Shown here: positions 1-64,000 of the stretch, one piece after another
How the letters are laid out: each line of letters starts with the position of its first letter
How positions within the stretch are numbered: position 1 is the first letter of the stretch
Assembly (NCBI GenBank): GCA_039804105.1
Contig: JBDRZU010000001.1
Span: 256,001 to 320,000, forward strand
DNA length: 64,000 nucleotides
Reading direction: 5' to 3'
Origin: a candidate division WOR-3 bacterium
GTDB taxonomy: Bacteria; Hydrothermota; 32-111
Notes under the pieces: generated by a model
The model's input: only the letters and a program-made list of their open reading frames with translations
Databases searched by the model: none
Told to the model about the DNA's origin: nothing
Translations under genes and position numbers: made by a program

Positions 1-1
1 T

Positions 2-544
2 CTCGTTTCTCATGTTTCAGTTTTTTCTATTGAAACATATCATAAGTTTTTGATAGTGACTGATGTTGCAATAAACATTGCTCCAACACTTGAAGAAAAG
101 GTTAAGATAATAAAAAATGCGATAGAACTTGCAAGAAATCTTGATATAAAACAACCAAAAGTTGCAATTCTTGCTGCTGCTGAAACTGTTAATTTAAAGA
201 TGCAATCATCTGTTGATGCAGCAATAATCTCCAAAATGGGAGATAGAGGTGATTTTGGGGATGCAATTGTTGAAGGCCCGATGGCACTCGATCTTGCGGT
301 CTCAAAAGAAGCATGTGAAGAAAAGAATTTCCACAGCCCTGTCGGTGCAGATGCTGATATAGTGGTTGCACCTGAAATCGATGCAGGAAATGTTCTGTAT
401 AAATCTTTAACAAAACTTGCAAAAGCTGATCTTGCAGCAATTTTGGTCGGAACTATGGCTCCTGTTGTTTTAACATCGAGGGGAGACACAGCTGAAATCA
501 AATACTGGTCTTTGGTGCTTGCGCTTATGATGCTTAAAAAATAG
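2..544 (+). CDS. ptb: Phosphate butyryl/acetyltransferase (PTA_PTB family), 5'-truncated by the window edge
   Basis: The frame is open from position 2. Motifs TDVAINIAP, VEGPMALDLA, AGNVLYK and PVVLTSRGD are present. Confidence 0.85.
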   Translation, partial: LVSHVSVFSIETYHKFLIVTDVAINIAPTLEEKVKIIKNAIELARNLDIKQPKVAILAAAETVNLKMQSSVDAAIISKMGDRGDFGDAIVEGPMALDLAVSKEACEEKNFHSPVGADADIVVAPEIDAGNVLYKSLTKLAKADLAAILVGTMAPVVLTSRGDTAEIKYWSLVLALMMLKK

Positions 545-552
545 GAGAGAAA

Positions 553-984
553 TTGAAAATCTCTATAGGAAGTGATCATAGAGGATTCAAAGTAAAAGAA
601 GAGATAAAAAAGTGCACTGAGTTTGAGTTTATTGATAGAGGGACATTTTCTGAAGAGAGTGTCGATTATCCTGACTATGTGAAAGCGGTTGCACAGGATG
701 TTCTTGAAAAGAGAGTTGATTTTGGAATTTTAATCTGTTATTCGGGAATCGGAATGTCAATTGCAGCAAACAAAATAAAGGGAATAAGGGCTGCCTATGT
801 TATAGATCAAGAATTTGCATCACTTGCAAGAAAACATAATGATGCAAACATACTTGTACTTGGTGCAAAGGTTATTGAAGGCAAAGATCTTTGTAAAATA
901 GTAAAAGTTTTTGCTGAAGAAAAGTTTGAAGGTGGAAGACACCAAAAAAGGTTGGATAAAATTTGCTCTTTTGAAAATAATTGA
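553..984 (+). CDS. rpiB: Ribose-5-phosphate isomerase B
   Basis: Motifs GSDHRG, SVDYPD, CYSGIGMSIAANK, ARKHNDAN and FEGGRHQKR; TTG start after AGGAG. Confidence 0.95.
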   Translation: MKISIGSDHRGFKVKEEIKKCTEFEFIDRGTFSEESVDYPDYVKAVAQDVLEKRVDFGILICYSGIGMSIAANKIKGIRAAYVIDQEFASLARKHNDANILVLGAKVIEGKDLCKIVKVFAEEKFEGGRHQKRLDKICSFENN

Positions 985-1008
985 CATTAAAAAAAAAAGA
1001 ATTAAAAT
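981..1008 (+). promoter_or_regulatory. Sigma70-type promoter for tRNA-Ala
   Basis: TTGACA-N16-TAAAAT ending 13 bp before the tRNA. Confidence 0.7.
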
Positions 1009-1021
1009 AAAAAATTAGTAT

Positions 1022-1094
1022 GGGGCTATAGCGCAGTTGGGAGCGCGTTTGACTGGCAGTCAAAAGGTCACGGGTTCGACTCCCGTTAGCTCCA
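1022..1094 (+). tRNA. tRNA-Ala(GGC), CCA not encoded
   Basis: Acceptor stem GGGGCTA/TAGCTCC, anticodon arm TTTGA-CTGGCAG-TCAAA, T-loop GGTTCGACTCC. Confidence 0.97.
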
Positions 1095-1118
1095 TTTTAA
1101 CATCAGGAGGTTAGTTAA

Positions 1119-1568
1119 ATGAAAAAGTTAGTTTTTCTAACATTGATTTTTTTGTTAACGATTATGGTTATAACTTCATGTTCAAAAACTAAGGGCTCAT
1201 TTATGGATTTTGCTGCGATCAAAGATGCACAGAGAACTATGACAAAATTGACAAACCTTATGGAACAATATTATGTTGAACATGAATCATATCCATCAAC
1301 ACAACAGGAGTTTGAAGAAAAACTGAGACCATATTTTATTGTTAAAAATGCAGAAGGACAGGATGTCGATAAATGGCCAGAGATGGTTGAACATGTTTTT
1401 GCTGATAAAACGATCTTCTATCAGACCACCGATCCAAAGAAAACATATTTTGCTTACGGTAGGGCAAAAGACTCAAACAAAACTGTCGTTTTCTGTAGAC
1501 CACCAATTCAACATATAGATACAACGAAAGTTGTTGATAAAACAAAAACAAAAACAAAAAACAAATGA
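1119..1568 (+). CDS. Putative lipoprotein with a pilin/pseudopilin (GspG-like) segment
   Basis: Signal peptide with lipobox ITSC; segment LTNLMEQYYVEHESYP resembles the GspG/pilin helix; AGGAGG RBS. Confidence 0.5.
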   Translation: MKKLVFLTLIFLLTIMVITSCSKTKGSFMDFAAIKDAQRTMTKLTNLMEQYYVEHESYPSTQQEFEEKLRPYFIVKNAEGQDVDKWPEMVEHVFADKTIFYQTTDPKKTYFAYGRAKDSNKTVVFCRPPIQHIDTTKVVDKTKTKTKNK

Positions 1569-1577
1569 GGTGCTCAA

Positions 1578-2738
1578 ATGAAAAAAGTTTTGTTCATATT
1601 TCTTGCAATTTTTATCCTGATATTTGGTTGTCAGGCAACAACACAGACATCTAATAAAACAACGCAACAAAATCAACAGGTTTCAAATGCGATAAAATAT
1701 TTTGATTTTGGAAAAGAATATTTAAAAAATAAGATATACGATTCAGCGATCAAAAATTTTCAAAAATCTATAGAAGAGAGTTTAGATTTTATAGAAGCAT
1801 ACAATGGACTTGGAAAAAGTTTTGAAGGAAAGATGGATTATACAAGAGCAGAATCGCTATACAATTTTATGATGACAAAATTCCCATCCAATCCTGAAGG
1901 TTTTGTAAATATGGGAAATCTGTATATAAAACTAAAAAAATATAACGATGCAGAAAAATTTTTCTTTGATGCTTTGAAAATCGATTCAACGAGTTCAAAG
2001 GCCTATTATGGACTTGCTCAACTTTATGAAAATATTTCTCCATCCAAAAAAGAGTTTAATAAACTCTCATGCTATGAAAAAGCGTGTAATTTCGATCCAG
2101 AAAATTTAGCAGCCGCTTATGCTTATGCAAAAGCTTTGATAAAAGTTGAGCAGTATCAAAAGGCAGTGGATCTTCTGAAAAAGATTTCTGATAACCATCC
2201 GACATTTGTAGAACCTCTTTCAAACCTTGCTGAAGCATATCTTGAGACAAAGCAGTATCAAAAGGCAATAGAAACATACAACAAAGTCAATCAACTCGAT
2301 TCAACTATAGTTAACACTTATCTTGGTCTTGCAAGAGCTTATCAGGGGCTTAAGGATTATTCATCAGCAGAGAAAAATTATAACAAGATGATAACCTTGA
2401 TGCCTTATTCAACAGTGCCATATCTTTATTTAGGTCAGATGTATATGGAGATAAAGGACTATGATAAAGCGATCAATTATCTTGATAAAGCACTTGCAAA
2501 AAGTCCAAATGATGCTAACGCGTTGTTATTGATAGCGCAGGCATACTTTTTGAAAGTTGATCCAGTAAAAGCAAAGAAGAGTGATGAAAATTATCAGGAA
2601 GCACTTAAAATACTTGAAAAGTCAGCATCATATTTCAACAAGATAATTGAGATGAAAGGTAAATATGTAAAAGAAGCACAAACAGGTCTTGAAAATATAG
2701 AAAAAAGGAAAAAGGAGATAGACCCAACAAGGTGGTAA
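1578..2738 (+). CDS. TPR-repeat lipoprotein
   Basis: Lipobox IFGC followed by multiple TPR motifs (AYNGLG, GFVNMG, AYYGLA, PYLYLG). Confidence 0.85.
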   Translation: MKKVLFIFLAIFILIFGCQATTQTSNKTTQQNQQVSNAIKYFDFGKEYLKNKIYDSAIKNFQKSIEESLDFIEAYNGLGKSFEGKMDYTRAESLYNFMMTKFPSNPEGFVNMGNLYIKLKKYNDAEKFFFDALKIDSTSSKAYYGLAQLYENISPSKKEFNKLSCYEKACNFDPENLAAAYAYAKALIKVEQYQKAVDLLKKISDNHPTFVEPLSNLAEAYLETKQYQKAIETYNKVNQLDSTIVNTYLGLARAYQGLKDYSSAEKNYNKMITLMPYSTVPYLYLGQMYMEIKDYDKAINYLDKALAKSPNDANALLLIAQAYFLKVDPVKAKKSDENYQEALKILEKSASYFNKIIEMKGKYVKEAQTGLENIEKRKKEIDPTRW

Positions 2739-2739
2739 A

Positions 2740-3099
2740 ATGGTTGATAAAATCATTGGGTTTATAAAACTTGGAATTTTTTTACTCATCCTTGTTCTTC
2801 TTGGTTATATGGGTTGGCAATACCTTTCGATGGAAATCAAAAATTACCAGTTGGTTGAACAGATAAACAAAATCTTGTATGGTGAAATCAGAAGTGATGA
2901 GTATATCGTAAAAGATAAGGTTATGGAAAAACTTTCAGAAAAAGGTATAAATCTTACCTATGATGATATAATTGTAACTAAACAAGGTAATGTATCATGC
3001 AATGTTCAATTCTCTTATGTTGATTCCATAACCATTCCAGTTATCAACAAATCTTTCTATTTTAATAAGGAGATAAATACAACTGTTACACCTCAATAA
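2740..3099 (+). CDS. Small single-TM hypothetical protein (DUF4845/pilin-like)
   Basis: N-terminal hydrophobic helix followed by a soluble domain; starts 1 bp after the TPR gene. Confidence 0.55.
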   Translation: MVDKIIGFIKLGIFLLILVLLGYMGWQYLSMEIKNYQLVEQINKILYGEIRSDEYIVKDKVMEKLSEKGINLTYDDIIVTKQGNVSCNVQFSYVDSITIPVINKSFYFNKEINTTVTPQ

Positions 3100-4447
3100 G
3101 AAAATTTTATTTTTCTTATTCTGTTTAAATTTTATAACCCTGCTTTATTCAAATGAAAGCAGGGTTTTTTTTAGTGGTAACAATTTTGTATCAAATGAAA
3201 TAATAGATTCGATTTTTAAAGATCAAGGCCTAAAACAGGGAATTGAAGAAATATTGAATCTCTATTTGAACAGTGGATATCCTTTCATAACAATAGAAAT
3301 AGATTCTGTTTTGAATTATGGTAATTTTGATATCTTTTATTTAACAATAAAGGAGAATGGGAAATTTTTTATTGAAAGAGTGGAAAATGTTTACAATGTA
3401 AAAAGTTCATATCTGAATGGAATTTTAAGACTGAAAAATAAAGTTTTCAAAGAGAGTTATATAGTTGAAAAATTAAAAAATCTTTCAAATAATCAAGATT
3501 TACTAATAGACACAACCTTTTATGTAGAAAAAATTACTGATAGTTCTGTAATTATCAAAACAAAAATAGAGCAGGGGAAACTATCTTCAATTTCAGGAAT
3601 TTTGACATCATCGATCGATTCATTCAACTTGAACGGATTTTTAAACATATTTTTAAAGAGTCCTTTTGGCTATTTTGATATTTACTCAATCGACTATCAA
3701 AGAATAAACAAAAATAACACTTATCTTTCTGCAAATTTTGAATTTCCTTATATTTTTTCAACTCCTTTGGGTTTTTTTGGTAATATTAATTTTGAATCAA
3801 TAGAAACCTTTTATACTAAACAAGAGTATAATGCTGGTATAAAAGTTTTTATTACAGAAAGGTTTTCTGCTTTAACAGGTTATGGAAAAAGGAGTATTAA
3901 TTATATTGCAACCGATTCTTTTGATATTGTTGAAAATTCTTTGATTGGAGGATTAGATTATTTTTCAAAGAACTTTTTCTTTTCGAATAAATCAACCATC
4001 AATTATACTGATTTGAAAAACAGTTGGGCTTATATGATTCCAAAAATTGGATATAAAAACAATATAAAAATTTTTGGATATTGGTTCTATTTTGATTCTT
4101 ATTTGAATTTTGCTTCAAATTTAAAAGATTACATGAAAGTCCAGATTGGTGGAAATAAAAATATAAAAGGTTATCCTGAGAATTTTTTAAAGGTATTTAA
4201 TTTCTTTTATCAGGAAGTAAAAATTGGGTATTCTGGAAAAAATTTTGAGACGGGGATATTTTTTGATAATATTTTTTACAACATTGAACAGTTAAAAAAT
4301 TATAGGTCCTTTAAAAATCTATTCTCTTATGGATTATTTTTGACTGCGAATATTTCAAATTACAAAACATCCCTCTATTATGCATTGAATAAGGATTTAA
4401 CACCATTGGAGGGGAGAGTGCATCTTTTGTTTTCTATCTATTTCTGA
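3083..4447 (+). CDS. Putative Omp85/BamA-TamA-like outer membrane protein; start uncertain (CTG 3083, ATA 3077 or TTG 3254)
   Basis: POTRA-like YLNSGYPF, degenerate IGGNKNIKGY loop motif and C-terminal Phe. The frame is open from 3077 and encodes a signal-peptide-like segment. Confidence 0.55.
   Translation: MLHLNKKILFFLFCLNFITLLYSNESRVFFSGNNFVSNEIIDSIFKDQGLKQGIEEILNLYLNSGYPFITIEIDSVLNYGNFDIFYLTIKENGKFFIERVENVYNVKSSYLNGILRLKNKVFKESYIVEKLKNLSNNQDLLIDTTFYVEKITDSSVIIKTKIEQGKLSSISGILTSSIDSFNLNGFLNIFLKSPFGYFDIYSIDYQRINKNNTYLSANFEFPYIFSTPLGFFGNINFESIETFYTKQEYNAGIKVFITERFSALTGYGKRSINYIATDSFDIVENSLIGGLDYFSKNFFFSNKSTINYTDLKNSWAYMIPKIGYKNNIKIFGYWFYFDSYLNFASNLKDYMKVQIGGNKNIKGYPENFLKVFNFFYQEVKIGYSGKNFETGIFFDNIFYNIEQLKNYRSFKNLFSYGLFLTANISNYKTSLYYALNKDLTPLEGRVHLLFSIYF
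3136..3172 (+). terminator. Intrinsic terminator-like hairpin
   Basis: AACCCTGCTTT-9nt-AAAGCAGGGTT followed by a T tract. Confidence 0.6.
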
Positions 4448-4952
4448 TGTATATATTTTTTATCTCTCCAACATACAATCTATGAAAATCTTTTTTTGGA
4501 TAGTTATCAAGGAGACTTTTATTTAAAAAGTTCTTTTCTTTAAGATCATTAAAATAAAGTTTTTCACAGACAATTCCTATTTTCATCTGCTCATAAAAAA
4601 TAATATTTTCTTTTAGAAAAATTGGTTTTAATCCTGTTTCTTTAATTTTGTCGTGTTCTCTTCCTGAATATTTCCCACAAAAACTCAATACTTTTTTATC
4701 TTTTTTGTAGAAAGAAGAAAGTGTAAAATAATTATTTTTTTCAACAAATTGATAGGTATACCGTGTTGGTCTGATAAAAATAAATGCTACTGGCTTATTC
4801 CATAATATTCCAAAACAACCCCATGATGCCGTCATACAGTTGAATTTTTCCTTGTTTCCAGCAGTGATTAAGACCCACTCATCATCCCAAAGTTTAAAAA
4901 TGTTGTTCTTAAACTCTTTTGGATCTATTTTTTTAAATTTTTCATTGAACAT
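4434..4952 (-). CDS. Flavin reductase-like protein (flavoredoxin family)
   Basis: Motifs LITAG, NCMTASWG, IRPTRYT, CGKYSGREHDK and HRLYVGEI. Confidence 0.85.
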   Translation of the reverse strand: MFNEKFKKIDPKEFKNNIFKLWDDEWVLITAGNKEKFNCMTASWGCFGILWNKPVAFIFIRPTRYTYQFVEKNNYFTLSSFYKKDKKVLSFCGKYSGREHDKIKETGLKPIFLKENIIFYEQMKIGIVCEKLYFNDLKEKNFLNKSLLDNYPKKDFHRLYVGEIKNIYIRNR

Positions 4953-4969
4953 GCAAACTCCTTTTTTTC

Positions 4970-4997
4970 ATTATATTCTCTAAATTTCAAAGGTCAA
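4970..4997 (-). promoter_or_regulatory. Promoter for the flavin reductase gene
   Basis: TTGACC-N16-TATAAT on the minus strand, upstream of an AGGAG RBS. Confidence 0.65.
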
Positions 4998-5147
4998 CAA
5001 GGAGATTTATTAGTTAAATATGAAATTTTAAAGTTTTTCAGAGTTTAAAGAAGCGGAGAAAGTGTAGTAAAAGGAATGCTAATTTTAATATGGTAAATTT
5101 TAAAAATAGTTTAAAAATTCACTAAAAGTAAAAAGTTTAATAAGCGT

Positions 5148-5208
5148 ATAAGTATTTTTGTTTAAACAATTTACAAAAAAATGTCAAAAAGTCAAGCACC
5201 GTCCCCAA
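5148..5208 (+). repeat. Dispersed repeat copy 1 (38-bp core 5171-5208 plus upstream dyad)
   Basis: Core TTACAAAAAAATGTCAAAAAGTCAAGCACCGTCCCCAA is identical to 7680-7717. Confidence 0.95.
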
Positions 5209-5220
5209 AAAAATTTCATA

Positions 5221-5248
5221 TTGAAAATTTTCATTGAAATTATAAAAT
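5221..5248 (+). promoter_or_regulatory. Promoter for the LVIVD gene
   Basis: TTGAAA-N16-TAAAAT before a GGAGG RBS. Confidence 0.55.
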
Positions 5249-5267
5249 AAAAAAAATGGGAGGTTAA

Positions 5268-7436
5268 ATGAAAATCAAACTTTTATTATCATTTTTTATT
5301 TTAATAATGCTTTCTATGTTTTTAAATGCAGACACACAAATATATGAAAATCAATTTATAAAAAAACAACAAGGAAAAGATATTTTTCCATATAAGTGGG
5401 CAACTGATAGTTTAAATGTTAATGGTATTGGATATTTACCTTCATTTCGTGAAACGAATAAGATAAAATTGATTGGTTCTCTTGCTTATGTTTGTTCTTA
5501 TACTCACTTAATAATTGTTGATGTATCTAATACTCATAAACCACAACTTTTAGGTTATTTTGAGTTTGACAATGTAGCAATAAGTTTAGATGTTTCTGGA
5601 GGATATGCATATATAGCAGATCTTATGGGTGGACTTAAAATTGTTGATGTAAGTACTCCTGAAAACCCAACTTTGGTTGCCACTTATGATTCTTTAAATC
5701 AGGTCAATAGTGTTTGTGTTGCTAATGATTATGCTTATGTCTTAGATTATTACAATGGACTTACAATTTTAACAGTTTCTGATCCTGCAATGCCGAAAAA
5801 AGTTGGAAGTTGTTCTTTAGTTAATAGTTGTTATGATATAACAGTAAATGATGGTATCGCATATATCGCAGCCGGTCAAAATGGATTAAGAGTAGTAGAT
5901 GTTTCTGATCCTTCAAAACCTGTTGAAATAGGTTTTTTGGATACACCAAATTATGCTTTCTCAGTAAAATACTATAACAAGAATGTTTACATAGCAGATG
6001 GTAATTCTGGTTTAAGAATAATTGATGTTTCAAATCCAAAAAATCCTTCAGAGATAGGATATTACGATACTTCAGATTACGCCAGAGATGTTTTCTTTTA
6101 TGATAATTTAGTTTTTATAGCAGACTACGCTGGACTTTCAATTATTGATGCAACAGATCCATCTTTTCCTATAGAAATGAGTTATCTACTTACTGATGGT
6201 TTTATGGTTGGGGTTTTTGTTCAAAACAATTATGCTTATGTATGTGATGGATTACTCGGTGTGAAATTTGTTAATGTTTCCGATCCCAAAAAACCTTTTG
6301 TGGAAGGGTATTTTGACACTCCGGATTACTCTTACATTATTTCTATAAATGGTAATTTTGCATTCACCAATGAATTTAATTTTTTGAAAGTTTTATCAAT
6401 ATCAAATCCCACCAACATAAGAGAAATAAATTATTTTGAAACTAATGATGAAATATATGGTATTTATGTTTCCAATGGATATGCTTTTTTAGCAAATTCA
6501 AGAGAAGGTTTACGAATTCTGGATATTTCAGATGTCACAAATATAACCGAAATTGGACACTATGATACTCCAGGATATGCTGGAGATGTTTTTGTTTCTG
6601 GAAATTACGCTTATGTTGCTGATGACACTTCGGGATTAAGGATAATCGATATAACAAGTTTAACAGACCCAATAGAGGTTGGGAGTTTTGATACTCCTGG
6701 CTATGCTTATAGAGTTTATGTTTCTGGTAACTATGCCTATGTTGCAGATATGACTCAGGGATTAAGAATTATTGATGTTTCAGATCCCAATTATCCAGTT
6801 GAAGTAGGATATTATAAACCTTCAGGTGATGTTCTTGGTGTATGGGTAAAAGATGACTATGCTTATGTTACTGCTTATGAATATGGTTTAAAAATAGTTG
6901 ATATAAGTGATCCTTCAAATCCTGTTGAAATTGGTTCTATTGACACACCGGGAGAAGCACAATATGTTAAAGTTTATGGAAACTTTGCTTTTGTTGCAGA
7001 TGGAGATTATGGATTGAGGGTGATTGATATATCAGATCCTACAAAACCTGTAGAAGTTGGTTATTATGTAACATCTGGACAAGTAATAAATTTTGATTTT
7101 TCAAATTATAATTTTTATCTTTTAGATTATTTTACAGGGATATACTCGGTCAATTTTATAAGTGCGGGGCTTGGTTTTGATAGAGACAAATCAAATAAAA
7201 ATATTGATGATACATCAAAATTAAAAGTAAATAAGAGTTTTATTTCATATATGTGTTCTACAGGTGAAAACAAATTTTCTGTTTATGATATAACAGGTAA
7301 ACTGATATACGATTCATCGAATCAGAGAATAGGGGAGCATATTTATTCAACAAAGGGTTTAAAATCAGGGGTATATTTTATAAAATTTAAAGATGGTCAT
7401 AGCGAGATAGATAGGAAGATGGTTGTTATCAGATGA
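5268..7436 (+). CDS. Secreted LVIVD-repeat beta-propeller protein with a T9SS/Por-type C-terminal domain
   Basis: Signal peptide; about 13 repeats of YAYVAD..GLRIIDVSDP..P.EVG..DTPG; tail VYDITGK...LKSGVYFIK...KMVVIR. Confidence 0.9.
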   Translation: MKIKLLLSFFILIMLSMFLNADTQIYENQFIKKQQGKDIFPYKWATDSLNVNGIGYLPSFRETNKIKLIGSLAYVCSYTHLIIVDVSNTHKPQLLGYFEFDNVAISLDVSGGYAYIADLMGGLKIVDVSTPENPTLVATYDSLNQVNSVCVANDYAYVLDYYNGLTILTVSDPAMPKKVGSCSLVNSCYDITVNDGIAYIAAGQNGLRVVDVSDPSKPVEIGFLDTPNYAFSVKYYNKNVYIADGNSGLRIIDVSNPKNPSEIGYYDTSDYARDVFFYDNLVFIADYAGLSIIDATDPSFPIEMSYLLTDGFMVGVFVQNNYAYVCDGLLGVKFVNVSDPKKPFVEGYFDTPDYSYIISINGNFAFTNEFNFLKVLSISNPTNIREINYFETNDEIYGIYVSNGYAFLANSREGLRILDISDVTNITEIGHYDTPGYAGDVFVSGNYAYVADDTSGLRIIDITSLTDPIEVGSFDTPGYAYRVYVSGNYAYVADMTQGLRIIDVSDPNYPVEVGYYKPSGDVLGVWVKDDYAYVTAYEYGLKIVDISDPSNPVEIGSIDTPGEAQYVKVYGNFAFVADGDYGLRVIDISDPTKPVEVGYYVTSGQVINFDFSNYNFYLLDYFTGIYSVNFISAGLGFDRDKSNKNIDDTSKLKVNKSFISYMCSTGENKFSVYDITGKLIYDSSNQRIGEHIYSTKGLKSGVYFIKFKDGHSEIDRKMVVIR

Positions 7437-7456
7437 TAAATGTACTTCAGGAATAG

Positions 7457-7494
7457 AAAACAAAAAGGGGTGTTTTTCACCCTTTTTTTGTTTT
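7457..7494 (+). terminator. Intrinsic terminator (probably bidirectional)
   Basis: AAAACAAAAAGGGGTG-TTTTT-CACCCTTTTTTTGTTTT. Confidence 0.8.
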
Positions 7495-7656
7495 ATAAAA
7501 AATATTGTTAAAAATAAAAGTTTTAGAAAATAAATGTTGGAGAATCAAATCAAAATATGACAATCAAAAATAAATGAAAAAAACATTATTTTTGAGTTAA
7601 ATTTTACCAAAAAATAAAAATAAAAAAATATAAAAATAGAAAGGACTAATATCTTA

Positions 7657-7717
7657 ATAACTATTATTTTTAAAATAACTTACAAAAAAATGTCAAAAAG
7701 TCAAGCACCGTCCCCAA
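7657..7717 (+). repeat. Dispersed repeat copy 2 (core 7680-7717)
   Basis: 38/38 identical to the copy 1 core. Confidence 0.95.
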
Positions 7718-7738
7718 TTTTGTTTTTTAATAAAAATC

Positions 7739-7766
7739 TTGAAAAGAAGGGATTTGTGGTTATAAT
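7739..7766 (+). promoter_or_regulatory. Promoter for the polysaccharide locus
   Basis: TTGAAA-N16-TATAAT. Confidence 0.6.
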
Positions 7767-7839
7767 AAATTTTTGAATGTTTTTTTATGATCTACATTAA
7801 ACATTGGAATGGTTTTAAATATAAATACAGGTTGAAGGA

Positions 7840-8433
7840 ATGGGGTATAGAAGTATAAAAAGGGGATTAGATATTTTCTTTTCAATAATACTTTTGATTG
7901 TTCTATTTCCTTTGTTCGTGATAATTTCTGTTTTGATATTGATAGATTCGAAAAAACCAATTTTTTTCTTACAAGATAGAATTGGGGAAAGTGGAAAAAT
8001 TTTTAAAATGATAAAATTTAGAACTATGATAGTTGGTGCAGAAAAGGGTGGAGTTTATGAGTTTAAAAATGATAACAGAATTACAAAGGTTGGAAAATTT
8101 TTAAGAAAAACATCACTTGATGAATTACCACAACTTGTAAATATTTTAAAAGGGGAAATGTCTTTTATTGGACCAAGACCTGTTTTGACATACCATCCTT
8201 TTAGGTACGAAGAGTATAATGAAATTCAAAAGAAAAGGTTTGAAGTAAAACCTGGAATAACAGGATTAGCTCAAATTAAAGGTAGAAAAGAAATCGGTTG
8301 GGACAAAAGGTTTAAATATGATATTTACTATGTTGAAAATCTTTCTTTTATTTTAGATTTTAAAATATTGATGCTAACTATTTTAAATGTTTTATTGATG
8401 AAAAATAATCTTAATGTAAACAAAACAGTATAA
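7840..8433 (+). CDS. Initiating sugar-phosphate transferase (Bac_transf family)
   Basis: Motifs KRGLDI, KFRTM, RITKVGKFLRKTSLDELPQ, GEMSFIGPRP and KPGITGLAQ. Confidence 0.93.
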   Translation: MGYRSIKRGLDIFFSIILLIVLFPLFVIISVLILIDSKKPIFFLQDRIGESGKIFKMIKFRTMIVGAEKGGVYEFKNDNRITKVGKFLRKTSLDELPQLVNILKGEMSFIGPRPVLTYHPFRYEEYNEIQKKRFEVKPGITGLAQIKGRKEIGWDKRFKYDIYYVENLSFILDFKILMLTILNVLLMKNNLNVNKTV

Positions 8434-8444
8434 AAAGGATTTTT

Positions 8445-9257
8445 ATGTTAAGATTTTTATATATCACAAATAACGAAGAAGTTGCAAAAATAGTAGAAAA
8501 AAATGGTGTTGAGTGGATATTTGTTGATCTTGAGATTTTAGGTAAGAAGGAGAGACAGAAAGGAAAAGATACAGTCATTTCCAACCATACTGTTGATGAT
8601 ATAAAAAAACTAAAAAATATTTTAACAAAGTCAAAAATTCTTGTCAGAACAAATCCTATAAATAGCAACAGTAAAGATGAAATTTACAGAATAATTGAAA
8701 ATGGAGCAGACATTATAATGCTTCCTTTTTTTAAGACAATAAAAGAGGTTGAAGAATTTTTAAAGATTGTTAATTCAAAAACTAAAACAATTTTGCTTTT
8801 GGAAACTCCAGAATCTGTTAAAATCCTTGAAGACCTTATCAAAATAAAAGAAATTAATTACTTTTATATAGGACTAAATGATCTATCACTTGGATATGGT
8901 TTTAAATTTATGTTTGAACCACTTGCTTATGGGATTGTTGATGAAATAGTTTTAAAAATAAAAAAAACACAAAAAGAATTTGGTTTTGGTGGTATAGCAT
9001 GTTTGGGAAAAGGAGTGTTACCTGCTGAATATGTTATTGCAGAACATTATCGATTGGGTTCAACGATGGTAATACTTTCAAGAAGTTTTTGTGATGTAAG
9101 TAAAATTAATGAAACAAAATTAATAGAAAAAATTTTTGAAGAAGAGATAAATAAAATTAGAGAATATGAGAAGTCATTAAGTGAAAAAAATAATGAATTT
9201 TTTTATGAAAATAAAAATAAAATAAAAAATATTATTATAGGAGGAAAAAATGAATGA
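8445..9257 (+). CDS. HpcH/HpaI aldolase / citrate lyase family protein
   Basis: Motifs IFVDLE, LVRTNP, IMLP, LLETP and YIGLNDLSL. Confidence 0.75.
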   Translation: MLRFLYITNNEEVAKIVEKNGVEWIFVDLEILGKKERQKGKDTVISNHTVDDIKKLKNILTKSKILVRTNPINSNSKDEIYRIIENGADIIMLPFFKTIKEVEEFLKIVNSKTKTILLLETPESVKILEDLIKIKEINYFYIGLNDLSLGYGFKFMFEPLAYGIVDEIVLKIKKTQKEFGFGGIACLGKGVLPAEYVIAEHYRLGSTMVILSRSFCDVSKINETKLIEKIFEEEINKIREYEKSLSEKNNEFFYENKNKIKNIIIGGKNE

Positions 9258-10839
9258 AAAATTAAAAAATATTCTTGATCAAAGAAAAGATCTGCAAAAA
9301 TTTTTATTCATTAAAGGTTTCCTGATCACTACTAAAGATTTATCAGAAAAAAAAGACTCTTTCCCATTTTATTCTAATTTTGAAGTAAAAAAAATAAAAA
9401 ATATTTTTTTCTGGATTTATAAAAATGTTCCATTTTATACTTTTGAGTCGAAAAACAAAACTTATTTTTTAATTGGACATGCTTATAATCCAATAACAAT
9501 GGAACATGATGAAAATAAGATCCTTCTTGATCTTTCGTTCCAAGATGAAAAGGGGACATATAATTTTATAAATAAAATTAATGAACTCACAGGTATATTT
9601 TTATTAGGTAAAATTGAAAATGAACAAATAGATTTTTTACTTGATGCATCTGGGATGCAATATGGATGTTATGGAAAATACGATAAAGATATATTCATTT
9701 CTTCCCATATTCAATTAGTAAACGATGTCTTAAATCTTGATTATATTGATTATGTAAATAGATTGATCAATTATAGATGGTATAAATACATGATGGGGAA
9801 TTATCTTCCCGGAGATTTGACACCTTTTAAAGAATTTAAAAGAATAATCCCTAACACAATTATAACATATAAAAATGATTCTTTTGTGATTAAAAGATTT
9901 TATCCTGAAAAACCTCTTGATTATGTTAAAAATGAAAAAGAGTATAATGATATAATAATTCAAGCATCAGAGATAATGAAAAATAACATGAAACTTATAT
10001 TAAAAAAGTGGAAGAGACCTGCAATTTCATTAACAGGAGGATTGGATAGTCAAACAACTTTTGCGGCTGCAAATGGATTATATGATAAATATGCTGTTTT
10101 CAGTTACATTTCAATGTATCGAGAAAAAGTTGATGCTGAGATTGCTCAAATTAAATCTAAAAAATTTAATGTTAAACATTCTTTATATCAAATCCCTGAA
10201 AGAAATGAAGAAATTGAAGATTTTGAAATCTATAAAATGATTTTAATACATAATGATGGAGAAATCGGAGGGAATAAAGATAATGACATTAGAAAAAAAA
10301 TATATCTTATGAAAAATTTTGCATATGATGTAGAAGTAAAAAACTGGATTGCTGAAACTTTTAGAGGTTATGCCTACAAATATTTCGGGAGAACAAAATT
10401 CCCCAAAGATTTAACACCGAGACACTATTCATCTTTGTATAAATTATTTTTTCTAAACAGAAAACTTTTAAAAGAGACAGATAATTATTTTAAAGAATAC
10501 ATTGAAAAAACAGAATTAAAAGAACATCTTTTCAACTATGATGAAAGCGATTTCTTTGTATGGGAAATGATGCATGGTGGTAAATGTGGACTTAATATTG
10601 GTGTTATGAAATTTTGTTTTGATATAACGATTCCTTATAATAACAGAAAATTTTTAGATATTTTATTAAGAGCAGATATAAAAGATAGAATCTCAGATAA
10701 AGTTCACCTCGATATGACAAAATATATGAATAAAGAATTGTATGATTTGAATTTAAGAGTAATAAATTTGAATGAAACAAGATTTAGAAAATTTCTTGCA
10801 AATATATATTTTACAATTAATAGTTCCTTACCTTTTTGA
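9250..10839 (+). CDS. Asparagine-synthetase-like protein (adenine nucleotide alpha-hydrolase domain, no N-terminal Cys)
   Basis: PP-loop ISLTGGLDS, ELTGIF..DASG Ntn-like segment and IPYNNR; lacks the MCG start. Confidence 0.6.
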   Translation: MNEKLKNILDQRKDLQKFLFIKGFLITTKDLSEKKDSFPFYSNFEVKKIKNIFFWIYKNVPFYTFESKNKTYFLIGHAYNPITMEHDENKILLDLSFQDEKGTYNFINKINELTGIFLLGKIENEQIDFLLDASGMQYGCYGKYDKDIFISSHIQLVNDVLNLDYIDYVNRLINYRWYKYMMGNYLPGDLTPFKEFKRIIPNTIITYKNDSFVIKRFYPEKPLDYVKNEKEYNDIIIQASEIMKNNMKLILKKWKRPAISLTGGLDSQTTFAAANGLYDKYAVFSYISMYREKVDAEIAQIKSKKFNVKHSLYQIPERNEEIEDFEIYKMILIHNDGEIGGNKDNDIRKKIYLMKNFAYDVEVKNWIAETFRGYAYKYFGRTKFPKDLTPRHYSSLYKLFFLNRKLLKETDNYFKEYIEKTELKEHLFNYDESDFFVWEMMHGGKCGLNIGVMKFCFDITIPYNNRKFLDILLRADIKDRISDKVHLDMTKYMNKELYDLNLRVINLNETRFRKFLANIYFTINSSLPF

Positions 10840-10841
10840 TA

Positions 10842-11753
10842 ATGAAACTTCTCATAACAGGTTCATTTAATATAGAAGATAAACAAAAAGTCAGTATAAA
10901 AAAAATAGGGTATGATTTATTTTTTTTTCAGGATGAGAAAAAAACTATTCCGAAATTTTTATTTGATGTTGATGGTATTATTTGTAATAACCTTTTTCTT
11001 TATAACAATATAAGAAACTTTAGAAATTTAAAATTCATTCAACTTACAAGTGCTGGATTGGACAGAATCCCAATGGATTATATCAAAAAGAAAAAAATAA
11101 AAATTTTTAATGCAAAAGGAGTTTATTCGATTCCGATTGCTGAAATGGTAGTTTTAAAAATTCTTGAAATTTATAAAAAATCAAGAAAGTTTGAAAAAGC
11201 ACAAACAAAACATAACTGGGAGAAGATAAGGGATCTCGAAGAATTAAGTGATAAAAAAATTGGTATTCTTGGTTTTGGAGATATTGGAAAAGAGATTGCA
11301 AAAAGATTAAAACCTTTTGGTGTTAGGATTTTTGTTTGTGATATAAAAAAGAAAAAAAATAATCTTATTGAAAAATTCTACTATTTTGATGAATTAAATA
11401 ATTTTTTAAAAAATATTGATGTTTTAATTTTGTCTCTACCTTTAACTGAAACAACAAAAGATCTAATCGATTATGAAAGGATGAATCTTTTAAAAGACGG
11501 TTGTGTTTTAATCAACATATCAAGAGGGGAAATAATTATAGAAAAAGATTTGATAAAATGTTTGAAAAAAAATAAATTTAAAGGTGTTTATCTTGATGTT
11601 TTTGAAAAAGAACCACTTGATAAGAATAATCCATTATGGGATTTTGAAAATGTTTTGATAACACCGCATAACAGTTTTGTTTCAGAAAAAATAAATGAAA
11701 GGTTATTTAACTTAATCTACCAAAATTTGAAATCATTAAAAGGGAAAAGATGA
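10842..11753 (+). CDS. D-2-hydroxyacid dehydrogenase family protein
   Basis: Motifs SAGLD, GILGFGDIG, LPLTETT, INISRG, LDVFEKEPL and ITPH; ATG at 10842. Confidence 0.9.
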   Translation: MKLLITGSFNIEDKQKVSIKKIGYDLFFFQDEKKTIPKFLFDVDGIICNNLFLYNNIRNFRNLKFIQLTSAGLDRIPMDYIKKKKIKIFNAKGVYSIPIAEMVVLKILEIYKKSRKFEKAQTKHNWEKIRDLEELSDKKIGILGFGDIGKEIAKRLKPFGVRIFVCDIKKKKNNLIEKFYYFDELNNFLKNIDVLILSLPLTETTKDLIDYERMNLLKDGCVLINISRGEIIIEKDLIKCLKKNKFKGVYLDVFEKEPLDKNNPLWDFENVLITPHNSFVSEKINERLFNLIYQNLKSLKGKR

Positions 11754-12853
11754 AAAAATTTTTATTGATATCACCGAAAAATCGAACCGTATATAATTTT
11801 AGAGGGGATTTGATTAAAGATCTGCAAAAAAAAGGTTTTGAGGTGTTCGTCACTATCCCAAACGAAGATAATCTTGAAAAAATAAAAGAGTTAGGGGTTG
11901 AATACAGATTCATTCCAATGACAAAACATGGTCTAAATATTATTGAAGATATAAAATATACCTTCGGTCTTATTAGCTATATAAAAGAAATAAAACCTGA
12001 CAAAATTCTTGCTTATACTATAAAACCAATAGTTTATGGTTCAATTGCTTCAAAATTTTCAAGGTCCAATGAATTCTATTCAATGTTCACGGGCTCAGGA
12101 TATGTATTCATATCAAAAAGTTTGAAAGCGAAAATTTTAAATTTGATCGTTAAAAACCTTTATAAAATAGCATTTAAAATCTCAAGGAAAGTTATTTTTT
12201 TTAATGAAGATGATTTAAATGAATTTTTAAAAATGAAAACAGTTTCAAAAGAAAAATGTGTCTTAGTTGAAGGTTCAGGAGTCAATTTAGAAAAATTTAA
12301 ACCTTTGCCTTATCCAGATAAAATAACTTTTTTTATGCTTTCAAGATTGTTAAAAAGTAAAGGAGTAATGCATTATCTTGAAGGATGTAAAAGGATAAAG
12401 GAAAAATATCCTGACGTTAGATGTATGCTTCTTGGAAAAATTGAAAAAATGCCTGATGCTATAGCCGAGAAAAATATAATGTTTTATGTTGATAATGGAT
12501 TTGTCGAGCTTTATGGTGAAACAGAGAATGTGATAGATTATTATAAAAAAACATCTGTATATGTTTTGACTTCTTTCAGAGAAGGAATACCGAGAACAGT
12601 TCTTGAAGCTATGGCATGTGCAAGACCAATAATTACAACAGATGTCCCGGGATGTAGACAGACGGTAGTTGATGGTTACAATGGTTTTTTAGTTCCTTTA
12701 AATAATATAGAAAAACTTGTTGAAAGGATGGAATATTTTATAAATAATAAAAATGAAATTGAAAAAATGGGAAAAAATTCTTATAATCTCTGTAGTGAAA
12801 AATTTGATGTGAAAAAGATAAACAGTTCAATGTTAAAAATAATGGGAATATAG
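11750..12853 (+). CDS. Glycosyltransferase family 4 (PglA-like)
   Basis: Motifs YTIKPIVYG, GSGVNL, RLLKSKG and REGIPRTVLEAMA. Confidence 0.9.
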   Translation: MKKFLLISPKNRTVYNFRGDLIKDLQKKGFEVFVTIPNEDNLEKIKELGVEYRFIPMTKHGLNIIEDIKYTFGLISYIKEIKPDKILAYTIKPIVYGSIASKFSRSNEFYSMFTGSGYVFISKSLKAKILNLIVKNLYKIAFKISRKVIFFNEDDLNEFLKMKTVSKEKCVLVEGSGVNLEKFKPLPYPDKITFFMLSRLLKSKGVMHYLEGCKRIKEKYPDVRCMLLGKIEKMPDAIAEKNIMFYVDNGFVELYGETENVIDYYKKTSVYVLTSFREGIPRTVLEAMACARPIITTDVPGCRQTVVDGYNGFLVPLNNIEKLVERMEYFINNKNEIEKMGKNSYNLCSEKFDVKKINSSMLKIMGI

Positions 12854-12854
12854 A

Positions 12855-14729
12855 ATGTGTGGAATTAATGGAATTTTAGATTTTTCTGAAAAATTAGATA
12901 GTAATAGTTTAGAGCAATTGATCAATGTAATGAACAATTCGATAATTAAAAGAGGTCCTGATGAAGATGGAATTTTTGTTGATAAGAATGTTGCATTTGG
13001 AATGAGAAGATTGTCGATAATTGATTTACAGAAAGGGAAACAGCCGATATTTAATGAGAATAGGACTCTTTTGATTATAATGAATGGAGAAATCTATAAT
13101 TATAAAAATTTAAAAGAACATCTTTTATCAAAAGGGCATAAATTTACAACAAATTCAGACACTGAAGTTGTTTTACATCTTTTTGAAGAATATGGAGTAA
13201 ATGCTTTCAATAAATTAAATGGAATGTTTGCAATCGCAATCTATGACTTAAAAAATAGACAACTTGTCCTCACAAGGGATAGGGCAGGAGAAAAGCCATT
13301 ATACTATTTTAAAAATGAAAAATATTTTATTTTTTCATCCGAAATGAAAGGATTATTAGCATCAAACCTGATAAAAAAAGAGATAGATAAAAAAGCATTA
13401 AATCAATATTTACAATTAACCTATATCCCTTCACCTGAATCAATATTTGTGAATGTTAAAAAATTATTACCTGGTTCATATTTAGTTGTAAATGAGTCAG
13501 GAGATATTAAAAATAATATATATTGGAATATAGATTTTAGTGAACCTGAAATTAAAGATTATGAAAAATGTAAAAAAGAATTAAAAGAAATATTTTATAG
13601 AGTAATTGAAGAAACGATGGTTTCTGATGTTCCTGTTGGAACCTTTTTAAGTGGAGGGATTGATTCAAGTATCATTACTGGAATCGCTTCTAAAATTAGC
13701 AAGAAAAAAATTGATTCTTTTACAATTGGGTATAAAGAAAAGGAGTTTGACGAAAGTGAAAGGGCAAAATTATCTGCTGAAAAATATGGAGTAAATCATC
13801 ATCTTGTATATCTGAAAGTAAATGACTTTTTAGATGAAATAAATAAGATTTTTGATTACATTGATGAACCATTTGCTGATTCATCTTTGATCCCTACTCA
13901 TATGATATCCAAATATGCTTCTAAATATGTAAAAGTTGTTTTAACTGGAGATGGCGGAGATGAGATTTTCGGTGGATATAACAAATATTTGATTGGTTAT
14001 TATACTGAAAAATATAAAAAAATACCTTTACCTTTAAGAACTCTTTTGAAAAAAGCAATTTATTCTTTACCAGACAACACCTATTTATCACATAAGATAA
14101 GAAAAGTTATTGATAATGCAGATTATGATTTATTTACACAGAGAAAAAATTTAATGTGTTTAGGGTTTAAAAATAATGAACTATTGAAGTTATTAAACAA
14201 AAATTATTACATACCAGAATCATTAAATATTATTGACGGTTATTATAACAAATTCAAAAGCAAAACAGAAGAACAGAATCAAACTTTTTATACAGATTTC
14301 AAAATTGTTTTAGAAGGTGATATGTTAACAAAAGTTGATAGAGCAAGTATGATGAATTCTCTTGAAACAAGAGTTCCAATGTTGCATAAAGATATTGTAG
14401 AGTTTTCTATAAGGATTCCCATAAATTACAAAATATCCGGAAAAGAAAGAAAGATAATACTAAAAGATACTTTTTCTGATTTGATTCCAAAAAAACTGTT
14501 AAAAGCGAGTAAAAAAGGATTCGCTGTCCCAATAGGGAAATGGTTCAGAAATGAACTGAAAAATGACCTCTTAAAAGAATTGAATAAAAAAAATATTGAT
14601 GAAAGTGGTATATTTAATTATGATTATGTCGATGTTATAATTAAAGAACATATGACAATGAAAAGAGACCGAAGCAGTGAACTCTGGCTGCTGTATATTT
14701 TTCAGAAGTGGATAATTAGATATTTATGA
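12855..14729 (+). CDS. asnB: Asparagine synthase family glutamine amidotransferase (probably amidates a glycan)
   Basis: Motifs MCGING, RGPD, RRLSIIDL, NGEIYN, FLSGGIDSS and LTGDGGDE. Confidence 0.92.
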   Translation: MCGINGILDFSEKLDSNSLEQLINVMNNSIIKRGPDEDGIFVDKNVAFGMRRLSIIDLQKGKQPIFNENRTLLIIMNGEIYNYKNLKEHLLSKGHKFTTNSDTEVVLHLFEEYGVNAFNKLNGMFAIAIYDLKNRQLVLTRDRAGEKPLYYFKNEKYFIFSSEMKGLLASNLIKKEIDKKALNQYLQLTYIPSPESIFVNVKKLLPGSYLVVNESGDIKNNIYWNIDFSEPEIKDYEKCKKELKEIFYRVIEETMVSDVPVGTFLSGGIDSSIITGIASKISKKKIDSFTIGYKEKEFDESERAKLSAEKYGVNHHLVYLKVNDFLDEINKIFDYIDEPFADSSLIPTHMISKYASKYVKVVLTGDGGDEIFGGYNKYLIGYYTEKYKKIPLPLRTLLKKAIYSLPDNTYLSHKIRKVIDNADYDLFTQRKNLMCLGFKNNELLKLLNKNYYIPESLNIIDGYYNKFKSKTEEQNQTFYTDFKIVLEGDMLTKVDRASMMNSLETRVPMLHKDIVEFSIRIPINYKISGKERKIILKDTFSDLIPKKLLKASKKGFAVPIGKWFRNELKNDLLKELNKKNIDESGIFNYDYVDVIIKEHMTMKRDRSSELWLLYIFQKWIIRYL

Positions 14730-15823
14730 ACAAGGGAATAAGAGTTCTACAGGTTTTTGGCAGAATGGATAGAGGTGGGGCTGAAACCTTGATTATGAAT
14801 GTTTATAGACACATTGATAGAAATAAAGTTCAGTTTGATTTTTTAGTTCATACACAGGATAAATGTGCATATGATGATGAGATTTTATCGATGGGAGGTA
14901 GAATTTTCAGAGTTCCAAGATATAAAGTTTATAATCATTTACAATACATTAACCAAATTAAAAATATTTTAAGTAAAAACCAATGGGAAATTATGCATTT
15001 TCATTTTTTTACAATATTTCCAGTCTATTTATCTATAGTGAATAAATATAAATATAAAATTGTAATTCATTCCCATAGTAACAATTTAGAAAAAAGTTTT
15101 AAAGGATTTTATCAAAAATTACTTTTAAATAAAATAAAAAAAATTGATGTTGAAAGATTTGCCTGTTCAGAGAAAGCAGGAGAATTTATTTTTAAAAAAA
15201 ATGATTTTATAACTTTTAACAATGGAATTGATACGAAAAAATTTAGTTTTAAGTCGGAAATTAGAGCACAATTTAGGGAAATATTAAGAATTCAAAATAA
15301 AATTGTATTGGGTCATGTGGGAAGTATTTATGAGCCTAAAAATCACTCATTTTTAATTGATGTTTTTTATGAATTTCAAAAAATAGAAAGTAATTCTGTT
15401 TTGATATTAGTTGGTGATGGACATTTAAAAGAAAAAATTAAAATCAAAATTAAAAAATTAAATATAGATGAAAAAGTAATATTCATGGGTGTGAGAGAAG
15501 ATGTTTATAATATTTTAAATTCTTTTGATATATTTGTATTCCCTTCATTATTTGAAGGTTTACCTGTTTCATTAATTGAAGCACAAAATAATGGATTAAA
15601 ATGTATAATTTCTGATAGAATAACAAACGAAGTAAAAATAACAGATCTTGTTGATTTTTTATCTCTTGAAAAAGGGGCAAAATATTGGGCTGAACATATT
15701 GCAAAATCCTTATATTATGAAAGAAAAGATAGAAGTGAAGAAATAATAAAAGCAGGGTATGATATAAAAGAGAATGCAAAATGGCTTGAAAAATTTTATT
15801 TAGAACTGATAAATAAAAAATGA
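14726..15823 (+). CDS. Glycosyltransferase family 4 (EpsF-like)
   Basis: Motifs MDRGGAET, GHVG..KNH and FPSLFEGLPVSLIEAQ. Confidence 0.9.
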   Translation: MNKGIRVLQVFGRMDRGGAETLIMNVYRHIDRNKVQFDFLVHTQDKCAYDDEILSMGGRIFRVPRYKVYNHLQYINQIKNILSKNQWEIMHFHFFTIFPVYLSIVNKYKYKIVIHSHSNNLEKSFKGFYQKLLLNKIKKIDVERFACSEKAGEFIFKKNDFITFNNGIDTKKFSFKSEIRAQFREILRIQNKIVLGHVGSIYEPKNHSFLIDVFYEFQKIESNSVLILVGDGHLKEKIKIKIKKLNIDEKVIFMGVREDVYNILNSFDIFVFPSLFEGLPVSLIEAQNNGLKCIISDRITNEVKITDLVDFLSLEKGAKYWAEHIAKSLYYERKDRSEEIIKAGYDIKENAKWLEKFYLELINKK

Positions 15824-17094
15824 AAAAAATTTGGATTTTATTTTTACTACAATTAGTAATATTAGCAATTCTTAAACCATTTATAACTGATTTAGAATTT
15901 TCGTCTTTGTATTTTGTATTTATTCATTCTATCTTAACTATTTTAATTTTATTACAATATAAAACAAAATTAAAATATTTGTTTATCTTAGGTTTTCTCT
16001 TAAGAGTTTTTACAATGTTCTGGGATATTTATTTCCATAATATTTTTAATCTACCAAATTCAGGTGTTGATAGTGAAATGTATTATTATTATGCTGTTCA
16101 AATATCTAATTATGAATCTTTTTCAAATTTGTTCACAAGGGGTGGTTTATATTCATTTATAAATGGAGTAATGTTTATTTTTATTGGAACACAAAGAATA
16201 ATTGGACAATACTTGAATGTAATTTTTGGCTTAAATGTAATCATATTGGTTTTCAAAATTCTTAATCTCTTAAATATTGATGATAGCAAGAAACTAATTT
16301 CAATAGCAATACTTGCTGTTTTCCCAAACTCATTAATAATGTCAGGGATTTTTTTAAGAGAAAGTATCATCACTTTTTTAGCAACAATTTCTTTATATTA
16401 TTTTACATTATGGTTTTTAACAAATAAAAATAAATACATGTTTCATTCAATTCTTTTTGTTGGCTTAGCAAGTGCGTTCCATTCAGGAATGATTGCTTTA
16501 TTTTTAGGTTATGCTTTTTCTTTTCTTTTTTATTCTTCAAAATACAATAACTTTATTTTTTCAAAAAGAACAATTTTTACTTTTTTATTATTACTTTTTG
16601 TATTTATATTTTCATATTTTAGATACCAAGAAGTTTTTTTTGCTAAATTCACAAAACTTGATCAAATTGAGGATTATTTTACAACTGTAAACAGTAGATT
16701 AGGCGGTTCTGCTTATTTAAAATTTTTAAAAATTGATTCTCCTTTGTTACTTGTTTTATTTGGCCCAATTAAATTTATTTATTTTTATATCGCTCCACTT
16801 CCTATTGATTGGAGAAATATTTTTGATGTTATAACTTTTTTATTTGATTCGTTGTTGTATTTGTATATAATGATAAAAATTTCTGATTTTGTTTTAAATG
16901 AGAAAAACAAATTCAGTACTGTTTATAAAAATTACGTTTTTTCTTTAATTATGATTATTGTCTTTGTTTCAATTATTTTTGGTTCAGGGGTTGGTAATAC
17001 AGGAACTGCATTAAGGCATAGACAAAAGTTTATATCAAACTTTATTGTTTTGTTAGCTTTAATAAATCTTTCAAAAAAGGAGTTAAAAAAATGA
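15820..17094 (+). CDS. Polytopic membrane protein, probable Wzy-type polysaccharide polymerase
   Basis: About 10 TM segments, LRES and GTALRHRQK motifs, located within a glycan locus. Confidence 0.6.
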   Translation: MKKIWILFLLQLVILAILKPFITDLEFSSLYFVFIHSILTILILLQYKTKLKYLFILGFLLRVFTMFWDIYFHNIFNLPNSGVDSEMYYYYAVQISNYESFSNLFTRGGLYSFINGVMFIFIGTQRIIGQYLNVIFGLNVIILVFKILNLLNIDDSKKLISIAILAVFPNSLIMSGIFLRESIITFLATISLYYFTLWFLTNKNKYMFHSILFVGLASAFHSGMIALFLGYAFSFLFYSSKYNNFIFSKRTIFTFLLLLFVFIFSYFRYQEVFFAKFTKLDQIEDYFTTVNSRLGGSAYLKFLKIDSPLLLVLFGPIKFIYFYIAPLPIDWRNIFDVITFLFDSLLYLYIMIKISDFVLNEKNKFSTVYKNYVFSLIMIIVFVSIIFGSGVGNTGTALRHRQKFISNFIVLLALINLSKKELKK

Positions 17095-18335
17095 ATATTT
17101 TGTATGTTACTGGATTGTCTATTCCTTTAAAAAATATTATTGAAGGCAAAATGGAAAAAGAAATTACTGGGCTTCCTGGATTTTATTATCCATGGAAAAA
17201 ACTTGTTGATAGAGGTCACAATGTTGATTTTGTTTTTATTTCCAATTTTAAAGGAAAATATAATATTAAGGTTCAATGGTTTAGTGAAAAAAATATTCTT
17301 GCTAATATTTATGCTCCTTACACAGAAGTAAATTTTTTCAGATTTATAAGACAGTTTATTAGATTTATTCAACTTTTATACTATACTTATAAAGCAACAA
17401 AAACAAAAAAATATGATTTTATATATTGTAAAGCTTATGAAGGTTTTGCAGGTCAAATTATTGGTAAAATATATAAAATACCAACAGGTATTAGATTATT
17501 TGGAGATTTTACCTTTTGTTATACTGACATAAAAAAATATGGGATATTTTGGGGTTCTATTAAACACATTTTTGAATTTTTTTCTTTTAAATTGGGAGCA
17601 AATTTTTTACTTGCCACTGATGATGGTTCAAATTGTGATAAACTTTTTTATTTGTGGAATAATTATAAAACAAAATTTTATTTTTGGAAAACAGGAATTG
17701 ATATCTCATTACCTGAAATAAATAAACCATCAACAATAAGAATTCCTAATAAAAATTACATTTATTTTGCGGCAAGATATCAAAATTGGAAAAGACATGA
17801 TAGAGTCATAAATGTATTAAAAAAACTAATAGATAAAAATTATAAATTAGATTTAGTTTTCACAGGTAATATAACATCTCAAGAATATTATGAAAGCTTA
17901 AAAAAATTATCCAAATACTTGAATGTTGACCAGTATGTTTTTTTTGAAAAAGAAATAGCCCAAAATGATGTAAAGTTATTAGCAAAAAATGCTGTTGCAA
18001 ATATATTGATGGCAGATAATTCAAATTTAGGAAATGTGTTTTTTGAAATTTTTTCTATAGGTTCTATAATAATCTCTTTAAAAAATCGAGCATTAGAAGA
18101 ATATATTGTTAACGGGTATAATGGATTTCTTGTTGAAAATGAAGATGAAGTAGTAGAAATAATTATTAAAATTTTAAAAGAAGAAATTGATTCAAATAAG
18201 ATTAAAGAAAATGCTAAAAAAACTGCTCTTGAGAGATTTTTATCTATAGATGAAAGATTTGATAAAGAGGTAGAACTTATAGAAAGAACAGCAAGAAGAG
18301 AAAAAAATATAAAGATTAAGTTAAGTAAAAAATGA
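17091..18335 (+). CDS. Glycosyltransferase (GT-B fold, family 4-like)
   Basis: Motifs ARYQNWKR, SNLGNVFFE and IVNGYNGFLV. Confidence 0.75.
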   Translation: MNILYVTGLSIPLKNIIEGKMEKEITGLPGFYYPWKKLVDRGHNVDFVFISNFKGKYNIKVQWFSEKNILANIYAPYTEVNFFRFIRQFIRFIQLLYYTYKATKTKKYDFIYCKAYEGFAGQIIGKIYKIPTGIRLFGDFTFCYTDIKKYGIFWGSIKHIFEFFSFKLGANFLLATDDGSNCDKLFYLWNNYKTKFYFWKTGIDISLPEINKPSTIRIPNKNYIYFAARYQNWKRHDRVINVLKKLIDKNYKLDLVFTGNITSQEYYESLKKLSKYLNVDQYVFFEKEIAQNDVKLLAKNAVANILMADNSNLGNVFFEIFSIGSIIISLKNRALEEYIVNGYNGFLVENEDEVVEIIIKILKEEIDSNKIKENAKKTALERFLSIDERFDKEVELIERTARREKNIKIKLSKK

Positions 18336-19822
18336 ATATAAAAATTGCTACTAATTCATTAATATTAACAATTACAAGATTCATAAATCTTGTTGTGATG
18401 ATTATTTATTTAATGATATTAGCAAGATTCCTAACTCTAAAAGAGTATGGAACTTTTTCTCAAATTTTACTTATATCCAATTTTGCAACGATTGTTCTTG
18501 GTTTTGGACTTGCTTCAAGTGTTAATTATTTTATGGCAAAAGAGGATACTGATGATGGAAAAAATAAGTTTTTATCAATTTTTTATACTTTCACTATTTT
18601 TATTTCAGTAATAATTGGAATTACTCTCATTTTAACTGATTCATTTTTCTCAAAATATTTTAATAATGATGATTTAATTTCATATTCGATCGCTTTTTTT
18701 GTTTTGCCTTTTGCAATTATTAGTAAATCAAGTTTTGACAACGTTATGATAGTTTCAAACAAAACAAGATATTTGTTATTTTTCAAAATATTCCATTCTG
18801 CTCTTCTTCTTATTACTGTTACTTTGAATTTTATTTTAAAAAGTAATTTTAAAATATTTTTAATATTTTATCTTGCAATTGAACTAATTGTATCACTTAT
18901 TTTTCTTTTATACATTTATTTATTTGTTAACAAATTCAAATTTAAAATTGAATATAGAATTCTGAAAAGTATATTAAAGTTTTCAATTCCATTAGGACTT
19001 GCAACAACAATTTCAACAATAAATATAGAACTTGATAAATTTATTATAGGTAGATTTTTTGATACTGAAAAACTCGCGATTTATACTAATGGGTCAAAGG
19101 AAATGCCTGTCACAATAATATCAGGATCGTTGGTTTCTATCCTTATGCCGATTATCGTTAAGGAGATTAAAAGAAAAAATTATAATAAAGTAATGGAACT
19201 ATGGAATAAAACAAATGAATTATCTTTAATTGTTATTTCTTACTTTATAATTATTTTTTTAGTATTTGCTCCAGAAATTGTAACAATACTTTATTCAAAA
19301 AAATACATTGAAGCAGTTCCTATCTTTAGAATATATTCTCTTGTTTTATTTTTAAAATTTACTTATTTTGGTATGGTGTTAAATGCTTCAGGTAAAACAA
19401 AATTTATTTTTTATTCATCCTTAATATCTCTATTTTTAAATATGTTTCTTAATGTTTTATTCATAAAATTATTTGGTTTTATTGGTCCAGCAATAGCAAC
19501 TCTATTATCTTTATCTGTTGTAGTTTTTTTTCAACTCTTTTATACTTCAAAATTGACTGGTTTTAGTTTTTTAAAAATTTTTAAATGGAATACAATCTTT
19601 AAAACTATAGTAGTAACTTTTCTTTTTTCGGTCATTTTAGAAGTTTTAAAAATTTTTATTTTAAAATTTAGAATAAATCCTTATTTATCTTTTATTGTTT
19701 TATTATTTCTATTTTCAATTTTCTACTTTATTTTTGCATTTAAAAAAAAAATTCTTAATTTATGGAAATATTTAAATAACTACAAACAGGAGGATGAAAT
19801 TAAAAATGAAAATTTTAGTTAA
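18332..19822 (+). CDS. wzx: Wzx oligosaccharide flippase
   Basis: [26 protein letters not shown] and [11 protein letters not shown] motifs; 12 or more TM segments. Confidence 0.88.
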
Positions 19823-20414
19823 AAACATTTATTTGTTTTTAGTTTTTCTTTATGCAAAATTAATATCTTTATTTTTATATGACAAAAAATATCTTAAAAG
19901 TAAATGGTTTAAAGGACAAAAATATTTTTTTGATGCACCAGGATGGGTATGGATAATTAGAGATTTTAATGGGCGTCTGTTTTTAAATGTAAACACTACT
20001 GTACCATTTCCCATATCTCCTTTTTGTAAAGTAATTGATTTTAACAACATAACTTTTCATCCTGATTCTTTAAACATTTTTCAATCTGTAGGATCATATT
20101 TCCAGGCATTTAAAGACGGAAAAATTATAATCGGAAAGAATACTTGGATTGCTCCAAATGTTGGAATAATCACAACAAATCATAATCCCTTTAACCCGTC
20201 AAAACATCAAAAAGGGGAAACGGTTATTATAGAAGATAATTGTTGGATTGGAATGAATTCAGTTATATTGCCTGGAGTTAAATTGGGTAAGAATACAGTA
20301 GTTGGTGCTGGATCAGTGGTAACAAAAAGTTTTCCTGAAGGTTATTGTGTTATTGCTGGTAACCCAGCAAAAAAAATTAAGGATTTACCTAAAGAAGGTT
20401 ATCAAGAACCTTAA
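19806..20414 (+). CDS. Hexapeptide-repeat (LbH) O-acyltransferase
   Basis: [15 protein letters not shown] and [31 protein letters not shown]; start at 19794 or 19806. Confidence 0.9.
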
Positions 20415-20448
20415 AAATTTTTCTTGCATTCATCTTCATTCATCCTAC

Positions 20449-20476
20449 TTGAATCTTGTTTCAAAATGATTACCAT
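20449..20476 (+). promoter_or_regulatory. Candidate promoter for oligopeptidase B
   Basis: TTGAAT-N16-TACCAT. Confidence 0.4.
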
Positions 20477-20500
20477 ATATTGAATATGAAAGGAGTGGTG

Positions 20501-22606
20501 ATGAAAAAATTAAAAAGTGTAATTGCTTCAGTTGTTCTTTTGATTTTCGTTTTCAGTTTTTCAAAGCAACTTAAACCTTTAACTCCACCTGATGCTATAA
20601 AGGAACCACATTATTTGAATATACATGATACAACTCTTGTTGATGATTATTTTTATTTCAGGAATAGTGATGATAAAAGGGTTCTTGATTATATTGATCA
20701 AGAAAACGAATATACCGAAAAAATAATGTCAAAAACAAAAAATCTCCAGAAACAACTTTATAATGAAATTTTGAAAAAGGTAGATAAGGATGATGTTTCT
20801 GTTCCAGAAAGAAGAGATTCTTTCCTTTACTATTACAAGGATTTAAAAGGTAAGGACTATACAATATTTTGTAGAAAAAAAGATAAGGAAGGTGCAAAAG
20901 AGGAAATTATTATCGATGTTAACGAATATGCAAAAAATTATCCTTTCTTTGATTTGAATTTTGGAGAGATTTCAACAGATCACAGGATGCTGTCCTATTC
21001 TTTTGATACTTTGGGAAATGAGAATTACACTTTACGAATACTCGATTTGAAAACAAAACAAGATATTGCTCTACCAGTTATCGATAATATTACATCTTTT
21101 GCATTCAACAGATACAACGATGGATTTTTCTATACGATTCAAAATGATATTTCAAGATCTTACGCTTTAAAATATTACGATATGAGAACAGGGAAAGATA
21201 CCTTGCTTTATGAAGAACAAGATGAAAGATTTTCTGTCTATATCAACAAAACAAGGAATAAAGATTATATATTGGTGTCTGTTTCAAGTTCAACAACTTC
21301 TGAATATTACTATATTGAAAGTGGTGATAGAGAGTTAGTTTTGAAACCTCTTGTAAAAAGAGAAAATGGAGTTGAGTATTCGTTTGACCAATCAGGAAAA
21401 TATTTTTACTTTTTAACAAATAAGGATTGTGTTAATTTCGACTTAAAAAGATTCAGAATCGATTCAACAATTGAAAATTCTTATACGATTATAAAAGGTT
21501 CAGATACTCTCATGATAGAGGGTTTTGATGCATTTGAAAAATTTTTGTCTGTGTACGAAAGAGTTAATGGAAGGAAAAAATTAAAATTTTATTATCTTGA
21601 TAGTGGTGAATCAAAATATTTTAATTTTGGTGAAGAAAATTGCACTTTTTATCCGTTTTCAAATTCATCTTTTAGAAGGGATTCTTTGAGAGTGTCTTAT
21701 ATGTCGTTAAAAACACCTGCAACTGTTATTGACATTGATGTGTGGAATTTAAAAAGTGTAGTTAAAAAGGTTGATGAGATAAAAGGTTATAAAAAAGAAA
21801 ATTATGTAACTGAATATATCTATGCTCAAGCACCAGATGGAGAGATGATTCCAATATCACTTGTTTACAATAAAAAATTTAAGCCGGAAAATCGTCCTTT
21901 ACTTTTAACAGGTTATGGTGCTTACGGTGCTCCATCAAATCCCTACTTTTCAACATCAAGGTTATCTTTACTTGATAGGGGAGTGATATACGGTATCGCA
22001 CACATTAGGGGAGGTGGAGATAAAGGAAGAAAATGGTATCTTGATGGAAAAATGTTTAAAAAGATGAACACTTTTACTGATTTTATTTCTTGTGCAGAAT
22101 ATCTTATTCAAAAAGGTTATACTTCACAGGATAAACTTGCAATTGAAGGTGGAAGTGCTGGAGGACTTTTGATAGGATCTGTTTTAAACATGAAACCTCA
22201 TCTTTTTAAAGGAGCAATCCTCGGTGTCCCATTCGTTGACCTTATCAATACAATGCTTGACACAACTTTACCACTTACAGTAGGGGAGTTTGAAGAATGG
22301 GGTAATCCCCAGATAAAGGAGCAGTTCGATTATATGATAAAATACAGCCCTTATGATAATATTCAACCTAAAAAATATCCAATAATACTTGTGAAATCAT
22401 CTTTCTATGATACAAGGGTGATGTATTGGGAACCACTGAAATGGGTCGCAAAAATGAGAGACAATAAACTTGATAACAACCTTTTACTCTTAAAAATGAG
22501 AATGAATGCTGGACATGGTGGAAATTCAGGTAAATATAACTGGTATGAAGAGATAGCATTTGATAATGCATTTTTACTTTATTATGTTTGGGGTATCACT
22601 AAATAA
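20501..22606 (+). CDS. ptrB: Oligopeptidase B (S9A) with an N-terminal signal peptide
   Basis: Catalytic GGSAGG, DTRV and AGHG; GYGAYG and EEWGNP; ATG at 20501 after AGGAG. Confidence 0.92.
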   Translation: MKKLKSVIASVVLLIFVFSFSKQLKPLTPPDAIKEPHYLNIHDTTLVDDYFYFRNSDDKRVLDYIDQENEYTEKIMSKTKNLQKQLYNEILKKVDKDDVSVPERRDSFLYYYKDLKGKDYTIFCRKKDKEGAKEEIIIDVNEYAKNYPFFDLNFGEISTDHRMLSYSFDTLGNENYTLRILDLKTKQDIALPVIDNITSFAFNRYNDGFFYTIQNDISRSYALKYYDMRTGKDTLLYEEQDERFSVYINKTRNKDYILVSVSSSTTSEYYYIESGDRELVLKPLVKRENGVEYSFDQSGKYFYFLTNKDCVNFDLKRFRIDSTIENSYTIIKGSDTLMIEGFDAFEKFLSVYERVNGRKKLKFYYLDSGESKYFNFGEENCTFYPFSNSSFRRDSLRVSYMSLKTPATVIDIDVWNLKSVVKKVDEIKGYKKENYVTEYIYAQAPDGEMIPISLVYNKKFKPENRPLLLTGYGAYGAPSNPYFSTSRLSLLDRGVIYGIAHIRGGGDKGRKWYLDGKMFKKMNTFTDFISCAEYLIQKGYTSQDKLAIEGGSAGGLLIGSVLNMKPHLFKGAILGVPFVDLINTMLDTTLPLTVGEFEEWGNPQIKEQFDYMIKYSPYDNIQPKKYPIILVKSSFYDTRVMYWEPLKWVAKMRDNKLDNNLLLLKMRMNAGHGGNSGKYNWYEEIAFDNAFLLYYVWGITK

Positions 22607-22607
22607 A

Positions 22608-23366
22608 CTATAAAGTTATCGTTTCTGAAGGTGAGTTGTAAGGAGAGATAACAAATTTTGTTTTCTCAGATTGAAATTGTGCGATTATTTCGTTGTAGAC
22701 AACTTCAGGGGAGTTGGTTCTTTTACTTAAATGATGTAAAAATATGTATTTTATATTTTGATTATAAAGTTTTTTAATAACTTTTAGTGTATCGTCGTTT
22801 GACAAGTGTCCATTTTCAGAAAGTATTCTTTGTTTTAAAGAGTCAGAATATTTTGATTTATGAAGTCCTTCTTTAGAATGGTTTGACTCAATCACAAGAA
22901 TCTTGATATCTTTTAAGAGAGGAATCAGATTATCATCAAATTGTCCCATATCTGAAAGGAATCCAATTTTTGAGTCATGGTAATTTATTATAAATCCAGT
23001 ATTTAACATATCGTGTGAAATTTCGAATGGGAAAAATTCAAAGTCGAACACAGAAAAACTTTTTCCAAACTCAAAAGGGATTTTAAAAAGGTGATTTTGA
23101 TAATGATTTTTATAATTGTTATTAAAATATAGATTTATTGACGGATTTTTTTTAAGAATAGATTCAAGACCTATGAAATGATCTCTATGAAAATGGGTTA
23201 TAACGATTGCTTTTAAATTTTCTATTGAAAGTGATTTGGATTCCAAAAGTTTTCTGGTTTTTCTATATGAAAGTCCAGCATCAATAAGTATAAGTTCTTC
23301 AGGATTTGAATATAGTACAAAAGAATTCCCATCAGAACAACTCGATAAAGAGAAAAAATTAACCAT
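22608..23366 (-). CDS. Metallo-beta-lactamase-fold hydrolase, YycJ/WalJ-like
   Basis: SSCSDGNS, LIDAG, THFHRDH, ISHD, IESNH, LKQRILSENGHLSN and HLSKRTN. Confidence 0.85.
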   Translation of the reverse strand: MVNFFSLSSCSDGNSFVLYSNPEELILIDAGLSYRKTRKLLESKSLSIENLKAIVITHFHRDHFIGLESILKKNPSINLYFNNNYKNHYQNHLFKIPFEFGKSFSVFDFEFFPFEISHDMLNTGFIINYHDSKIGFLSDMGQFDDNLIPLLKDIKILVIESNHSKEGLHKSKYSDSLKQRILSENGHLSNDDTLKVIKKLYNQNIKYIFLHHLSKRTNSPEVVYNEIIAQFQSEKTKFVISPYNSPSETITL

Positions 23367-23465
23367 TTTTCCACATTTTGTTTAAATAATTTTTTATTAT
23401 TTTTCCGATAGTTATACTACTTTTCCACATATTTTACCCATCATTATCCACATTATTTATCCACA
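23367..23465 (+). promoter_or_regulatory. Cluster of four co-oriented DnaA boxes
   Basis: TTTTCCACA at 23367 and 23421; TTATCCACA at 23444 and 23457. Confidence 0.75.
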
Positions 23466-23480
23466 ACATGAGAACAAAAA

Positions 23481-23542
23481 TTGGGGACGGTGCTTGACTT
23501 TTTGACATTTTTTTTGTAAATACATTAAATTAAATAAGTTAT
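23481..23542 (-). repeat. Dispersed repeat copy 3 (core 23481-23519)
   Basis: Reverse complement of the copy 1/2 core with one extra A in the A-run. Confidence 0.95.
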
Positions 23543-23557
23543 AGACCATTCAATTTT

Positions 23558-24631
23558 TTATTTTTGGTAAATTTTTATCGATTTTTTCCGATTTTTAATA
23601 TTTTGCTCGATAACTTTCTTTGAATTACTGAAAATACTTTTATAAAAGTCGTAAGGATAAAACATTGTAGAATCATCAACAGGATCAGAAATTTCAAATG
23701 CCCCAATACCTTCATAATAATTTTCATTTATAAAACCTTTTACTTTACATGGACCGGTGAAAATTACTCCAGGGATAAAACATTCATCGTAGAGTGGCTC
23801 ATAAAAAAGATAGATAGAATCATCTTTACTTCTTATAAGAAAACCGTATTCGTAGATTTTACGCGATAAGAGTGATTTTCTGTATGTTATAGTGTCAAGA
23901 AAAGTGTTTTTATATATCATCGATTTTTTGTCTTTAAGATTATGATATTGTAAAAAGTTGAATTCTTGATTTTTAAAATGACCTGAAACAAGAAATTTAT
24001 CATCACCAAGAAAAATACCACTCCAGATCCATCTATTCTTAATATCAAGTTTCATATTTCCCCATTGATGATCAAACCATCCATACTTGTTTGATATTTT
24101 TGTTAGATCAATATTGACTTTATCTGTTTTGATAAAACCAGTTAATTTTTTTGAAATCAAAGAATAATATCCTGCTGTGTCTTTTATATGTCCCATAATA
24201 ATATAGCCGCTATCTCCATTTATGAGCATTTTATTGTCATAATCAAAATTTATCGAACATTGTAAATCGTTAAGATAAAAATTTATATCAAAACTAAGAT
24301 TTTCAAAATCATTATTGTCTTTGAAATTTTTCATACCAGAATAGATTGGGACATTAGTTTCATAATAATAGAAAGTATCCTTTAAAATATCTTTGATATA
24401 TATGTTTGAGAAATATGAATTAGCATCAAAATATTGAAAAACGATTACAAAATAATCATATTTTTTTTGCTGATTTTCAGTTAAAATATAGGTGTAATAC
24501 CAATTGATTTGACCTTTATGAATCTGGACATCTTTTGTTAAATCAAGAGTATATTTTTGATAATGATGCGCACAATTTATTAAAAGAAACATAAAAAAAA
24601 TGGAAAAGATTTTTTCTAATCTCAGTTTCAT
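23558..24631 (-). CDS. Lipoprotein with an AttH/CrtC-like (lipocalin-like) domain
   Basis: ATG 24631 gives signal peptide ..FLLINC; motifs WYY, GWFDHQWG and WIWSGI. Confidence 0.65.
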   Translation of the reverse strand: MKLRLEKIFSIFFMFLLINCAHHYQKYTLDLTKDVQIHKGQINWYYTYILTENQQKKYDYFVIVFQYFDANSYFSNIYIKDILKDTFYYYETNVPIYSGMKNFKDNNDFENLSFDINFYLNDLQCSINFDYDNKMLINGDSGYIIMGHIKDTAGYYSLISKKLTGFIKTDKVNIDLTKISNKYGWFDHQWGNMKLDIKNRWIWSGIFLGDDKFLVSGHFKNQEFNFLQYHNLKDKKSMIYKNTFLDTITYRKSLLSRKIYEYGFLIRSKDDSIYLFYEPLYDECFIPGVIFTGPCKVKGFINENYYEGIGAFEISDPVDDSTMFYPYDFYKSIFSNSKKVIEQNIKNRKKSIKIYQK

Positions 24632-24638
24632 AGATTTT

Positions 24639-24666
24639 ATATTATCAAAACAATTATTTATGTCAA
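24639..24666 (-). promoter_or_regulatory. Promoter, probably producing a leaderless transcript
   Basis: TTGACA-N16-TAATAT with TGn extension; ATG lies 7 nt downstream and there is no SD. Confidence 0.55.
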
Positions 24667-24697
24667 TAACTATCAATAATGTTATAGCTTATCTTGA

Positions 24698-24730
24698 TTG
24701 GGGACGGTGCTTGACTTTTTGACATTTTTT
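24698..24730 (-). repeat. Dispersed repeat copy 4 (33 bp, no upstream dyad)
   Basis: Plus-strand sequence TTGGGGACGGTGCTTGACTTTTTGACATTTTTT. Confidence 0.92.
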
Positions 24731-24773
24731 GATCTCTGTTGAAATATTTTGGAGTAAATATATAATTTCAAAA

Positions 24774-25755
24774 ATGGAAAAAGAGAAAATTTTGTTGATA
24801 TAGTAATATCCTTAGGAATTTTCTTGGTAGTTTTAGGATATACAGAAATCGACCCAAATCTAAAAAAATTTATATATTCGTTCCATATGCCTTTGTTTTT
24901 AATCATAATCATATAAAGATTAATAATTCCTTATTTTTTTTATTTTAGTTTTTTGACTTATCTATTTTGGATCTTTGTAACGGGGAGAGATGGAATCGGA
25001 CTTGCTATGAAATTGTATATCTAAAAACTATAATTGGAACTTTAATAGGCTTATCACATAACGATTATTTTGTTCACAATATATCAATTATGGTTTTATA
25101 TGTTTATTTTTGATTGAATTGCTTTATTTTTATATTTCCAAGATAAAAAATCAGGTTTTACTTTTAATTGTTTCAATTATTTTGAGTTTTATAGGTTATG
25201 TTGTCACAAAAAGATTACATTTAGTGTAAATATACGGATTTGCAAAGTTTTAATAACACAAGTGTTTTATTTTTTATGATTTATCATTAAGAAAAACAAC
25301 TTTATAGTTAATTTAAGGCGATTAACTATATTTAAAAATATAGTTTAACTTTAATTTTTTTTATTTTAAATCAATTTTTGACTAAATTTAACTGATTTGT
25401 CGGTTTTGTTGGAAATCTTTTTGGAAATAAACTTTCTAATATATTATTTAAATGGTATAATTGGGAAGTTTATGATCATTTTTATTTCGTTAACGATTGA
25501 AAAATTAATTTGTTATCAAGAAGTACACTTTATATTTTAGATTTCTATGAACAGGTTTTGACTTTGATATTTGGTGTTATTTTATTTTTGTTTAAAATGG
25601 AACCTGAAGTGTACAAGAGTATTTTGATAGTGAATATAATTTTTTCAATGGGAGTATGTCTTGGAATAGGAATAATGAACAATTTAATTTTATTGTGCAA
25701 ATTAAAAATAAATTTCAAAAATAGAACAACTAGCATAAGAGTTAAATCCGATTAA
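24774..25755 (+). pseudogene. Decayed acyltransferase-3 (OafA-like) gene
   Basis: Fragments KRENFVDIVISLGIFLVVLGY..FIYSFHMPLF*, RLIIPYFFYFSFLTYLFW and LSRSTLYILDFY, with a frameshift right after the ATG and several stops. Confidence 0.8.
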
Positions 25756-25811
25756 AAGAGTGTTTTAGGTTGAGATGATTAAAGGTATTTTTGTTGAAAT
25801 ATACATACTCA

Positions 25812-25839
25812 ACTTTACATAATATATATTATCGGGAAT
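25812..25839 (-). other. dif-like XerC/XerD recombination site
   Basis: ATTCCCGATAA-TATATA-TTATGTAAAGT has the 11-6-11 layout and matches B. subtilis dif at 23/28 positions by manual alignment. It lies where gene orientation converges. Confidence 0.85.
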
Positions 25840-25877
25840 TTTGTATATTATTTATTTTGCGAAGAAAATATATATTT

Positions 25878-26639
25878 TTATTTAATTATTCCCTGTACTT
25901 TCTTCTCATTATACTGTTGAGTTAAAGGATCAACAGCACCTTCAAGCATATTTTTGTAAACATATGCCTGTTGAACAAAACTTGAATTTGGGAATCTGTA
26001 TATTATTTCTTCGTAACAGTTAATTGCGTCTTCGATTTCATATTTCATTTCGTAAACTCTTCCCATTCCTAAATATGCTTCAGGTGTGTAAGCGTTTTCA
26101 GGTACATTTGTTGTGGCTTGCTTGTAGTACACGAGTGCTGAATCTATTTGGAGAGATCCCTCAAATGCCTTTGCTATACCTATGTAAGCAGCACATTTTA
26201 ATTCATCGAGTCCATATTTGTATTTGATAAACTGTTTGAAATTTTTAATCGCATCATTGTAGTATTTTTGAGAATTCTGTTGATCTATTGCTCCAAGATT
26301 CAAATTACACATTCCGATATAATAAGTCGCTTTTTTAGCAGAATTTGTTCCATAGTATGATTGTTTGATGTTTGTAAACAGTTCGAGTGCCTGTTTGAAA
26401 TCACCAGAAACAAATATATCTATAGCACCTGTCAATTCAAGGGATGAATTCCTTTCTTTCGAAACAAAACTTGATCTGATTGAAATCGCTATAATTATAA
26501 TAAGAATAAATGCTGAAAAACCGATAAAAAGATATCTCCAATTTAATCTTGACCAATTAATAAATTCACCAACAGCTTCAATAAACTTATCTTTTTTGAG
26601 TTCGGATTTTTTTACTTTAACCTTTTTAACTATTGTCAT
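25878..26639 (-). CDS. Membrane-anchored TPR protein (YfgM-like)
   Basis: ELKKDKF N-terminus, one TM helix and TPR repeats. Confidence 0.75.
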   Translation of the reverse strand: MTIVKKVKVKKSELKKDKFIEAVGEFINWSRLNWRYLFIGFSAFILIIIIAISIRSSFVSKERNSSLELTGAIDIFVSGDFKQALELFTNIKQSYYGTNSAKKATYYIGMCNLNLGAIDQQNSQKYYNDAIKNFKQFIKYKYGLDELKCAAYIGIAKAFEGSLQIDSALVYYKQATTNVPENAYTPEAYLGMGRVYEMKYEIEDAINCYEEIIYRFPNSSFVQQAYVYKNMLEGAVDPLTQQYNEKKVQGIIK

Positions 26640-26660
26640 TTGCTACTCCTTTTTTGTAAG

Positions 26661-26733
26661 TGCCCCTGACAAGAATCGAACTTGTGGCCCTCTGTTTAGG
26701 AAACAGATGCTCTATCCACTGAGCTACAGGGGC
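26661..26733 (-). tRNA. tRNA-Arg(CCT), CCA not encoded
   Basis: GCCCCTGTAGCTCAGTGGATAGAGCA..TCTGT-TTCCTAA-ACAGA..GTTCGATTC..CAGGGGCA. Confidence 0.96.
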
Positions 26734-26738
26734 ATTTT

Positions 26739-27251
26739 TTAAAAGTGAATTATACTTGATATTTGCCAATTTTCAAGATTTTTTCTACCGTTTAAAAAAT
26801 CGAGTTCGATCAAAAATGATATTCCTGATACATTTCCACCTGATTTTTCAATAAGTTTTGTTGCTGCTTTCATCGTGCCACCTGTTGCAAGTAGATCATC
26901 AACAAGAAGTATATTCTCCCCTTTTGATACAGCATCTGTATGCATCTCTATTGTCGCTGTTCCATATTCAAGAGTATAAGTTTCCTCAAAAGTTTTATAA
27001 GGTAATTTTCCTTTTTTTCTTATAGGTATAAATCCTTTGTTATATTTGTTTGCTATAGCGATTCCAAAGATAAAGCCTCTTGATTCAATTCCAGCTATTT
27101 TATCAATTTTTGAAAAATCAAAAGGTTCACTCATTTTGTCAACAGCATATTTAAAGGCATAAGGATCAAGTATTACAGGTGTAACATCTTTAAAGATTAT
27201 TCCTTTTACTGGAAAATCAGGTATGTCTCTTATAAAACTTTTAAGTTCCAT
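26739..27251 (-). CDS. apt: Adenine phosphoribosyltransferase
   Basis: IPDFPVKGIIFKD, IESRGF, LEYG and VDDLLATGGT; ATG 27251 after GGAGG. Confidence 0.96.
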   Translation of the reverse strand: MELKSFIRDIPDFPVKGIIFKDVTPVILDPYAFKYAVDKMSEPFDFSKIDKIAGIESRGFIFGIAIANKYNKGFIPIRKKGKLPYKTFEETYTLEYGTATIEMHTDAVSKGENILLVDDLLATGGTMKAATKLIEKSGGNVSGISFLIELDFLNGRKNLENWQISSIIHF

Positions 27252-27261
27252 TTCTCCTCCT

Positions 27262-27531
27262 TTAGTATTCGATTGAAAAATCATCATACTCTGATGATTC
27301 TATTTCTTTTATGATCATATCTTTCACTTCAGCATAAGGATGTTCAGTTCTTACTCTTTTAATAAAATCTTCGAGTTGATAACTCTCCCCTTGTGCTATT
27401 ATTAAAACATCCCCAGAATACAGGTTTTCAACATATCCTTTAACACCAATTTTTTTTGCAGTTCTTTGAACAAAATATCTGAATCCAACACCCTGCACAT
27501 AACCTTTTACAAGTATTTCGTAAGTTTTCAT
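27262..27531 (-). CDS. acyP: Acylphosphatase
   Basis: GYVQGVGFR and GYVEN motifs. Confidence 0.93.
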   Translation of the reverse strand: MKTYEILVKGYVQGVGFRYFVQRTAKKIGVKGYVENLYSGDVLIIAQGESYQLEDFIKRVRTEHPYAEVKDMIIKEIESSEYDDFSIEY

Positions 27532-27977
27532 AGGTTTTTTTCTACAAACTTTTTTATATCGTTTATAGTTTTTGCTTCCTTAATCCCAACTTTTTTTGCA
27601 TAATCAGATTTATAACCTATGATCGGTTTTCCAAATTGGAGTGAATAACCGATTTCGGTTAAAGTTCCATATTTGCCATCGATCACTATTATAATATCGG
27701 AAGAGTTGATAATGATATAGTTCCTTGCGTATCCTATTCCTGTTGATATTGTGATATCTATATAAGGATTAGCATTTTCTTTTTCGAATGGAAGTATTCC
27801 AATTGTAGTACCACCTTTGTTTTTTACACCTTTTGAAATCGCTTCCATTACACCAGTTCCACCACCACAGATCACAGGCACTTTAAAATTTGCAAGCATC
27901 TCCCCTATTTTAACCACTTCTTGAAAAAGTGGTTCATCAATCACAGAACCACCGATAACACCGATTAACTTATACAT
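27528..27977 (-). CDS. LOG/TIGR00725 family protein
   Basis: CGGGTGVMEA, ARN and GTLTEI motifs. Confidence 0.85.
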   Translation of the reverse strand: MYKLIGVIGGSVIDEPLFQEVVKIGEMLANFKVPVICGGGTGVMEAISKGVKNKGGTTIGILPFEKENANPYIDITISTGIGYARNYIIINSSDIIIVIDGKYGTLTEIGYSLQFGKPIIGYKSDYAKKVGIKEAKTINDIKKFVEKNL

Positions 27978-29337
27978 TTTTTATATCTACAGATTTATAT
28001 TTTGATAGTGTTTCTTTAATATTTTTTCTGATCTTCTCCATACTTTCTTTATCTTTTGCCTCAAATCTCACAACAAGAATCGGCTGTGTATTCGAAGCTC
28101 TAACAAGAGCCCAGCCGTTTTCGAAATAAACTCGCGCACCATCAATATCAACCACTCTGTAATTTTTTTCTTTATAATATTTTACAATCTCATCAACAAT
28201 TTTAAACTTATCTTCGTCCGTTGTATCAACTCTGATTTCAGGTGTTGAGATATAGTATGGCATTTCATTTTTCAGTTCAGATACTTTTTTATTTCTTTCT
28301 GACATGATTCTTAAGATGAGTAAAGAAGCATAAAGCCCATCATCAAAACCAAAATAATTTTCAGCAAAAAACATATGCCCTGACATTTCTCCAGCGAGTA
28401 ATGCCTTTTCCTCTTTCATTTTTCTTTTTAGAAGAGAATGACCAGTTTTATGCATAATGGGAACTCCACCTTCTCTAATAATTAATTCCTCAAGCCCTTG
28501 GGAACATTTTACATCAAATATTACCTTTTCACCTTTGTTTCTTGAAAGCATATCTTTTGCAAGAATTCCAAGGATTTGATCTCCAAAAACCACATCCCCT
28601 TTTTCATCGATTATTCCAACTCGATCACAATCTCCATCATATCCGATTCCAACATCATATCCACCTTTTACAGTTTTATTTCTTAACTCTTCTATAAATT
28701 CCATCACAGTTGGATCAGGAAGATGGTTCGGGAAATTCCCATCCCTTTCAAAGTTTATAAAATCAGCTTTCACATTCAACTTTTCAAAAATTTTTTTTGC
28801 GATTGGTCCTGCTGTTCCATTACCCGGATCTACAAGAACCTTTAACTCTTTCTTTATTTTAATTTTTTCAACACACATGTTTATATAAATTTCTTCAATA
28901 CTTTCCTTTATCAGTTTACCTTCTCCTTTTTCAAGATCATTTTCGATGATCATTTTGTAAAAATTTTGAATAACATCTCCATATATTGTAACATCAGGAT
29001 CAACCATCTTCAGTCCATTGTATTCTATGGGATTGTGAGATCCTGTGACCATTATTCCACCATCGCTTTTGAAGTAGTGCTGGGAATAATAAAGCATAGG
29101 AGTTGTAACAACTCCAACATCTATAACATCAAGACCAGTGTCAAGAACTCCATTAACAAACGCTTCTTTGATCCTTGGGCTTGACAATCTTACATCCATT
29201 CCAGCAACAACTTTCTTTCCACCTCTCCTTCTAATATATGTTGCAAACGCTTTTCCTATTTTATATACATCACCACTATTTAAATCTGTTTCTGCAATAC
29301 CTCGAACATCATACATTCTAAATATTGATTGCTTCAT
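27970..29337 (-). CDS. Phosphomannomutase/phosphoglucomutase
   Basis: FRMYDVRG, TGSHNP, DGDCDR and GEMSGH motifs. Confidence 0.93.
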   Translation of the reverse strand: MKQSIFRMYDVRGIAETDLNSGDVYKIGKAFATYIRRRGGKKVVAGMDVRLSSPRIKEAFVNGVLDTGLDVIDVGVVTTPMLYYSQHYFKSDGGIMVTGSHNPIEYNGLKMVDPDVTIYGDVIQNFYKMIIENDLEKGEGKLIKESIEEIYINMCVEKIKIKKELKVLVDPGNGTAGPIAKKIFEKLNVKADFINFERDGNFPNHLPDPTVMEFIEELRNKTVKGGYDVGIGYDGDCDRVGIIDEKGDVVFGDQILGILAKDMLSRNKGEKVIFDVKCSQGLEELIIREGGVPIMHKTGHSLLKRKMKEEKALLAGEMSGHMFFAENYFGFDDGLYASLLILRIMSERNKKVSELKNEMPYYISTPEIRVDTTDEDKFKIVDEIVKYYKEKNYRVVDIDGARVYFENGWALVRASNTQPILVVRFEAKDKESMEKIRKNIKETLSKYKSVDIKNV

Positions 29338-30095
29338 AATTCCTCCTTTATATATCTGTAAGCATTCTCAAATATTATTATACCATAAGGGTCTTTTTTC
29401 TCATCATAGTAAAATTGTTTTTCATCCCTGAACCTTTCAGGATGTGGCATCATTCCAAGGATTCTTCCTGTATTATCAACTATTCCAGCTATAGAATCAA
29501 AAGATCCATTCGGATTTTCAGGATATTTTAAAGTTTTTTTACCTTTATCATTAACATAAAAGAAAGCTCCAAGTTTTTCTATTAAATCTTTTTCAGAATT
29601 ATGAATAAATTTCCCTTCACCGTGAGCAACAGGAAGATAAATATAATCGGGAAGATTTTTAGTAAAAATTGTATTTTTGTTAACAAGAAGTTTTACCCAG
29701 CGATCTTCATAATGGAACGAATCATTAAATATTAAACTAACTTCCTGCTCCCATTTACCATAAGTATTTGGAAGTAGTCCGGATTTAACGAGAATCTGAA
29801 ACCCGTTACAGATACCAAGAATGAGTTTTCCATCATCAATATGTTTTTTAAAATTTTCAAATAGATGATGTTTTATAATGGAAGATACGATTCTACCACT
29901 TCCAGTATAATCTCCATAAGAAAAACCTCCAGGGAAAACTATGAATGAGAATTTTTTTATTACATCAGGATCCTGTATCAGTTCGCCTACTGTTAAAATT
30001 TCATTTTTAAATCCGACATTTTTAAGAATAAAAGATGTTTCCAACTCGCAGTTGGTTCCATCAGCTTTTATAACGAGAGATAAAAATTTGTTCAT
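29334..30095 (-). CDS. purQ: FGAM synthase glutaminase subunit
   Basis: GTNC, PGGFSYGD, GICNGFQ, AHGEG, NPNGS and MMPHPER motifs. Confidence 0.95.
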   Translation of the reverse strand: MNKFLSLVIKADGTNCELETSFILKNVGFKNEILTVGELIQDPDVIKKFSFIVFPGGFSYGDYTGSGRIVSSIIKHHLFENFKKHIDDGKLILGICNGFQILVKSGLLPNTYGKWEQEVSLIFNDSFHYEDRWVKLLVNKNTIFTKNLPDYIYLPVAHGEGKFIHNSEKDLIEKLGAFFYVNDKGKKTLKYPENPNGSFDSIAGIVDNTGRILGMMPHPERFRDEKQFYYDEKKDPYGIIIFENAYRYIKEEL

Positions 30096-30099
30096 AATA

Positions 30100-32883
30100 T
30101 CACCTGTAAAGTTTCATAAGTTTTCTTGTTTCGAATTTATAAATTTTGTTATTGTATTTAATTTTTATTAAAGGTTTTTTTACAACTCTTCCTAAAATTG
30201 TTAAATATTTTTTGCCGATTATTTTTTCAATATATTCGATATCATCATCGTAAACCTGTACAACATATCTTGTTTGAGTTTCAGAAAATAGAAAATCGAT
30301 TGGATCAAGTTTACTTTTTATTTCTATCTCACAGCCGAGATCGTTCCCAATACAACTTTCAAAAAGTGTAACAAAAAGGCCTCCATCTGAAATATCATGT
30401 GCTGAAATTAACATCCTTTTTTTACTGATCTCGTTAAAATTTCTATGGATTTCTGTTGACTCAAAAATATCTATGTCAGGAACAAAACCATTTTTTATTT
30501 TAAACTCAGTATAAAGAATTGAACCCGCTAATTCTTCCTTTGTCTCTTTTCCCAGAATCACAATTGAAGAAGGTTTTTGGGTCATTTTAAAATATGAACT
30601 TTTTATATTATCAACATCAGATACTGATAATGCAGAGATCAAAAGAGTTGGAGGGATTTCTATCTTCTTATCTTTCATTATGAAATAATTGTTCAAAGAA
30701 TCTTTCCCTGATATGAAGGGGGTTTTCAATCTCACAGTATAATCATAACATGCAAATGTCGATTCTACTATTGCCCCAAGAGTATGAGGGTTTGTTACAT
30801 CACCGAAGCAAAAATTATCGAGTAAAAATGTGTGATCAAGATCTCCCCCCTGTGAAAGAACATTTCTTATACTCTCATCTATAACAGCGTATGTCATCTT
30901 TTTGACATTCAACTCTCCATATCTTGGATTGATTCCACAACCAACCACAATACATTTTTCTTTTGAAAATAATGGGAATAAAACAGATGAATCGTTTGGT
31001 GAATTATGAGTTTTACCACCAAGTGGCTTTATCAATGTTTGTGATTGAACCTCATGATCATACTGTCTGACAATCCATTCTTTAGATTTAACATCATTTG
31101 ATGAAATAACTTTTTCAACAGCATCATCTATAGAAAACTTGTATTTTTCTTTTCTTTTTGATTCTTTGAAATTTACATAAGGTAAAGCTTTTTTTTCAAA
31201 CAAAGGAACACCTTTATGTAAAAAGTCCATATCAAGAGAGAGAACAAGTTTATCATAAAAATAAAGTTCAAGTTTCTTACCTTTAAAATAACCTATATGC
31301 GAAACCTCAGTGTTATATTTTTCGGCAATCTCTTTTATCCTCTCAAAATTTTTCGGGGGCACTGAAAGAACCATTCTCTCCTGACTTTCAGAAATCCAGA
31401 TTTCACTGTATGATAACCCTTCATATTTTAATGGCACCTTTTCAAGAAATACAACCGCGCCTGTCTCTTCTCCCATCTCTCCAACAGCAGATGATAATCC
31501 ACCTGCTCCACAATCGGTTATAGCATTAAAAAGTCCATCCATTTCCATGATAGCATCAAGCATTTTCTTTTCTTCGATTGGATTACCGATTTGCACAGCA
31601 CCACTTGATAACTCTTGAGAATCCTCAGTGAGTGATGTTGAGGAAAAAGTTGCTCCATGGATTCCATCCCTCCCAGTTTTTCCGCCTATCAAAACGATGT
31701 AATCATTTTCAACAACTTTTTTAAAGCTGTTTCGTGATTTCATTACTCCTATGCTTCCAGCAAAAACAAGAGGATTTCCAAGAAAATTTTTGTGATAACA
31801 AACCGCACCATTTATTGTAGGAATACCCATTCTGTTCCCATAATCTCTCACTCCTGCAACAACACCTTTCAAAATTTCATCTGGTGGTATTATCGTTTCA
31901 TTCTCCTTTAATTCTCCTTCATCAATTCCTATGCAAAAAACGTCTGTATTTGCAATAGGTTTAGCTGATAAGCCGGTTCCAATTATATCTCTAATGACTC
32001 CACCTATTCCAGTTCCTGCTCCTCCATAAGGTTCAAGTGCTGATGGATGATTATGAGTTTCAACTTTAAAACATATATTATGATATTCATCGAATTTTAC
32101 TATGCCTGCGTTATCAGAAAAAAGGGATACAGTGTCCGGATGATTTATTTTGTAACTCGCTTTCATTATTGTTTCTTTGAATAGATTTTTTATCTTTTTA
32201 TTTTTATATTTGAAAGGTGATTTAAAAGTTTTATGAACACAATGCTCAGACCATGTTTGAGCAATAGTTTCAAGTTCTATGTCCGTTGGTTTTCTTTTGA
32301 GTTTTTTGTAAAAGTAATCCTTTATGACTTCCATTTCCTTTAAATTGAGCGATAAAAACATATCTTTTGATAATTTCTCAAGATCACAATCAAGATCGAT
32401 ATACTTTATTTCAAACTCTTGAATTTTTTTCTGGATTTTATTCTTCTCCCTGAATTCTCCAACCTGTTCAACAAGAGGATTAAAATATCTATTCTTTAAA
32501 AATCTTATAATACTTTCTTTATCTACTTTTTCTTCTGAAAAAAAGTAAAACCTTCTTATCGTTTTCACATTTTCCACTTCAAAAGATGATTTTAGAAGGT
32601 AATTTTTGAGGGTTTCACCAGCAGGATCCATTACTCCATCTTTATAGTATATATCAATAAAAAATGAATTTTCAAAAGGATGATCTGGATGTATATAAAT
32701 TTCATCTGTGATTGAATCTACTAGGAGATCTTGTAAAAAATTTAGATCTATGTCCCTATCAAAAAAATAGAGATTCGAAGTTCGAACTTTTTCAATCCTC
32801 AAATGTCTTTTTTTCATCTCATTCTTTATTATAAGACCAAGTGAATCATAACTATCATTTTTGGGAACAATTTCTAATATCAT
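30100..32883 (-). CDS. purL: FGAM synthase PurL with an N-terminal PurS-like extension
   Basis: QTWSEHC.HK, KVETHNHPSA, GRDGIHGATF, SESQERM, QYDHEV and HDISDGG motifs. Confidence 0.95.
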   Translation of the reverse strand: MILEIVPKNDSYDSLGLIIKNEMKKRHLRIEKVRTSNLYFFDRDIDLNFLQDLLVDSITDEIYIHPDHPFENSFFIDIYYKDGVMDPAGETLKNYLLKSSFEVENVKTIRRFYFFSEEKVDKESIIRFLKNRYFNPLVEQVGEFREKNKIQKKIQEFEIKYIDLDCDLEKLSKDMFLSLNLKEMEVIKDYFYKKLKRKPTDIELETIAQTWSEHCVHKTFKSPFKYKNKKIKNLFKETIMKASYKINHPDTVSLFSDNAGIVKFDEYHNICFKVETHNHPSALEPYGGAGTGIGGVIRDIIGTGLSAKPIANTDVFCIGIDEGELKENETIIPPDEILKGVVAGVRDYGNRMGIPTINGAVCYHKNFLGNPLVFAGSIGVMKSRNSFKKVVENDYIVLIGGKTGRDGIHGATFSSTSLTEDSQELSSGAVQIGNPIEEKKMLDAIMEMDGLFNAITDCGAGGLSSAVGEMGEETGAVVFLEKVPLKYEGLSYSEIWISESQERMVLSVPPKNFERIKEIAEKYNTEVSHIGYFKGKKLELYFYDKLVLSLDMDFLHKGVPLFEKKALPYVNFKESKRKEKYKFSIDDAVEKVISSNDVKSKEWIVRQYDHEVQSQTLIKPLGGKTHNSPNDSSVLFPLFSKEKCIVVGCGINPRYGELNVKKMTYAVIDESIRNVLSQGGDLDHTFLLDNFCFGDVTNPHTLGAIVESTFACYDYTVRLKTPFISGKDSLNNYFIMKDKKIEIPPTLLISALSVSDVDNIKSSYFKMTQKPSSIVILGKETKEELAGSILYTEFKIKNGFVPDIDIFESTEIHRNFNEISKKRMLISAHDISDGGLFVTLFESCIGNDLGCEIEIKSKLDPIDFLFSETQTRYVVQVYDDDIEYIEKIIGKKYLTILGRVVKKPLIKIKYNNKIYKFETRKLMKLYR

Positions 32884-33761
32884 TTTTCCTCCAGATTATC
32901 AAACTCCTGAATGAAACAGTTTTCAAGACCTAACATGTTTGCGTAATCAACAATCTCTTCATATTCTTCAACATAAACTTTTCTTTTTAATAAAAGATCA
33001 TCAAGTGCCTTAAAGTATGGTGTATATTGTGCCATCAAAGAAAGAGAAATTTCTCCACCAAAGTTATCAAAGCAAAATTTGATAATCTCTTTCATCTCTC
33101 TTACCTTACCTGGCAATAAAAGTATTCTTATGATCAATCCTTTTTGTGCATATCCGTCTTTGTCAACTTTTAAATATCCCTTCTGTTTAAAAAATTTTTT
33201 GATGTTTTTAAAGACAATTGAAATGTAGTTATCAACAGAAGAATATTTTTTCGCATCATTATCGTTAGAGTATCTTATATCAGCAAGATATACATCAACT
33301 ATTTCATCCAAAAAATCGACAACATCAGGATTTTCATAGGAAGATGTGTTCCAAACGATTGGAATTTTCAATTTTATGCCTTTTATTTCTTTTACAACAT
33401 TATATATGTGATAAGAATAATGTGTTGGAGTGACAAAATTTATATTTCTTGCTCCCCTTTTCTGTAAATCAAGTATTGCCTCTTTTAACCCATATTCATC
33501 AGTAATGTTTCCAACTCCAAGTTGTGATATTGGATAGTTCTGACAGTATATACATTTCATAGAACAGTTTGAAAAGAAGATCGTTCCAGAACCATCAGTC
33601 CCCGAAATTGGTGGTTCTTCTCCAAAATGGAGATTTTTCGATGCGATTTTGATTTTATGGTCAGCATTACAGATACCTGTTTCTCCTTTATATCTTTTGG
33701 CACCACACATGTTCCCACAAAGGAAACACCTATCGATGTAAAAATTTTTTAAATGGTTCAT
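32880..33761 (-). CDS. Radical SAM protein (PflX-like)
   Basis: CFLCGNMC, HFGEEPPISG..GSGTIFF and CSMKCIYCQN motifs. Confidence 0.88.
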   Translation of the reverse strand: MNHLKNFYIDRCFLCGNMCGAKRYKGETGICNADHKIKIASKNLHFGEEPPISGTDGSGTIFFSNCSMKCIYCQNYPISQLGVGNITDEYGLKEAILDLQKRGARNINFVTPTHYSYHIYNVVKEIKGIKLKIPIVWNTSSYENPDVVDFLDEIVDVYLADIRYSNDNDAKKYSSVDNYISIVFKNIKKFFKQKGYLKVDKDGYAQKGLIIRILLLPGKVREMKEIIKFCFDNFGGEISLSLMAQYTPYFKALDDLLLKRKVYVEEYEEIVDYANMLGLENCFIQEFDNLEEK

Positions 33762-34743
33762 AATTTTTCAATCTATCAACGATTTTACTTTCTGCCGCAA
33801 ATTTCCACATCTCCTTTTCACCGAGGAGTATCGCTTCTTCTGATTTATAGAAATCAAAATGTTTTATCGATGTCATATCAGGTTGAATCAAAAAATCTGG
33901 TTTATCAAAATTCAACCTGAAATTCGCAAGATTTGACTCCGCTATCATAAATGTTTGTGATAGAACATCCATTATGTTCAGTTTGTCATTCAGGTTTAAA
34001 AGTGAACCTAAAATTTTTGCTTTTTTTTCGATTGTTTCAATCTCCTGTTTTATAAAAATTTTTAATTTTTCATTAAAATTTGTAGCTTGATCAACTTTTT
34101 GTATCTGGTAGTTTTCAGTTCTTTCGACCATAGGAAAATCAGCACATTTACATTTTAGAACAGGAGTATGAAGAACATTTACAGCTATTACTACATCAGC
34201 ACCTAACCTTCTACATAAAGATACCGGCACAGGATTCACTAAACCTCCATCAACAAGCGCATAATTTTTTAACATTTTTGGAGTTATGATTCCGGGTATC
34301 GAAATCGATGCACGCACAGCATCCCTTAAAAATCCCTTTGTGAAATTCAACTCTCTGCCATCGATAATGTTACATGCTACACAACCAAATGGAATCTTTA
34401 ACCTGTCAAAAGTATCAACTGGAAGCAACGAATCGATATATCTATTTAAAATTTCTCCATTGACAAGTCCAGCTCCATCAAACGTGATTTTAAAAAGTTT
34501 TTTTACCTCTTTTTTATCTATTTTGTTTGCAAGGTCTTCAATATCTTTTGCAAGATAACCTGAAGCGTATAAGGCACCAACGAGTGCTCCCATAGAAGTT
34601 CCTGCGATTACATCAGGTTTGATTTTCAATTCTTCAAGAACTTTTAAAACACCAATATGAGCATAACCTTTTGCAGCACCAGAACCAAGAGCAAGTCCGA
34701 TTTTAGGTTTTTTGTTTTTGAATCCCATAAATCCCATATTCAC
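33730..34743 (-). CDS. Patatin-like phospholipase (RssA-like)
   Basis: GSGAAKG, GTSMG and DGG motifs. Confidence 0.9.
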   Translation of the reverse strand: MNMGFMGFKNKKPKIGLALGSGAAKGYAHIGVLKVLEELKIKPDVIAGTSMGALVGALYASGYLAKDIEDLANKIDKKEVKKLFKITFDGAGLVNGEILNRYIDSLLPVDTFDRLKIPFGCVACNIIDGRELNFTKGFLRDAVRASISIPGIITPKMLKNYALVDGGLVNPVPVSLCRRLGADVVIAVNVLHTPVLKCKCADFPMVERTENYQIQKVDQATNFNEKLKIFIKQEIETIEKKAKILGSLLNLNDKLNIMDVLSQTFMIAESNLANFRLNFDKPDFLIQPDMTSIKHFDFYKSEEAILLGEKEMWKFAAESKIVDRLKNYEPFKKFLHR

Positions 34744-34744
34744 C

Positions 34745-36286
34745 TCAATGTTTAAAATGTCTTACATTTGTGAACACCATCGAAATCCCATATTCGTTAC
34801 ACGCTTCGATAACCTCTTGATCTTTGATCGAACCACCTGGTTGAACTATAGCGTATATTCCCTCTTTTGCTATCAAATCTATTGAATCTCTGAACGGGAA
34901 AAAACCATCGGATGCAAGTGCAGAACCACCTGTATATGCTGCCATTCCACCAGCTTTTTTCAGTGCAATTTCGACAGCATCAACTCTTGATGTTTGTCCC
35001 CCAGATATACCCATAGTTCTATTCGGTGTAGCAACAACTATTGCGTTTGATTTTACAAATCTGACAACTTTCCATCCAAAATATATCGCAGCCCATTCTT
35101 TTTCTGTTGGCCTTTTTTCTGTAACAACCTGAAATAGGGACGAATTGTCCTGAATGTTATCCTTGTTTTGAACAAGATAGCAACCTGTTAATGATCTTAA
35201 TTCTATTTCTTTCTTTATATCTATTTCTCCTTCAACTATTCTTAAATTTTTCTTTTTTGATAAGATCTTTAAAGAATTCCCGGAAAACGAAGGAGCATAG
35301 AGAACTTCCATAAAAAGAGGGCTTATCATTTCTGCTGTTTCTTCATCACATTCTCTGTTTAAAGCGATTATTCCACCAAAAGCGGATTTCGGATCAGAAA
35401 TGTGTGCATACTGAAAAGCATCTGAAATTGTCTCTCCAATTCCAACTCCACAAGGATTACAGTGCTTAATTATTGAGCAAGCAGGTTGTTCAAATGATAG
35501 GGAAATGTTTATGGCAGCATCAAGATCGAGATAATTGTTAAACGACATTTCTTTCCCCTGGATCACTCTTAAATCTGCAAGAGTTCTGTTCGAACCACTC
35601 ACCACATACAGAGAACCTTTTTGATGTGGATTCTCTCCATATCTTAAATCTGATTTTTTCTTTAAAATCAGATTCAAATTGTTCGGTAACATCGATTCAT
35701 TCTGATTTATGATACTAAAAAATTTGAATATCGTTGAATCGTATTCGACAACTCTGTTAAACGCTTTTTGCGCAAGAAGTGAAAGTGTTGATTCTGTAAT
35801 TGAACCATCGTTTTCTTCTATATGTTCCGCAATATTTTTATAGTCATTTTTATCAACGATTACTCCTACAAATTTATAGTTTTTTGCAGCGGCTCTTATA
35901 AGAGAAACTCCTCCTATATCAATTTTTTCGATCAAATTTTCAAGATCTTCAACTGGATTCTTTGAATTTTTAAAATTTTCTTCAAATGGATAAAGATCAA
36001 CAACAACAAGATCAAAAAGGACCTTTACTTTTGAAATATCATCTTTATCTCTTCTCGCAAGTATCCCGGCGAAAAGATCTGTATTTAGTGTTTTAACTCT
36101 TCCACCAAGAAGTTCGCTTATTCCAGTAATTTCTTCAGTTTCGGACACATCATAGCCGAGTGTTTTTATATATTTTGCTGTTGAACTTGTTGCGTATATT
36201 TTTACTGAATATTTTTTTAGAGTATCGAGTAAATTTTCGATGCCATCTTTGTTATAAAGTGAAATTAAAGCATTTTTTATTTTCAT
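34745..36286 (-). CDS. purH: Bifunctional AICAR formyltransferase / IMP cyclohydrolase
   Basis: GRVKTL, IDIGG..RAAAKN, LRYGENPHQ, KSNAI, SDGFFPF and RHFKH motifs. Confidence 0.96.
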   Translation of the reverse strand: MKIKNALISLYNKDGIENLLDTLKKYSVKIYATSSTAKYIKTLGYDVSETEEITGISELLGGRVKTLNTDLFAGILARRDKDDISKVKVLFDLVVVDLYPFEENFKNSKNPVEDLENLIEKIDIGGVSLIRAAAKNYKFVGVIVDKNDYKNIAEHIEENDGSITESTLSLLAQKAFNRVVEYDSTIFKFFSIINQNESMLPNNLNLILKKKSDLRYGENPHQKGSLYVVSGSNRTLADLRVIQGKEMSFNNYLDLDAAINISLSFEQPACSIIKHCNPCGVGIGETISDAFQYAHISDPKSAFGGIIALNRECDEETAEMISPLFMEVLYAPSFSGNSLKILSKKKNLRIVEGEIDIKKEIELRSLTGCYLVQNKDNIQDNSSLFQVVTEKRPTEKEWAAIYFGWKVVRFVKSNAIVVATPNRTMGISGGQTSRVDAVEIALKKAGGMAAYTGGSALASDGFFPFRDSIDLIAKEGIYAIVQPGGSIKDQEVIEACNEYGISMVFTNVRHFKH

Positions 36287-37326
36287 AATGACTCCTTCAA
36301 TTTTTCTGCAATTATAGCTGATGCGTTTCCCTTTCCATAAAAAAATTTATATTTTTTGAATTTAAATTTTTTTTCAACATTTTCGTCAACTATTTCCCCA
36401 AAAGGTGATAAAATGTTATAACCTGATTCAACCGTCTCTTGCCATTCGGTTTCATTCCTGAGAGTTATACAAGGTTTTTTTGTAAAGTATGCTTCCTTCT
36501 GCAATCCTCCGGAATCCGTTATAACGATTCTACAATTTTTTAATAAAAAAAGTGTTTCAAAATAACCAATAGGATCAATAAATTCAATATTTTTATAGAT
36601 TCTTTCATCGGAAAGCACATTTTTTGTTCTTGGATGAACAGGAAAAATTATTTTATAATTTAACCTCGAAACATTGTTTAGAATTTTTTTTAAAATCTCT
36701 TTTTTTGTATTCGATTCTCTGTGAATAGTTAATAGAGCGAAATCCTTATTCTCGATTTTTTTTTTCAAATCTTTACTGACTTTCTTTTCCACATCCTTTT
36801 CAAGCATCAAAAAAAGATCGTACATCACATCTCCTGAAAAAATACCCTTTAACCCTTCCTTTTTCAAATTAGAAATGGCAAGTTTCGATGGTGCAAAAAG
36901 ATAATCTGACACTCTATCGGTAACAATCCTGTTGATCTCTTCAGGCATATAAATGTTTTTGCTTCTAAGCCCCGCCTCTATATGAACAAGAGGTATGCAG
37001 AGTTTTGAAGTTGTTATGGCACCAGCAAGTGTTGTGTTTGTATCTCCATAAACTATTACTCCCGATGGCTTTTCTTTCTGGAGAACTTCTTCAAATTTCT
37101 CCATTATTTCACCAGTTTGTTGTGAATGCGTTTTCGATCCAACACCAAGATTGTTATTAGGAACAGGGAGTCTTAAAGATTTAAAAAATATTTCCGACAT
37201 ATTGAAATCATAATGTTGCCCGGAATGAACAAGTACGATTTTAAAATATTTTTTTAAATGTATGTTAACTGGAGCGTGTTTTATAAACTGTGGTCTTGCT
37301 CCTAAAAGAACTACAATTTTTTTCAT
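36283..37326 (-). CDS. wecB: UDP-N-acetylglucosamine 2-epimerase (non-hydrolysing)
   Basis: GARPQFIK, GQHYD, HIEAGLRS and TDSGGLQKEA motifs. Confidence 0.92.
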   Translation of the reverse strand: MKKIVVLLGARPQFIKHAPVNIHLKKYFKIVLVHSGQHYDFNMSEIFFKSLRLPVPNNNLGVGSKTHSQQTGEIMEKFEEVLQKEKPSGVIVYGDTNTTLAGAITTSKLCIPLVHIEAGLRSKNIYMPEEINRIVTDRVSDYLFAPSKLAISNLKKEGLKGIFSGDVMYDLFLMLEKDVEKKVSKDLKKKIENKDFALLTIHRESNTKKEILKKILNNVSRLNYKIIFPVHPRTKNVLSDERIYKNIEFIDPIGYFETLFLLKNCRIVITDSGGLQKEAYFTKKPCITLRNETEWQETVESGYNILSPFGEIVDENVEKKFKFKKYKFFYGKGNASAIIAEKLKESL

Positions 37327-38279
37327 AACGAATAGAGTTCTTTTTCAAGATTTTGGATAGTTTTTTCAAGTGTATCCCTTGATTTTCCACCGGCAGCATA
37401 ATAGTGGCCACCACCTTCAAACTTTCTTGCGAAAAGATCTGCGTTGTACTTTTCGATTTTGCTTCTGAAAGAAATTCTGATATTTCCTTCTTCTTCAGTT
37501 AACAAAACAGCGAATCCAACACCTTTAATTTTTAAAAGTTCGTTCACTATTCCATCAGTGTATTCTTTTTTTGATTTCAACTCATCAAAATCTGATAGTT
37601 TTATGTAAGAATAAACTTTATCATCAATAAATTTTATTCTGTCAATTACTCTTGATATGAGTTTGATCTTTGCAAAAGGACGGGACATAAAAACTTCGTT
37701 TGAAATTTTTTGCCTCTCAGCCCCTTCATCTATAAGTTTTGATGCGATTTTGAATGTTTCTGAGTTTGTGTTTTCAAACATAAAATTTCCTGTATCTGAA
37801 ACAATACCGGTGTACAAAGCGTTACAAATATTTGTATCAAACTTGATATTCATTCTTCTCAAAAGTTTGAACACTATCTCAGCTGTAGAACTTGAATACA
37901 CATCTATAAGATTTTCGTGTCCAAAATTTTTATTCGAATCATGATGATCTATATTGATAAGAAAAATATTTTTTTGTAAAAGTTCAAGTAAATATTTTTC
38001 TATCCTTTCACCGGGTCTTGCAAGATCGGACATATCAAGTGTAATAACAAGATTAAATTTTTTTTCTAATGGAATCTCTTTTTTTATGAACTCACTCCCT
38101 TTTAAAAAAAGAAAGGTTTCAGGGACATCGTCCTCATTCAAACAGAAAACATCTTTTTTGATCTTTTTTAAAGCGAGTATGAGGCCTATCTGGGAACCAA
38201 TAGAATCACCATCTGGTCTTTTATGGGAAACTATCAAGATTCTTCTTGCTGATTTAATCTTCTCTATTATCTTCTTCAT
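37323..38279 (-). CDS. nrnA: DHH-family oligoribonuclease / pAp phosphatase
   Basis: HKRPDGD, IDHH, DTGNF and GGGH motifs; follows rbfA. Confidence 0.88.
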   Translation of the reverse strand: MKKIIEKIKSARRILIVSHKRPDGDSIGSQIGLILALKKIKKDVFCLNEDDVPETFLFLKGSEFIKKEIPLEKKFNLVITLDMSDLARPGERIEKYLLELLQKNIFLINIDHHDSNKNFGHENLIDVYSSSTAEIVFKLLRRMNIKFDTNICNALYTGIVSDTGNFMFENTNSETFKIASKLIDEGAERQKISNEVFMSRPFAKIKLISRVIDRIKFIDDKVYSYIKLSDFDELKSKKEYTDGIVNELLKIKGVGFAVLLTEEEGNIRISFRSKIEKYNADLFARKFEGGGHYYAAGGKSRDTLEKTIQNLEKELYSL

Positions 38280-38607
38280 CTTTTAACTCTTGAAGTAGAT
38301 TTTCAATCCGCATTTGATATTCAAGTCCATCATCGTATTTGAATTTAATTTCGGGAGTTTTTCTTAAATTGATTTTTTCACTGATATGGCTCCTGAAAAA
38401 ACCTTTTGCTTTTTCAAGATGTAAAGGTATATAATCTTTCTTTTTATGTGCAATATAAAAGATTGTTGCATACTTTAAATCATCAGTTACTTCAACTCTT
38501 GTGAAAGTGATCAATTTCAATTTTGGATCCTTTATATACTCAAGTGAAATTGAAGCAACTTTCAAAATTTCAGATTCTATCCTTTTATGTCTTCGTTCAC
38601 TCACCAT
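38254..38607 (-). CDS. rbfA: Ribosome-binding factor A
   Basis: KDPKL, VTDDLKYA and LRKTPEIKFKYD motifs. Confidence 0.93.
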   Translation of the reverse strand: MVSERRHKRIESEILKVASISLEYIKDPKLKLITFTRVEVTDDLKYATIFYIAHKKKDYIPLHLEKAKGFFRSHISEKINLRKTPEIKFKYDDGLEYQMRIENLLQELKDEEDNRED

Positions 38608-38885
38608 ATTTCTATCTCACTTTTTATGATCATAACAAGTGGGTTCGAATCAATAAAATTTATAATTTCTTTTAACTGTCTATCGTTGAATTTGGTATCA
38701 TTGGAAACAATTGCAATACCTATTGTTGATTTTTTACAAGAATCGTTATCGTCAACTTCTGCAATCGATACGTTGTATCTGTTTTTAATTCTTTCAATCA
38801 AAGATTTGATAACTCTTCTTTTATCCTTTAAAGTTTGTGATTCTCTCATAAAAAGTTCTATTTTTGCTATTGTGACCTTCATCAA
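38601..38885 (-). CDS. DUF503 (YlxP) protein
   Basis: LKDKRRVIKSL..NVSIAEV; typical position between infB and rbfA. Confidence 0.88.
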   Translation of the reverse strand: MMKVTIAKIELFMRESQTLKDKRRVIKSLIERIKNRYNVSIAEVDDNDSCKKSTIGIAIVSNDTKFNDRQLKEIINFIDSNPLVMIIKSEIEIW

Positions 38886-41593
38886 TCTTTCTTTTCAACT
38901 TTTATGATACATTTAAAAATATCACCTTTTTCAATATCGTCGAAACCATCGAGTAAAACAGCACACTCGTAACCTGCCTCAACTTCTTTAACATCATCTT
39001 TAAATCTTTTCAATGTTTTTATAGGGTATGTTCCAATATCATTGCCGTTTCTTAAAATATTTATCATGGAATTTCGAACAATTTTTCCATCAATTACATA
39101 AAGTCCTGCGATCGTTCCCAGTTTTGAAATTTTAAACAGTTCTCTCACTTCTGCTGTTCCAATTATCTTGTTTTCGTAAACAACTTCTTTAAACGATTTT
39201 AATGCGTTTTTAACATCATCTATAACATCATATATAACATTGTATTGTTTTATAATGATACCTTCAGTTTTTGCTTTTATTCTTGCGTTTGGATCTATAG
39301 ATGTATCAAAAGCTATTATCATTCCCTTGGATGCTATCGCAGCATTGACATCATTTTCAGTCACGATTCCAACATCTTTCAACACAACATTAACAATCGC
39401 ATCTTCATTTGATAACATCTGTAATGAATCAGCAAGTGCCTCTATTGAACCATAGGCCTTCCCTTTTATGATTATATTTAACTCTTTCTTTTTCATTATC
39501 TCAAGTTGTTTTTCAAATCCATCAAGCGATGTTATTTCTCTTTTCTTCAAAAGTTGTTCTCTGTATGCAAAATACCTTTCACGTGCGATCTCTTTCGCGA
39601 TCTTTTCATTTTCCACAGTTGTTAAAATATCTCCAACTTCTGGTAATTCATTCGCTCCAACGATCATTATTGGAATTCCAGGAGTTGCCTTTTGAACTTC
39701 CTGTTTGAACTCGTTCAACATTTTTCTCACTTTTCCATAAACTTTTCCAACAACAAAAAAGTCATCCTTTTTCAAAGTTCCTTTTTGTATAATACAGTTG
39801 AATATAGCACCAAGTCCTTTATCCTGTTTTATCTCGATTACTGTTCCTTTAACCGTTCCCTCATAAGGTGCTTTAAGGTCGAGTAATTCGGCCTGTATAG
39901 CAATCGTTTCAAGAAGTTCTTCAACATTTTTTCCAGTTTTTGCAGAGATTGGAACAACAGGCACATTACCACCAAATTCATCTGGAACTACATTTATATT
40001 TAAAAGTTCTCTTTTGACTCTATTGATATCGCTTTCTGGAAGATCGATTTTGTTTATCGTAACAATAATTGGAACATTTGCTAATTTACAATGATTTATG
40101 GCTTCAATAGTTTGCGGTTGAACTCCATCGTTTGCAGCAATAACTATCACAGCAATATCTGTTATCTGTGCTCCCCTTGCTCTCATCGCTGTGAATGCTT
40201 CATGGCCTGGTGTATCAAGAATCGTTATTATTCCATGTTTTGTATTTACAGTATATGCACCAAGATCCTGTGTAATCTTTCCATACTCAGAATCAGCGAT
40301 TCTTGATTTTCTTAAATAATCTATCAAAGTTGTTTTCCCATGATCAACATGCCCCATTATTGTTATAACCGGGGGTCTTTTCAAAAGTTCATATTTTTCT
40401 TTTTCTTCCTCTTCCTCTTTTTTCGCTGTCTCTTCAATCTCAGGAGCTATCCTTTCAACATCATATCCAAACTCCATCAAAAGTAATGAGGCGGTTTCAA
40501 AATCTATCCTTTGGTTTATCGTAACCATCAAACCAAGTTCTATTCCTTTTTCGATTAACTCGACCGGATCTATGTTGATTCTATCAGCCAGATCTGAAAG
40601 AACAATAAAGTCGGAAATCGCTATTTTTTTTGTTTCCCCTTCCTCTTTAACCTCTTTTGGTTTTTCTTTATATTTTTTCTTATGCGATAATTCACCAGCC
40701 CTTATCGCTTTAATTGTTTTTTGTATTGATTTTTCAATAACTTTTTCATCGATTACCTTTTTCTTTTTTCCTTTTTTACCTTTTGTTATCTCTTCAGATG
40801 TTATGAATTTTTTTTCAGATTCGAAAATCGGTTTTACCTCTTCAAATTTGGGGTTTTGATAAGGTTTTCCTTTAAAATAGTTTTCTCTTTTATCTTTTCT
40901 TTCGTACCTCTCAAACTTCTTTTCAGCAGGGAACTGTTTCTTTTCTGTTGGGTGTTGCTCAGCTGGTTTCTGTTTTTCAATAGGTTCTCGTTTTTCTACT
41001 TCAACCTCTTCAAAAGTCCCCTTTTTATTTTCAGAAGCCACTTCTTCCTTGGCAACCTTTTCTTCTATTTTTTCAGGTTCTTTTAAAACAGTACTTTTTT
41101 CATTTTCATTGATTTTTTCAATTTTTTGTATTTTGAGTTTTTCTATATCTTGTATTTTTTCTTCTTTTTTTTCTTCAATCTTTTGCTCTTCTTGTTTTTC
41201 GATCTTTGGTTCCTCTTGAGTTGCACTTTCAATACGTGAGCACTTTCTCTTTGGTTTTTGAGGGATTTTTTCTTCTTCCTCCTCTTCTTCTTCCTCTTCA
41301 ATCTCTTTTACTACTTTTTCTTTTGTAGATTTTTTAGTAGTTCTTTTCGTTTTTGTTGTTTTTTCTGTTTCACTCTTTTCTTTTTCTTCACTTTTCTTTT
41401 TTTTCGCTTTACTCTTTTTCAATTCTTTGAAATATTCTGTTATTTCTTTCACAATTTCAACATCAAGAATCGTTTGTTCTTCATAACTTTTTTTATATTT
41501 CTTTTTAAGGTATGAAATTATATCTTTGCTACTAACTTTTATCTGATCAGCAAGTTCTTTAAGTAAAATCTCTTTCTCTTTTTTCTTAGGCAT
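38882..41593 (-). CDS. infB: Translation initiation factor IF-2
   Basis: [23 protein letters not shown] and [11 protein letters not shown] motifs. Confidence 0.97.
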
Positions 41594-42890
41594 TATTTGA
41601 CTCCCTTTCTTTTAAATAATCCTTAGCACTTTTCATAATTTTTTCTGCTGTTTTCTTTCCAAAACCCTGTATATTTTCAAGTTCTTCTATCCCCTTTTCA
41701 ACTATCTCTTCAACACTTTTATAACCTGCTTTCACAAGATTTTCTTTCTGATTTTCTGTGATGTCCTTCAATTCATAAATTGGATTTATATCGGAACTTT
41801 TTCCAAGTTCATCTCTGAACTCACTCTCGGAAATAACCTGTAAATTCCAGCCCGTTAATCTTGATGCAAGTTTGAGATTCACCCCATCTTTTCCGATCGC
41901 TTTGTCTTTTGTGTCATCCTTTACAACAAGTTTCATTGTCTTCATATCTTCGTTTTTAAAAGCTCTAATAATGACCCCCGGAGATATTGCTCTTTGTGTA
42001 TACAGAGTGGGATCAGAGGACCATTGAATTATATCAATATGTTCGTTGTTCAACTCTCTAATTATTGTATGGATTCTTGAACCTTTAACTCCAACACATG
42101 CACCAACAGGATCGATTTTGTCATCAGTCGACATCACAGCAATTTTCGATCTTTTTCCAGGTTCTCTTGCAATACCTTTTATTACAACAGACCCCTCTTC
42201 TATTTCTGGAACTTCAAATTCTAAAAGCTTTTTAAGAAATTCATCAGATTTTCTTGATAAGAATATTTCTGGATCCTTATTGTTGTTCTTTTTAACTTCT
42301 ATGATAACGGCTTTTAGAAGTTTTCCCTGTCTAAAATTTTTTATCTCATCAGGAATCGCTTCATCAAAAGCCATTTTTGCATCCAATCTTGCAAGGTTTA
42401 CATAAACAAATCCCTTTGCTTTATCAATTTTTTTTATGTGTCCATTGACAAGCATCCCAACTTTCGCTGAGAACTCGTTAAATAAGGACTCTCTTTCTTC
42501 AGCAAGAACCTTAGTGTTGATGAGTTGTTTCATTCTGTTGATAGCACTTCTACCAACATCTTCAACTGAAAGTTCTTCCCAGAATTTATCACCGAGTTTT
42601 GCATTTTTCCTTGATTTCTCATCAGGGGCATTTTCTATTGCATCTTCCAAACTTATTTCAAGATTTGGTTCTTCAACATTTTCAACTATAATAAGACCCC
42701 TTTCAATTTTTATTTCTCCAGTTGCCTCATTGATCGTAACTTTATAATCACCATCCTCACCGTAATGTTTTTGAACAGCAAATTTAAGTGATTCTTCAAC
42801 AATTTTTAAAAGTTTACTTTTATCAATATTTTTTACAGCACTGATCTCCTTTATCGCTTCAATAATTTCCCTTTCTCTTTCTTTGTTCAC
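41586..42890 (-). CDS. nusA: Transcription factor NusA
   Basis: FEVPEI, AREPGKRSK, DPVGACVG and AIGKDGVN motifs; GTG start. Confidence 0.96.
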   Translation of the reverse strand: MNKEREREIIEAIKEISAVKNIDKSKLLKIVEESLKFAVQKHYGEDGDYKVTINEATGEIKIERGLIIVENVEEPNLEISLEDAIENAPDEKSRKNAKLGDKFWEELSVEDVGRSAINRMKQLINTKVLAEERESLFNEFSAKVGMLVNGHIKKIDKAKGFVYVNLARLDAKMAFDEAIPDEIKNFRQGKLLKAVIIEVKKNNNKDPEIFLSRKSDEFLKKLLEFEVPEIEEGSVVIKGIAREPGKRSKIAVMSTDDKIDPVGACVGVKGSRIHTIIRELNNEHIDIIQWSSDPTLYTQRAISPGVIIRAFKNEDMKTMKLVVKDDTKDKAIGKDGVNLKLASRLTGWNLQVISESEFRDELGKSSDINPIYELKDITENQKENLVKAGYKSVEEIVEKGIEELENIQGFGKKTAEKIMKSAKDYLKERESNNA

Positions 42891-42891
42891 T

Positions 42892-43170
42892 TTACCTCCT
42901 ATCTTTTTCTTCTCCTGGTGAAGAGACCTCTAAAACATAATTTTTTTCGAATATTTTTTCAACATCGAGTAGAACTTCAAACTCTTTGTGAAATTTTTCC
43001 AGATCTTTCACTGTTATTCCACCTTCTTTATCTAGAAAAATTCTTATATGAGGATTTATTGATTTTGAAACAAAAATTTTTACAAGTTTTATCTTTTGTT
43101 CAAGATAATCCTCTCTACTCAATAGTTTTTCTACAAGTGTTTTCACTTTTTCTTCTCTTTCTTCATACAT
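42892..43170 (-). CDS. rimP: RimP, N-terminal domain only
   Basis: IRIFLDKEGGITV and YVLEVSSPG; directly upstream of nusA; only 92 aa. Confidence 0.8.
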   Translation of the reverse strand: MYEEREEKVKTLVEKLLSREDYLEQKIKLVKIFVSKSINPHIRIFLDKEGGITVKDLEKFHKEFEVLLDVEKIFEKNYVLEVSSPGEEKDRR

Positions 43171-44869
43171 TGTATTTTTCCATCTCCTCTTTTATTAGTT
43201 GATTTATTTTATCAAAAACCTGTTCTTTATCAACCATAATTCTCTGGTTATCCCTTCTCCTTGCGATCTCTACTTTACCTTCATTCAAAAACTTGTTTCC
43301 ATATATGATTTTGAAAGGAATACCGATAAGATCAGCATCTTTAAACTTGTTTCCTGGAGAAAGATCTCTATCATCAAGTAAAGCATCATATATTGAAAAT
43401 CTGTTATAAAGATTCTGTGCTTCATCCACAATAATTTTTTCTTTAACATTTAAAGGAATAATGATAACTTTAAAAGGTGCAACCGAAATCGGCCAAATTA
43501 TGCCGTTTTCATCATTATTCTGTTCAATTATCGTTGACGCGATTCTTCCAAGTCCTATACCATAAGATCCCATAACAATAGGTTTCCTTTCTCCGTTATG
43601 TGTTAAATACTCTGCTTTCATCGATTCAGAATACTTTGTTCCCAGTTGGAAAATATGACCTATTTCAATCGTTTTTTTGATCTCCAATTTCCCACCACAT
43701 TTTTCACATCTGTCATTTTCCTTTAGTTTTATAATATCAACAAATTTTATGTTTTTTATATCTCTTTCGATATTTATATTGATGAAATGGTAATCCTTTT
43801 TGTTTGCACCTGAAACAAGACCTTTCCTTCCTTTCAGTGAGATATCCGCATAAACTGGAATCTTAAGGTTTACAGGTGAAACATAACCTTTTGGAGCATT
43901 ACAATATTTTTCGATCTCTTCATCAGTTGCATATCTGAAGAGTTCACCAAAAATTAAAGTAAGTTTATCTTCATCAATATCCCTATCACCAGGTAGAATA
44001 ATAAAAACTGGTTGACTATTTGCTATCAAAAGTATCGATTTAAATAATCTATTTTTATCAATCTTCAAAAATTCACTTATACTTTCAATACTACCTTCAA
44101 CTGGAGTGAAAACCTCTTTTAATTCTCCATCAATATCAGCAGGGTTTTCAATCAAAGGTCTTGCTACCTCTGTGTTTGATGCTGTTTTACAGTTTTCACA
44201 TATTACAACATTGCTTTCTCCAGCATCAGAAAACGCCATAAACTCCTGAGATTTTTTACCACCCATCAAACCACTTGCTGCTTCTACTACCACAAAATCA
44301 AGCCCACATCTTTTAAAAATTCTTGTGTACGCTTCCCTATGTTTTTCATAAGAAAGATTCAACCCTTCATAATCTTTATCGAGTGAGTAAGAGTCCTTCA
44401 TCTCAAACTGTCTGACTCTTAAAAGTCCGCTTCTTGGACGTGGTTCATCTCTGAACTTTGTTTGAATTTGATACCATATTTGTGGGAGATCTCTGTACGA
44501 TTTAATTTCTTTCCTTGCAAGATCTGTAATGATCTCTTCATGTGTTGGACACATCGCAAAATCTCTTCCTTTACGATCCTTCACTCTGAACATCTCATCT
44601 CCAAAATCTGTCCATCTTCCACTCTCTTCCCATATCTCTTTTGGAGTTAAAACAGGCAGTAAAAGTTCCTGCCCCCCTATTCTATCCATTTCTTCTTTGA
44701 TTATCTTTCTAATGTTCTCAATAACCATGAGTCCTAATGGTAAATATGAATATATACCCGCAGCGTTCTGTCTTATAAAACAACCTCTGAGCATCAGTTT
44801 ATGGCTTACTATCTCAGCATCTTTTGGAATCTCTTTTAAACTGTTAAAAAGAAAATTTGTCAGTTTCAT
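43163..44869 (-). CDS. proS: Proline--tRNA ligase (bacterial type with insertion domain)
   Basis: PTHEE, QTKFRDEPRPR, IEIGHIFQLG and GSYGIG motifs. Confidence 0.96.
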   Translation of the reverse strand: MKLTNFLFNSLKEIPKDAEIVSHKLMLRGCFIRQNAAGIYSYLPLGLMVIENIRKIIKEEMDRIGGQELLLPVLTPKEIWEESGRWTDFGDEMFRVKDRKGRDFAMCPTHEEIITDLARKEIKSYRDLPQIWYQIQTKFRDEPRPRSGLLRVRQFEMKDSYSLDKDYEGLNLSYEKHREAYTRIFKRCGLDFVVVEAASGLMGGKKSQEFMAFSDAGESNVVICENCKTASNTEVARPLIENPADIDGELKEVFTPVEGSIESISEFLKIDKNRLFKSILLIANSQPVFIILPGDRDIDEDKLTLIFGELFRYATDEEIEKYCNAPKGYVSPVNLKIPVYADISLKGRKGLVSGANKKDYHFININIERDIKNIKFVDIIKLKENDRCEKCGGKLEIKKTIEIGHIFQLGTKYSESMKAEYLTHNGERKPIVMGSYGIGLGRIASTIIEQNNDENGIIWPISVAPFKVIIIPLNVKEKIIVDEAQNLYNRFSIYDALLDDRDLSPGNKFKDADLIGIPFKIIYGNKFLNEGKVEIARRRDNQRIMVDKEQVFDKINQLIKEEMEKYNV

Positions 44870-44873
44870 AAGA

Positions 44874-46073
44874 TCATATAACTTTATGTTTTTTACCTAT
44901 TTTTACAAAAGCGTCTATCGCTTTATCAAGATGTTCTTTCGTATGAGCAGCAGATATTTGAACTCTTATCCTCGAACTTCCCTTTGGAACAACAGGATAA
45001 TAGAATCCGATCACATAGATTCCTTCATCCAAAAGATCCTTTGCAAAAATTTGTGATAGTTGAGCATCATTTTCAAATTTTGAAAACATTATTGGAACTA
45101 TCGGATGTATTCCGGGTTTGATATCAAAACCGGCTTGTGTCATTTTTTCTCTGAAATATTTTGTGTTCTCTTCAAGTTTATCTCTGAGTTCAGTTGTCTC
45201 TGAAAGCATATTAAATATTTCGAACGCTGTATAAACAATAACTGGTGATAGAGAGTTCGAGAAAAGGTATGGTCTTGATCTTTGTCTTAAAATTTCGATT
45301 ATCTCTTTTCTTCCTGATATGAATCCACCCATAGCACCACCCAACGCTTTTCCAAGTGTTGAAGTGATTATATCTACTTTATCGATCACATTCATGAGTT
45401 CAACAGTTCCTCTACCAGTTTTTCCAATAAATCCTGTTGCATGGGAATCATCAACCATCACAAGTGCATCATATTTTTCAGCTAGTTGAACTATTTTGTC
45501 AAGTTTTGCAATATCACCATCCATTGAAAATACACCATCAGTTGCTATCATTCGATATCTTAAATTCTGTGTATTTTTTAGAATTTCTTCAAGTTGCTCC
45601 ATATTCGAATGATCATAAACAAACCTTTGGGCTTTGCACAATCTTACACCATCTATTATCGACGCATGGTTTAATTTATCAGAGATTATTGCATCCTGTT
45701 CGTTCAAAAGTGGTTCAAAAACACCACCATTGGCATCAAAACATGCAGCATATAGTATCGTATCATCTTTCTGTAAAAATTCTGAAATCTTATTTTCAAG
45801 TTTTTTATGGATATCGAATGTCCCACAGATGAATCTCACAGAACTTAAACCGTATCCATATTTTTCGATACCTTTTTTTGCTATCTCGATAAGTTTTTCA
45901 CTTCCAGCAAGTCCAAGATAGTTGTTTGCACAGAAATTCAAAACTTTCCTTCCATCGTTAAGAGTTATTTCCACACCTTGCTTTGAAGTTATTATTCTTT
46001 CCTCTTTATACAGATTATCGCTTTTTATTTTTTCGATCTCTTTTTTTAAATCTTCTTTTATTCTTCCATACAT
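44874..46073 (-). CDS. kbl: 2-amino-3-ketobutyrate CoA ligase
   Basis: NFCANNYLGL, SSVRFICG, TLGKALGG and RQRSRPYLFSN motifs. Confidence 0.95.
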   Translation of the reverse strand: MYGRIKEDLKKEIEKIKSDNLYKEERIITSKQGVEITLNDGRKVLNFCANNYLGLAGSEKLIEIAKKGIEKYGYGLSSVRFICGTFDIHKKLENKISEFLQKDDTILYAACFDANGGVFEPLLNEQDAIISDKLNHASIIDGVRLCKAQRFVYDHSNMEQLEEILKNTQNLRYRMIATDGVFSMDGDIAKLDKIVQLAEKYDALVMVDDSHATGFIGKTGRGTVELMNVIDKVDIITSTLGKALGGAMGGFISGRKEIIEILRQRSRPYLFSNSLSPVIVYTAFEIFNMLSETTELRDKLEENTKYFREKMTQAGFDIKPGIHPIVPIMFSKFENDAQLSQIFAKDLLDEGIYVIGFYYPVVPKGSSRIRVQISAAHTKEHLDKAIDAFVKIGKKHKVI

Positions 46074-46085
46074 AGTTTCTCCTTA

Positions 46086-47186
46086 TTATTCTTTAAACTC
46101 TTTCAACCTTTCATTTAAAATTTTTTTATCAGGAAAGAGTACTATCTTTGCTGAAACTCTTGGAATTTTCATCATCTCTTCAAAACCTTTTTCAAAATCC
46201 TCGAGAGAAAAAAGATTTGTTATCACAGGTCTTATATCAAGTTTTTTTGATGAAAGCATATTTTTTACTCTTAACCAAGTATCGAACATTCTTCGTCCTG
46301 AAATACCATGTATCTGAATTCCCTTAAAAACTATCTGATTATTATAATCAATTTCCAACTTTTGTTCAGGGGTGATTCCAAATGCAGAAAACCTTCCACC
46401 TTTTCTTAAAGAGTTTAACCCTTCTTCAACCGCCTGTTTAGCACCTGCCATCTCAACAACTATATCTGCTCCATAACCATCGGTGTTATCCTTAATAAAT
46501 TGAACCCTGTCAATATTATCAGTCGCTTTCAAAGAATAATCTGCTCCCATTTTTTTGCCAATCTCCATATTGAAATCAAAAACACCAACATGAAAAATTT
46601 TTGATGCTCCTGCAAGTTTTGCAACACCTATTGCGAACAAAGCAGTTGGGCCATCACCAAAAATAGCAACCCTTTTGCCATATAAGTTATAATCTTCACC
46701 TAAAACAGCATAGGTAGCATTCCCAAGGGGTTCCTGAACTGATGCTATCTCTGGTGGAATGCTTTTGTCGTTGACCCATGCAACGGACTCTGGAATCACA
46801 GCATACTCAGCAAAAACTCCATCTCGATCAACACCCAAAATATCGCCGTTTGTACAAATGTGTTCGTTACCTGTTAAACAGTTTATACACTTTTTACATG
46901 GTATATGTGTTTCAGCAGAGATGAAATCCCCAACTTTTATTTTTTTAACGGATGAACCCACTTCAACAACTTCACCACAAACCTCATGTCCAAGTGTTTG
47001 GGGAACATTTTTTATTCTTGTTTCAGACCATTTATCCCATTTGTATATATGAACATCTGTTCCACATATACTGGTAGCAACAACTTTTATTAAAACTTCA
47101 TCGGGCTTTATTCTTGGAATTTCCACATCAACAAAATTTGCACCTTTTTCTCTTTTAAGTTTTCTTACTGCTTTCATTGTTCCCAT
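46086..47186 (-). CDS. tdh: L-threonine 3-dehydrogenase
   Basis: ICGTDVHIY.WD.W, GHE, AETH, a four-Cys Zn site and EPLGNA; adjacent to kbl. Confidence 0.9.
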   Translation of the reverse strand: MGTMKAVRKLKREKGANFVDVEIPRIKPDEVLIKVVATSICGTDVHIYKWDKWSETRIKNVPQTLGHEVCGEVVEVGSSVKKIKVGDFISAETHIPCKKCINCLTGNEHICTNGDILGVDRDGVFAEYAVIPESVAWVNDKSIPPEIASVQEPLGNATYAVLGEDYNLYGKRVAIFGDGPTALFAIGVAKLAGASKIFHVGVFDFNMEIGKKMGADYSLKATDNIDRVQFIKDNTDGYGADIVVEMAGAKQAVEEGLNSLRKGGRFSAFGITPEQKLEIDYNNQIVFKGIQIHGISGRRMFDTWLRVKNMLSSKKLDIRPVITNLFSLEDFEKGFEEMMKIPRVSAKIVLFPDKKILNERLKEFKE

Positions 47187-47190
47187 TTTA

Positions 47191-48507
47191 TCATATCTCC
47201 TTTAAAGATTTTTCAACTATTTTTACTCCTTTTAAAGCATCATCTTTTGAAAGATTGAGAGGTGGTCTAAATCTTATACTCTTTTCACCACATTTTATTG
47301 AGAATAAACCATTTTCAAAAAGTTTATCAAACATCTTATCCCTTTTTTCCGTATTCTCAAGATCAAATGCTATCATCAATCCCCTTCCCCTTATATTACT
47401 AATTTTTTTACTCTCGATCTTCTTCAACTCATCAAGTAAAAATTCACCGACATTCTTTGCGTTTTCAACAAGTTTTTCCTCATCAATTATCTGCAAAATT
47501 CTCGTTGCTCTGACCATATCGGTCAAACTTCCACCCCAGGTTGAATTTATCCTTGAAGATTCTGCAAAAACATGGTTTTCAACTTCGTCAACTCTATCTG
47601 AACACATTATTCCACAGATCTGTGATTTTTTTCCAAAAGCAACTATATCTGGCTTTATATCAAAATGTTCAAAACACCAGAATTTTCCAGTTAATCCCAT
47701 ACCTGTCTGCACTTCATCGAGTATAAACATTATTTCACTTTCAAGAGTAATCTCTCTTAATTTTTTGAAAAACTCTTTTCTAAAATGCCTGTCTCCACCT
47801 TCTGCCTGAATCGGTTCAAGTATGAGTGCTGCTATATTGTCTCCATCTTTTAATATTATTTCTTTGATTTCATTTAAAATTTTTTCTTCTTCCTTTTCAA
47901 CCCTTTTGATCTCTTCTCCTGTAATTGGGAATTTCAATGCTGGACTTTCAACACGAGGCCAATCAAATTTCGGGAAAAATTTTGTTTTTCTTGGATCAAA
48001 AGTGTTTGTCATACTTAAAGTGTATCCACTTCTTCCGTGAAAAGCATGTTTGAAATGTATAACTTTGGTTCCTATTTCTCCTTTTCCCTTTTTAAGATTT
48101 TTTCTAATTTTCCAATCAAACGCAGTTTTTAATGCGTTTTCAACTGCAAGTGCACCACCTGAAACAAAGAACAGGTATTTCATAAAATCTGGTTTTGCTA
48201 TATGTCCGAAAGTATCAACGAATTCAGCCATCTCAACAGTGTAAATATCTGAATTGGATGGTTTATGTATTGAAACTTTACCGATCTTTTTGATAAACTC
48301 TTCGTTGTTCATTTTTGGGTGGTTAAAACCGATCGGAGAGGAAGCGAAAAATGTGAAAAAATCAAGATACTCTTTGCCATATTTTGAATCGTAAAGATAA
48401 GAACCATGTGACTTTTCTGCATCAAAAACAAGATCAAATCCATCAACAAGCATATATTTTGATAATGTTTCAAGAACATTTTTAGGATATATTTTATTAG
48501 TCATCAT
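47191..48507 (-). CDS. lat: L-lysine 6-aminotransferase (class III)
   Basis: KPSNSDIY, GALAVENALKTAFDWK, EPIQAEGGD, FGKK and SRINSTWGG motifs. Confidence 0.88.
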   Translation of the reverse strand: MMTNKIYPKNVLETLSKYMLVDGFDLVFDAEKSHGSYLYDSKYGKEYLDFFTFFASSPIGFNHPKMNNEEFIKKIGKVSIHKPSNSDIYTVEMAEFVDTFGHIAKPDFMKYLFFVSGGALAVENALKTAFDWKIRKNLKKGKGEIGTKVIHFKHAFHGRSGYTLSMTNTFDPRKTKFFPKFDWPRVESPALKFPITGEEIKRVEKEEEKILNEIKEIILKDGDNIAALILEPIQAEGGDRHFRKEFFKKLREITLESEIMFILDEVQTGMGLTGKFWCFEHFDIKPDIVAFGKKSQICGIMCSDRVDEVENHVFAESSRINSTWGGSLTDMVRATRILQIIDEEKLVENAKNVGEFLLDELKKIESKKISNIRGRGLMIAFDLENTEKRDKMFDKLFENGLFSIKCGEKSIRFRPPLNLSKDDALKGVKIVEKSLKEI

Positions 48508-48537
48508 ACCTCCTGAGTTAAAGGAAATTAAATTATA

Positions 48538-48565
48538 AATATATCAAATATTTATCAAAAGTCAA
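48538..48565 (-). promoter_or_regulatory. Candidate promoter of the long lat-to-apt operon
   Basis: TTGACT-N16-TATATT. Confidence 0.5.
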
Positions 48566-48586
48566 TAATAAGATATGAGATAAATT

Positions 48587-48614
48587 AAAAAAGGGGCTTT
48601 TAAAAGCCCCTTTT
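48587..48614 (-). terminator. Intrinsic terminator
   Basis: Palindrome AAAAGGGGCTTTTAAAAGCCCCTTTT just downstream of the gene ending at 48622. Confidence 0.8.
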
Positions 48615-48621
48615 AAAAGAT

Positions 48622-50535
48622 TTAGTTAACTACAACGAATTTTTTAACAAACGGTCTCTCTTCACCTGTAATTTGGATAAAATAAACACCCTTTGATAAT
48701 TTCTTCGAGAGTGTTATCTTATAAACTCCTTTTCCAGATTCTACAGGTTTATTAACAACATTTCTTCCAGTTAAATCATAGATCATAATGTTTGTTGGAT
48801 TATCGACCTCTTTATTGTATATGAACGAGAAAATTCCATTACCGTTGTCTTCAACAACAATCTTTTCAACTTTTAAATTTTCATCAAGACCTGTGAGTTT
48901 TGTTAAATTAACAGAACAGGTATAAGAAGTGTCTTCAAGTGTGAAAGTTATAGAATCTGGTGCATAACCGTTGTGTTCAAATTTCAGTTTGTAAGATTTT
49001 CCAAGAGGTAAATTTGAGAAGGAATAATATCCTGTTGCGTCTGTTGTATCAACTGTTACAACATCATAGTATATGGTTACGATTGAATTTGAAAGATCTG
49101 ATGGAGAATCGCTCAAATCAACATATCCAGAAATAGTTCCTTTTAATCTTAAAAGTGTTTTATTTATAATAGTATCTGATTGCAAAACTATTTCAGATGA
49201 GTCGGTTTCGTAATATGTCTTTTTGAAAATCAAGTTGTAAGTTCCTTCTGTTATTGGACCAAAATCAAATGATCCAACTGAATCTGTTACAATCGTATCA
49301 TTGAAATTATTGTTGTAAAGAATTACAGAGATTCCTGAGGAATTTGAATTATCATCAAGTGTAACTACACCTGAAATATTAAAAAGATTAACTATCTCAA
49401 TATCCGAATTATTCCTTGGTTGCAATTTATAGTTTCCATATGTATAATCAAGAATTCCAGTGATATAAACAGTTTGTCCTATTGAAGGAACAGTATATGT
49501 CGCAAGGTTATCGATTGTGAGTGTATCAACACCATCAGAAACAAGCCATTCACCATTTGCATCAGGTGCAGTTAAGACTGCAACAGGTCCAACTTTTATT
49601 AAAACACCTTCATAGTTCTCTCCAATCTGTGATAACGAAAGAACAAAAGGTGCAGGAGAAGTTCCATCACCTGCTTTATAAAGTTCTGTTCCAACACTAA
49701 CAAGTTGTGTTTTATTAAAGTATTCATTTACAAGACCATGATAAAAAATTATAGTATCTCCAACATTGTATGTATGGTTTCCAATATCACCATAGACACA
49801 TATACCATCCCATTCTTTTGGTCCTGTTTTTGATGTTATATAATATTGACCAGTAAAAACTGCTGTAACTACACATGTATCTATTACCTTTACTGTTGAA
49901 TCTTTATAAAGTGAAAAAGAATCAGGTGTGGTTTGAATATCAACTATACTCTTTAGCAACAATGGGTTATTTGCACTTCCAGGAGTTCTTACCATATAGT
50001 GTGCAAAATCTAAATAGTTATTGTTGAATTCAAAAGTGAAAGGATCAGTATGTCTTCCCATATAAGCAAAATAATTTGTTGCAGGAGCTACATCATAGGT
50101 AGGCCATGTCTCTCCTCTGAATACAGAATCCGCTCCAGATGGAAGTCCATAACAAACAGCATCAAGTGTTGTGTATGAACCAAGTGAATCAAATCTTAAA
50201 ATTATATTATCAGATGGACCATTTTGAAAATCAACCAATGTTGAAATCATATCATAGTTTGGAACATTTGCAGATTGCGCAACAACAAAGTAACTGTCAG
50301 CTGGAATTGTTTTTCCTGAAAGATTTATTGTTGCAAACACTGCACCACCATTACCATTTATTCCAACAATCTTAACTGAATCAAGAGATGTCCCCGGTAT
50401 TCCTTTTATCTCTATATAACAACTCGTATCAGTTCCAGGTGCATCGTAAAAAAATTCGTTGATATAAAGCGTCGGCACTGCAAAAACATATGAGAAGATA
50501 AAAATTAACAGGGGTAAAAATAAAAACTTTTTCAT
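48622..50535 (-). CDS. Secreted protein with lamin-tail-like, OB-fold-like and carboxypeptidase-regulatory-like domains and a T9SS-type tail
   Basis: Signal peptide; YINEFFYD..YIEI; GLVNEYFNKTQL; ENYEGVLI; YKLQPR; IYDLTGR..LSKGVYF. Confidence 0.75.
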   Translation of the reverse strand: MKKFLFLPLLIFIFSYVFAVPTLYINEFFYDAPGTDTSCYIEIKGIPGTSLDSVKIVGINGNGGAVFATINLSGKTIPADSYFVVAQSANVPNYDMISTLVDFQNGPSDNIILRFDSLGSYTTLDAVCYGLPSGADSVFRGETWPTYDVAPATNYFAYMGRHTDPFTFEFNNNYLDFAHYMVRTPGSANNPLLLKSIVDIQTTPDSFSLYKDSTVKVIDTCVVTAVFTGQYYITSKTGPKEWDGICVYGDIGNHTYNVGDTIIFYHGLVNEYFNKTQLVSVGTELYKAGDGTSPAPFVLSLSQIGENYEGVLIKVGPVAVLTAPDANGEWLVSDGVDTLTIDNLATYTVPSIGQTVYITGILDYTYGNYKLQPRNNSDIEIVNLFNISGVVTLDDNSNSSGISVILYNNNFNDTIVTDSVGSFDFGPITEGTYNLIFKKTYYETDSSEIVLQSDTIINKTLLRLKGTISGYVDLSDSPSDLSNSIVTIYYDVVTVDTTDATGYYSFSNLPLGKSYKLKFEHNGYAPDSITFTLEDTSYTCSVNLTKLTGLDENLKVEKIVVEDNGNGIFSFIYNKEVDNPTNIMIYDLTGRNVVNKPVESGKGVYKITLSKKLSKGVYFIQITGEERPFVKKFVVVN

Positions 50536-50545
50536 AATTCACCTC

Positions 50546-51700
50546 TTACTTTAAAAGGTTAACTTTATAGACAAAAGTTTTTCCCTCTTTTTCCACTTTC
50601 ACAAAATAAATTCCTGATTTTACTGAAAATATCATATTTTTTAAGAATGAAGTGTACAATGTTCTTCCAGTTATATCAAGAATTGAAACTTTTGAAGAAT
50701 AATCTGTCAAACTTTCAATTCTTATTCCAACATTGTTTAGCGAATAAACCTTAATTGAAAAAGATTTATCATTTGGTTTCAAAATTTCATCGAGATTGTT
50801 GTAATCTGCAGGTGTTGGAATCTCTTTTTTAAAATCAACAGAAGTTATCTCATCATAACCTTTAAAGAATGTTCTTGTCCCATTTGGTATAACTGAAAAT
50901 GAGGTATCAGCTGGAATATTATGCCATCCAACCTGATCTATCCTGTTCCCTGCATTGTTATAAAGGTATATATTGTCTCTGTAAGCATCAAGGTAAAAGT
51001 ATTGTGGGAAAGAGGTGTCATATAAAACAAAATATCCATAAGCAGGAATCGTTGTTCCTGATGGGATATAATAATCATCATCACAAACAATAATCCAATT
51101 ACTTATGTCTACCGGAGTATTTGAATTATTATAAAGTTCAATAAACTCAGTTACAGCAGTTGAATTGTCGTTTGAATCTGATGGATACACTTCATTGATA
51201 AAAACTGTTCCTGTACCCAACATATTCGCAGGACAATCGTTTGCACTTCCCATAGTCGGTGTAAAATCCATATTGAAATCTAAAGCATGATCTCCAGTAT
51301 TATCAACCCTTGCGCAGGAAAAATTGTATATAGGGGCAGGTGCTCCTCCAAGATCACCATAACCAACTGAATCTATGAGATTATCCGAAGCATCCTTTAT
51401 GATTATTATCGCTCCATCGTTTGGAAGTCCCAAAGAATCGTTAAACTCCACTGCACCAAGATTAAACGCTTTATACCCACCTGCTGGAATTGTATATGAT
51501 TTAAATGTTGTACTACTCGTTGAGGTAGAGCCCTTTATATAAAGTTTATAACCATTAACATCAATCGAAGTAGTCCCATCGTTGTAGAGTTCTATCTGTT
51601 CAGCACTCGTTGGTGTTACTATAAACTCGTTGATCTTTAAATCAGCGAAGAGATTAAAAAATGTTAAAATTGCAAAGATTAAAAGACAAAGTTTTTTCAT
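50546..51700 (-). CDS. Secreted protein with two lamin-tail domains and a T9SS-type tail
   Basis: INEF..EQIELYN and INEVY..EFIELYN; tail LDITGR..SGIYFVKV. Confidence 0.78.
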   Translation of the reverse strand: MKKLCLLIFAILTFFNLFADLKINEFIVTPTSAEQIELYNDGTTSIDVNGYKLYIKGSTSTSSTTFKSYTIPAGGYKAFNLGAVEFNDSLGLPNDGAIIIIKDASDNLIDSVGYGDLGGAPAPIYNFSCARVDNTGDHALDFNMDFTPTMGSANDCPANMLGTGTVFINEVYPSDSNDNSTAVTEFIELYNNSNTPVDISNWIIVCDDDYYIPSGTTIPAYGYFVLYDTSFPQYFYLDAYRDNIYLYNNAGNRIDQVGWHNIPADTSFSVIPNGTRTFFKGYDEITSVDFKKEIPTPADYNNLDEILKPNDKSFSIKVYSLNNVGIRIESLTDYSSKVSILDITGRTLYTSFLKNMIFSVKSGIYFVKVEKEGKTFVYKVNLLK

Positions 51701-51723
51701 TCTTCCTCCTAATAAATAAAATT

Positions 51724-53019
51724 TTAAGGCTCAGTCCTATCAAGTGTTCTGGCAAATGGGATCACTTCCCTGATATGTTGTGTTTTTGTAATCCATTGAA
51801 CGAATCTTTCGATCCCAAGTCCAAAACCTGCATGTGGAACAGAACCATATTTTCTTAAATCAAGATACCATTTGAAACTTTCAATCGGAAGATTATGTTC
51901 TACAATTCTGTTTAAAAGAGTATCATAATCATCCTCTCTCTGTCCACCACCTATAGTTTCTCCATATCCTTCACCAGCAATCATATCAAAACCAAGCGCA
52001 AGATCAGGTCTATCTTTATCCCTTTTCATGTAAAACGCTTTTATTTCAGCAGGATACCTGTGAACAAAAACAGGTCTATCGAATTCTAAAGACAGAGCGG
52101 CCTCATCAGGTGCACCAAAATCATCTCCAAATTTTATATCAATTCCTTTTTTATTCAAAATTTTTATAGCGTCCTCATAAGTTATTCTATAAAAAGGTTT
52201 TTTTACATTTTCGAGTGGTTTGATATCCCTTTCCAACGTTTTCAAATCTTCTCCCCTTCTTTCGAGTATTTTTTCAACCAAATATACAACAAGATCTTCA
52301 GCAAGTTCCATATCATCATCTATATCGAAGAAAGCAACCTCAGGTTCAATCTGCCAGAACTCTGTTAGGTGTCTTCTCGTTTTTGATTTTTCCGCTCTGA
52401 AAGCAGGGCCAAAACAGTAAACTTTTCCATAAGCGAGTGCCGCAGCTTCCATATAGAGTTGACCTGATTGGGAAAGATAAACTTTTTTTTCATCGAAATA
52501 GTTTACCTCAAAAAGAGTCGTAGTTCCCTCACAAGCGGATGGTGTGAATATCGGAGCATCAATACATAAAAATTTTCTGTTGTTAAAAAACTCTCTTGCA
52601 TAAAAAACAACATCACTTCTTACTCTCATCAAAGCTGCCTGTTTTTTTGATCTGAGCCATAAGTGTCTATTGGATTGCAAAAAATCAACACCATGTTCTT
52701 TTGGAGAAATCGGATAATCTATCGATTTCGAAATGATTATAAAATCTATTATATCAAGTTCAACTCCAGATGGGGCTCTTTTGTCTTCTCTCACTTTTCC
52801 ATACAATATTAAACTCGTTTCCTGAGTCAATTCATCAAATCTTTTTATGATCTCTTCATTATGGTTGGGATGATACAAAACTGCTTGAACTATGCCAGTC
52901 CCATCTCTGAACAAAAGAAAAGAAATTTTTCCACTTGAACGGGTATTGTATACCCAACCTTTTAATTCAACTTCTTCACCAATATGATTTTTCAATTCAT
53001 CAACAGTTAAATATTTCAA
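51724..53019 (-). CDS. asnS: Asparagine--tRNA ligase
   Basis: FRDGTG, RHLWLRS, CEGTTTLF, FRAEKSKTRRHL and PHAGFGLGIER; true start is TTG 53019 after GGAGG. Confidence 0.95.
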   Translation of the reverse strand: MKYLTVDELKNHIGEEVELKGWVYNTRSSGKISFLLFRDGTGIVQAVLYHPNHNEEIIKRFDELTQETSLILYGKVREDKRAPSGVELDIIDFIIISKSIDYPISPKEHGVDFLQSNRHLWLRSKKQAALMRVRSDVVFYAREFFNNRKFLCIDAPIFTPSACEGTTTLFEVNYFDEKKVYLSQSGQLYMEAAALAYGKVYCFGPAFRAEKSKTRRHLTEFWQIEPEVAFFDIDDDMELAEDLVVYLVEKILERRGEDLKTLERDIKPLENVKKPFYRITYEDAIKILNKKGIDIKFGDDFGAPDEAALSLEFDRPVFVHRYPAEIKAFYMKRDKDRPDLALGFDMIAGEGYGETIGGGQREDDYDTLLNRIVEHNLPIESFKWYLDLRKYGSVPHAGFGLGIERFVQWITKTQHIREVIPFARTLDRTEP

Positions 53020-53044
53020 TTGAACCTCCAAAACTTTAAAAATT

Positions 53045-53375
53045 TGTGGGTAGATAGTAAGCCGAATTCTGTTTTCTGGCAATCTATCTTGGATGGTTGT
53101 TACCAGCCATCTCAAGCGATCTACCCGAGGTTTTAGCCGGGCAAGCTAACCTCTGTTTGATCTTGCTCCGGATGGGGTTTGCCAATCTGTCCAGTTACCT
53201 GAACAGATGGTGAGCTCTTACCTCACCTTTTCACCCTTACCTACCAATAGGTAGGCGGTATATTTTCTGTTGCACTTTCCATAAGCTTTCGCTTTCCGGG
53301 TGTTACCCGGCATCCTGCCCTGTGGAGTTCGGACTTTCCTCAAGTTAAAGAACTTGTAGCCAGCATCTACCCACA
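53045..53375 (-). ncRNA. rnpB: RNase P RNA (bacterial type A)
   Basis: GAGGAAAGTCCGAAC, AGTGCAACAGAAA, GGTAAGAGC and ACAGAATTCGGCTTA; P1 helix TGTGGGTAGAT/ATCTACCCACA. Confidence 0.97.
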
Positions 53376-53381
53376 GTTTTT

Positions 53382-53409
53382 ATTATAACTTTTAAAAATA
53401 TCAAGTCAA
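53382..53409 (-). promoter_or_regulatory. rnpB promoter
   Basis: TTGACT-N16-TATAAT ending 6 nt before the RNA 5' end. Confidence 0.8.
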
Positions 53410-53924
53410 TATAAAATGGTTTTACCATTTTCTTTTAGAGTTTTTGCGAATTCAAAATAAGATTCAGCATGTTTTTTTAAATCATCTATAACATTTTCAG
53501 TTAGAGTTTTTTTTACCTGTCCGGGAACTCCAGCAACGAGAGAGAATGGTGGTATAACACTCTTTTCTTTTACAACCGTTCCGGCAGCAATGATGCTTCC
53601 TTCACCTATTTCGACACTATCTAAAATAACACTCCCCATACCTATAAGAACATAATTAGAAATCTTGCATCCATGCAACACAGCATTATGCCCAACGGTT
53701 ACATAATCCCCAATAATACATGGTAACTCAAATGTCACATGGCATACAGAAAGGTCTTGAATGTTCGAATACTTCCCAATTTCAATATAATTTATATCAC
53801 CTCTTAATACCGATTTGAACCAAACTGATGAATTCTCTTTACATCTTACATCTCCAATCAATACAGCATCTTCGGAGATATAAAAAGGACGCTGAGGTTC
53901 TTTATTGTTTACTTTTATAAACAT
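53406..53924 (-). CDS. Gamma-carbonic anhydrase family protein
   Basis: VLRGD, SNIQD..CH and TVGHNAVLHGC motifs. Confidence 0.92.
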   Translation of the reverse strand: MFIKVNNKEPQRPFYISEDAVLIGDVRCKENSSVWFKSVLRGDINYIEIGKYSNIQDLSVCHVTFELPCIIGDYVTVGHNAVLHGCKISNYVLIGMGSVILDSVEIGEGSIIAAGTVVKEKSVIPPFSLVAGVPGQVKKTLTENVIDDLKKHAESYFEFAKTLKENGKTILY

Positions 53925-53954
53925 AGTATCTCTCCTTTTTTAGTTAAATTTTTT

Positions 53955-54278
53955 TTACACTATATGTAAATTATAATCTTTTCTTTTTAAAACTATTCTT
54001 TTGATGTGATCTTTTCTGAAAGCATTCTGAGGACACTCTTCAATACATAAACAACAATTTATACATTTTGTTATTTCAAAAATTAGGTTTTCCTCTTTTA
54101 TTTTAAAACTTTTTGTTGGACAGATATCAACACACAATTTGCAAAAATTACATTTTTCTTTATCCAACGATGGAACAACCAATTTTATATCCCCTGTAAA
54201 AAGGAATTCCTTTTTTTCTTTTCTAACAAGATATTTCAATTGAAAAAAAGTTTCTAAAAAACCAACAATATTGATCAT
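53955..54278 (-). CDS. 2x[4Fe-4S] subunit (NuoI/MbxN-like)
   Basis: CNFCKLCVDICP and CINCCLCIEECP. Confidence 0.8.
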   Translation of the reverse strand: MINIVGFLETFFQLKYLVRKEKKEFLFTGDIKLVVPSLDKEKCNFCKLCVDICPTKSFKIKEENLIFEITKCINCCLCIEECPQNAFRKDHIKRIVLKRKDYNLHIV

Positions 54279-55384
54279 ATAAAAACCTCCATTGGCACTA
54301 TATAGAGAGATGAATAAATTAAAGGTATATCTGAGGATGAATAATTTCCACTTAATTTATTGATCATTAAAAGACCGTTTACAAAAGAGGTAGTTGTGAA
54401 TTTTATATGTTCTATAGTTGAATCTATAACTTCAACATAAACAGAAAGTTCACCATTCACACCTTCAATTCTTTTGAAAGAAAATCTGTTGCCTATTTTT
54501 TCATGATACGGAATATCTTTATATAAATTCTCATCAGATATTTCATTCAACAATTTTAAACAACATTTTATAATCTTTATCGAATTTTTTATTTCAAAAT
54601 ATAAAGAAAGAATCCTGTTATAAACATCTGAAATTTCAAAAGGATGAATCGAAAATTCAACTTTTTCATACATTTCATAAGAAGCGTTTTTTCTTAAATC
54701 AAATTTTATCCCACAACTCCTTAGCAAAAGTCCAGTTGCATTATTTTTCTTTAATGTTTCTTTATCAAAAATACCAAAATTCTTTGTTCTTGATATTAGA
54801 GAAATATTTCTGAAAAAAATTTTTTCATAGTCAAACAAAATCTTTTCATAATACCTATCAAAAAATTCCAACAGCATTTCTATATCGCCATTGTAAATTC
54901 TTTTGTTAATACCTCCTGGAACAATAAAATCAGTTAATATATTTTCGTTTTTTGTGAGAATTTTCAATATTGACAACATTTTTTCTCGATCTTTCAAAGT
55001 CCAGTATTTAAAAGTTTCAAAACCAAGAACTGATGAAATCGTAGATAAAAATAGCAAAGATGCTGATATTCTTTCAACCTCTAAAACAATCATTCTAAAA
55101 ACCTTAGATTTTTCAGGTATTTTAACATTATATATTTCTTCAATCGCAAGAGAAAAAACCTCCTGATAATGAAGTGTTTGAACAAAAGAAAGTTTTGGAA
55201 TCATCTTAACAGCAGTTTGGATTTTTTTACCTTTTAATATTTTATTAATATTTTTTCTTTCATTTTCAAAATTAATATCCAAGTCTTTAAAAGAAAATTT
55301 ATCTATATCAAACTCAATAGTAATATTACCCAAAGATGTGCAAGGTTCAATCTTATTAACAATGTAAGGAAATTTTTTTCTCAA
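54275..55384 (-). CDS. NuoD/MbxL-like large subunit, divergent, without NiFe cysteines
   Basis: LEVERI, DREK, VPGGI, TGLLLRSCGIKFDLRK and EGVNGE motifs. Confidence 0.8.
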   Translation of the reverse strand: MRKKFPYIVNKIEPCTSLGNITIEFDIDKFSFKDLDINFENERKNINKILKGKKIQTAVKMIPKLSFVQTLHYQEVFSLAIEEIYNVKIPEKSKVFRMIVLEVERISASLLFLSTISSVLGFETFKYWTLKDREKMLSILKILTKNENILTDFIVPGGINKRIYNGDIEMLLEFFDRYYEKILFDYEKIFFRNISLISRTKNFGIFDKETLKKNNATGLLLRSCGIKFDLRKNASYEMYEKVEFSIHPFEISDVYNRILSLYFEIKNSIKIIKCCLKLLNEISDENLYKDIPYHEKIGNRFSFKRIEGVNGELSVYVEVIDSTIEHIKFTTTSFVNGLLMINKLSGNYSSSDIPLIYSSLYIVPMEVFI

Positions 55385-55812
55385 AATTCCTCCCTATCTG
55401 TTTCAAGATAGTTAAAGATTACATTTTTCGTTTCGGGATTGCCTTCAAAAATGATACCATACTTTTTATTTATTTCTCGTTCAAAAATTGAAGCAACCGG
55501 ATAGATCATATCAATAGATGTGAATATGGGATTCTCTTTTTCAATAAAAACTTCCACGATTATATTTTTTTTAACAGATGTAGAGTTTATAAAATACTTT
55601 ATTGTAAAACCATTTTCTCTTTCGATGACAACAATAGTTGAAAGGTATTTGTAATTCCATTTGTTGTATAAAAAGTCGAGTGTATAAGTCAAGATTTTTT
55701 TTTCATCAAGTTTGAAATATATAAAATCTTTGCCAGAATAAATGTTTTCAGTTATAAGTGTTTTTATGTCATGTTGTAAGAACTGGCTATCATAATAAAA
55801 ATTTTCTTTCAT
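55381..55812 (-). CDS. NuoC/MbxK-like subunit
   Basis: SIDMIYPVASIFEREINKKYGIIFEGNP. Confidence 0.8.
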   Translation of the reverse strand: MKENFYYDSQFLQHDIKTLITENIYSGKDFIYFKLDEKKILTYTLDFLYNKWNYKYLSTIVVIERENGFTIKYFINSTSVKKNIIVEVFIEKENPIFTSIDMIYPVASIFEREINKKYGIIFEGNPETKNVIFNYLETDREEF

Positions 55813-56164
55813 AGAACTCTTCCTCCAAAAATTTAATCAGGTTTAAACAATCAACCGGACAACCTATAATTGTGTAATCAAAACTTTTAAGAATCTCATC
55901 CTTGATACTTTCATCAACAAAAGTAAAGTTACCTAAAAATATTTTGACTTTATTCGTATTTAGAAATTCGTTTTTTATCATCTGAAAAGCATTTGAATTT
56001 AGGCAACCATAAACAAAAATAATTTCAGCATCATTTATTGAACTTGTCTTTTCAAGAATCAATTTTTCCGATGTGTAGTATTCAGATTCCATCGATATAA
56101 AAGTATCGATACAACAACCTGACCCAAAAATTATGTATTTTAAATATAATTTACCGTACAGCAT
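55790..56164 (-). CDS. NuoB/MbxJ-like small subunit, divergent
   Basis: GSGCC, DAEIIFVYG and IIGCP motifs. Confidence 0.7.
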   Translation of the reverse strand: MLYGKLYLKYIIFGSGCCIDTFISMESEYYTSEKLILEKTSSINDAEIIFVYGCLNSNAFQMIKNEFLNTNKVKIFLGNFTFVDESIKDEILKSFDYTIIGCPVDCLNLIKFLEEEFYERKFLL

Positions 56165-56915
56165 ATTTCAAAATTATATTTATTAAAACATTCATTAAAA
56201 ATGATGAAAATAAAATTAAAAATGTTAAATCTTTTGAAAAACTCATAAAAACTATTTTAATAGTGTAGAAAAATAATCTAAAGATGAAAACAGCAAGAGA
56301 TAAAAAGAAGAAATCAATTCTTGAACCATACATGAAAACTATGAACAAAGAATTTAAAATTGTAAAAAAAATAGAGTCAAGAGTATCTAAAAAATACAAC
56401 TCCCCTTTTGAAATGTAAAAATAAAAATTCTGTTTTGTTTTATCAAAATTTAAAACTAACAGAGATGGGAAACTCAGCAAGAAAATTAATAATTTGAAAC
56501 CAAAAAAATTATTTTTCGATAAATTGTTCAAAGCGAACAAACTCAAAAAGAATACTACCATCGAAAATAAAATAACCCAGAAATCTTTAAGTATTTCTTT
56601 ATGGTATGATAACTGAGAATTTTTTATTTTTATGTAAAAAGACAAAAAAAGCAAAAGAGATACAAAAGATAAAATCGTCAAAATATTTTCATGGTTTAAC
56701 AAATATAACCATAAATAAAGCAAAAATAAAAAAACAATTTTAAACATAATACTCACAATAAAATAAAAGTTCTCTTTTGAAAATAAAACAATATTGTATA
56801 GAATTATATCCTTTTCATCCCTTCTTGAAATTTTATACAAAAAATATTTTTCAAACCAAAAGATAATAACAAAATTTAATAGATAAAAGAAAACGAAATT
56901 AAAAAGAATATTCAT
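56151..56915 (-). CDS. NuoH/MbxM-like membrane subunit, highly divergent
   Basis: Polytopic protein; WFEK..KISRR and LFSKEN echo NuoH; position in the gene order fits. Confidence 0.5.
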   Translation of the reverse strand: MNILFNFVFFYLLNFVIIFWFEKYFLYKISRRDEKDIILYNIVLFSKENFYFIVSIMFKIVFLFLLYLWLYLLNHENILTILSFVSLLLFLSFYIKIKNSQLSYHKEILKDFWVILFSMVVFFLSLFALNNLSKNNFFGFKLLIFLLSFPSLLVLNFDKTKQNFYFYISKGELYFLDTLDSIFFTILNSLFIVFMYGSRIDFFFLSLAVFIFRLFFYTIKIVFMSFSKDLTFLILFSSFLMNVLINIILKYAVR

Positions 56916-58636
56916 AGATTACCTCTATAAAAAATTATAAGCAAAAAAATGAAAAAAATTAAAAGAATGAATATCGTTGCAGAAAAACTTCTTTGATATA
57001 GTTTTAGAATAGTTAAACTAAAATCTTCCAAAAATACTTTTATGGAATAAAATATTTTATTTAAGTCTGTTTTTTCTAGAAAACTTTGCAAAACTTTTTG
57101 ATTTGGGGACAAGTCAAAATTGAAATTTAAAAGATCTCCTATAATTGAATTTTTTCTACCATGAATATAAAAATATTCTTCACTGTTAGATGTCGGTAAT
57201 ATTACAGGGTTGTACCCATCATCCTTCAGTTTCAATAAAAGCAACAAAATTATTGCACCCAAAATACCAAAAATAAGATGTGAGATAAAAGAACTATAAC
57301 CATTAACATATTTCAATATGCCATAGCATAAAATCGGAATTAAAAAAGGTATTGTTAAAACCGAAATCAAAAATTCAGAACTTTTTATCGTTTTGGTTTC
57401 AGAAATATTACTTTTTTGGATAAAAAGAAGATAAAGCAACTTAAGCGTAAGGGAAATATAAAAAAGTAAGTAAATAAGAAAAACAAAAAAGATTGGAAAA
57501 GAATTGTATGATAAATTAAAAAGAGGTTCTCTAAAAAGGTAAAACCCCATAGTCGGATAAAGAAATGAAAGCGATAAGAGTGATAATATTATTACAAACG
57601 ATGATATCGGTTTTAAATAAAAAAGGTTAAACAAAAAATTGAAATTTGATGTTTTAAATTTATCTTCAATATAATCAAAAAAAACAAAAATAAAAGTTAA
57701 AGGGATAAAATACAAAATAACATTTATCAAATAGCCAAAAGAAAAATCTGAATAGTAAAGAAATATCAAGAGATTTGTTACAAAGATTGCTCCAGAAAAG
57801 TTAAACATGGACAATTTCAAATCATTCGAAATCAAAGATTCTATTGAAAATACAAACAAGGTTAGCAGGAAGAAAAGATAAATAAAAAATTTCGAAATAT
57901 TGGGAAGAATATGTTGACTGATCAAAAAGTTATTGTAAAGAAAGCCCATTATAAAAAATCCAGAGAGAAAAATTGACATAGTAAAAATACCAATAAAATT
58001 GAAATCCGATTTTGTCAACTCTTTTTTAAAGAATGTACTTAAAGGTAAAACAAGAGTTCTGAGTGCAACAGAAATGTAAAGCACAATGTAAAAAAATGAA
58101 GGATAGTTCGAAAAAGATTTATTTGATGTTATCACAACTATAACTGATAGCAATAAAAGTGAACCAAAAAGATTAACGAGAAGTATGTTTTCACTACTTT
58201 TATAATCATTGAGATTTATTGTTAAAGTTATAACCAGGATAAAAAATAAAATTTCAAAAAATATATAGATGGTTATAAAATCGTTCGAAACAAAAATAAT
58301 ATTCAATAAAGCGAAAATAAAACAGATGTTCATAAAATAACTGTTTTCACTCTCTCGTGGAGAACGAAAGAGTTCTCTCAAGATAAAAAAGAAGAATAAA
58401 ATATGGTTAAGAATTAAAAAGGAATATGAGAAATCAGTTTTTGAAAAATTCAAATTTAGTGATTCAAAACCAAAAAAATTGATGGTTAACTTCGTAGAAT
58501 CAATCGAATAAAAATACAAAAAGGAGAAAACAAGAAAAACTGAAACAAAAACATTCCTTAAAACTCTGTTAAGATTTCCTAAAATGTAAACGCAAATTAT
58601 TGAGATTATGGTTGAATAAAAATATATACTATTCAT
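56912..58636 (-). CDS. MrpA/D (NuoL/M)-like antiporter subunit
   Basis: SNDFITIYIFFE, SNDLK and LSFLYPTMGF motifs; many TM segments. Confidence 0.7.
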   Translation of the reverse strand: MNSIYFYSTIISIICVYILGNLNRVLRNVFVSVFLVFSFLYFYSIDSTKLTINFFGFESLNLNFSKTDFSYSFLILNHILFFFFILRELFRSPRESENSYFMNICFIFALLNIIFVSNDFITIYIFFEILFFILVITLTINLNDYKSSENILLVNLFGSLLLLSVIVVITSNKSFSNYPSFFYIVLYISVALRTLVLPLSTFFKKELTKSDFNFIGIFTMSIFLSGFFIMGFLYNNFLISQHILPNISKFFIYLFFLLTLFVFSIESLISNDLKLSMFNFSGAIFVTNLLIFLYYSDFSFGYLINVILYFIPLTFIFVFFDYIEDKFKTSNFNFLFNLFYLKPISSFVIILSLLSLSFLYPTMGFYLFREPLFNLSYNSFPIFFVFLIYLLFYISLTLKLLYLLFIQKSNISETKTIKSSEFLISVLTIPFLIPILCYGILKYVNGYSSFISHLIFGILGAIILLLLLKLKDDGYNPVILPTSNSEEYFYIHGRKNSIIGDLLNFNFDLSPNQKVLQSFLEKTDLNKIFYSIKVFLEDFSLTILKLYQRSFSATIFILLIFFIFLLIIFYRGNL

Positions 58637-58639
58637 TTT

Positions 58640-60073
58640 TCATTTAAATTTTTGTTTTTCAATAGTTGAAATTTTAAAAAATAAATTTCTGTATTCATTA
58701 AAATTAGCTTCTTTTCTATTAACATAACTATGATAAAAGAAAATTGCAAGAATTGCAATCGTAATTAAAATAGCAAAATCCGTCCTGTTAAAGTTTTTTA
58801 TCAGATTTATCAGATGACTTTTACTTCTTTTTTCAACTAACAACATTTTTAAATCGAATCTTAAAAGAGCATAAGATTTTAAAATAAGAGCAATAAGATA
58901 TAGCCAGAAAAGAATCTTTTCAAATTGGTAAAGAATGAGAAGGAATCTATATTGATACAAAAAGAGCATTGAAAAAGGTAAAGATGTGAAAGAAAAGCTT
59001 GTTATGAAAAAAATTAAAGAATTCGTTGGTTGTTTTATAAAGGAGTTTTTAAGATCATCATCGTCTTCGAAGTCAAACTTGGAAAGTGAATAGAGAAATG
59101 CAAAAAATAACCCCATATAAAAGAACAAAAAGCCTGTATCCATAAAAGTTTCGAATCTATGTTCAAAAAGAATAAGAAGAGCAACTTCATTTGAAATCGT
59201 AAAAAATAAAAAAGTTTTAAAATATTTTATTTTAGGAGATATTAAAAGTATTATATTTACTATGTATGAAAACAGTACTATTATAAAAAGTGAATTTATT
59301 ATTTTTAGTGGAGTCACTAAAAGAAACTTGTTTATAAAAACTAGAGAAGGAAAAGTTAAGAATAAACCAAACAAGGATAACTGTTTTGTGTTCAGAGTTG
59401 ATATGAAATCAGATAAAAATATGTTCAATGGAAAAATAAAAGAAAAAAGAAAAGGAGTAAAAAACAATAAATAAAAAAATAATCCATAAAAAGTTCTAAA
59501 ATCTATATTTTTTGAAATTTCCAAAATATTAGTTGTACTATAATTTTCAAGAAAATTTATAGATATAATAAAAGAGATGAGGAATGCAAAATATATTATG
59601 AATGAAACCTTAAGACTTATAGTGATAAAATTCAAATTTTTGTTTTTATATGTAAACACCAGACATAAAAATGTTAAAAAAGAAAAAATTGAATAAACAA
59701 AAATATCTGAAGTTTTATATAGAAATGGTAAAATCGGAATAGTTAACAAATATAAAAAAGTTTCCTCGTTTTTATCACTATAAGGATCTTTTCTTTTTTT
59801 ATCAAAAAACAAAAAGATAGAATAAAAAAATATAGTCAATGTTTCTATTATATTTGTAGAACAATAAGAATCAAAATGGAAAGTTAAAAAAGAAAAAACA
59901 TTAAAAGCATAGGATTCATTTTTAGAATAAACTATCATCAAAAGTTTATAAAATAAATAGAAAAAAACAAGAAAAGTAAATTGAGTATTAGCAGATTTTA
60001 ATTTAAAACGTTTTACTGAATAAAAAATAAAAATTAAAAGCAATAAAAATAAAATTTCACTCATCATATTCAT
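58640..60073 (-). CDS. MrpD (NuoM/N)-like antiporter subunit, highly divergent
   Basis: Many TM segments, FPLNIFLSD and SFTSLPFS; position in the gene order fits. Confidence 0.55.
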   Translation of the reverse strand: MNMMSEILFLLLLIFIFYSVKRFKLKSANTQFTFLVFFYLFYKLLMIVYSKNESYAFNVFSFLTFHFDSYCSTNIIETLTIFFYSIFLFFDKKRKDPYSDKNEETFLYLLTIPILPFLYKTSDIFVYSIFSFLTFLCLVFTYKNKNLNFITISLKVSFIIYFAFLISFIISINFLENYSTTNILEISKNIDFRTFYGLFFYLLFFTPFLFSFIFPLNIFLSDFISTLNTKQLSLFGLFLTFPSLVFINKFLLVTPLKIINSLFIIVLFSYIVNIILLISPKIKYFKTFLFFTISNEVALLILFEHRFETFMDTGFLFFYMGLFFAFLYSLSKFDFEDDDDLKNSFIKQPTNSLIFFITSFSFTSLPFSMLFLYQYRFLLILYQFEKILFWLYLIALILKSYALLRFDLKMLLVEKRSKSHLINLIKNFNRTDFAILITIAILAIFFYHSYVNRKEANFNEYRNLFFKISTIEKQKFK

Positions 60074-60356
60074 CAGGTCTGAAATTTCTATCAGTTTTTT
60101 TTAAGATTACACTTTTTCTAATCAAAACAAGAATTGTGCTGACAAGTAATAAGTTCAGAATTATAAATGTTGAAATATAAATTATTGTAAGTATATGATG
60201 ACTAATTTTCATTTTTATCATCAGTAAAATTAGAAGTATGGGAAACATTTGAAATAAGGAAATAAAAGTTTTGACTACGGAATCAGTTTTAAAAAAAATC
60301 AACAAGTTAAATATTATGAGAACTATAAGTTCAAAAAAAATAAATTCTCCTGACAT
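60057..60356 (-). CDS. MrpC/NuoK-like small membrane subunit
   Basis: Three TM segments, about 100 aa, directly before the MrpD-like gene. Confidence 0.45.
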   Translation of the reverse strand: MSGEFIFFELIVLIIFNLLIFFKTDSVVKTFISLFQMFPILLILLMIKMKISHHILTIIYISTFIILNLLLVSTILVLIRKSVILKKTDRNFRPDEYDE

Positions 60357-60363
60357 ATTAAAT

Positions 60364-60615
60364 TCACTTTTTTGCTTCTATCTCATTAATAAATTTAATC
60401 ATTAAAATCGAAGTTATAAAAGAATTAAATAAAACAAACAATATAGATATAATATCGTTATCCAAAAAAAAGATTATCAAAGAATAAATGTTTAAAAGAA
60501 TTATGAAAGAAATAACAGAACCTTTTTTGTTGTACAGGATAATAAAATTAACAAGTAAGGCAAAAATGATTAAAATAGATATTATAAAACTGTTGTTCAA
60601 CATTATTCCTCTCAA
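60364..60615 (-). CDS. Small membrane subunit (MbxD/DUF4040-like)
   Basis: Three TM segments; assignment is by position only. Confidence 0.35.
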   Translation of the reverse strand: MRGIMLNNSFIISILIIFALLVNFIILYNKKGSVISFIILLNIYSLIIFFLDNDIISILFVLFNSFITSILMIKFINEIEAKK

Positions 60616-60857
60616 TCTGAAAACATAAAACTAAAAAACTGAAGATAAAAAGCAATAAAAAGATTCAATAAAAATAAAAGTATCAATAAAATTCCAACAA
60701 AAATAAAACCTTTCAAAGCGTTTATGAATGCAACCAAAAGTAAGAAAATTGAAAACAGAATATTTATGAAAACATAAATCCTTTTTTTATAAGGATCATT
60801 TTTCTTTGCAACAATTATCGTTTGAAAAAAAATAAAAAATGTCCATAAAAAAAACAT
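60612..60857 (-). CDS. MrpG-like subunit
   Basis: DPYKKRI resembles the MrpG D.Y.RL motif; three TM segments. Confidence 0.45.
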   Translation of the reverse strand: MFFLWTFFIFFQTIIVAKKNDPYKKRIYVFINILFSIFLLLVAFINALKGFIFVGILLILLFLLNLFIAFYLQFFSFMFSD

Positions 60858-61106
60858 TCAGACCTCTTTGTAATTATCTATTAGGTGTTTTATTATAACA
60901 CCGCTCTGCAAAATGAAGATTATTGAAAAAATAAGTTTAAGTATAGAGAATTTTGGGAAATCAGTAAAAAGAAATATTGTGAGTATAAAAGTATTTACTA
61001 TATTTACAAAAGCAAAAATTCTATCAATCTTTTTCTTTTTAAAACTCAAAAATAAAAAATTTATAAAAAAAATAAAAATAATAAAAACGTAAAAGTATAA
61101 TTTCAT
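60858..61106 (-). CDS. MrpF-like subunit
   Basis: IDRIFAF resembles the MrpF DR..A motif; three TM segments. Confidence 0.5.
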   Translation of the reverse strand: MKLYFYVFIIFIFFINFLFLSFKKKKIDRIFAFVNIVNTFILTIFLFTDFPKFSILKLIFSIIFILQSGVIIKHLIDNYKEV

Positions 61107-61570
61107 AATTTTTGTATCATTCTATTATATCTTGTTTGATAAATTTCAGAATCAAAATCTTTTTTTATTTTTATATTTAAATATTTTTCAGTAAAATATA
61201 TATTTAAAATTGTGATATCCATAAAAAAAATCAGTTTTATGAAAAGATTAACAATCGGATCATCCTTTTCAAGGTTTATTTTTTTTTCAATGATATCATT
61301 TTCATTATTGTTTCTACTGATCAGAATATAAAAAAAATAATAGAAATTTTTTATAATTATCAACACTACAGTATCCATATTTCTAAAAATCAAACTTAAA
61401 AGTTTCTTAAAAGTTTTTAAATTTTCGGTCAACATTGAGAGATACAAAAAAATTAAAAAAATGATTATAATGAATACTAAAATAACCAAGAAAAAATTTT
61501 TCATCCAAAGAAGAATTTCAACCAAAAGCAACATCAAAATTATAAAAAACAGTAGAAAGAAATTCTTCAT
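61103..61570 (-). CDS. MrpE-like subunit, divergent
   Basis: Two N-terminal TM segments plus a soluble part, about 155 aa; first gene of the cluster. Confidence 0.4.
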   Translation of the reverse strand: MKNFFLLFFIILMLLLVEILLWMKNFFLVILVFIIIIFLIFLYLSMLTENLKTFKKLLSLIFRNMDTVVLIIIKNFYYFFYILISRNNNENDIIEKKINLEKDDPIVNLFIKLIFFMDITILNIYFTEKYLNIKIKKDFDSEIYQTRYNRMIQKL

Positions 61571-62571
61571 CTTTTCTCAATATATTTTAAAAGTAATTCT
61601 TTTGTTGCCTTTAAAGCTTTCAAATGTGTTCTTTCAACACCATGGGAAGCTGAAACCCCAGGGCCGATCAATCCAACTTTAAAATCGTAACCAGCCCTGA
61701 GTGCAACAGACCCATCTGAACCGTAATAAGGAAAAACATCTACTTTGTATGGAATACCGTTAGTTTTACAAATTGAGATAAGTTCGTTTTTTAAATCGTA
61801 ATCGTAAGGGCCAGTTGAATCTTTTGCACAGATCGAAACTGAATATTCATCACCCTCGACCCCTTCACCCACTGTTCCCATATCTGCCACTATAAGTTCT
61901 TTTATAGAGGAATCGAATCCAGTCGCTCCTCCGTGGCCAACTTCCTCGTAATTTGAAAAATAGAATAGAAATGGTTTATTTTTGAGTTTTTCACTTTCGT
62001 TGATCAACAAATCGAGAAGTATACCAGCACACGCTTTATCGTCAAGAAATCTTGTTTTAACGAAACCAGATTTTGTAAATTCAAATTTTGGATCAAAAAA
62101 AACAAAATCTCCCACATTTATTTTCAAATTTAACACATCTTCTCGATTTTTTACCTCTTCATCCAATCTTATTATCATGTTTTCAGTTGTTCTTTCACTC
62201 TTTGAAACATCTCTATTAACATGTGTTGATGGATTTTTGATAAGATAGGTGCCAGTGAATATATCACCTTCTGAATTTCTTATTTTACAATAAGATCCCT
62301 CAAATGAATTGTTTGGAAAACCACCTATTTGTGTTATCTTTAAAGTTCCATCCGAATTAATTTCTTTTACCATTCCTCCAAGTGTATCTATATGGGCCGT
62401 TATTGCATATAAAGGTTCATCCCCAGTATAAACCTTCAAAGCACCTTTATTTGTTATCAAAGTTTTGTAACCAAGATTTGAAACTCTTTCCTTAATGTGT
62501 CTGATGATCTCTCTGGTAAAACCTGACGGTGAATCGATTGATACCAATTCTTCAATAAATTTTTCTATCAT
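61567..62571 (-). CDS. M42 family aminopeptidase
   Basis: SPSGFT, AHIDTLG, RFLDDK, EEVGHG and ASHGVERTH motifs. Confidence 0.92.
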   Translation of the reverse strand: MIEKFIEELVSIDSPSGFTREIIRHIKERVSNLGYKTLITNKGALKVYTGDEPLYAITAHIDTLGGMVKEINSDGTLKITQIGGFPNNSFEGSYCKIRNSEGDIFTGTYLIKNPSTHVNRDVSKSERTTENMIIRLDEEVKNREDVLNLKINVGDFVFFDPKFEFTKSGFVKTRFLDDKACAGILLDLLINESEKLKNKPFLFYFSNYEEVGHGGATGFDSSIKELIVADMGTVGEGVEGDEYSVSICAKDSTGPYDYDLKNELISICKTNGIPYKVDVFPYYGSDGSVALRAGYDFKVGLIGPGVSASHGVERTHLKALKATKELLLKYIEKR

Positions 62572-62577
62572 AAAACC

Positions 62578-63999
62578 TCACTTGATCTTAAACATTTTTT
62601 TTAATCTTGTTCCCTTTTTTATAAAATACAGTCCCTTACGTTTAAAATTTTCTGGTAGTTTTCTTCCTAAAATATCATAGCATATTTCTTCGTTTTTAAA
62701 AGTATGGTCATTTTCCTTTTCTTTTGTGTTATCTTCTTTTAAATGTGATACAGGTTTTTCAAAAAATAAAGTAGCACAATTTTTTAAAAGGATATAAACT
62801 CCTTCTTCATCAAATATTATATCTTTCAGATTTCTAAAATTTTTACCTTCGAGATAAACTTTTTGGAAATCATCCTTATACAAAATTATTGAATCCCTTG
62901 TTAAAAAAACAACCATAGTATCATCATAATTGTAAAAATCAACATAGTTAGGGATATAAAAACTTTCATCTTCCAAAAGATCATTATAATCTATTATTGA
63001 AATTTTATCATCATTTTTTAAAGTAAACAATCTATTTTTAAAAGAAAAAATTTTTTTAAAATAAGAACCATCAAAATATGACTTAACAAATTGTCCATTT
63101 TTGGTGAGTTTCAATACTCCATTTTGTCCAGAAATAAAATAGAAAAAAGAATCATACTTTTCAAAATCGTTTGAATTAAAATTTATTTTAAAAAGGTTTA
63201 CGATAGAATCATTTATAAGATCCAGTTTTTTAATAAAACCATTGTTATCAAGAAAATATAAATTTTCGTCAGTGAACTTGATAATACTCACATAAGAATT
63301 TATTGGAAAAAATTTGAAAGAATCATCTCTTGGTATTATAATATCATTATAACAAAGAAGAATGTTTTCTTTTTTTAACAGGGTCTTACTTTTTCCTTTT
63401 GTTTCAATAACTGAATCCTTCAAAAAAATGTAAAAACTATCGTCAGAAAAGAAACCTTTTTTGTTGGATGTTCTTAAAAATCCTTTAAAAGATCTCGAAA
63501 AAACTTTACTGTCTTTAAATGATTTTGAAATCAGAGAATACTTTTTGATTTTGAAACCAGTGTTTATATAAAAAGTATCATTTTCAAACACGATATCTTT
63601 TACAGGATCTTTGAATTCAAAAGAATCAACAGAATAAGTAATAAAAGAATCGATCACGGTTCTTATAAAAAGAGAATCTGAACTTGAAAGTATCAAAAAA
63701 GAATCAACAATAAATCCATTTTCGTAGATTCTGTTATCTGGAACCTCATATAAAAGTTTTAGAGAGTCATCTCGTAAAACAAAAAAGTAGAGGTATTTAT
63801 CATTTGAATTTGAAATTATCGTTGAATATCTATTAAAAAAAAGGAACCTAGAATTGTTAACAAAAAAATTATTTCTTATTAAAAAAGAATCCCCTTGTAC
63901 TTTACCATATTTGATAATTTCCCCATTATTTGTTATAAACAAAAGATTATTGTTTTGAGAAAACACTTTGTCTATCGAATTAAGATTAAAATGTTTTAT
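62578..63999 (-). CDS. Hypothetical beta-propeller-like protein with a T9SS-type tail, 5'-truncated by the window edge
   Basis: The frame is open to the window end; tail CYDILGRK..KGLYFIK. Confidence 0.55.
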   Translation of the reverse strand: MKHFNLNSIDKVFSQNNNLLFITNNGEIIKYGKVQGDSFLIRNNFFVNNSRFLFFNRYSTIISNSNDKYLYFFVLRDDSLKLLYEVPDNRIYENGFIVDSFLILSSSDSLFIRTVIDSFITYSVDSFEFKDPVKDIVFENDTFYINTGFKIKKYSLISKSFKDSKVFSRSFKGFLRTSNKKGFFSDDSFYIFLKDSVIETKGKSKTLLKKENILLCYNDIIIPRDDSFKFFPINSYVSIIKFTDENLYFLDNNGFIKKLDLINDSIVNLFKINFNSNDFEKYDSFFYFISGQNGVLKLTKNGQFVKSYFDGSYFKKIFSFKNRLFTLKNDDKISIIDYNDLLEDESFYIPNYVDFYNYDDTMVVFLTRDSIILYKDDFQKVYLEGKNFRNLKDIIFDEEGVYILLKNCATLFFEKPVSHLKEDNTKEKENDHTFKNEEICYDILGRKLPENFKRKGLYFIKKGTRLKKMFKIK

Positions 64000-64000
64000 C

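Follow-up and report, generated by a model that had tools for sequence, protein, structure and literature searches.

Our analysis revealed that genes have been gained, lost and reordered between sister species exactly at the copies of a short dispersed repeat, four of which lie in the 64,000-nucleotide stretch of DNA analysed here (the window). Each of these four is a stray solo copy of the terminal inverted repeat (TIR) that belongs to the genome's TIRYT, a Y1/HUH transposase whose gene is itself fixed and conserved. We suppose, with a probability of slightly more than one half (about 0.55), that the TIRYT protein acts in trans, nicking and rejoining DNA at the solo repeats, and so causes these gains, losses and reorderings of genes. 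The detailed comparison covered five genomes of one genus, namely the source genome G000 (an assembly 85% complete), its closest relative G001, and the congeners G002, G003 and G004.

The repeat family, A(6-7)TGTCAAAAAGTCAAGCACCGTCCCCAA, is 33-34 bp long. In the window, copies 1 (5175..5208) and 2 (7684..7717) are on the forward strand and copies 3 (23481..23514) and 4 (24698..24730) on the reverse strand; pairs 1/3, 2/4 and 1/4 are 100% complementary across 33-34 nt, and pair 2/3 has the core in common. The near-identity of the four copies, claimed in an earlier note made from the letters of the window, is thus confirmed, and the family extends to 41 copies genome-wide, 38 of them with the exact 23-mer. 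A motif scan of relatives found 26-35 copies per genome in G001-G003, and the copies occur as singles, dimers and clusters. The repeat number is far above chance, and the reversed-pattern control gave no matches in any of 30 genomes. The copies are sequence-identical and non-palindromic; throughout the source genome they have no bond to a single gene set or to gene starts, and their orientation shows no strand bias relative to local GC skew (13/11 and 9/8). Folding of the window copies was in all four cases no better than that of shuffles (z from -0.8 to +1.0), which rules out a REP/attC hairpin model for them. The TIRYT gene's own left end alone folded somewhat better than shuffles (z -2.0).

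The single Y1_Tnp match in G000 is situated 750 kb outside the window, between two inverted 34-bp copies of the repeat (32-34 bp in G002 and G003), which are TIRs and not REP hairpins. The label "orphan", given to the family earlier, therefore holds within the window and fails genome-wide, whereas the suspected link to a Y1/HUH transposase was right: the scan of the genome and its relatives that the earlier note had proposed places an inverted pair of the 41 copies around G000's only gene of this type. It was equally right that the window has no transposase or integrase (no Y1 or tyrosine-recombinase match there), and the idea of action in trans is supported too, TIRYT being the presumed catalyst.

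The 305-aa TIRYT protein matches PF01797 with 46.9 bits (cut-off 23), and the HUH residues H59 and H61, as well as Y118, are invariant in 20 of the 20 aligned homologues. The best match of its structure model is TnpA_REP 4ER8 (Z 17.0, rmsd 2.4, 155 aligned); its residues 209-300 resemble DnaA domain IV, with middling scores against four entries (Z 6.9-7.7; rmsd 2.6-5.0; 76-87 aligned). The protein is predicted to start with a TnpA_REP-like HUH nuclease and to end with a DnaA-domain-IV-like helix-turn-helix. A Pfam search of the G000 protein gave no HTH match, Bac_DnaA_C was found in one and HTH_23 in two of 20 homologues, and the C-terminal alignment, searched by sequence against solved structures, returned nothing at E<=1. 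The gene is present as one copy at the same locus across G000-G003, with dN/dS of about 0.07-0.22 in all five comparisons, and inverted repeats surround 54 of 72 distant homologues. No homologue was found in G004 at E<=1e-10, and the repeats of this genome amount to one variant copy on a 3.2-kb contig.

Such elements are already named: they are the TIRtrons/TIRYTs (Di Nocera, De Gregorio and Rocco, 2013; PMC3733652), or TnpA_Y1 subclass 2.1 (Quentin et al., 2018, bioRxiv 10.1101/279083), or RAYT group 1 (Bertels et al., 2017, 10.1101/119735), and ours is placed among them by shared features rather than by the authors' profiles or tree. As far as the accessible text of these accounts goes, the common features are a Y1/HUH gene framed by GGGG-starting TIRs, one of which overlaps the gene's 3' end, a C-terminal DnaA-like helix-turn-helix (here predicted from the model), and dispersed repeats in the form of singles, pairs and clusters. 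The repeat end of our element, GGGGACGG, agrees in 7/8 positions with GGGGWSAS, a motif described for the majority of known TIRs, not all; its close homologues share GGGACGG and distant ones GGGGTCAG. In contrast to the events described below, the accessible part of the published account deals with the spread of the repeats and says nothing of genes that come, go or change order there; it contains no assay.

Copy 1 is the left anchor of the LVIVD unit (5209..7717, forward strand; 2,509 bp), and copy 2, upstream of the glycan locus, is its right end. As claimed earlier, the two copies enclose a promoter-like site (5221..5248, forward; sigma-70-like, a 10/12 consensus match only, such matches showing no excess over shuffles, 21 vs 19.6), the LVIVD gene (5268..7436, forward), which is the cargo and encodes a 722-aa LVIVD-repeat protein whose C-terminal tail is of the Por/T9SS type, and a terminator-like hairpin of the intrinsic type (7462..7488, forward). 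The empty site that the earlier note had suggested looking for was found in G001, where a single repeat stands at the orthologous position, the LVIVD gene is absent, and the flank upstream of copy 1 is kept right up to the repeat. Two other relatives have different genes in place of LVIVD, in agreement with the variable cargo supposed before, and at the position of copy 2 both G002 and G003 carry a repeat of their own variant. The LVIVD unit behaves like a cassette; as its gene is missing from this locus in all four congeners, it is more simply explained as a gain, for which an incoming repeat-bearing piece is needed. On the left, the flavin-reductase-like gene (4434..4952, reverse) is at the site in G000-G003 and missing there in G004. 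On the right, the sugar transferase gene (7840..8433, forward), which opens the glycan locus, is a conserved flank and not cargo, as the start of this locus is conserved in four of four congeners, including the transposase-free one; the earlier idea that the glycan locus is cargo has to be abandoned. Contigs from four DNA runs, compared with window positions 4300-8700, contained joints at repeats, e.g. from 5206 to 7674, with a short side of 21-36 letters; these were taken neither for nor against excised circles or an empty site in the same sample.

At the second locus, copies 4 and 3 do enclose a promoter-like site (24666-24639, reverse) and the lipoprotein gene, a CrtC/lipocalin-domain ORF (23558..24676, reverse; 372 aa from TTG, with a likely ATG start at 24631). 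The two-repeat cassette inferred earlier from this arrangement does not hold, since G002 and G003 carry the gene with copy 3 only; the gene is accessory, independent of copy 4, and absent in G004. Copy 3 is found at the orthologous spot in G000-G003, being absent in G004, and copy 4 was seen in G000 and G001 only. The metallo-beta-lactamase-fold gene downstream of copy 3 (22608..23366, reverse) is a conserved flank. The acyltransferase-3 gene beside copy 4 (24774..25800, forward; right end approximate, 5' end aligned) is decayed here, as observed before, and intact in G003 (341 aa, Pfam PF01757).

Outside these two loci, an empty/filled pair between G001 and G002 comprises a 5.5-kb unit and is base-exact, with flanking bases identical at 70/70 and 60/60 positions, and another, between G003 and G002, comprises a 10-kb restriction-modification-like island. 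A precise pair of this kind could also be the product of homologous recombination between 32-bp direct repeats. In the array, units align as far as the next repeat and their order differs between G000 and G001, which agrees with the gene-plus-site idea of the earlier note. A strict integron grammar of one gene and one site is not supported, as units range from 86 bp to 10 kb and contain several genes in either orientation, and the repeat has opposite orientations at two orthologous spacers. We also considered that about 10 nt past the CCCC end always move with the repeat, and rejected this, as identical units start with different bases in G000 and G001. Twelve tiny G001 contigs, each with one central repeat, were considered as circles; none of the 12 has terminal overlaps, and with most of them collinear to G000 they proved to be fragments of the assembly.

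Gene content had changed at 9 of 16 repeat-bearing junctions and at 20 of 199 others (p 3e-5), the junctions not being independent, since one event yields two of them and five of the nine changed ones lie in one array; with the array left out, 4 of 11 repeat-bearing junctions had changed (p 0.025). Against TIRYT catalysis stand the 20 of 29 changed junctions that have no repeat, the 7 of 16 repeat-bearing junctions that are unchanged, and a whole-alignment count in which the repeat is at the edge of only 4 of 15 large differences. The junction figures refer to the scored junctions, 125 of 340 being unscored because about 350 kb of G001 contig 2 lay outside the comparison and because G001, short contigs apart, lacks most of its counterpart of G000 1.05-1.27 Mb.

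How might TIRYT produce such changes? Its C-terminal helix-turn-helix would bind the tandem GTCA boxes of the repeat, and the nuclease would nick a single strand at two points, one within the repeat (likely GT^CAAG) and the other a few bases past the CCCC end. Exchange between two direct copies would release a unit of cargo with one repeat and leave one repeat in place; run in reverse, the exchange would insert a unit immediately 3' of a repeat already in place. Joining at other sites might plant new copies, truncate units and overwrite old copies with the current variant. The AAAA variant accounts for 38 of 39 copies in G000 and 32 of 34 in G001, the CACT/TACT variant for 18 of 25 in G002 and 21 of 24 in G003, and the majority variant of each species is that of its own TIRYT ends. 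The related TnpA_REP enzymes are reported, in the accessible text, to cut on both the 5' and the 3' side of their site and to transfer strands in vitro (PMC8266576).

The main rival to TIRYT catalysis is recombination by the host. TIRYT might only scatter and refresh the repeats, as is thought for RAYTs and REPs, and homologous recombination or slippage between direct copies would then delete, duplicate or integrate DNA; we regard this as a real, if less probable, possibility. The crossover within the repeat in the G001/G002 pair is seamless and makes a special enzyme unnecessary, and near-identical G000 segments in G002 and G003 (97-100% protein identity) point to interspecies exchange of larger regions. 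For IS801 fragments the conclusion, according to the accessible text (PMC3189936), was that of this rival explanation. However, the absence of the LVIVD unit from four congeners favours a gain, with the incoming piece that it requires. Truncated array units, which some 11 nt beyond the repeat pass straight into a gene interior without a second repeat, also speak against host recombination, as do four short tandem duplications that begin at one common point inside the repeat (one of the four with 4-nt microhomology, one degenerate). A repeat of 32 bp would, moreover, be short for RecA.

It is unlikely that the repeats are passive markers in insertion-tolerant spacers, where accessory genes gather for unrelated reasons. 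This would account for the 20 of 29 changed junctions that have no repeat; two lineages carry the repeat in opposite directions in the same spacer, which hints at separate arrivals, and copy 4 came or went with its flanking genes unchanged. Yet unit edges coincide with the repeat to the base, all 16 of the unchanged orthologous sites have identical cores, whereas alignable spacers average 90%, and the enzyme-free G004 has neither repeat nor extra genes at six of the six orthologous sites examined, a single negative case. Finally, the reading of the repeats as integron attC-like sites or transcription-factor operators, to which the gene-plus-site spacing of arrays, the TTGAC boxes on the reverse strand of the repeat and the predicted DNA-binding domain of TIRYT could lend colour, is largely refuted and highly improbable: no integron integrase scores above cut-off in the 85%-complete genome (TIGR02249 best 77.6 vs 265 bits), the two tyrosine recombinases, which we also rejected as the catalyst, are not IntI-like and have no copy within 35 kb, the four window copies fold no better than shuffles, and the family as a whole is bound neither to a single set of genes nor to their starts.

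TIRYT acting in trans remains our preferred reading, and it can be set against known systems. REPtrons (RAYT groups 2/3, with REP, BIME and REPIN repeats; PMC8266576, accessible text) likewise have a single domesticated fixed-site enzyme that acts in trans on dispersed repeats, and their core fold is shared by the TIRYT model (4ER8); unlike theirs, the repeat here has no hairpin or GTAG foot, the enzyme has an extra C-terminal domain, and the copies bound kilobase gene units. An integron consists of IntI, attI and attC cassettes, the attC sites having an imperfect hairpin. The outcome here is similar, in that direct repeats form arrays, sites occur empty or filled, units change their order, and the cargo comprises defence and surface proteins; the differences are the lack of IntI in the 85%-complete genome, sequence-identical unstructured sites, many scattered entry points with none linked to the enzyme gene, units that hold several genes in either orientation, and ragged ends. 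One-ended transposition of the IS91 family (IS801; PMC3189936, accessible text) also combines a HUH enzyme with pieces that have one fixed and one variable end; the IS801 target tetranucleotides are GAAC and CAAG, and the break supposed here would fall before CAAG. Elements of the IS91/ISCR type are self-mobile, with ori/ter ends and no TIRs, whereas ours has inverted repeats and one copy at one locus in G000-G003. A TnpA_REP of group 1 that neighbours prochlorosin genes (Laurenceau et al., bioRxiv 10.1101/2020.03.09.984088) belongs to the same enzyme subclass and has, in the accessible text, been proposed to diversify neighbouring genes.

A literature search (titles and abstract openings, with subscription papers and bioRxiv supplements outside its reach) yielded no account of gene cassettes at TIRYT repeats and, in the accessible text, no tested activity for TIRYT/subclass 2.1 Y1 proteins. 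It is likely that TIRYT runs a gene-swapping system that the literature found does not describe. The genus supplies a single site of 32 bp with a predicted position for the nick, exact before and after alleles and a natural enzyme-free relative; with such a concrete substrate, the function of TIRYT is directly testable. If TIRYT does not catalyse the swaps, a domesticated transposase still seeds hot spots at which defence and surface genes recombine. If it does, this would be a cassette system on HUH chemistry, possibly useful for kilobase DNA transfer between short identical sites. We would tentatively go further and see in the domesticated TIRYT a genome-wide, integron-like capture and shuffling system without an integrase, in which a HUH nuclease guided by a DnaA-like HTH acts on about 40 unstructured 32-bp entry sites matched to its own ends, moving defence and surface-protein units of 1-10 kb, with two facing arrays. 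Of the strains that Quentin et al. (bioRxiv 10.1101/279083) sampled, 14.9% have, according to the accessible text, subclass 2.1 Y1 proteins. If the tentative picture is true, integron-like capture and shuffling could be the job of much of this subclass.

The four repeat copies of the window (sequence matches at 5175-5208 and 7684-7717 on the + strand, copies 1 and 2, and at 23481-23514 and 24698-24730 on the - strand, copies 3 and 4) are identical over 33-34 nt and lie within a few bases of where the earlier note had placed them. The genome-wide scan which it had proposed yielded 41 copies in the host genome (G000; 1.81 Mb, 85% complete), 38 of them with the exact 23-mer, two of which frame a Y1 transposase gene, and a reversed control pattern gave zero matches. 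The three bases after GTCCC are C or T (40/41), a purine (41/41) and A (35/41); no hairpin folding was found in the four window copies. Across the phylum, 26 of 200 genomes contain the repeat pattern. Copies 1 and 2 enclose the gene of an LVIVD protein (722 aa) that carries a Por/T9SS tail, followed 3' by a terminator-like hairpin, and copies 4 and 3 a 372-aa CrtC-lipocalin ORF. Of the promoter, gene and terminator once ascribed to such units, the genes and the LVIVD hairpin are present, while the promoters amount to consensus-like matches no commoner than in shuffles.

Some further sequences accompany the repeats. Many copies are preceded, at a distance of ~35 nt, by a loose TAA-N(18-20)-TTA motif (as at window 7657-7682) that may be akin to a symmetric IHF-type site. 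It occurs in 14 of 39 distinct upstream flanks, versus 5.4% of randomly drawn spacer windows and, mirrored on the downstream side, 7 of 41 flanks; it is present inside the left end of the transposase element, too. GTAG-footed REP-like palindromes of a second family abut some copies (G000:C1:~470700, ~1289200; L004:5494-5579, 6992-7177), with near-identical joints at distant loci, although G000 yielded a single Y1 gene. Back-to-back repeat pairs (~285 bp in G000 and its closest congener G001, ~125 bp in the relative G022; G000:C1:1386958-1389599, C2:421997, L018:5772-6059, L153) look like non-autonomous miniature elements; as judged across contig ends, G000 seems to have two such pairs around two genes, and G001 one.

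The description of the family as an orphan holds for the window, which contains no transposase, but not for the genome. Its only Y1_Tnp match (305 aa; C1:1070308-1071225, - strand) lies ~750 kb beyond the window between two inverted repeat copies, the first placed 78 bp ahead of the start, the other overlapping the stop, which bears out the suspected link to a Y1/HUH enzyme. Among 20 aligned homologues, residues H59, H61 and Y118 show no variation; in the predicted model (pLDDT 87), residues 1-180 match TnpA_REP 4ER8 (Z 17.0, rmsd 2.4), and residues 209-300 match DnaA domain IV with middling scores (four entries, Z 6.9-7.7). Among distant homologues (80 loci, 8 dropped for short flanks), inverted repeats of at least 16 bp were found in 54 of the 72 assessable, with extra copies in the flanks fetched for 19 of those 54 (one in the reversed control); this layout is a general one.

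Di Nocera et al. (2013; PMC3733652) named such a layout TIRtron and its enzyme TIRYT, and also reported scattered families of terminal inverted repeat (TIR) copies; Quentin et al. equated TIRYT with subclass 2.1 (10.1101/279083). The Y1 gene framed by inverted repeats and the dispersed TIR family are shared here, and by the features tested the G000 system should be regarded as a TIRtron with its TIR family; by the same features, a REPtron is ruled out. An integron is rejected as well (no IntI integrase found in the 85%-complete genome, no hairpin in the window copies). In outcome the system resembles one, with empty and filled sites, reordered units, and gain or loss of gene-plus-repeat units. 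Our literature searches turned up no description of gene exchange at TIRYT repeats. Closest to it comes a preprint tying group 1 TnpA_REP, for which no inverted repeats were found, to prochlorosin genes; it later noted that evidence on causation was not strong in either direction (10.1101/2020.03.09.984088).

The same two neighbours flank the TIRYT gene in G000 and the congeners G001-G003 (dN/dS ~0.07-0.22). In the fourth congener, G004, they are 48 bp apart, no homologue was detected at E<=1e-10, and a 3.2-kb contig carries a single variant repeat. As read from ORFs, the left repeat supplies the end (GDGA-stop) of the upstream 126-aa host gene, and the right one a possible start (MSKSQAPSP) of the glycosyltransferase-like gene downstream (G000:C1:1070308-1071300, L001, L021; L022; L023). 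The repeat ends are translated into both neighbours also in G002 and G003, while G004 has native gene ends; such translation may lock the element in place. Some relatives (G006, G007, G010 and G028) differ from this genus with its single fixed TIRYT: each of their genomes has 10-14 TIRYT-like matches, divergent in sequence, and several of these possess distinct end repeats of their own.

The copies match the resident enzyme. Their four middle bases are AAAA in 38/39 G000 and 32/34 G001 copies, and CACT or TACT in 18/25 G002 and 21/24 G003 copies (counted on fetched stretches), each variant being that of the species' own TIRYT ends, even at orthologous sites such as those of window copies 2 and 3. 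Where AAAA copies were inspected in G002 and G003, the segments around them are unusually near to G000 or G001 sequence, which suggests import. One repeat-bearing block (L145 and L146 versus G000:C1:493879-502071) has 97-100% protein identity across G000, G002 and G003, with neighbours at ~80-90%, pointing to recent interspecies transfer. When G000 is compared with G001, 16/16 unchanged sites share an identical 23-mer, while identity at a distance of 6-50 nt from it is 78-83%, versus 90% in alignable repeat-free spacers, a background favouring conserved spacers. At two spacers the orientation of the repeat is opposite in the two lineages.

As to the window loci, G001 (89% identity, 1.15 Mb aligned) agrees with the window as far as copy 1 and again from copy 2, but holds a single repeat and lacks the LVIVD gene, which is the empty-site allele sought at orthologous loci; the first 120 bases past its repeat are diverged, so the pair is not base-exact. 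The cargo varies, as predicted: G002 has two repeats enclosing a 410-aa gene, and further extra genes, G003 a single repeat preceded by two other genes, and G004 neither repeat nor extra gene. By these comparisons, locus 1 is a real empty/filled site. The start of the glycan locus, formerly taken for an accessory unit beginning at copy 2, is identical in place in 4/4 congeners and is therefore a fixed flank. At the lipoprotein gene, G001 is the same as G000, G002 and G003 hold this gene and the acyltransferase gene with copy 3 only, and G004 lacks both genes and both repeats; therefore copy 4 came or went without moving a gene, and a second two-repeat cassette is not supported. In the window, the cassette interpretation survives in part, at the LVIVD locus.

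Similar sites exist elsewhere. At C1:709649, G000 and G001 have one repeat, whereas in G002 two repeats enclose two genes for secreted proteins (5.5 kb); over 70 bases upstream and 60 downstream, G001 is identical to the sequence outside the G002 pair of repeats. At C1:599284, direct repeats flank a 10-kb methylase/helicase island in G002, and G003 has a single repeat; at C1:1067688, G000 has a single repeat, and G001 two, on separate short contigs. Beside a TauE gene, six full direct copies in G000 and nine in G001 form an array whose shared units align as far as the next repeat, two units being shrunk to 3' remnants beginning 11 nt after the previous repeat. The order is LVIVD, ATPase, DUF2130, AbiJ-containing unit in G000, and LVIVD remnant, AbiJ-containing unit, ATPase, other, DUF2130 remnant in G001. 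A second array faces it; in G002 and G003 these anchors enclose differing gene blocks within one facing pair of repeats, and in G004 nothing. By ORF reading, CRISPR-like arrays (L148:4011-14619; L004:11107-16278; G000:C2:421997) and an apparent cas operon in G002 sit inside or directly against repeats, one repeat joining such an array 15 nt short of a CRISPR repeat.

The clean empty/filled pairs fit equally well with host recombination between repeats that the TIRYT had seeded, a possible but less probable explanation. Four short tandem duplications (18, 22, 24 and 27 bp; one explicable by microhomology, one degenerate) restart before CAAG inside the repeat and end 4-13 nt past CCCC; this shared restart and the 11-nt offsets of the truncated units suggest that nicking occurs at one fixed point within the repeat and at variable points just beyond it. 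TnpA_REP enzymes cleave to either side of their site and carry out strand transfer (PMC8266576), and IS801 targets are CAAG and GAAC (PMC3189936). We favour, with a probability of roughly 0.55, action of the TIRYT itself: its predicted helix-turn-helix would hold the GTCA boxes of the repeat, and its HUH domain would exchange single strands between copies, removing or adding units of cargo plus repeat, while off-site exchange would plant new copies.

Of 340 G000 spacers, 215 were scorable against G001. Gene content changed in 9/16 repeat-bearing spacers versus 20/199 without a repeat (p 3e-5, the junctions not being independent), and in 4/11 with the array excluded (p 0.025). Still, 7/16 repeat-bearing spacers are unchanged, 20/29 changed ones carry no repeat, and in whole-alignment blocks a repeat lies at an edge of 4/15 large differences. 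The repeats are therefore hot spots of gene-content change rather than its only route.
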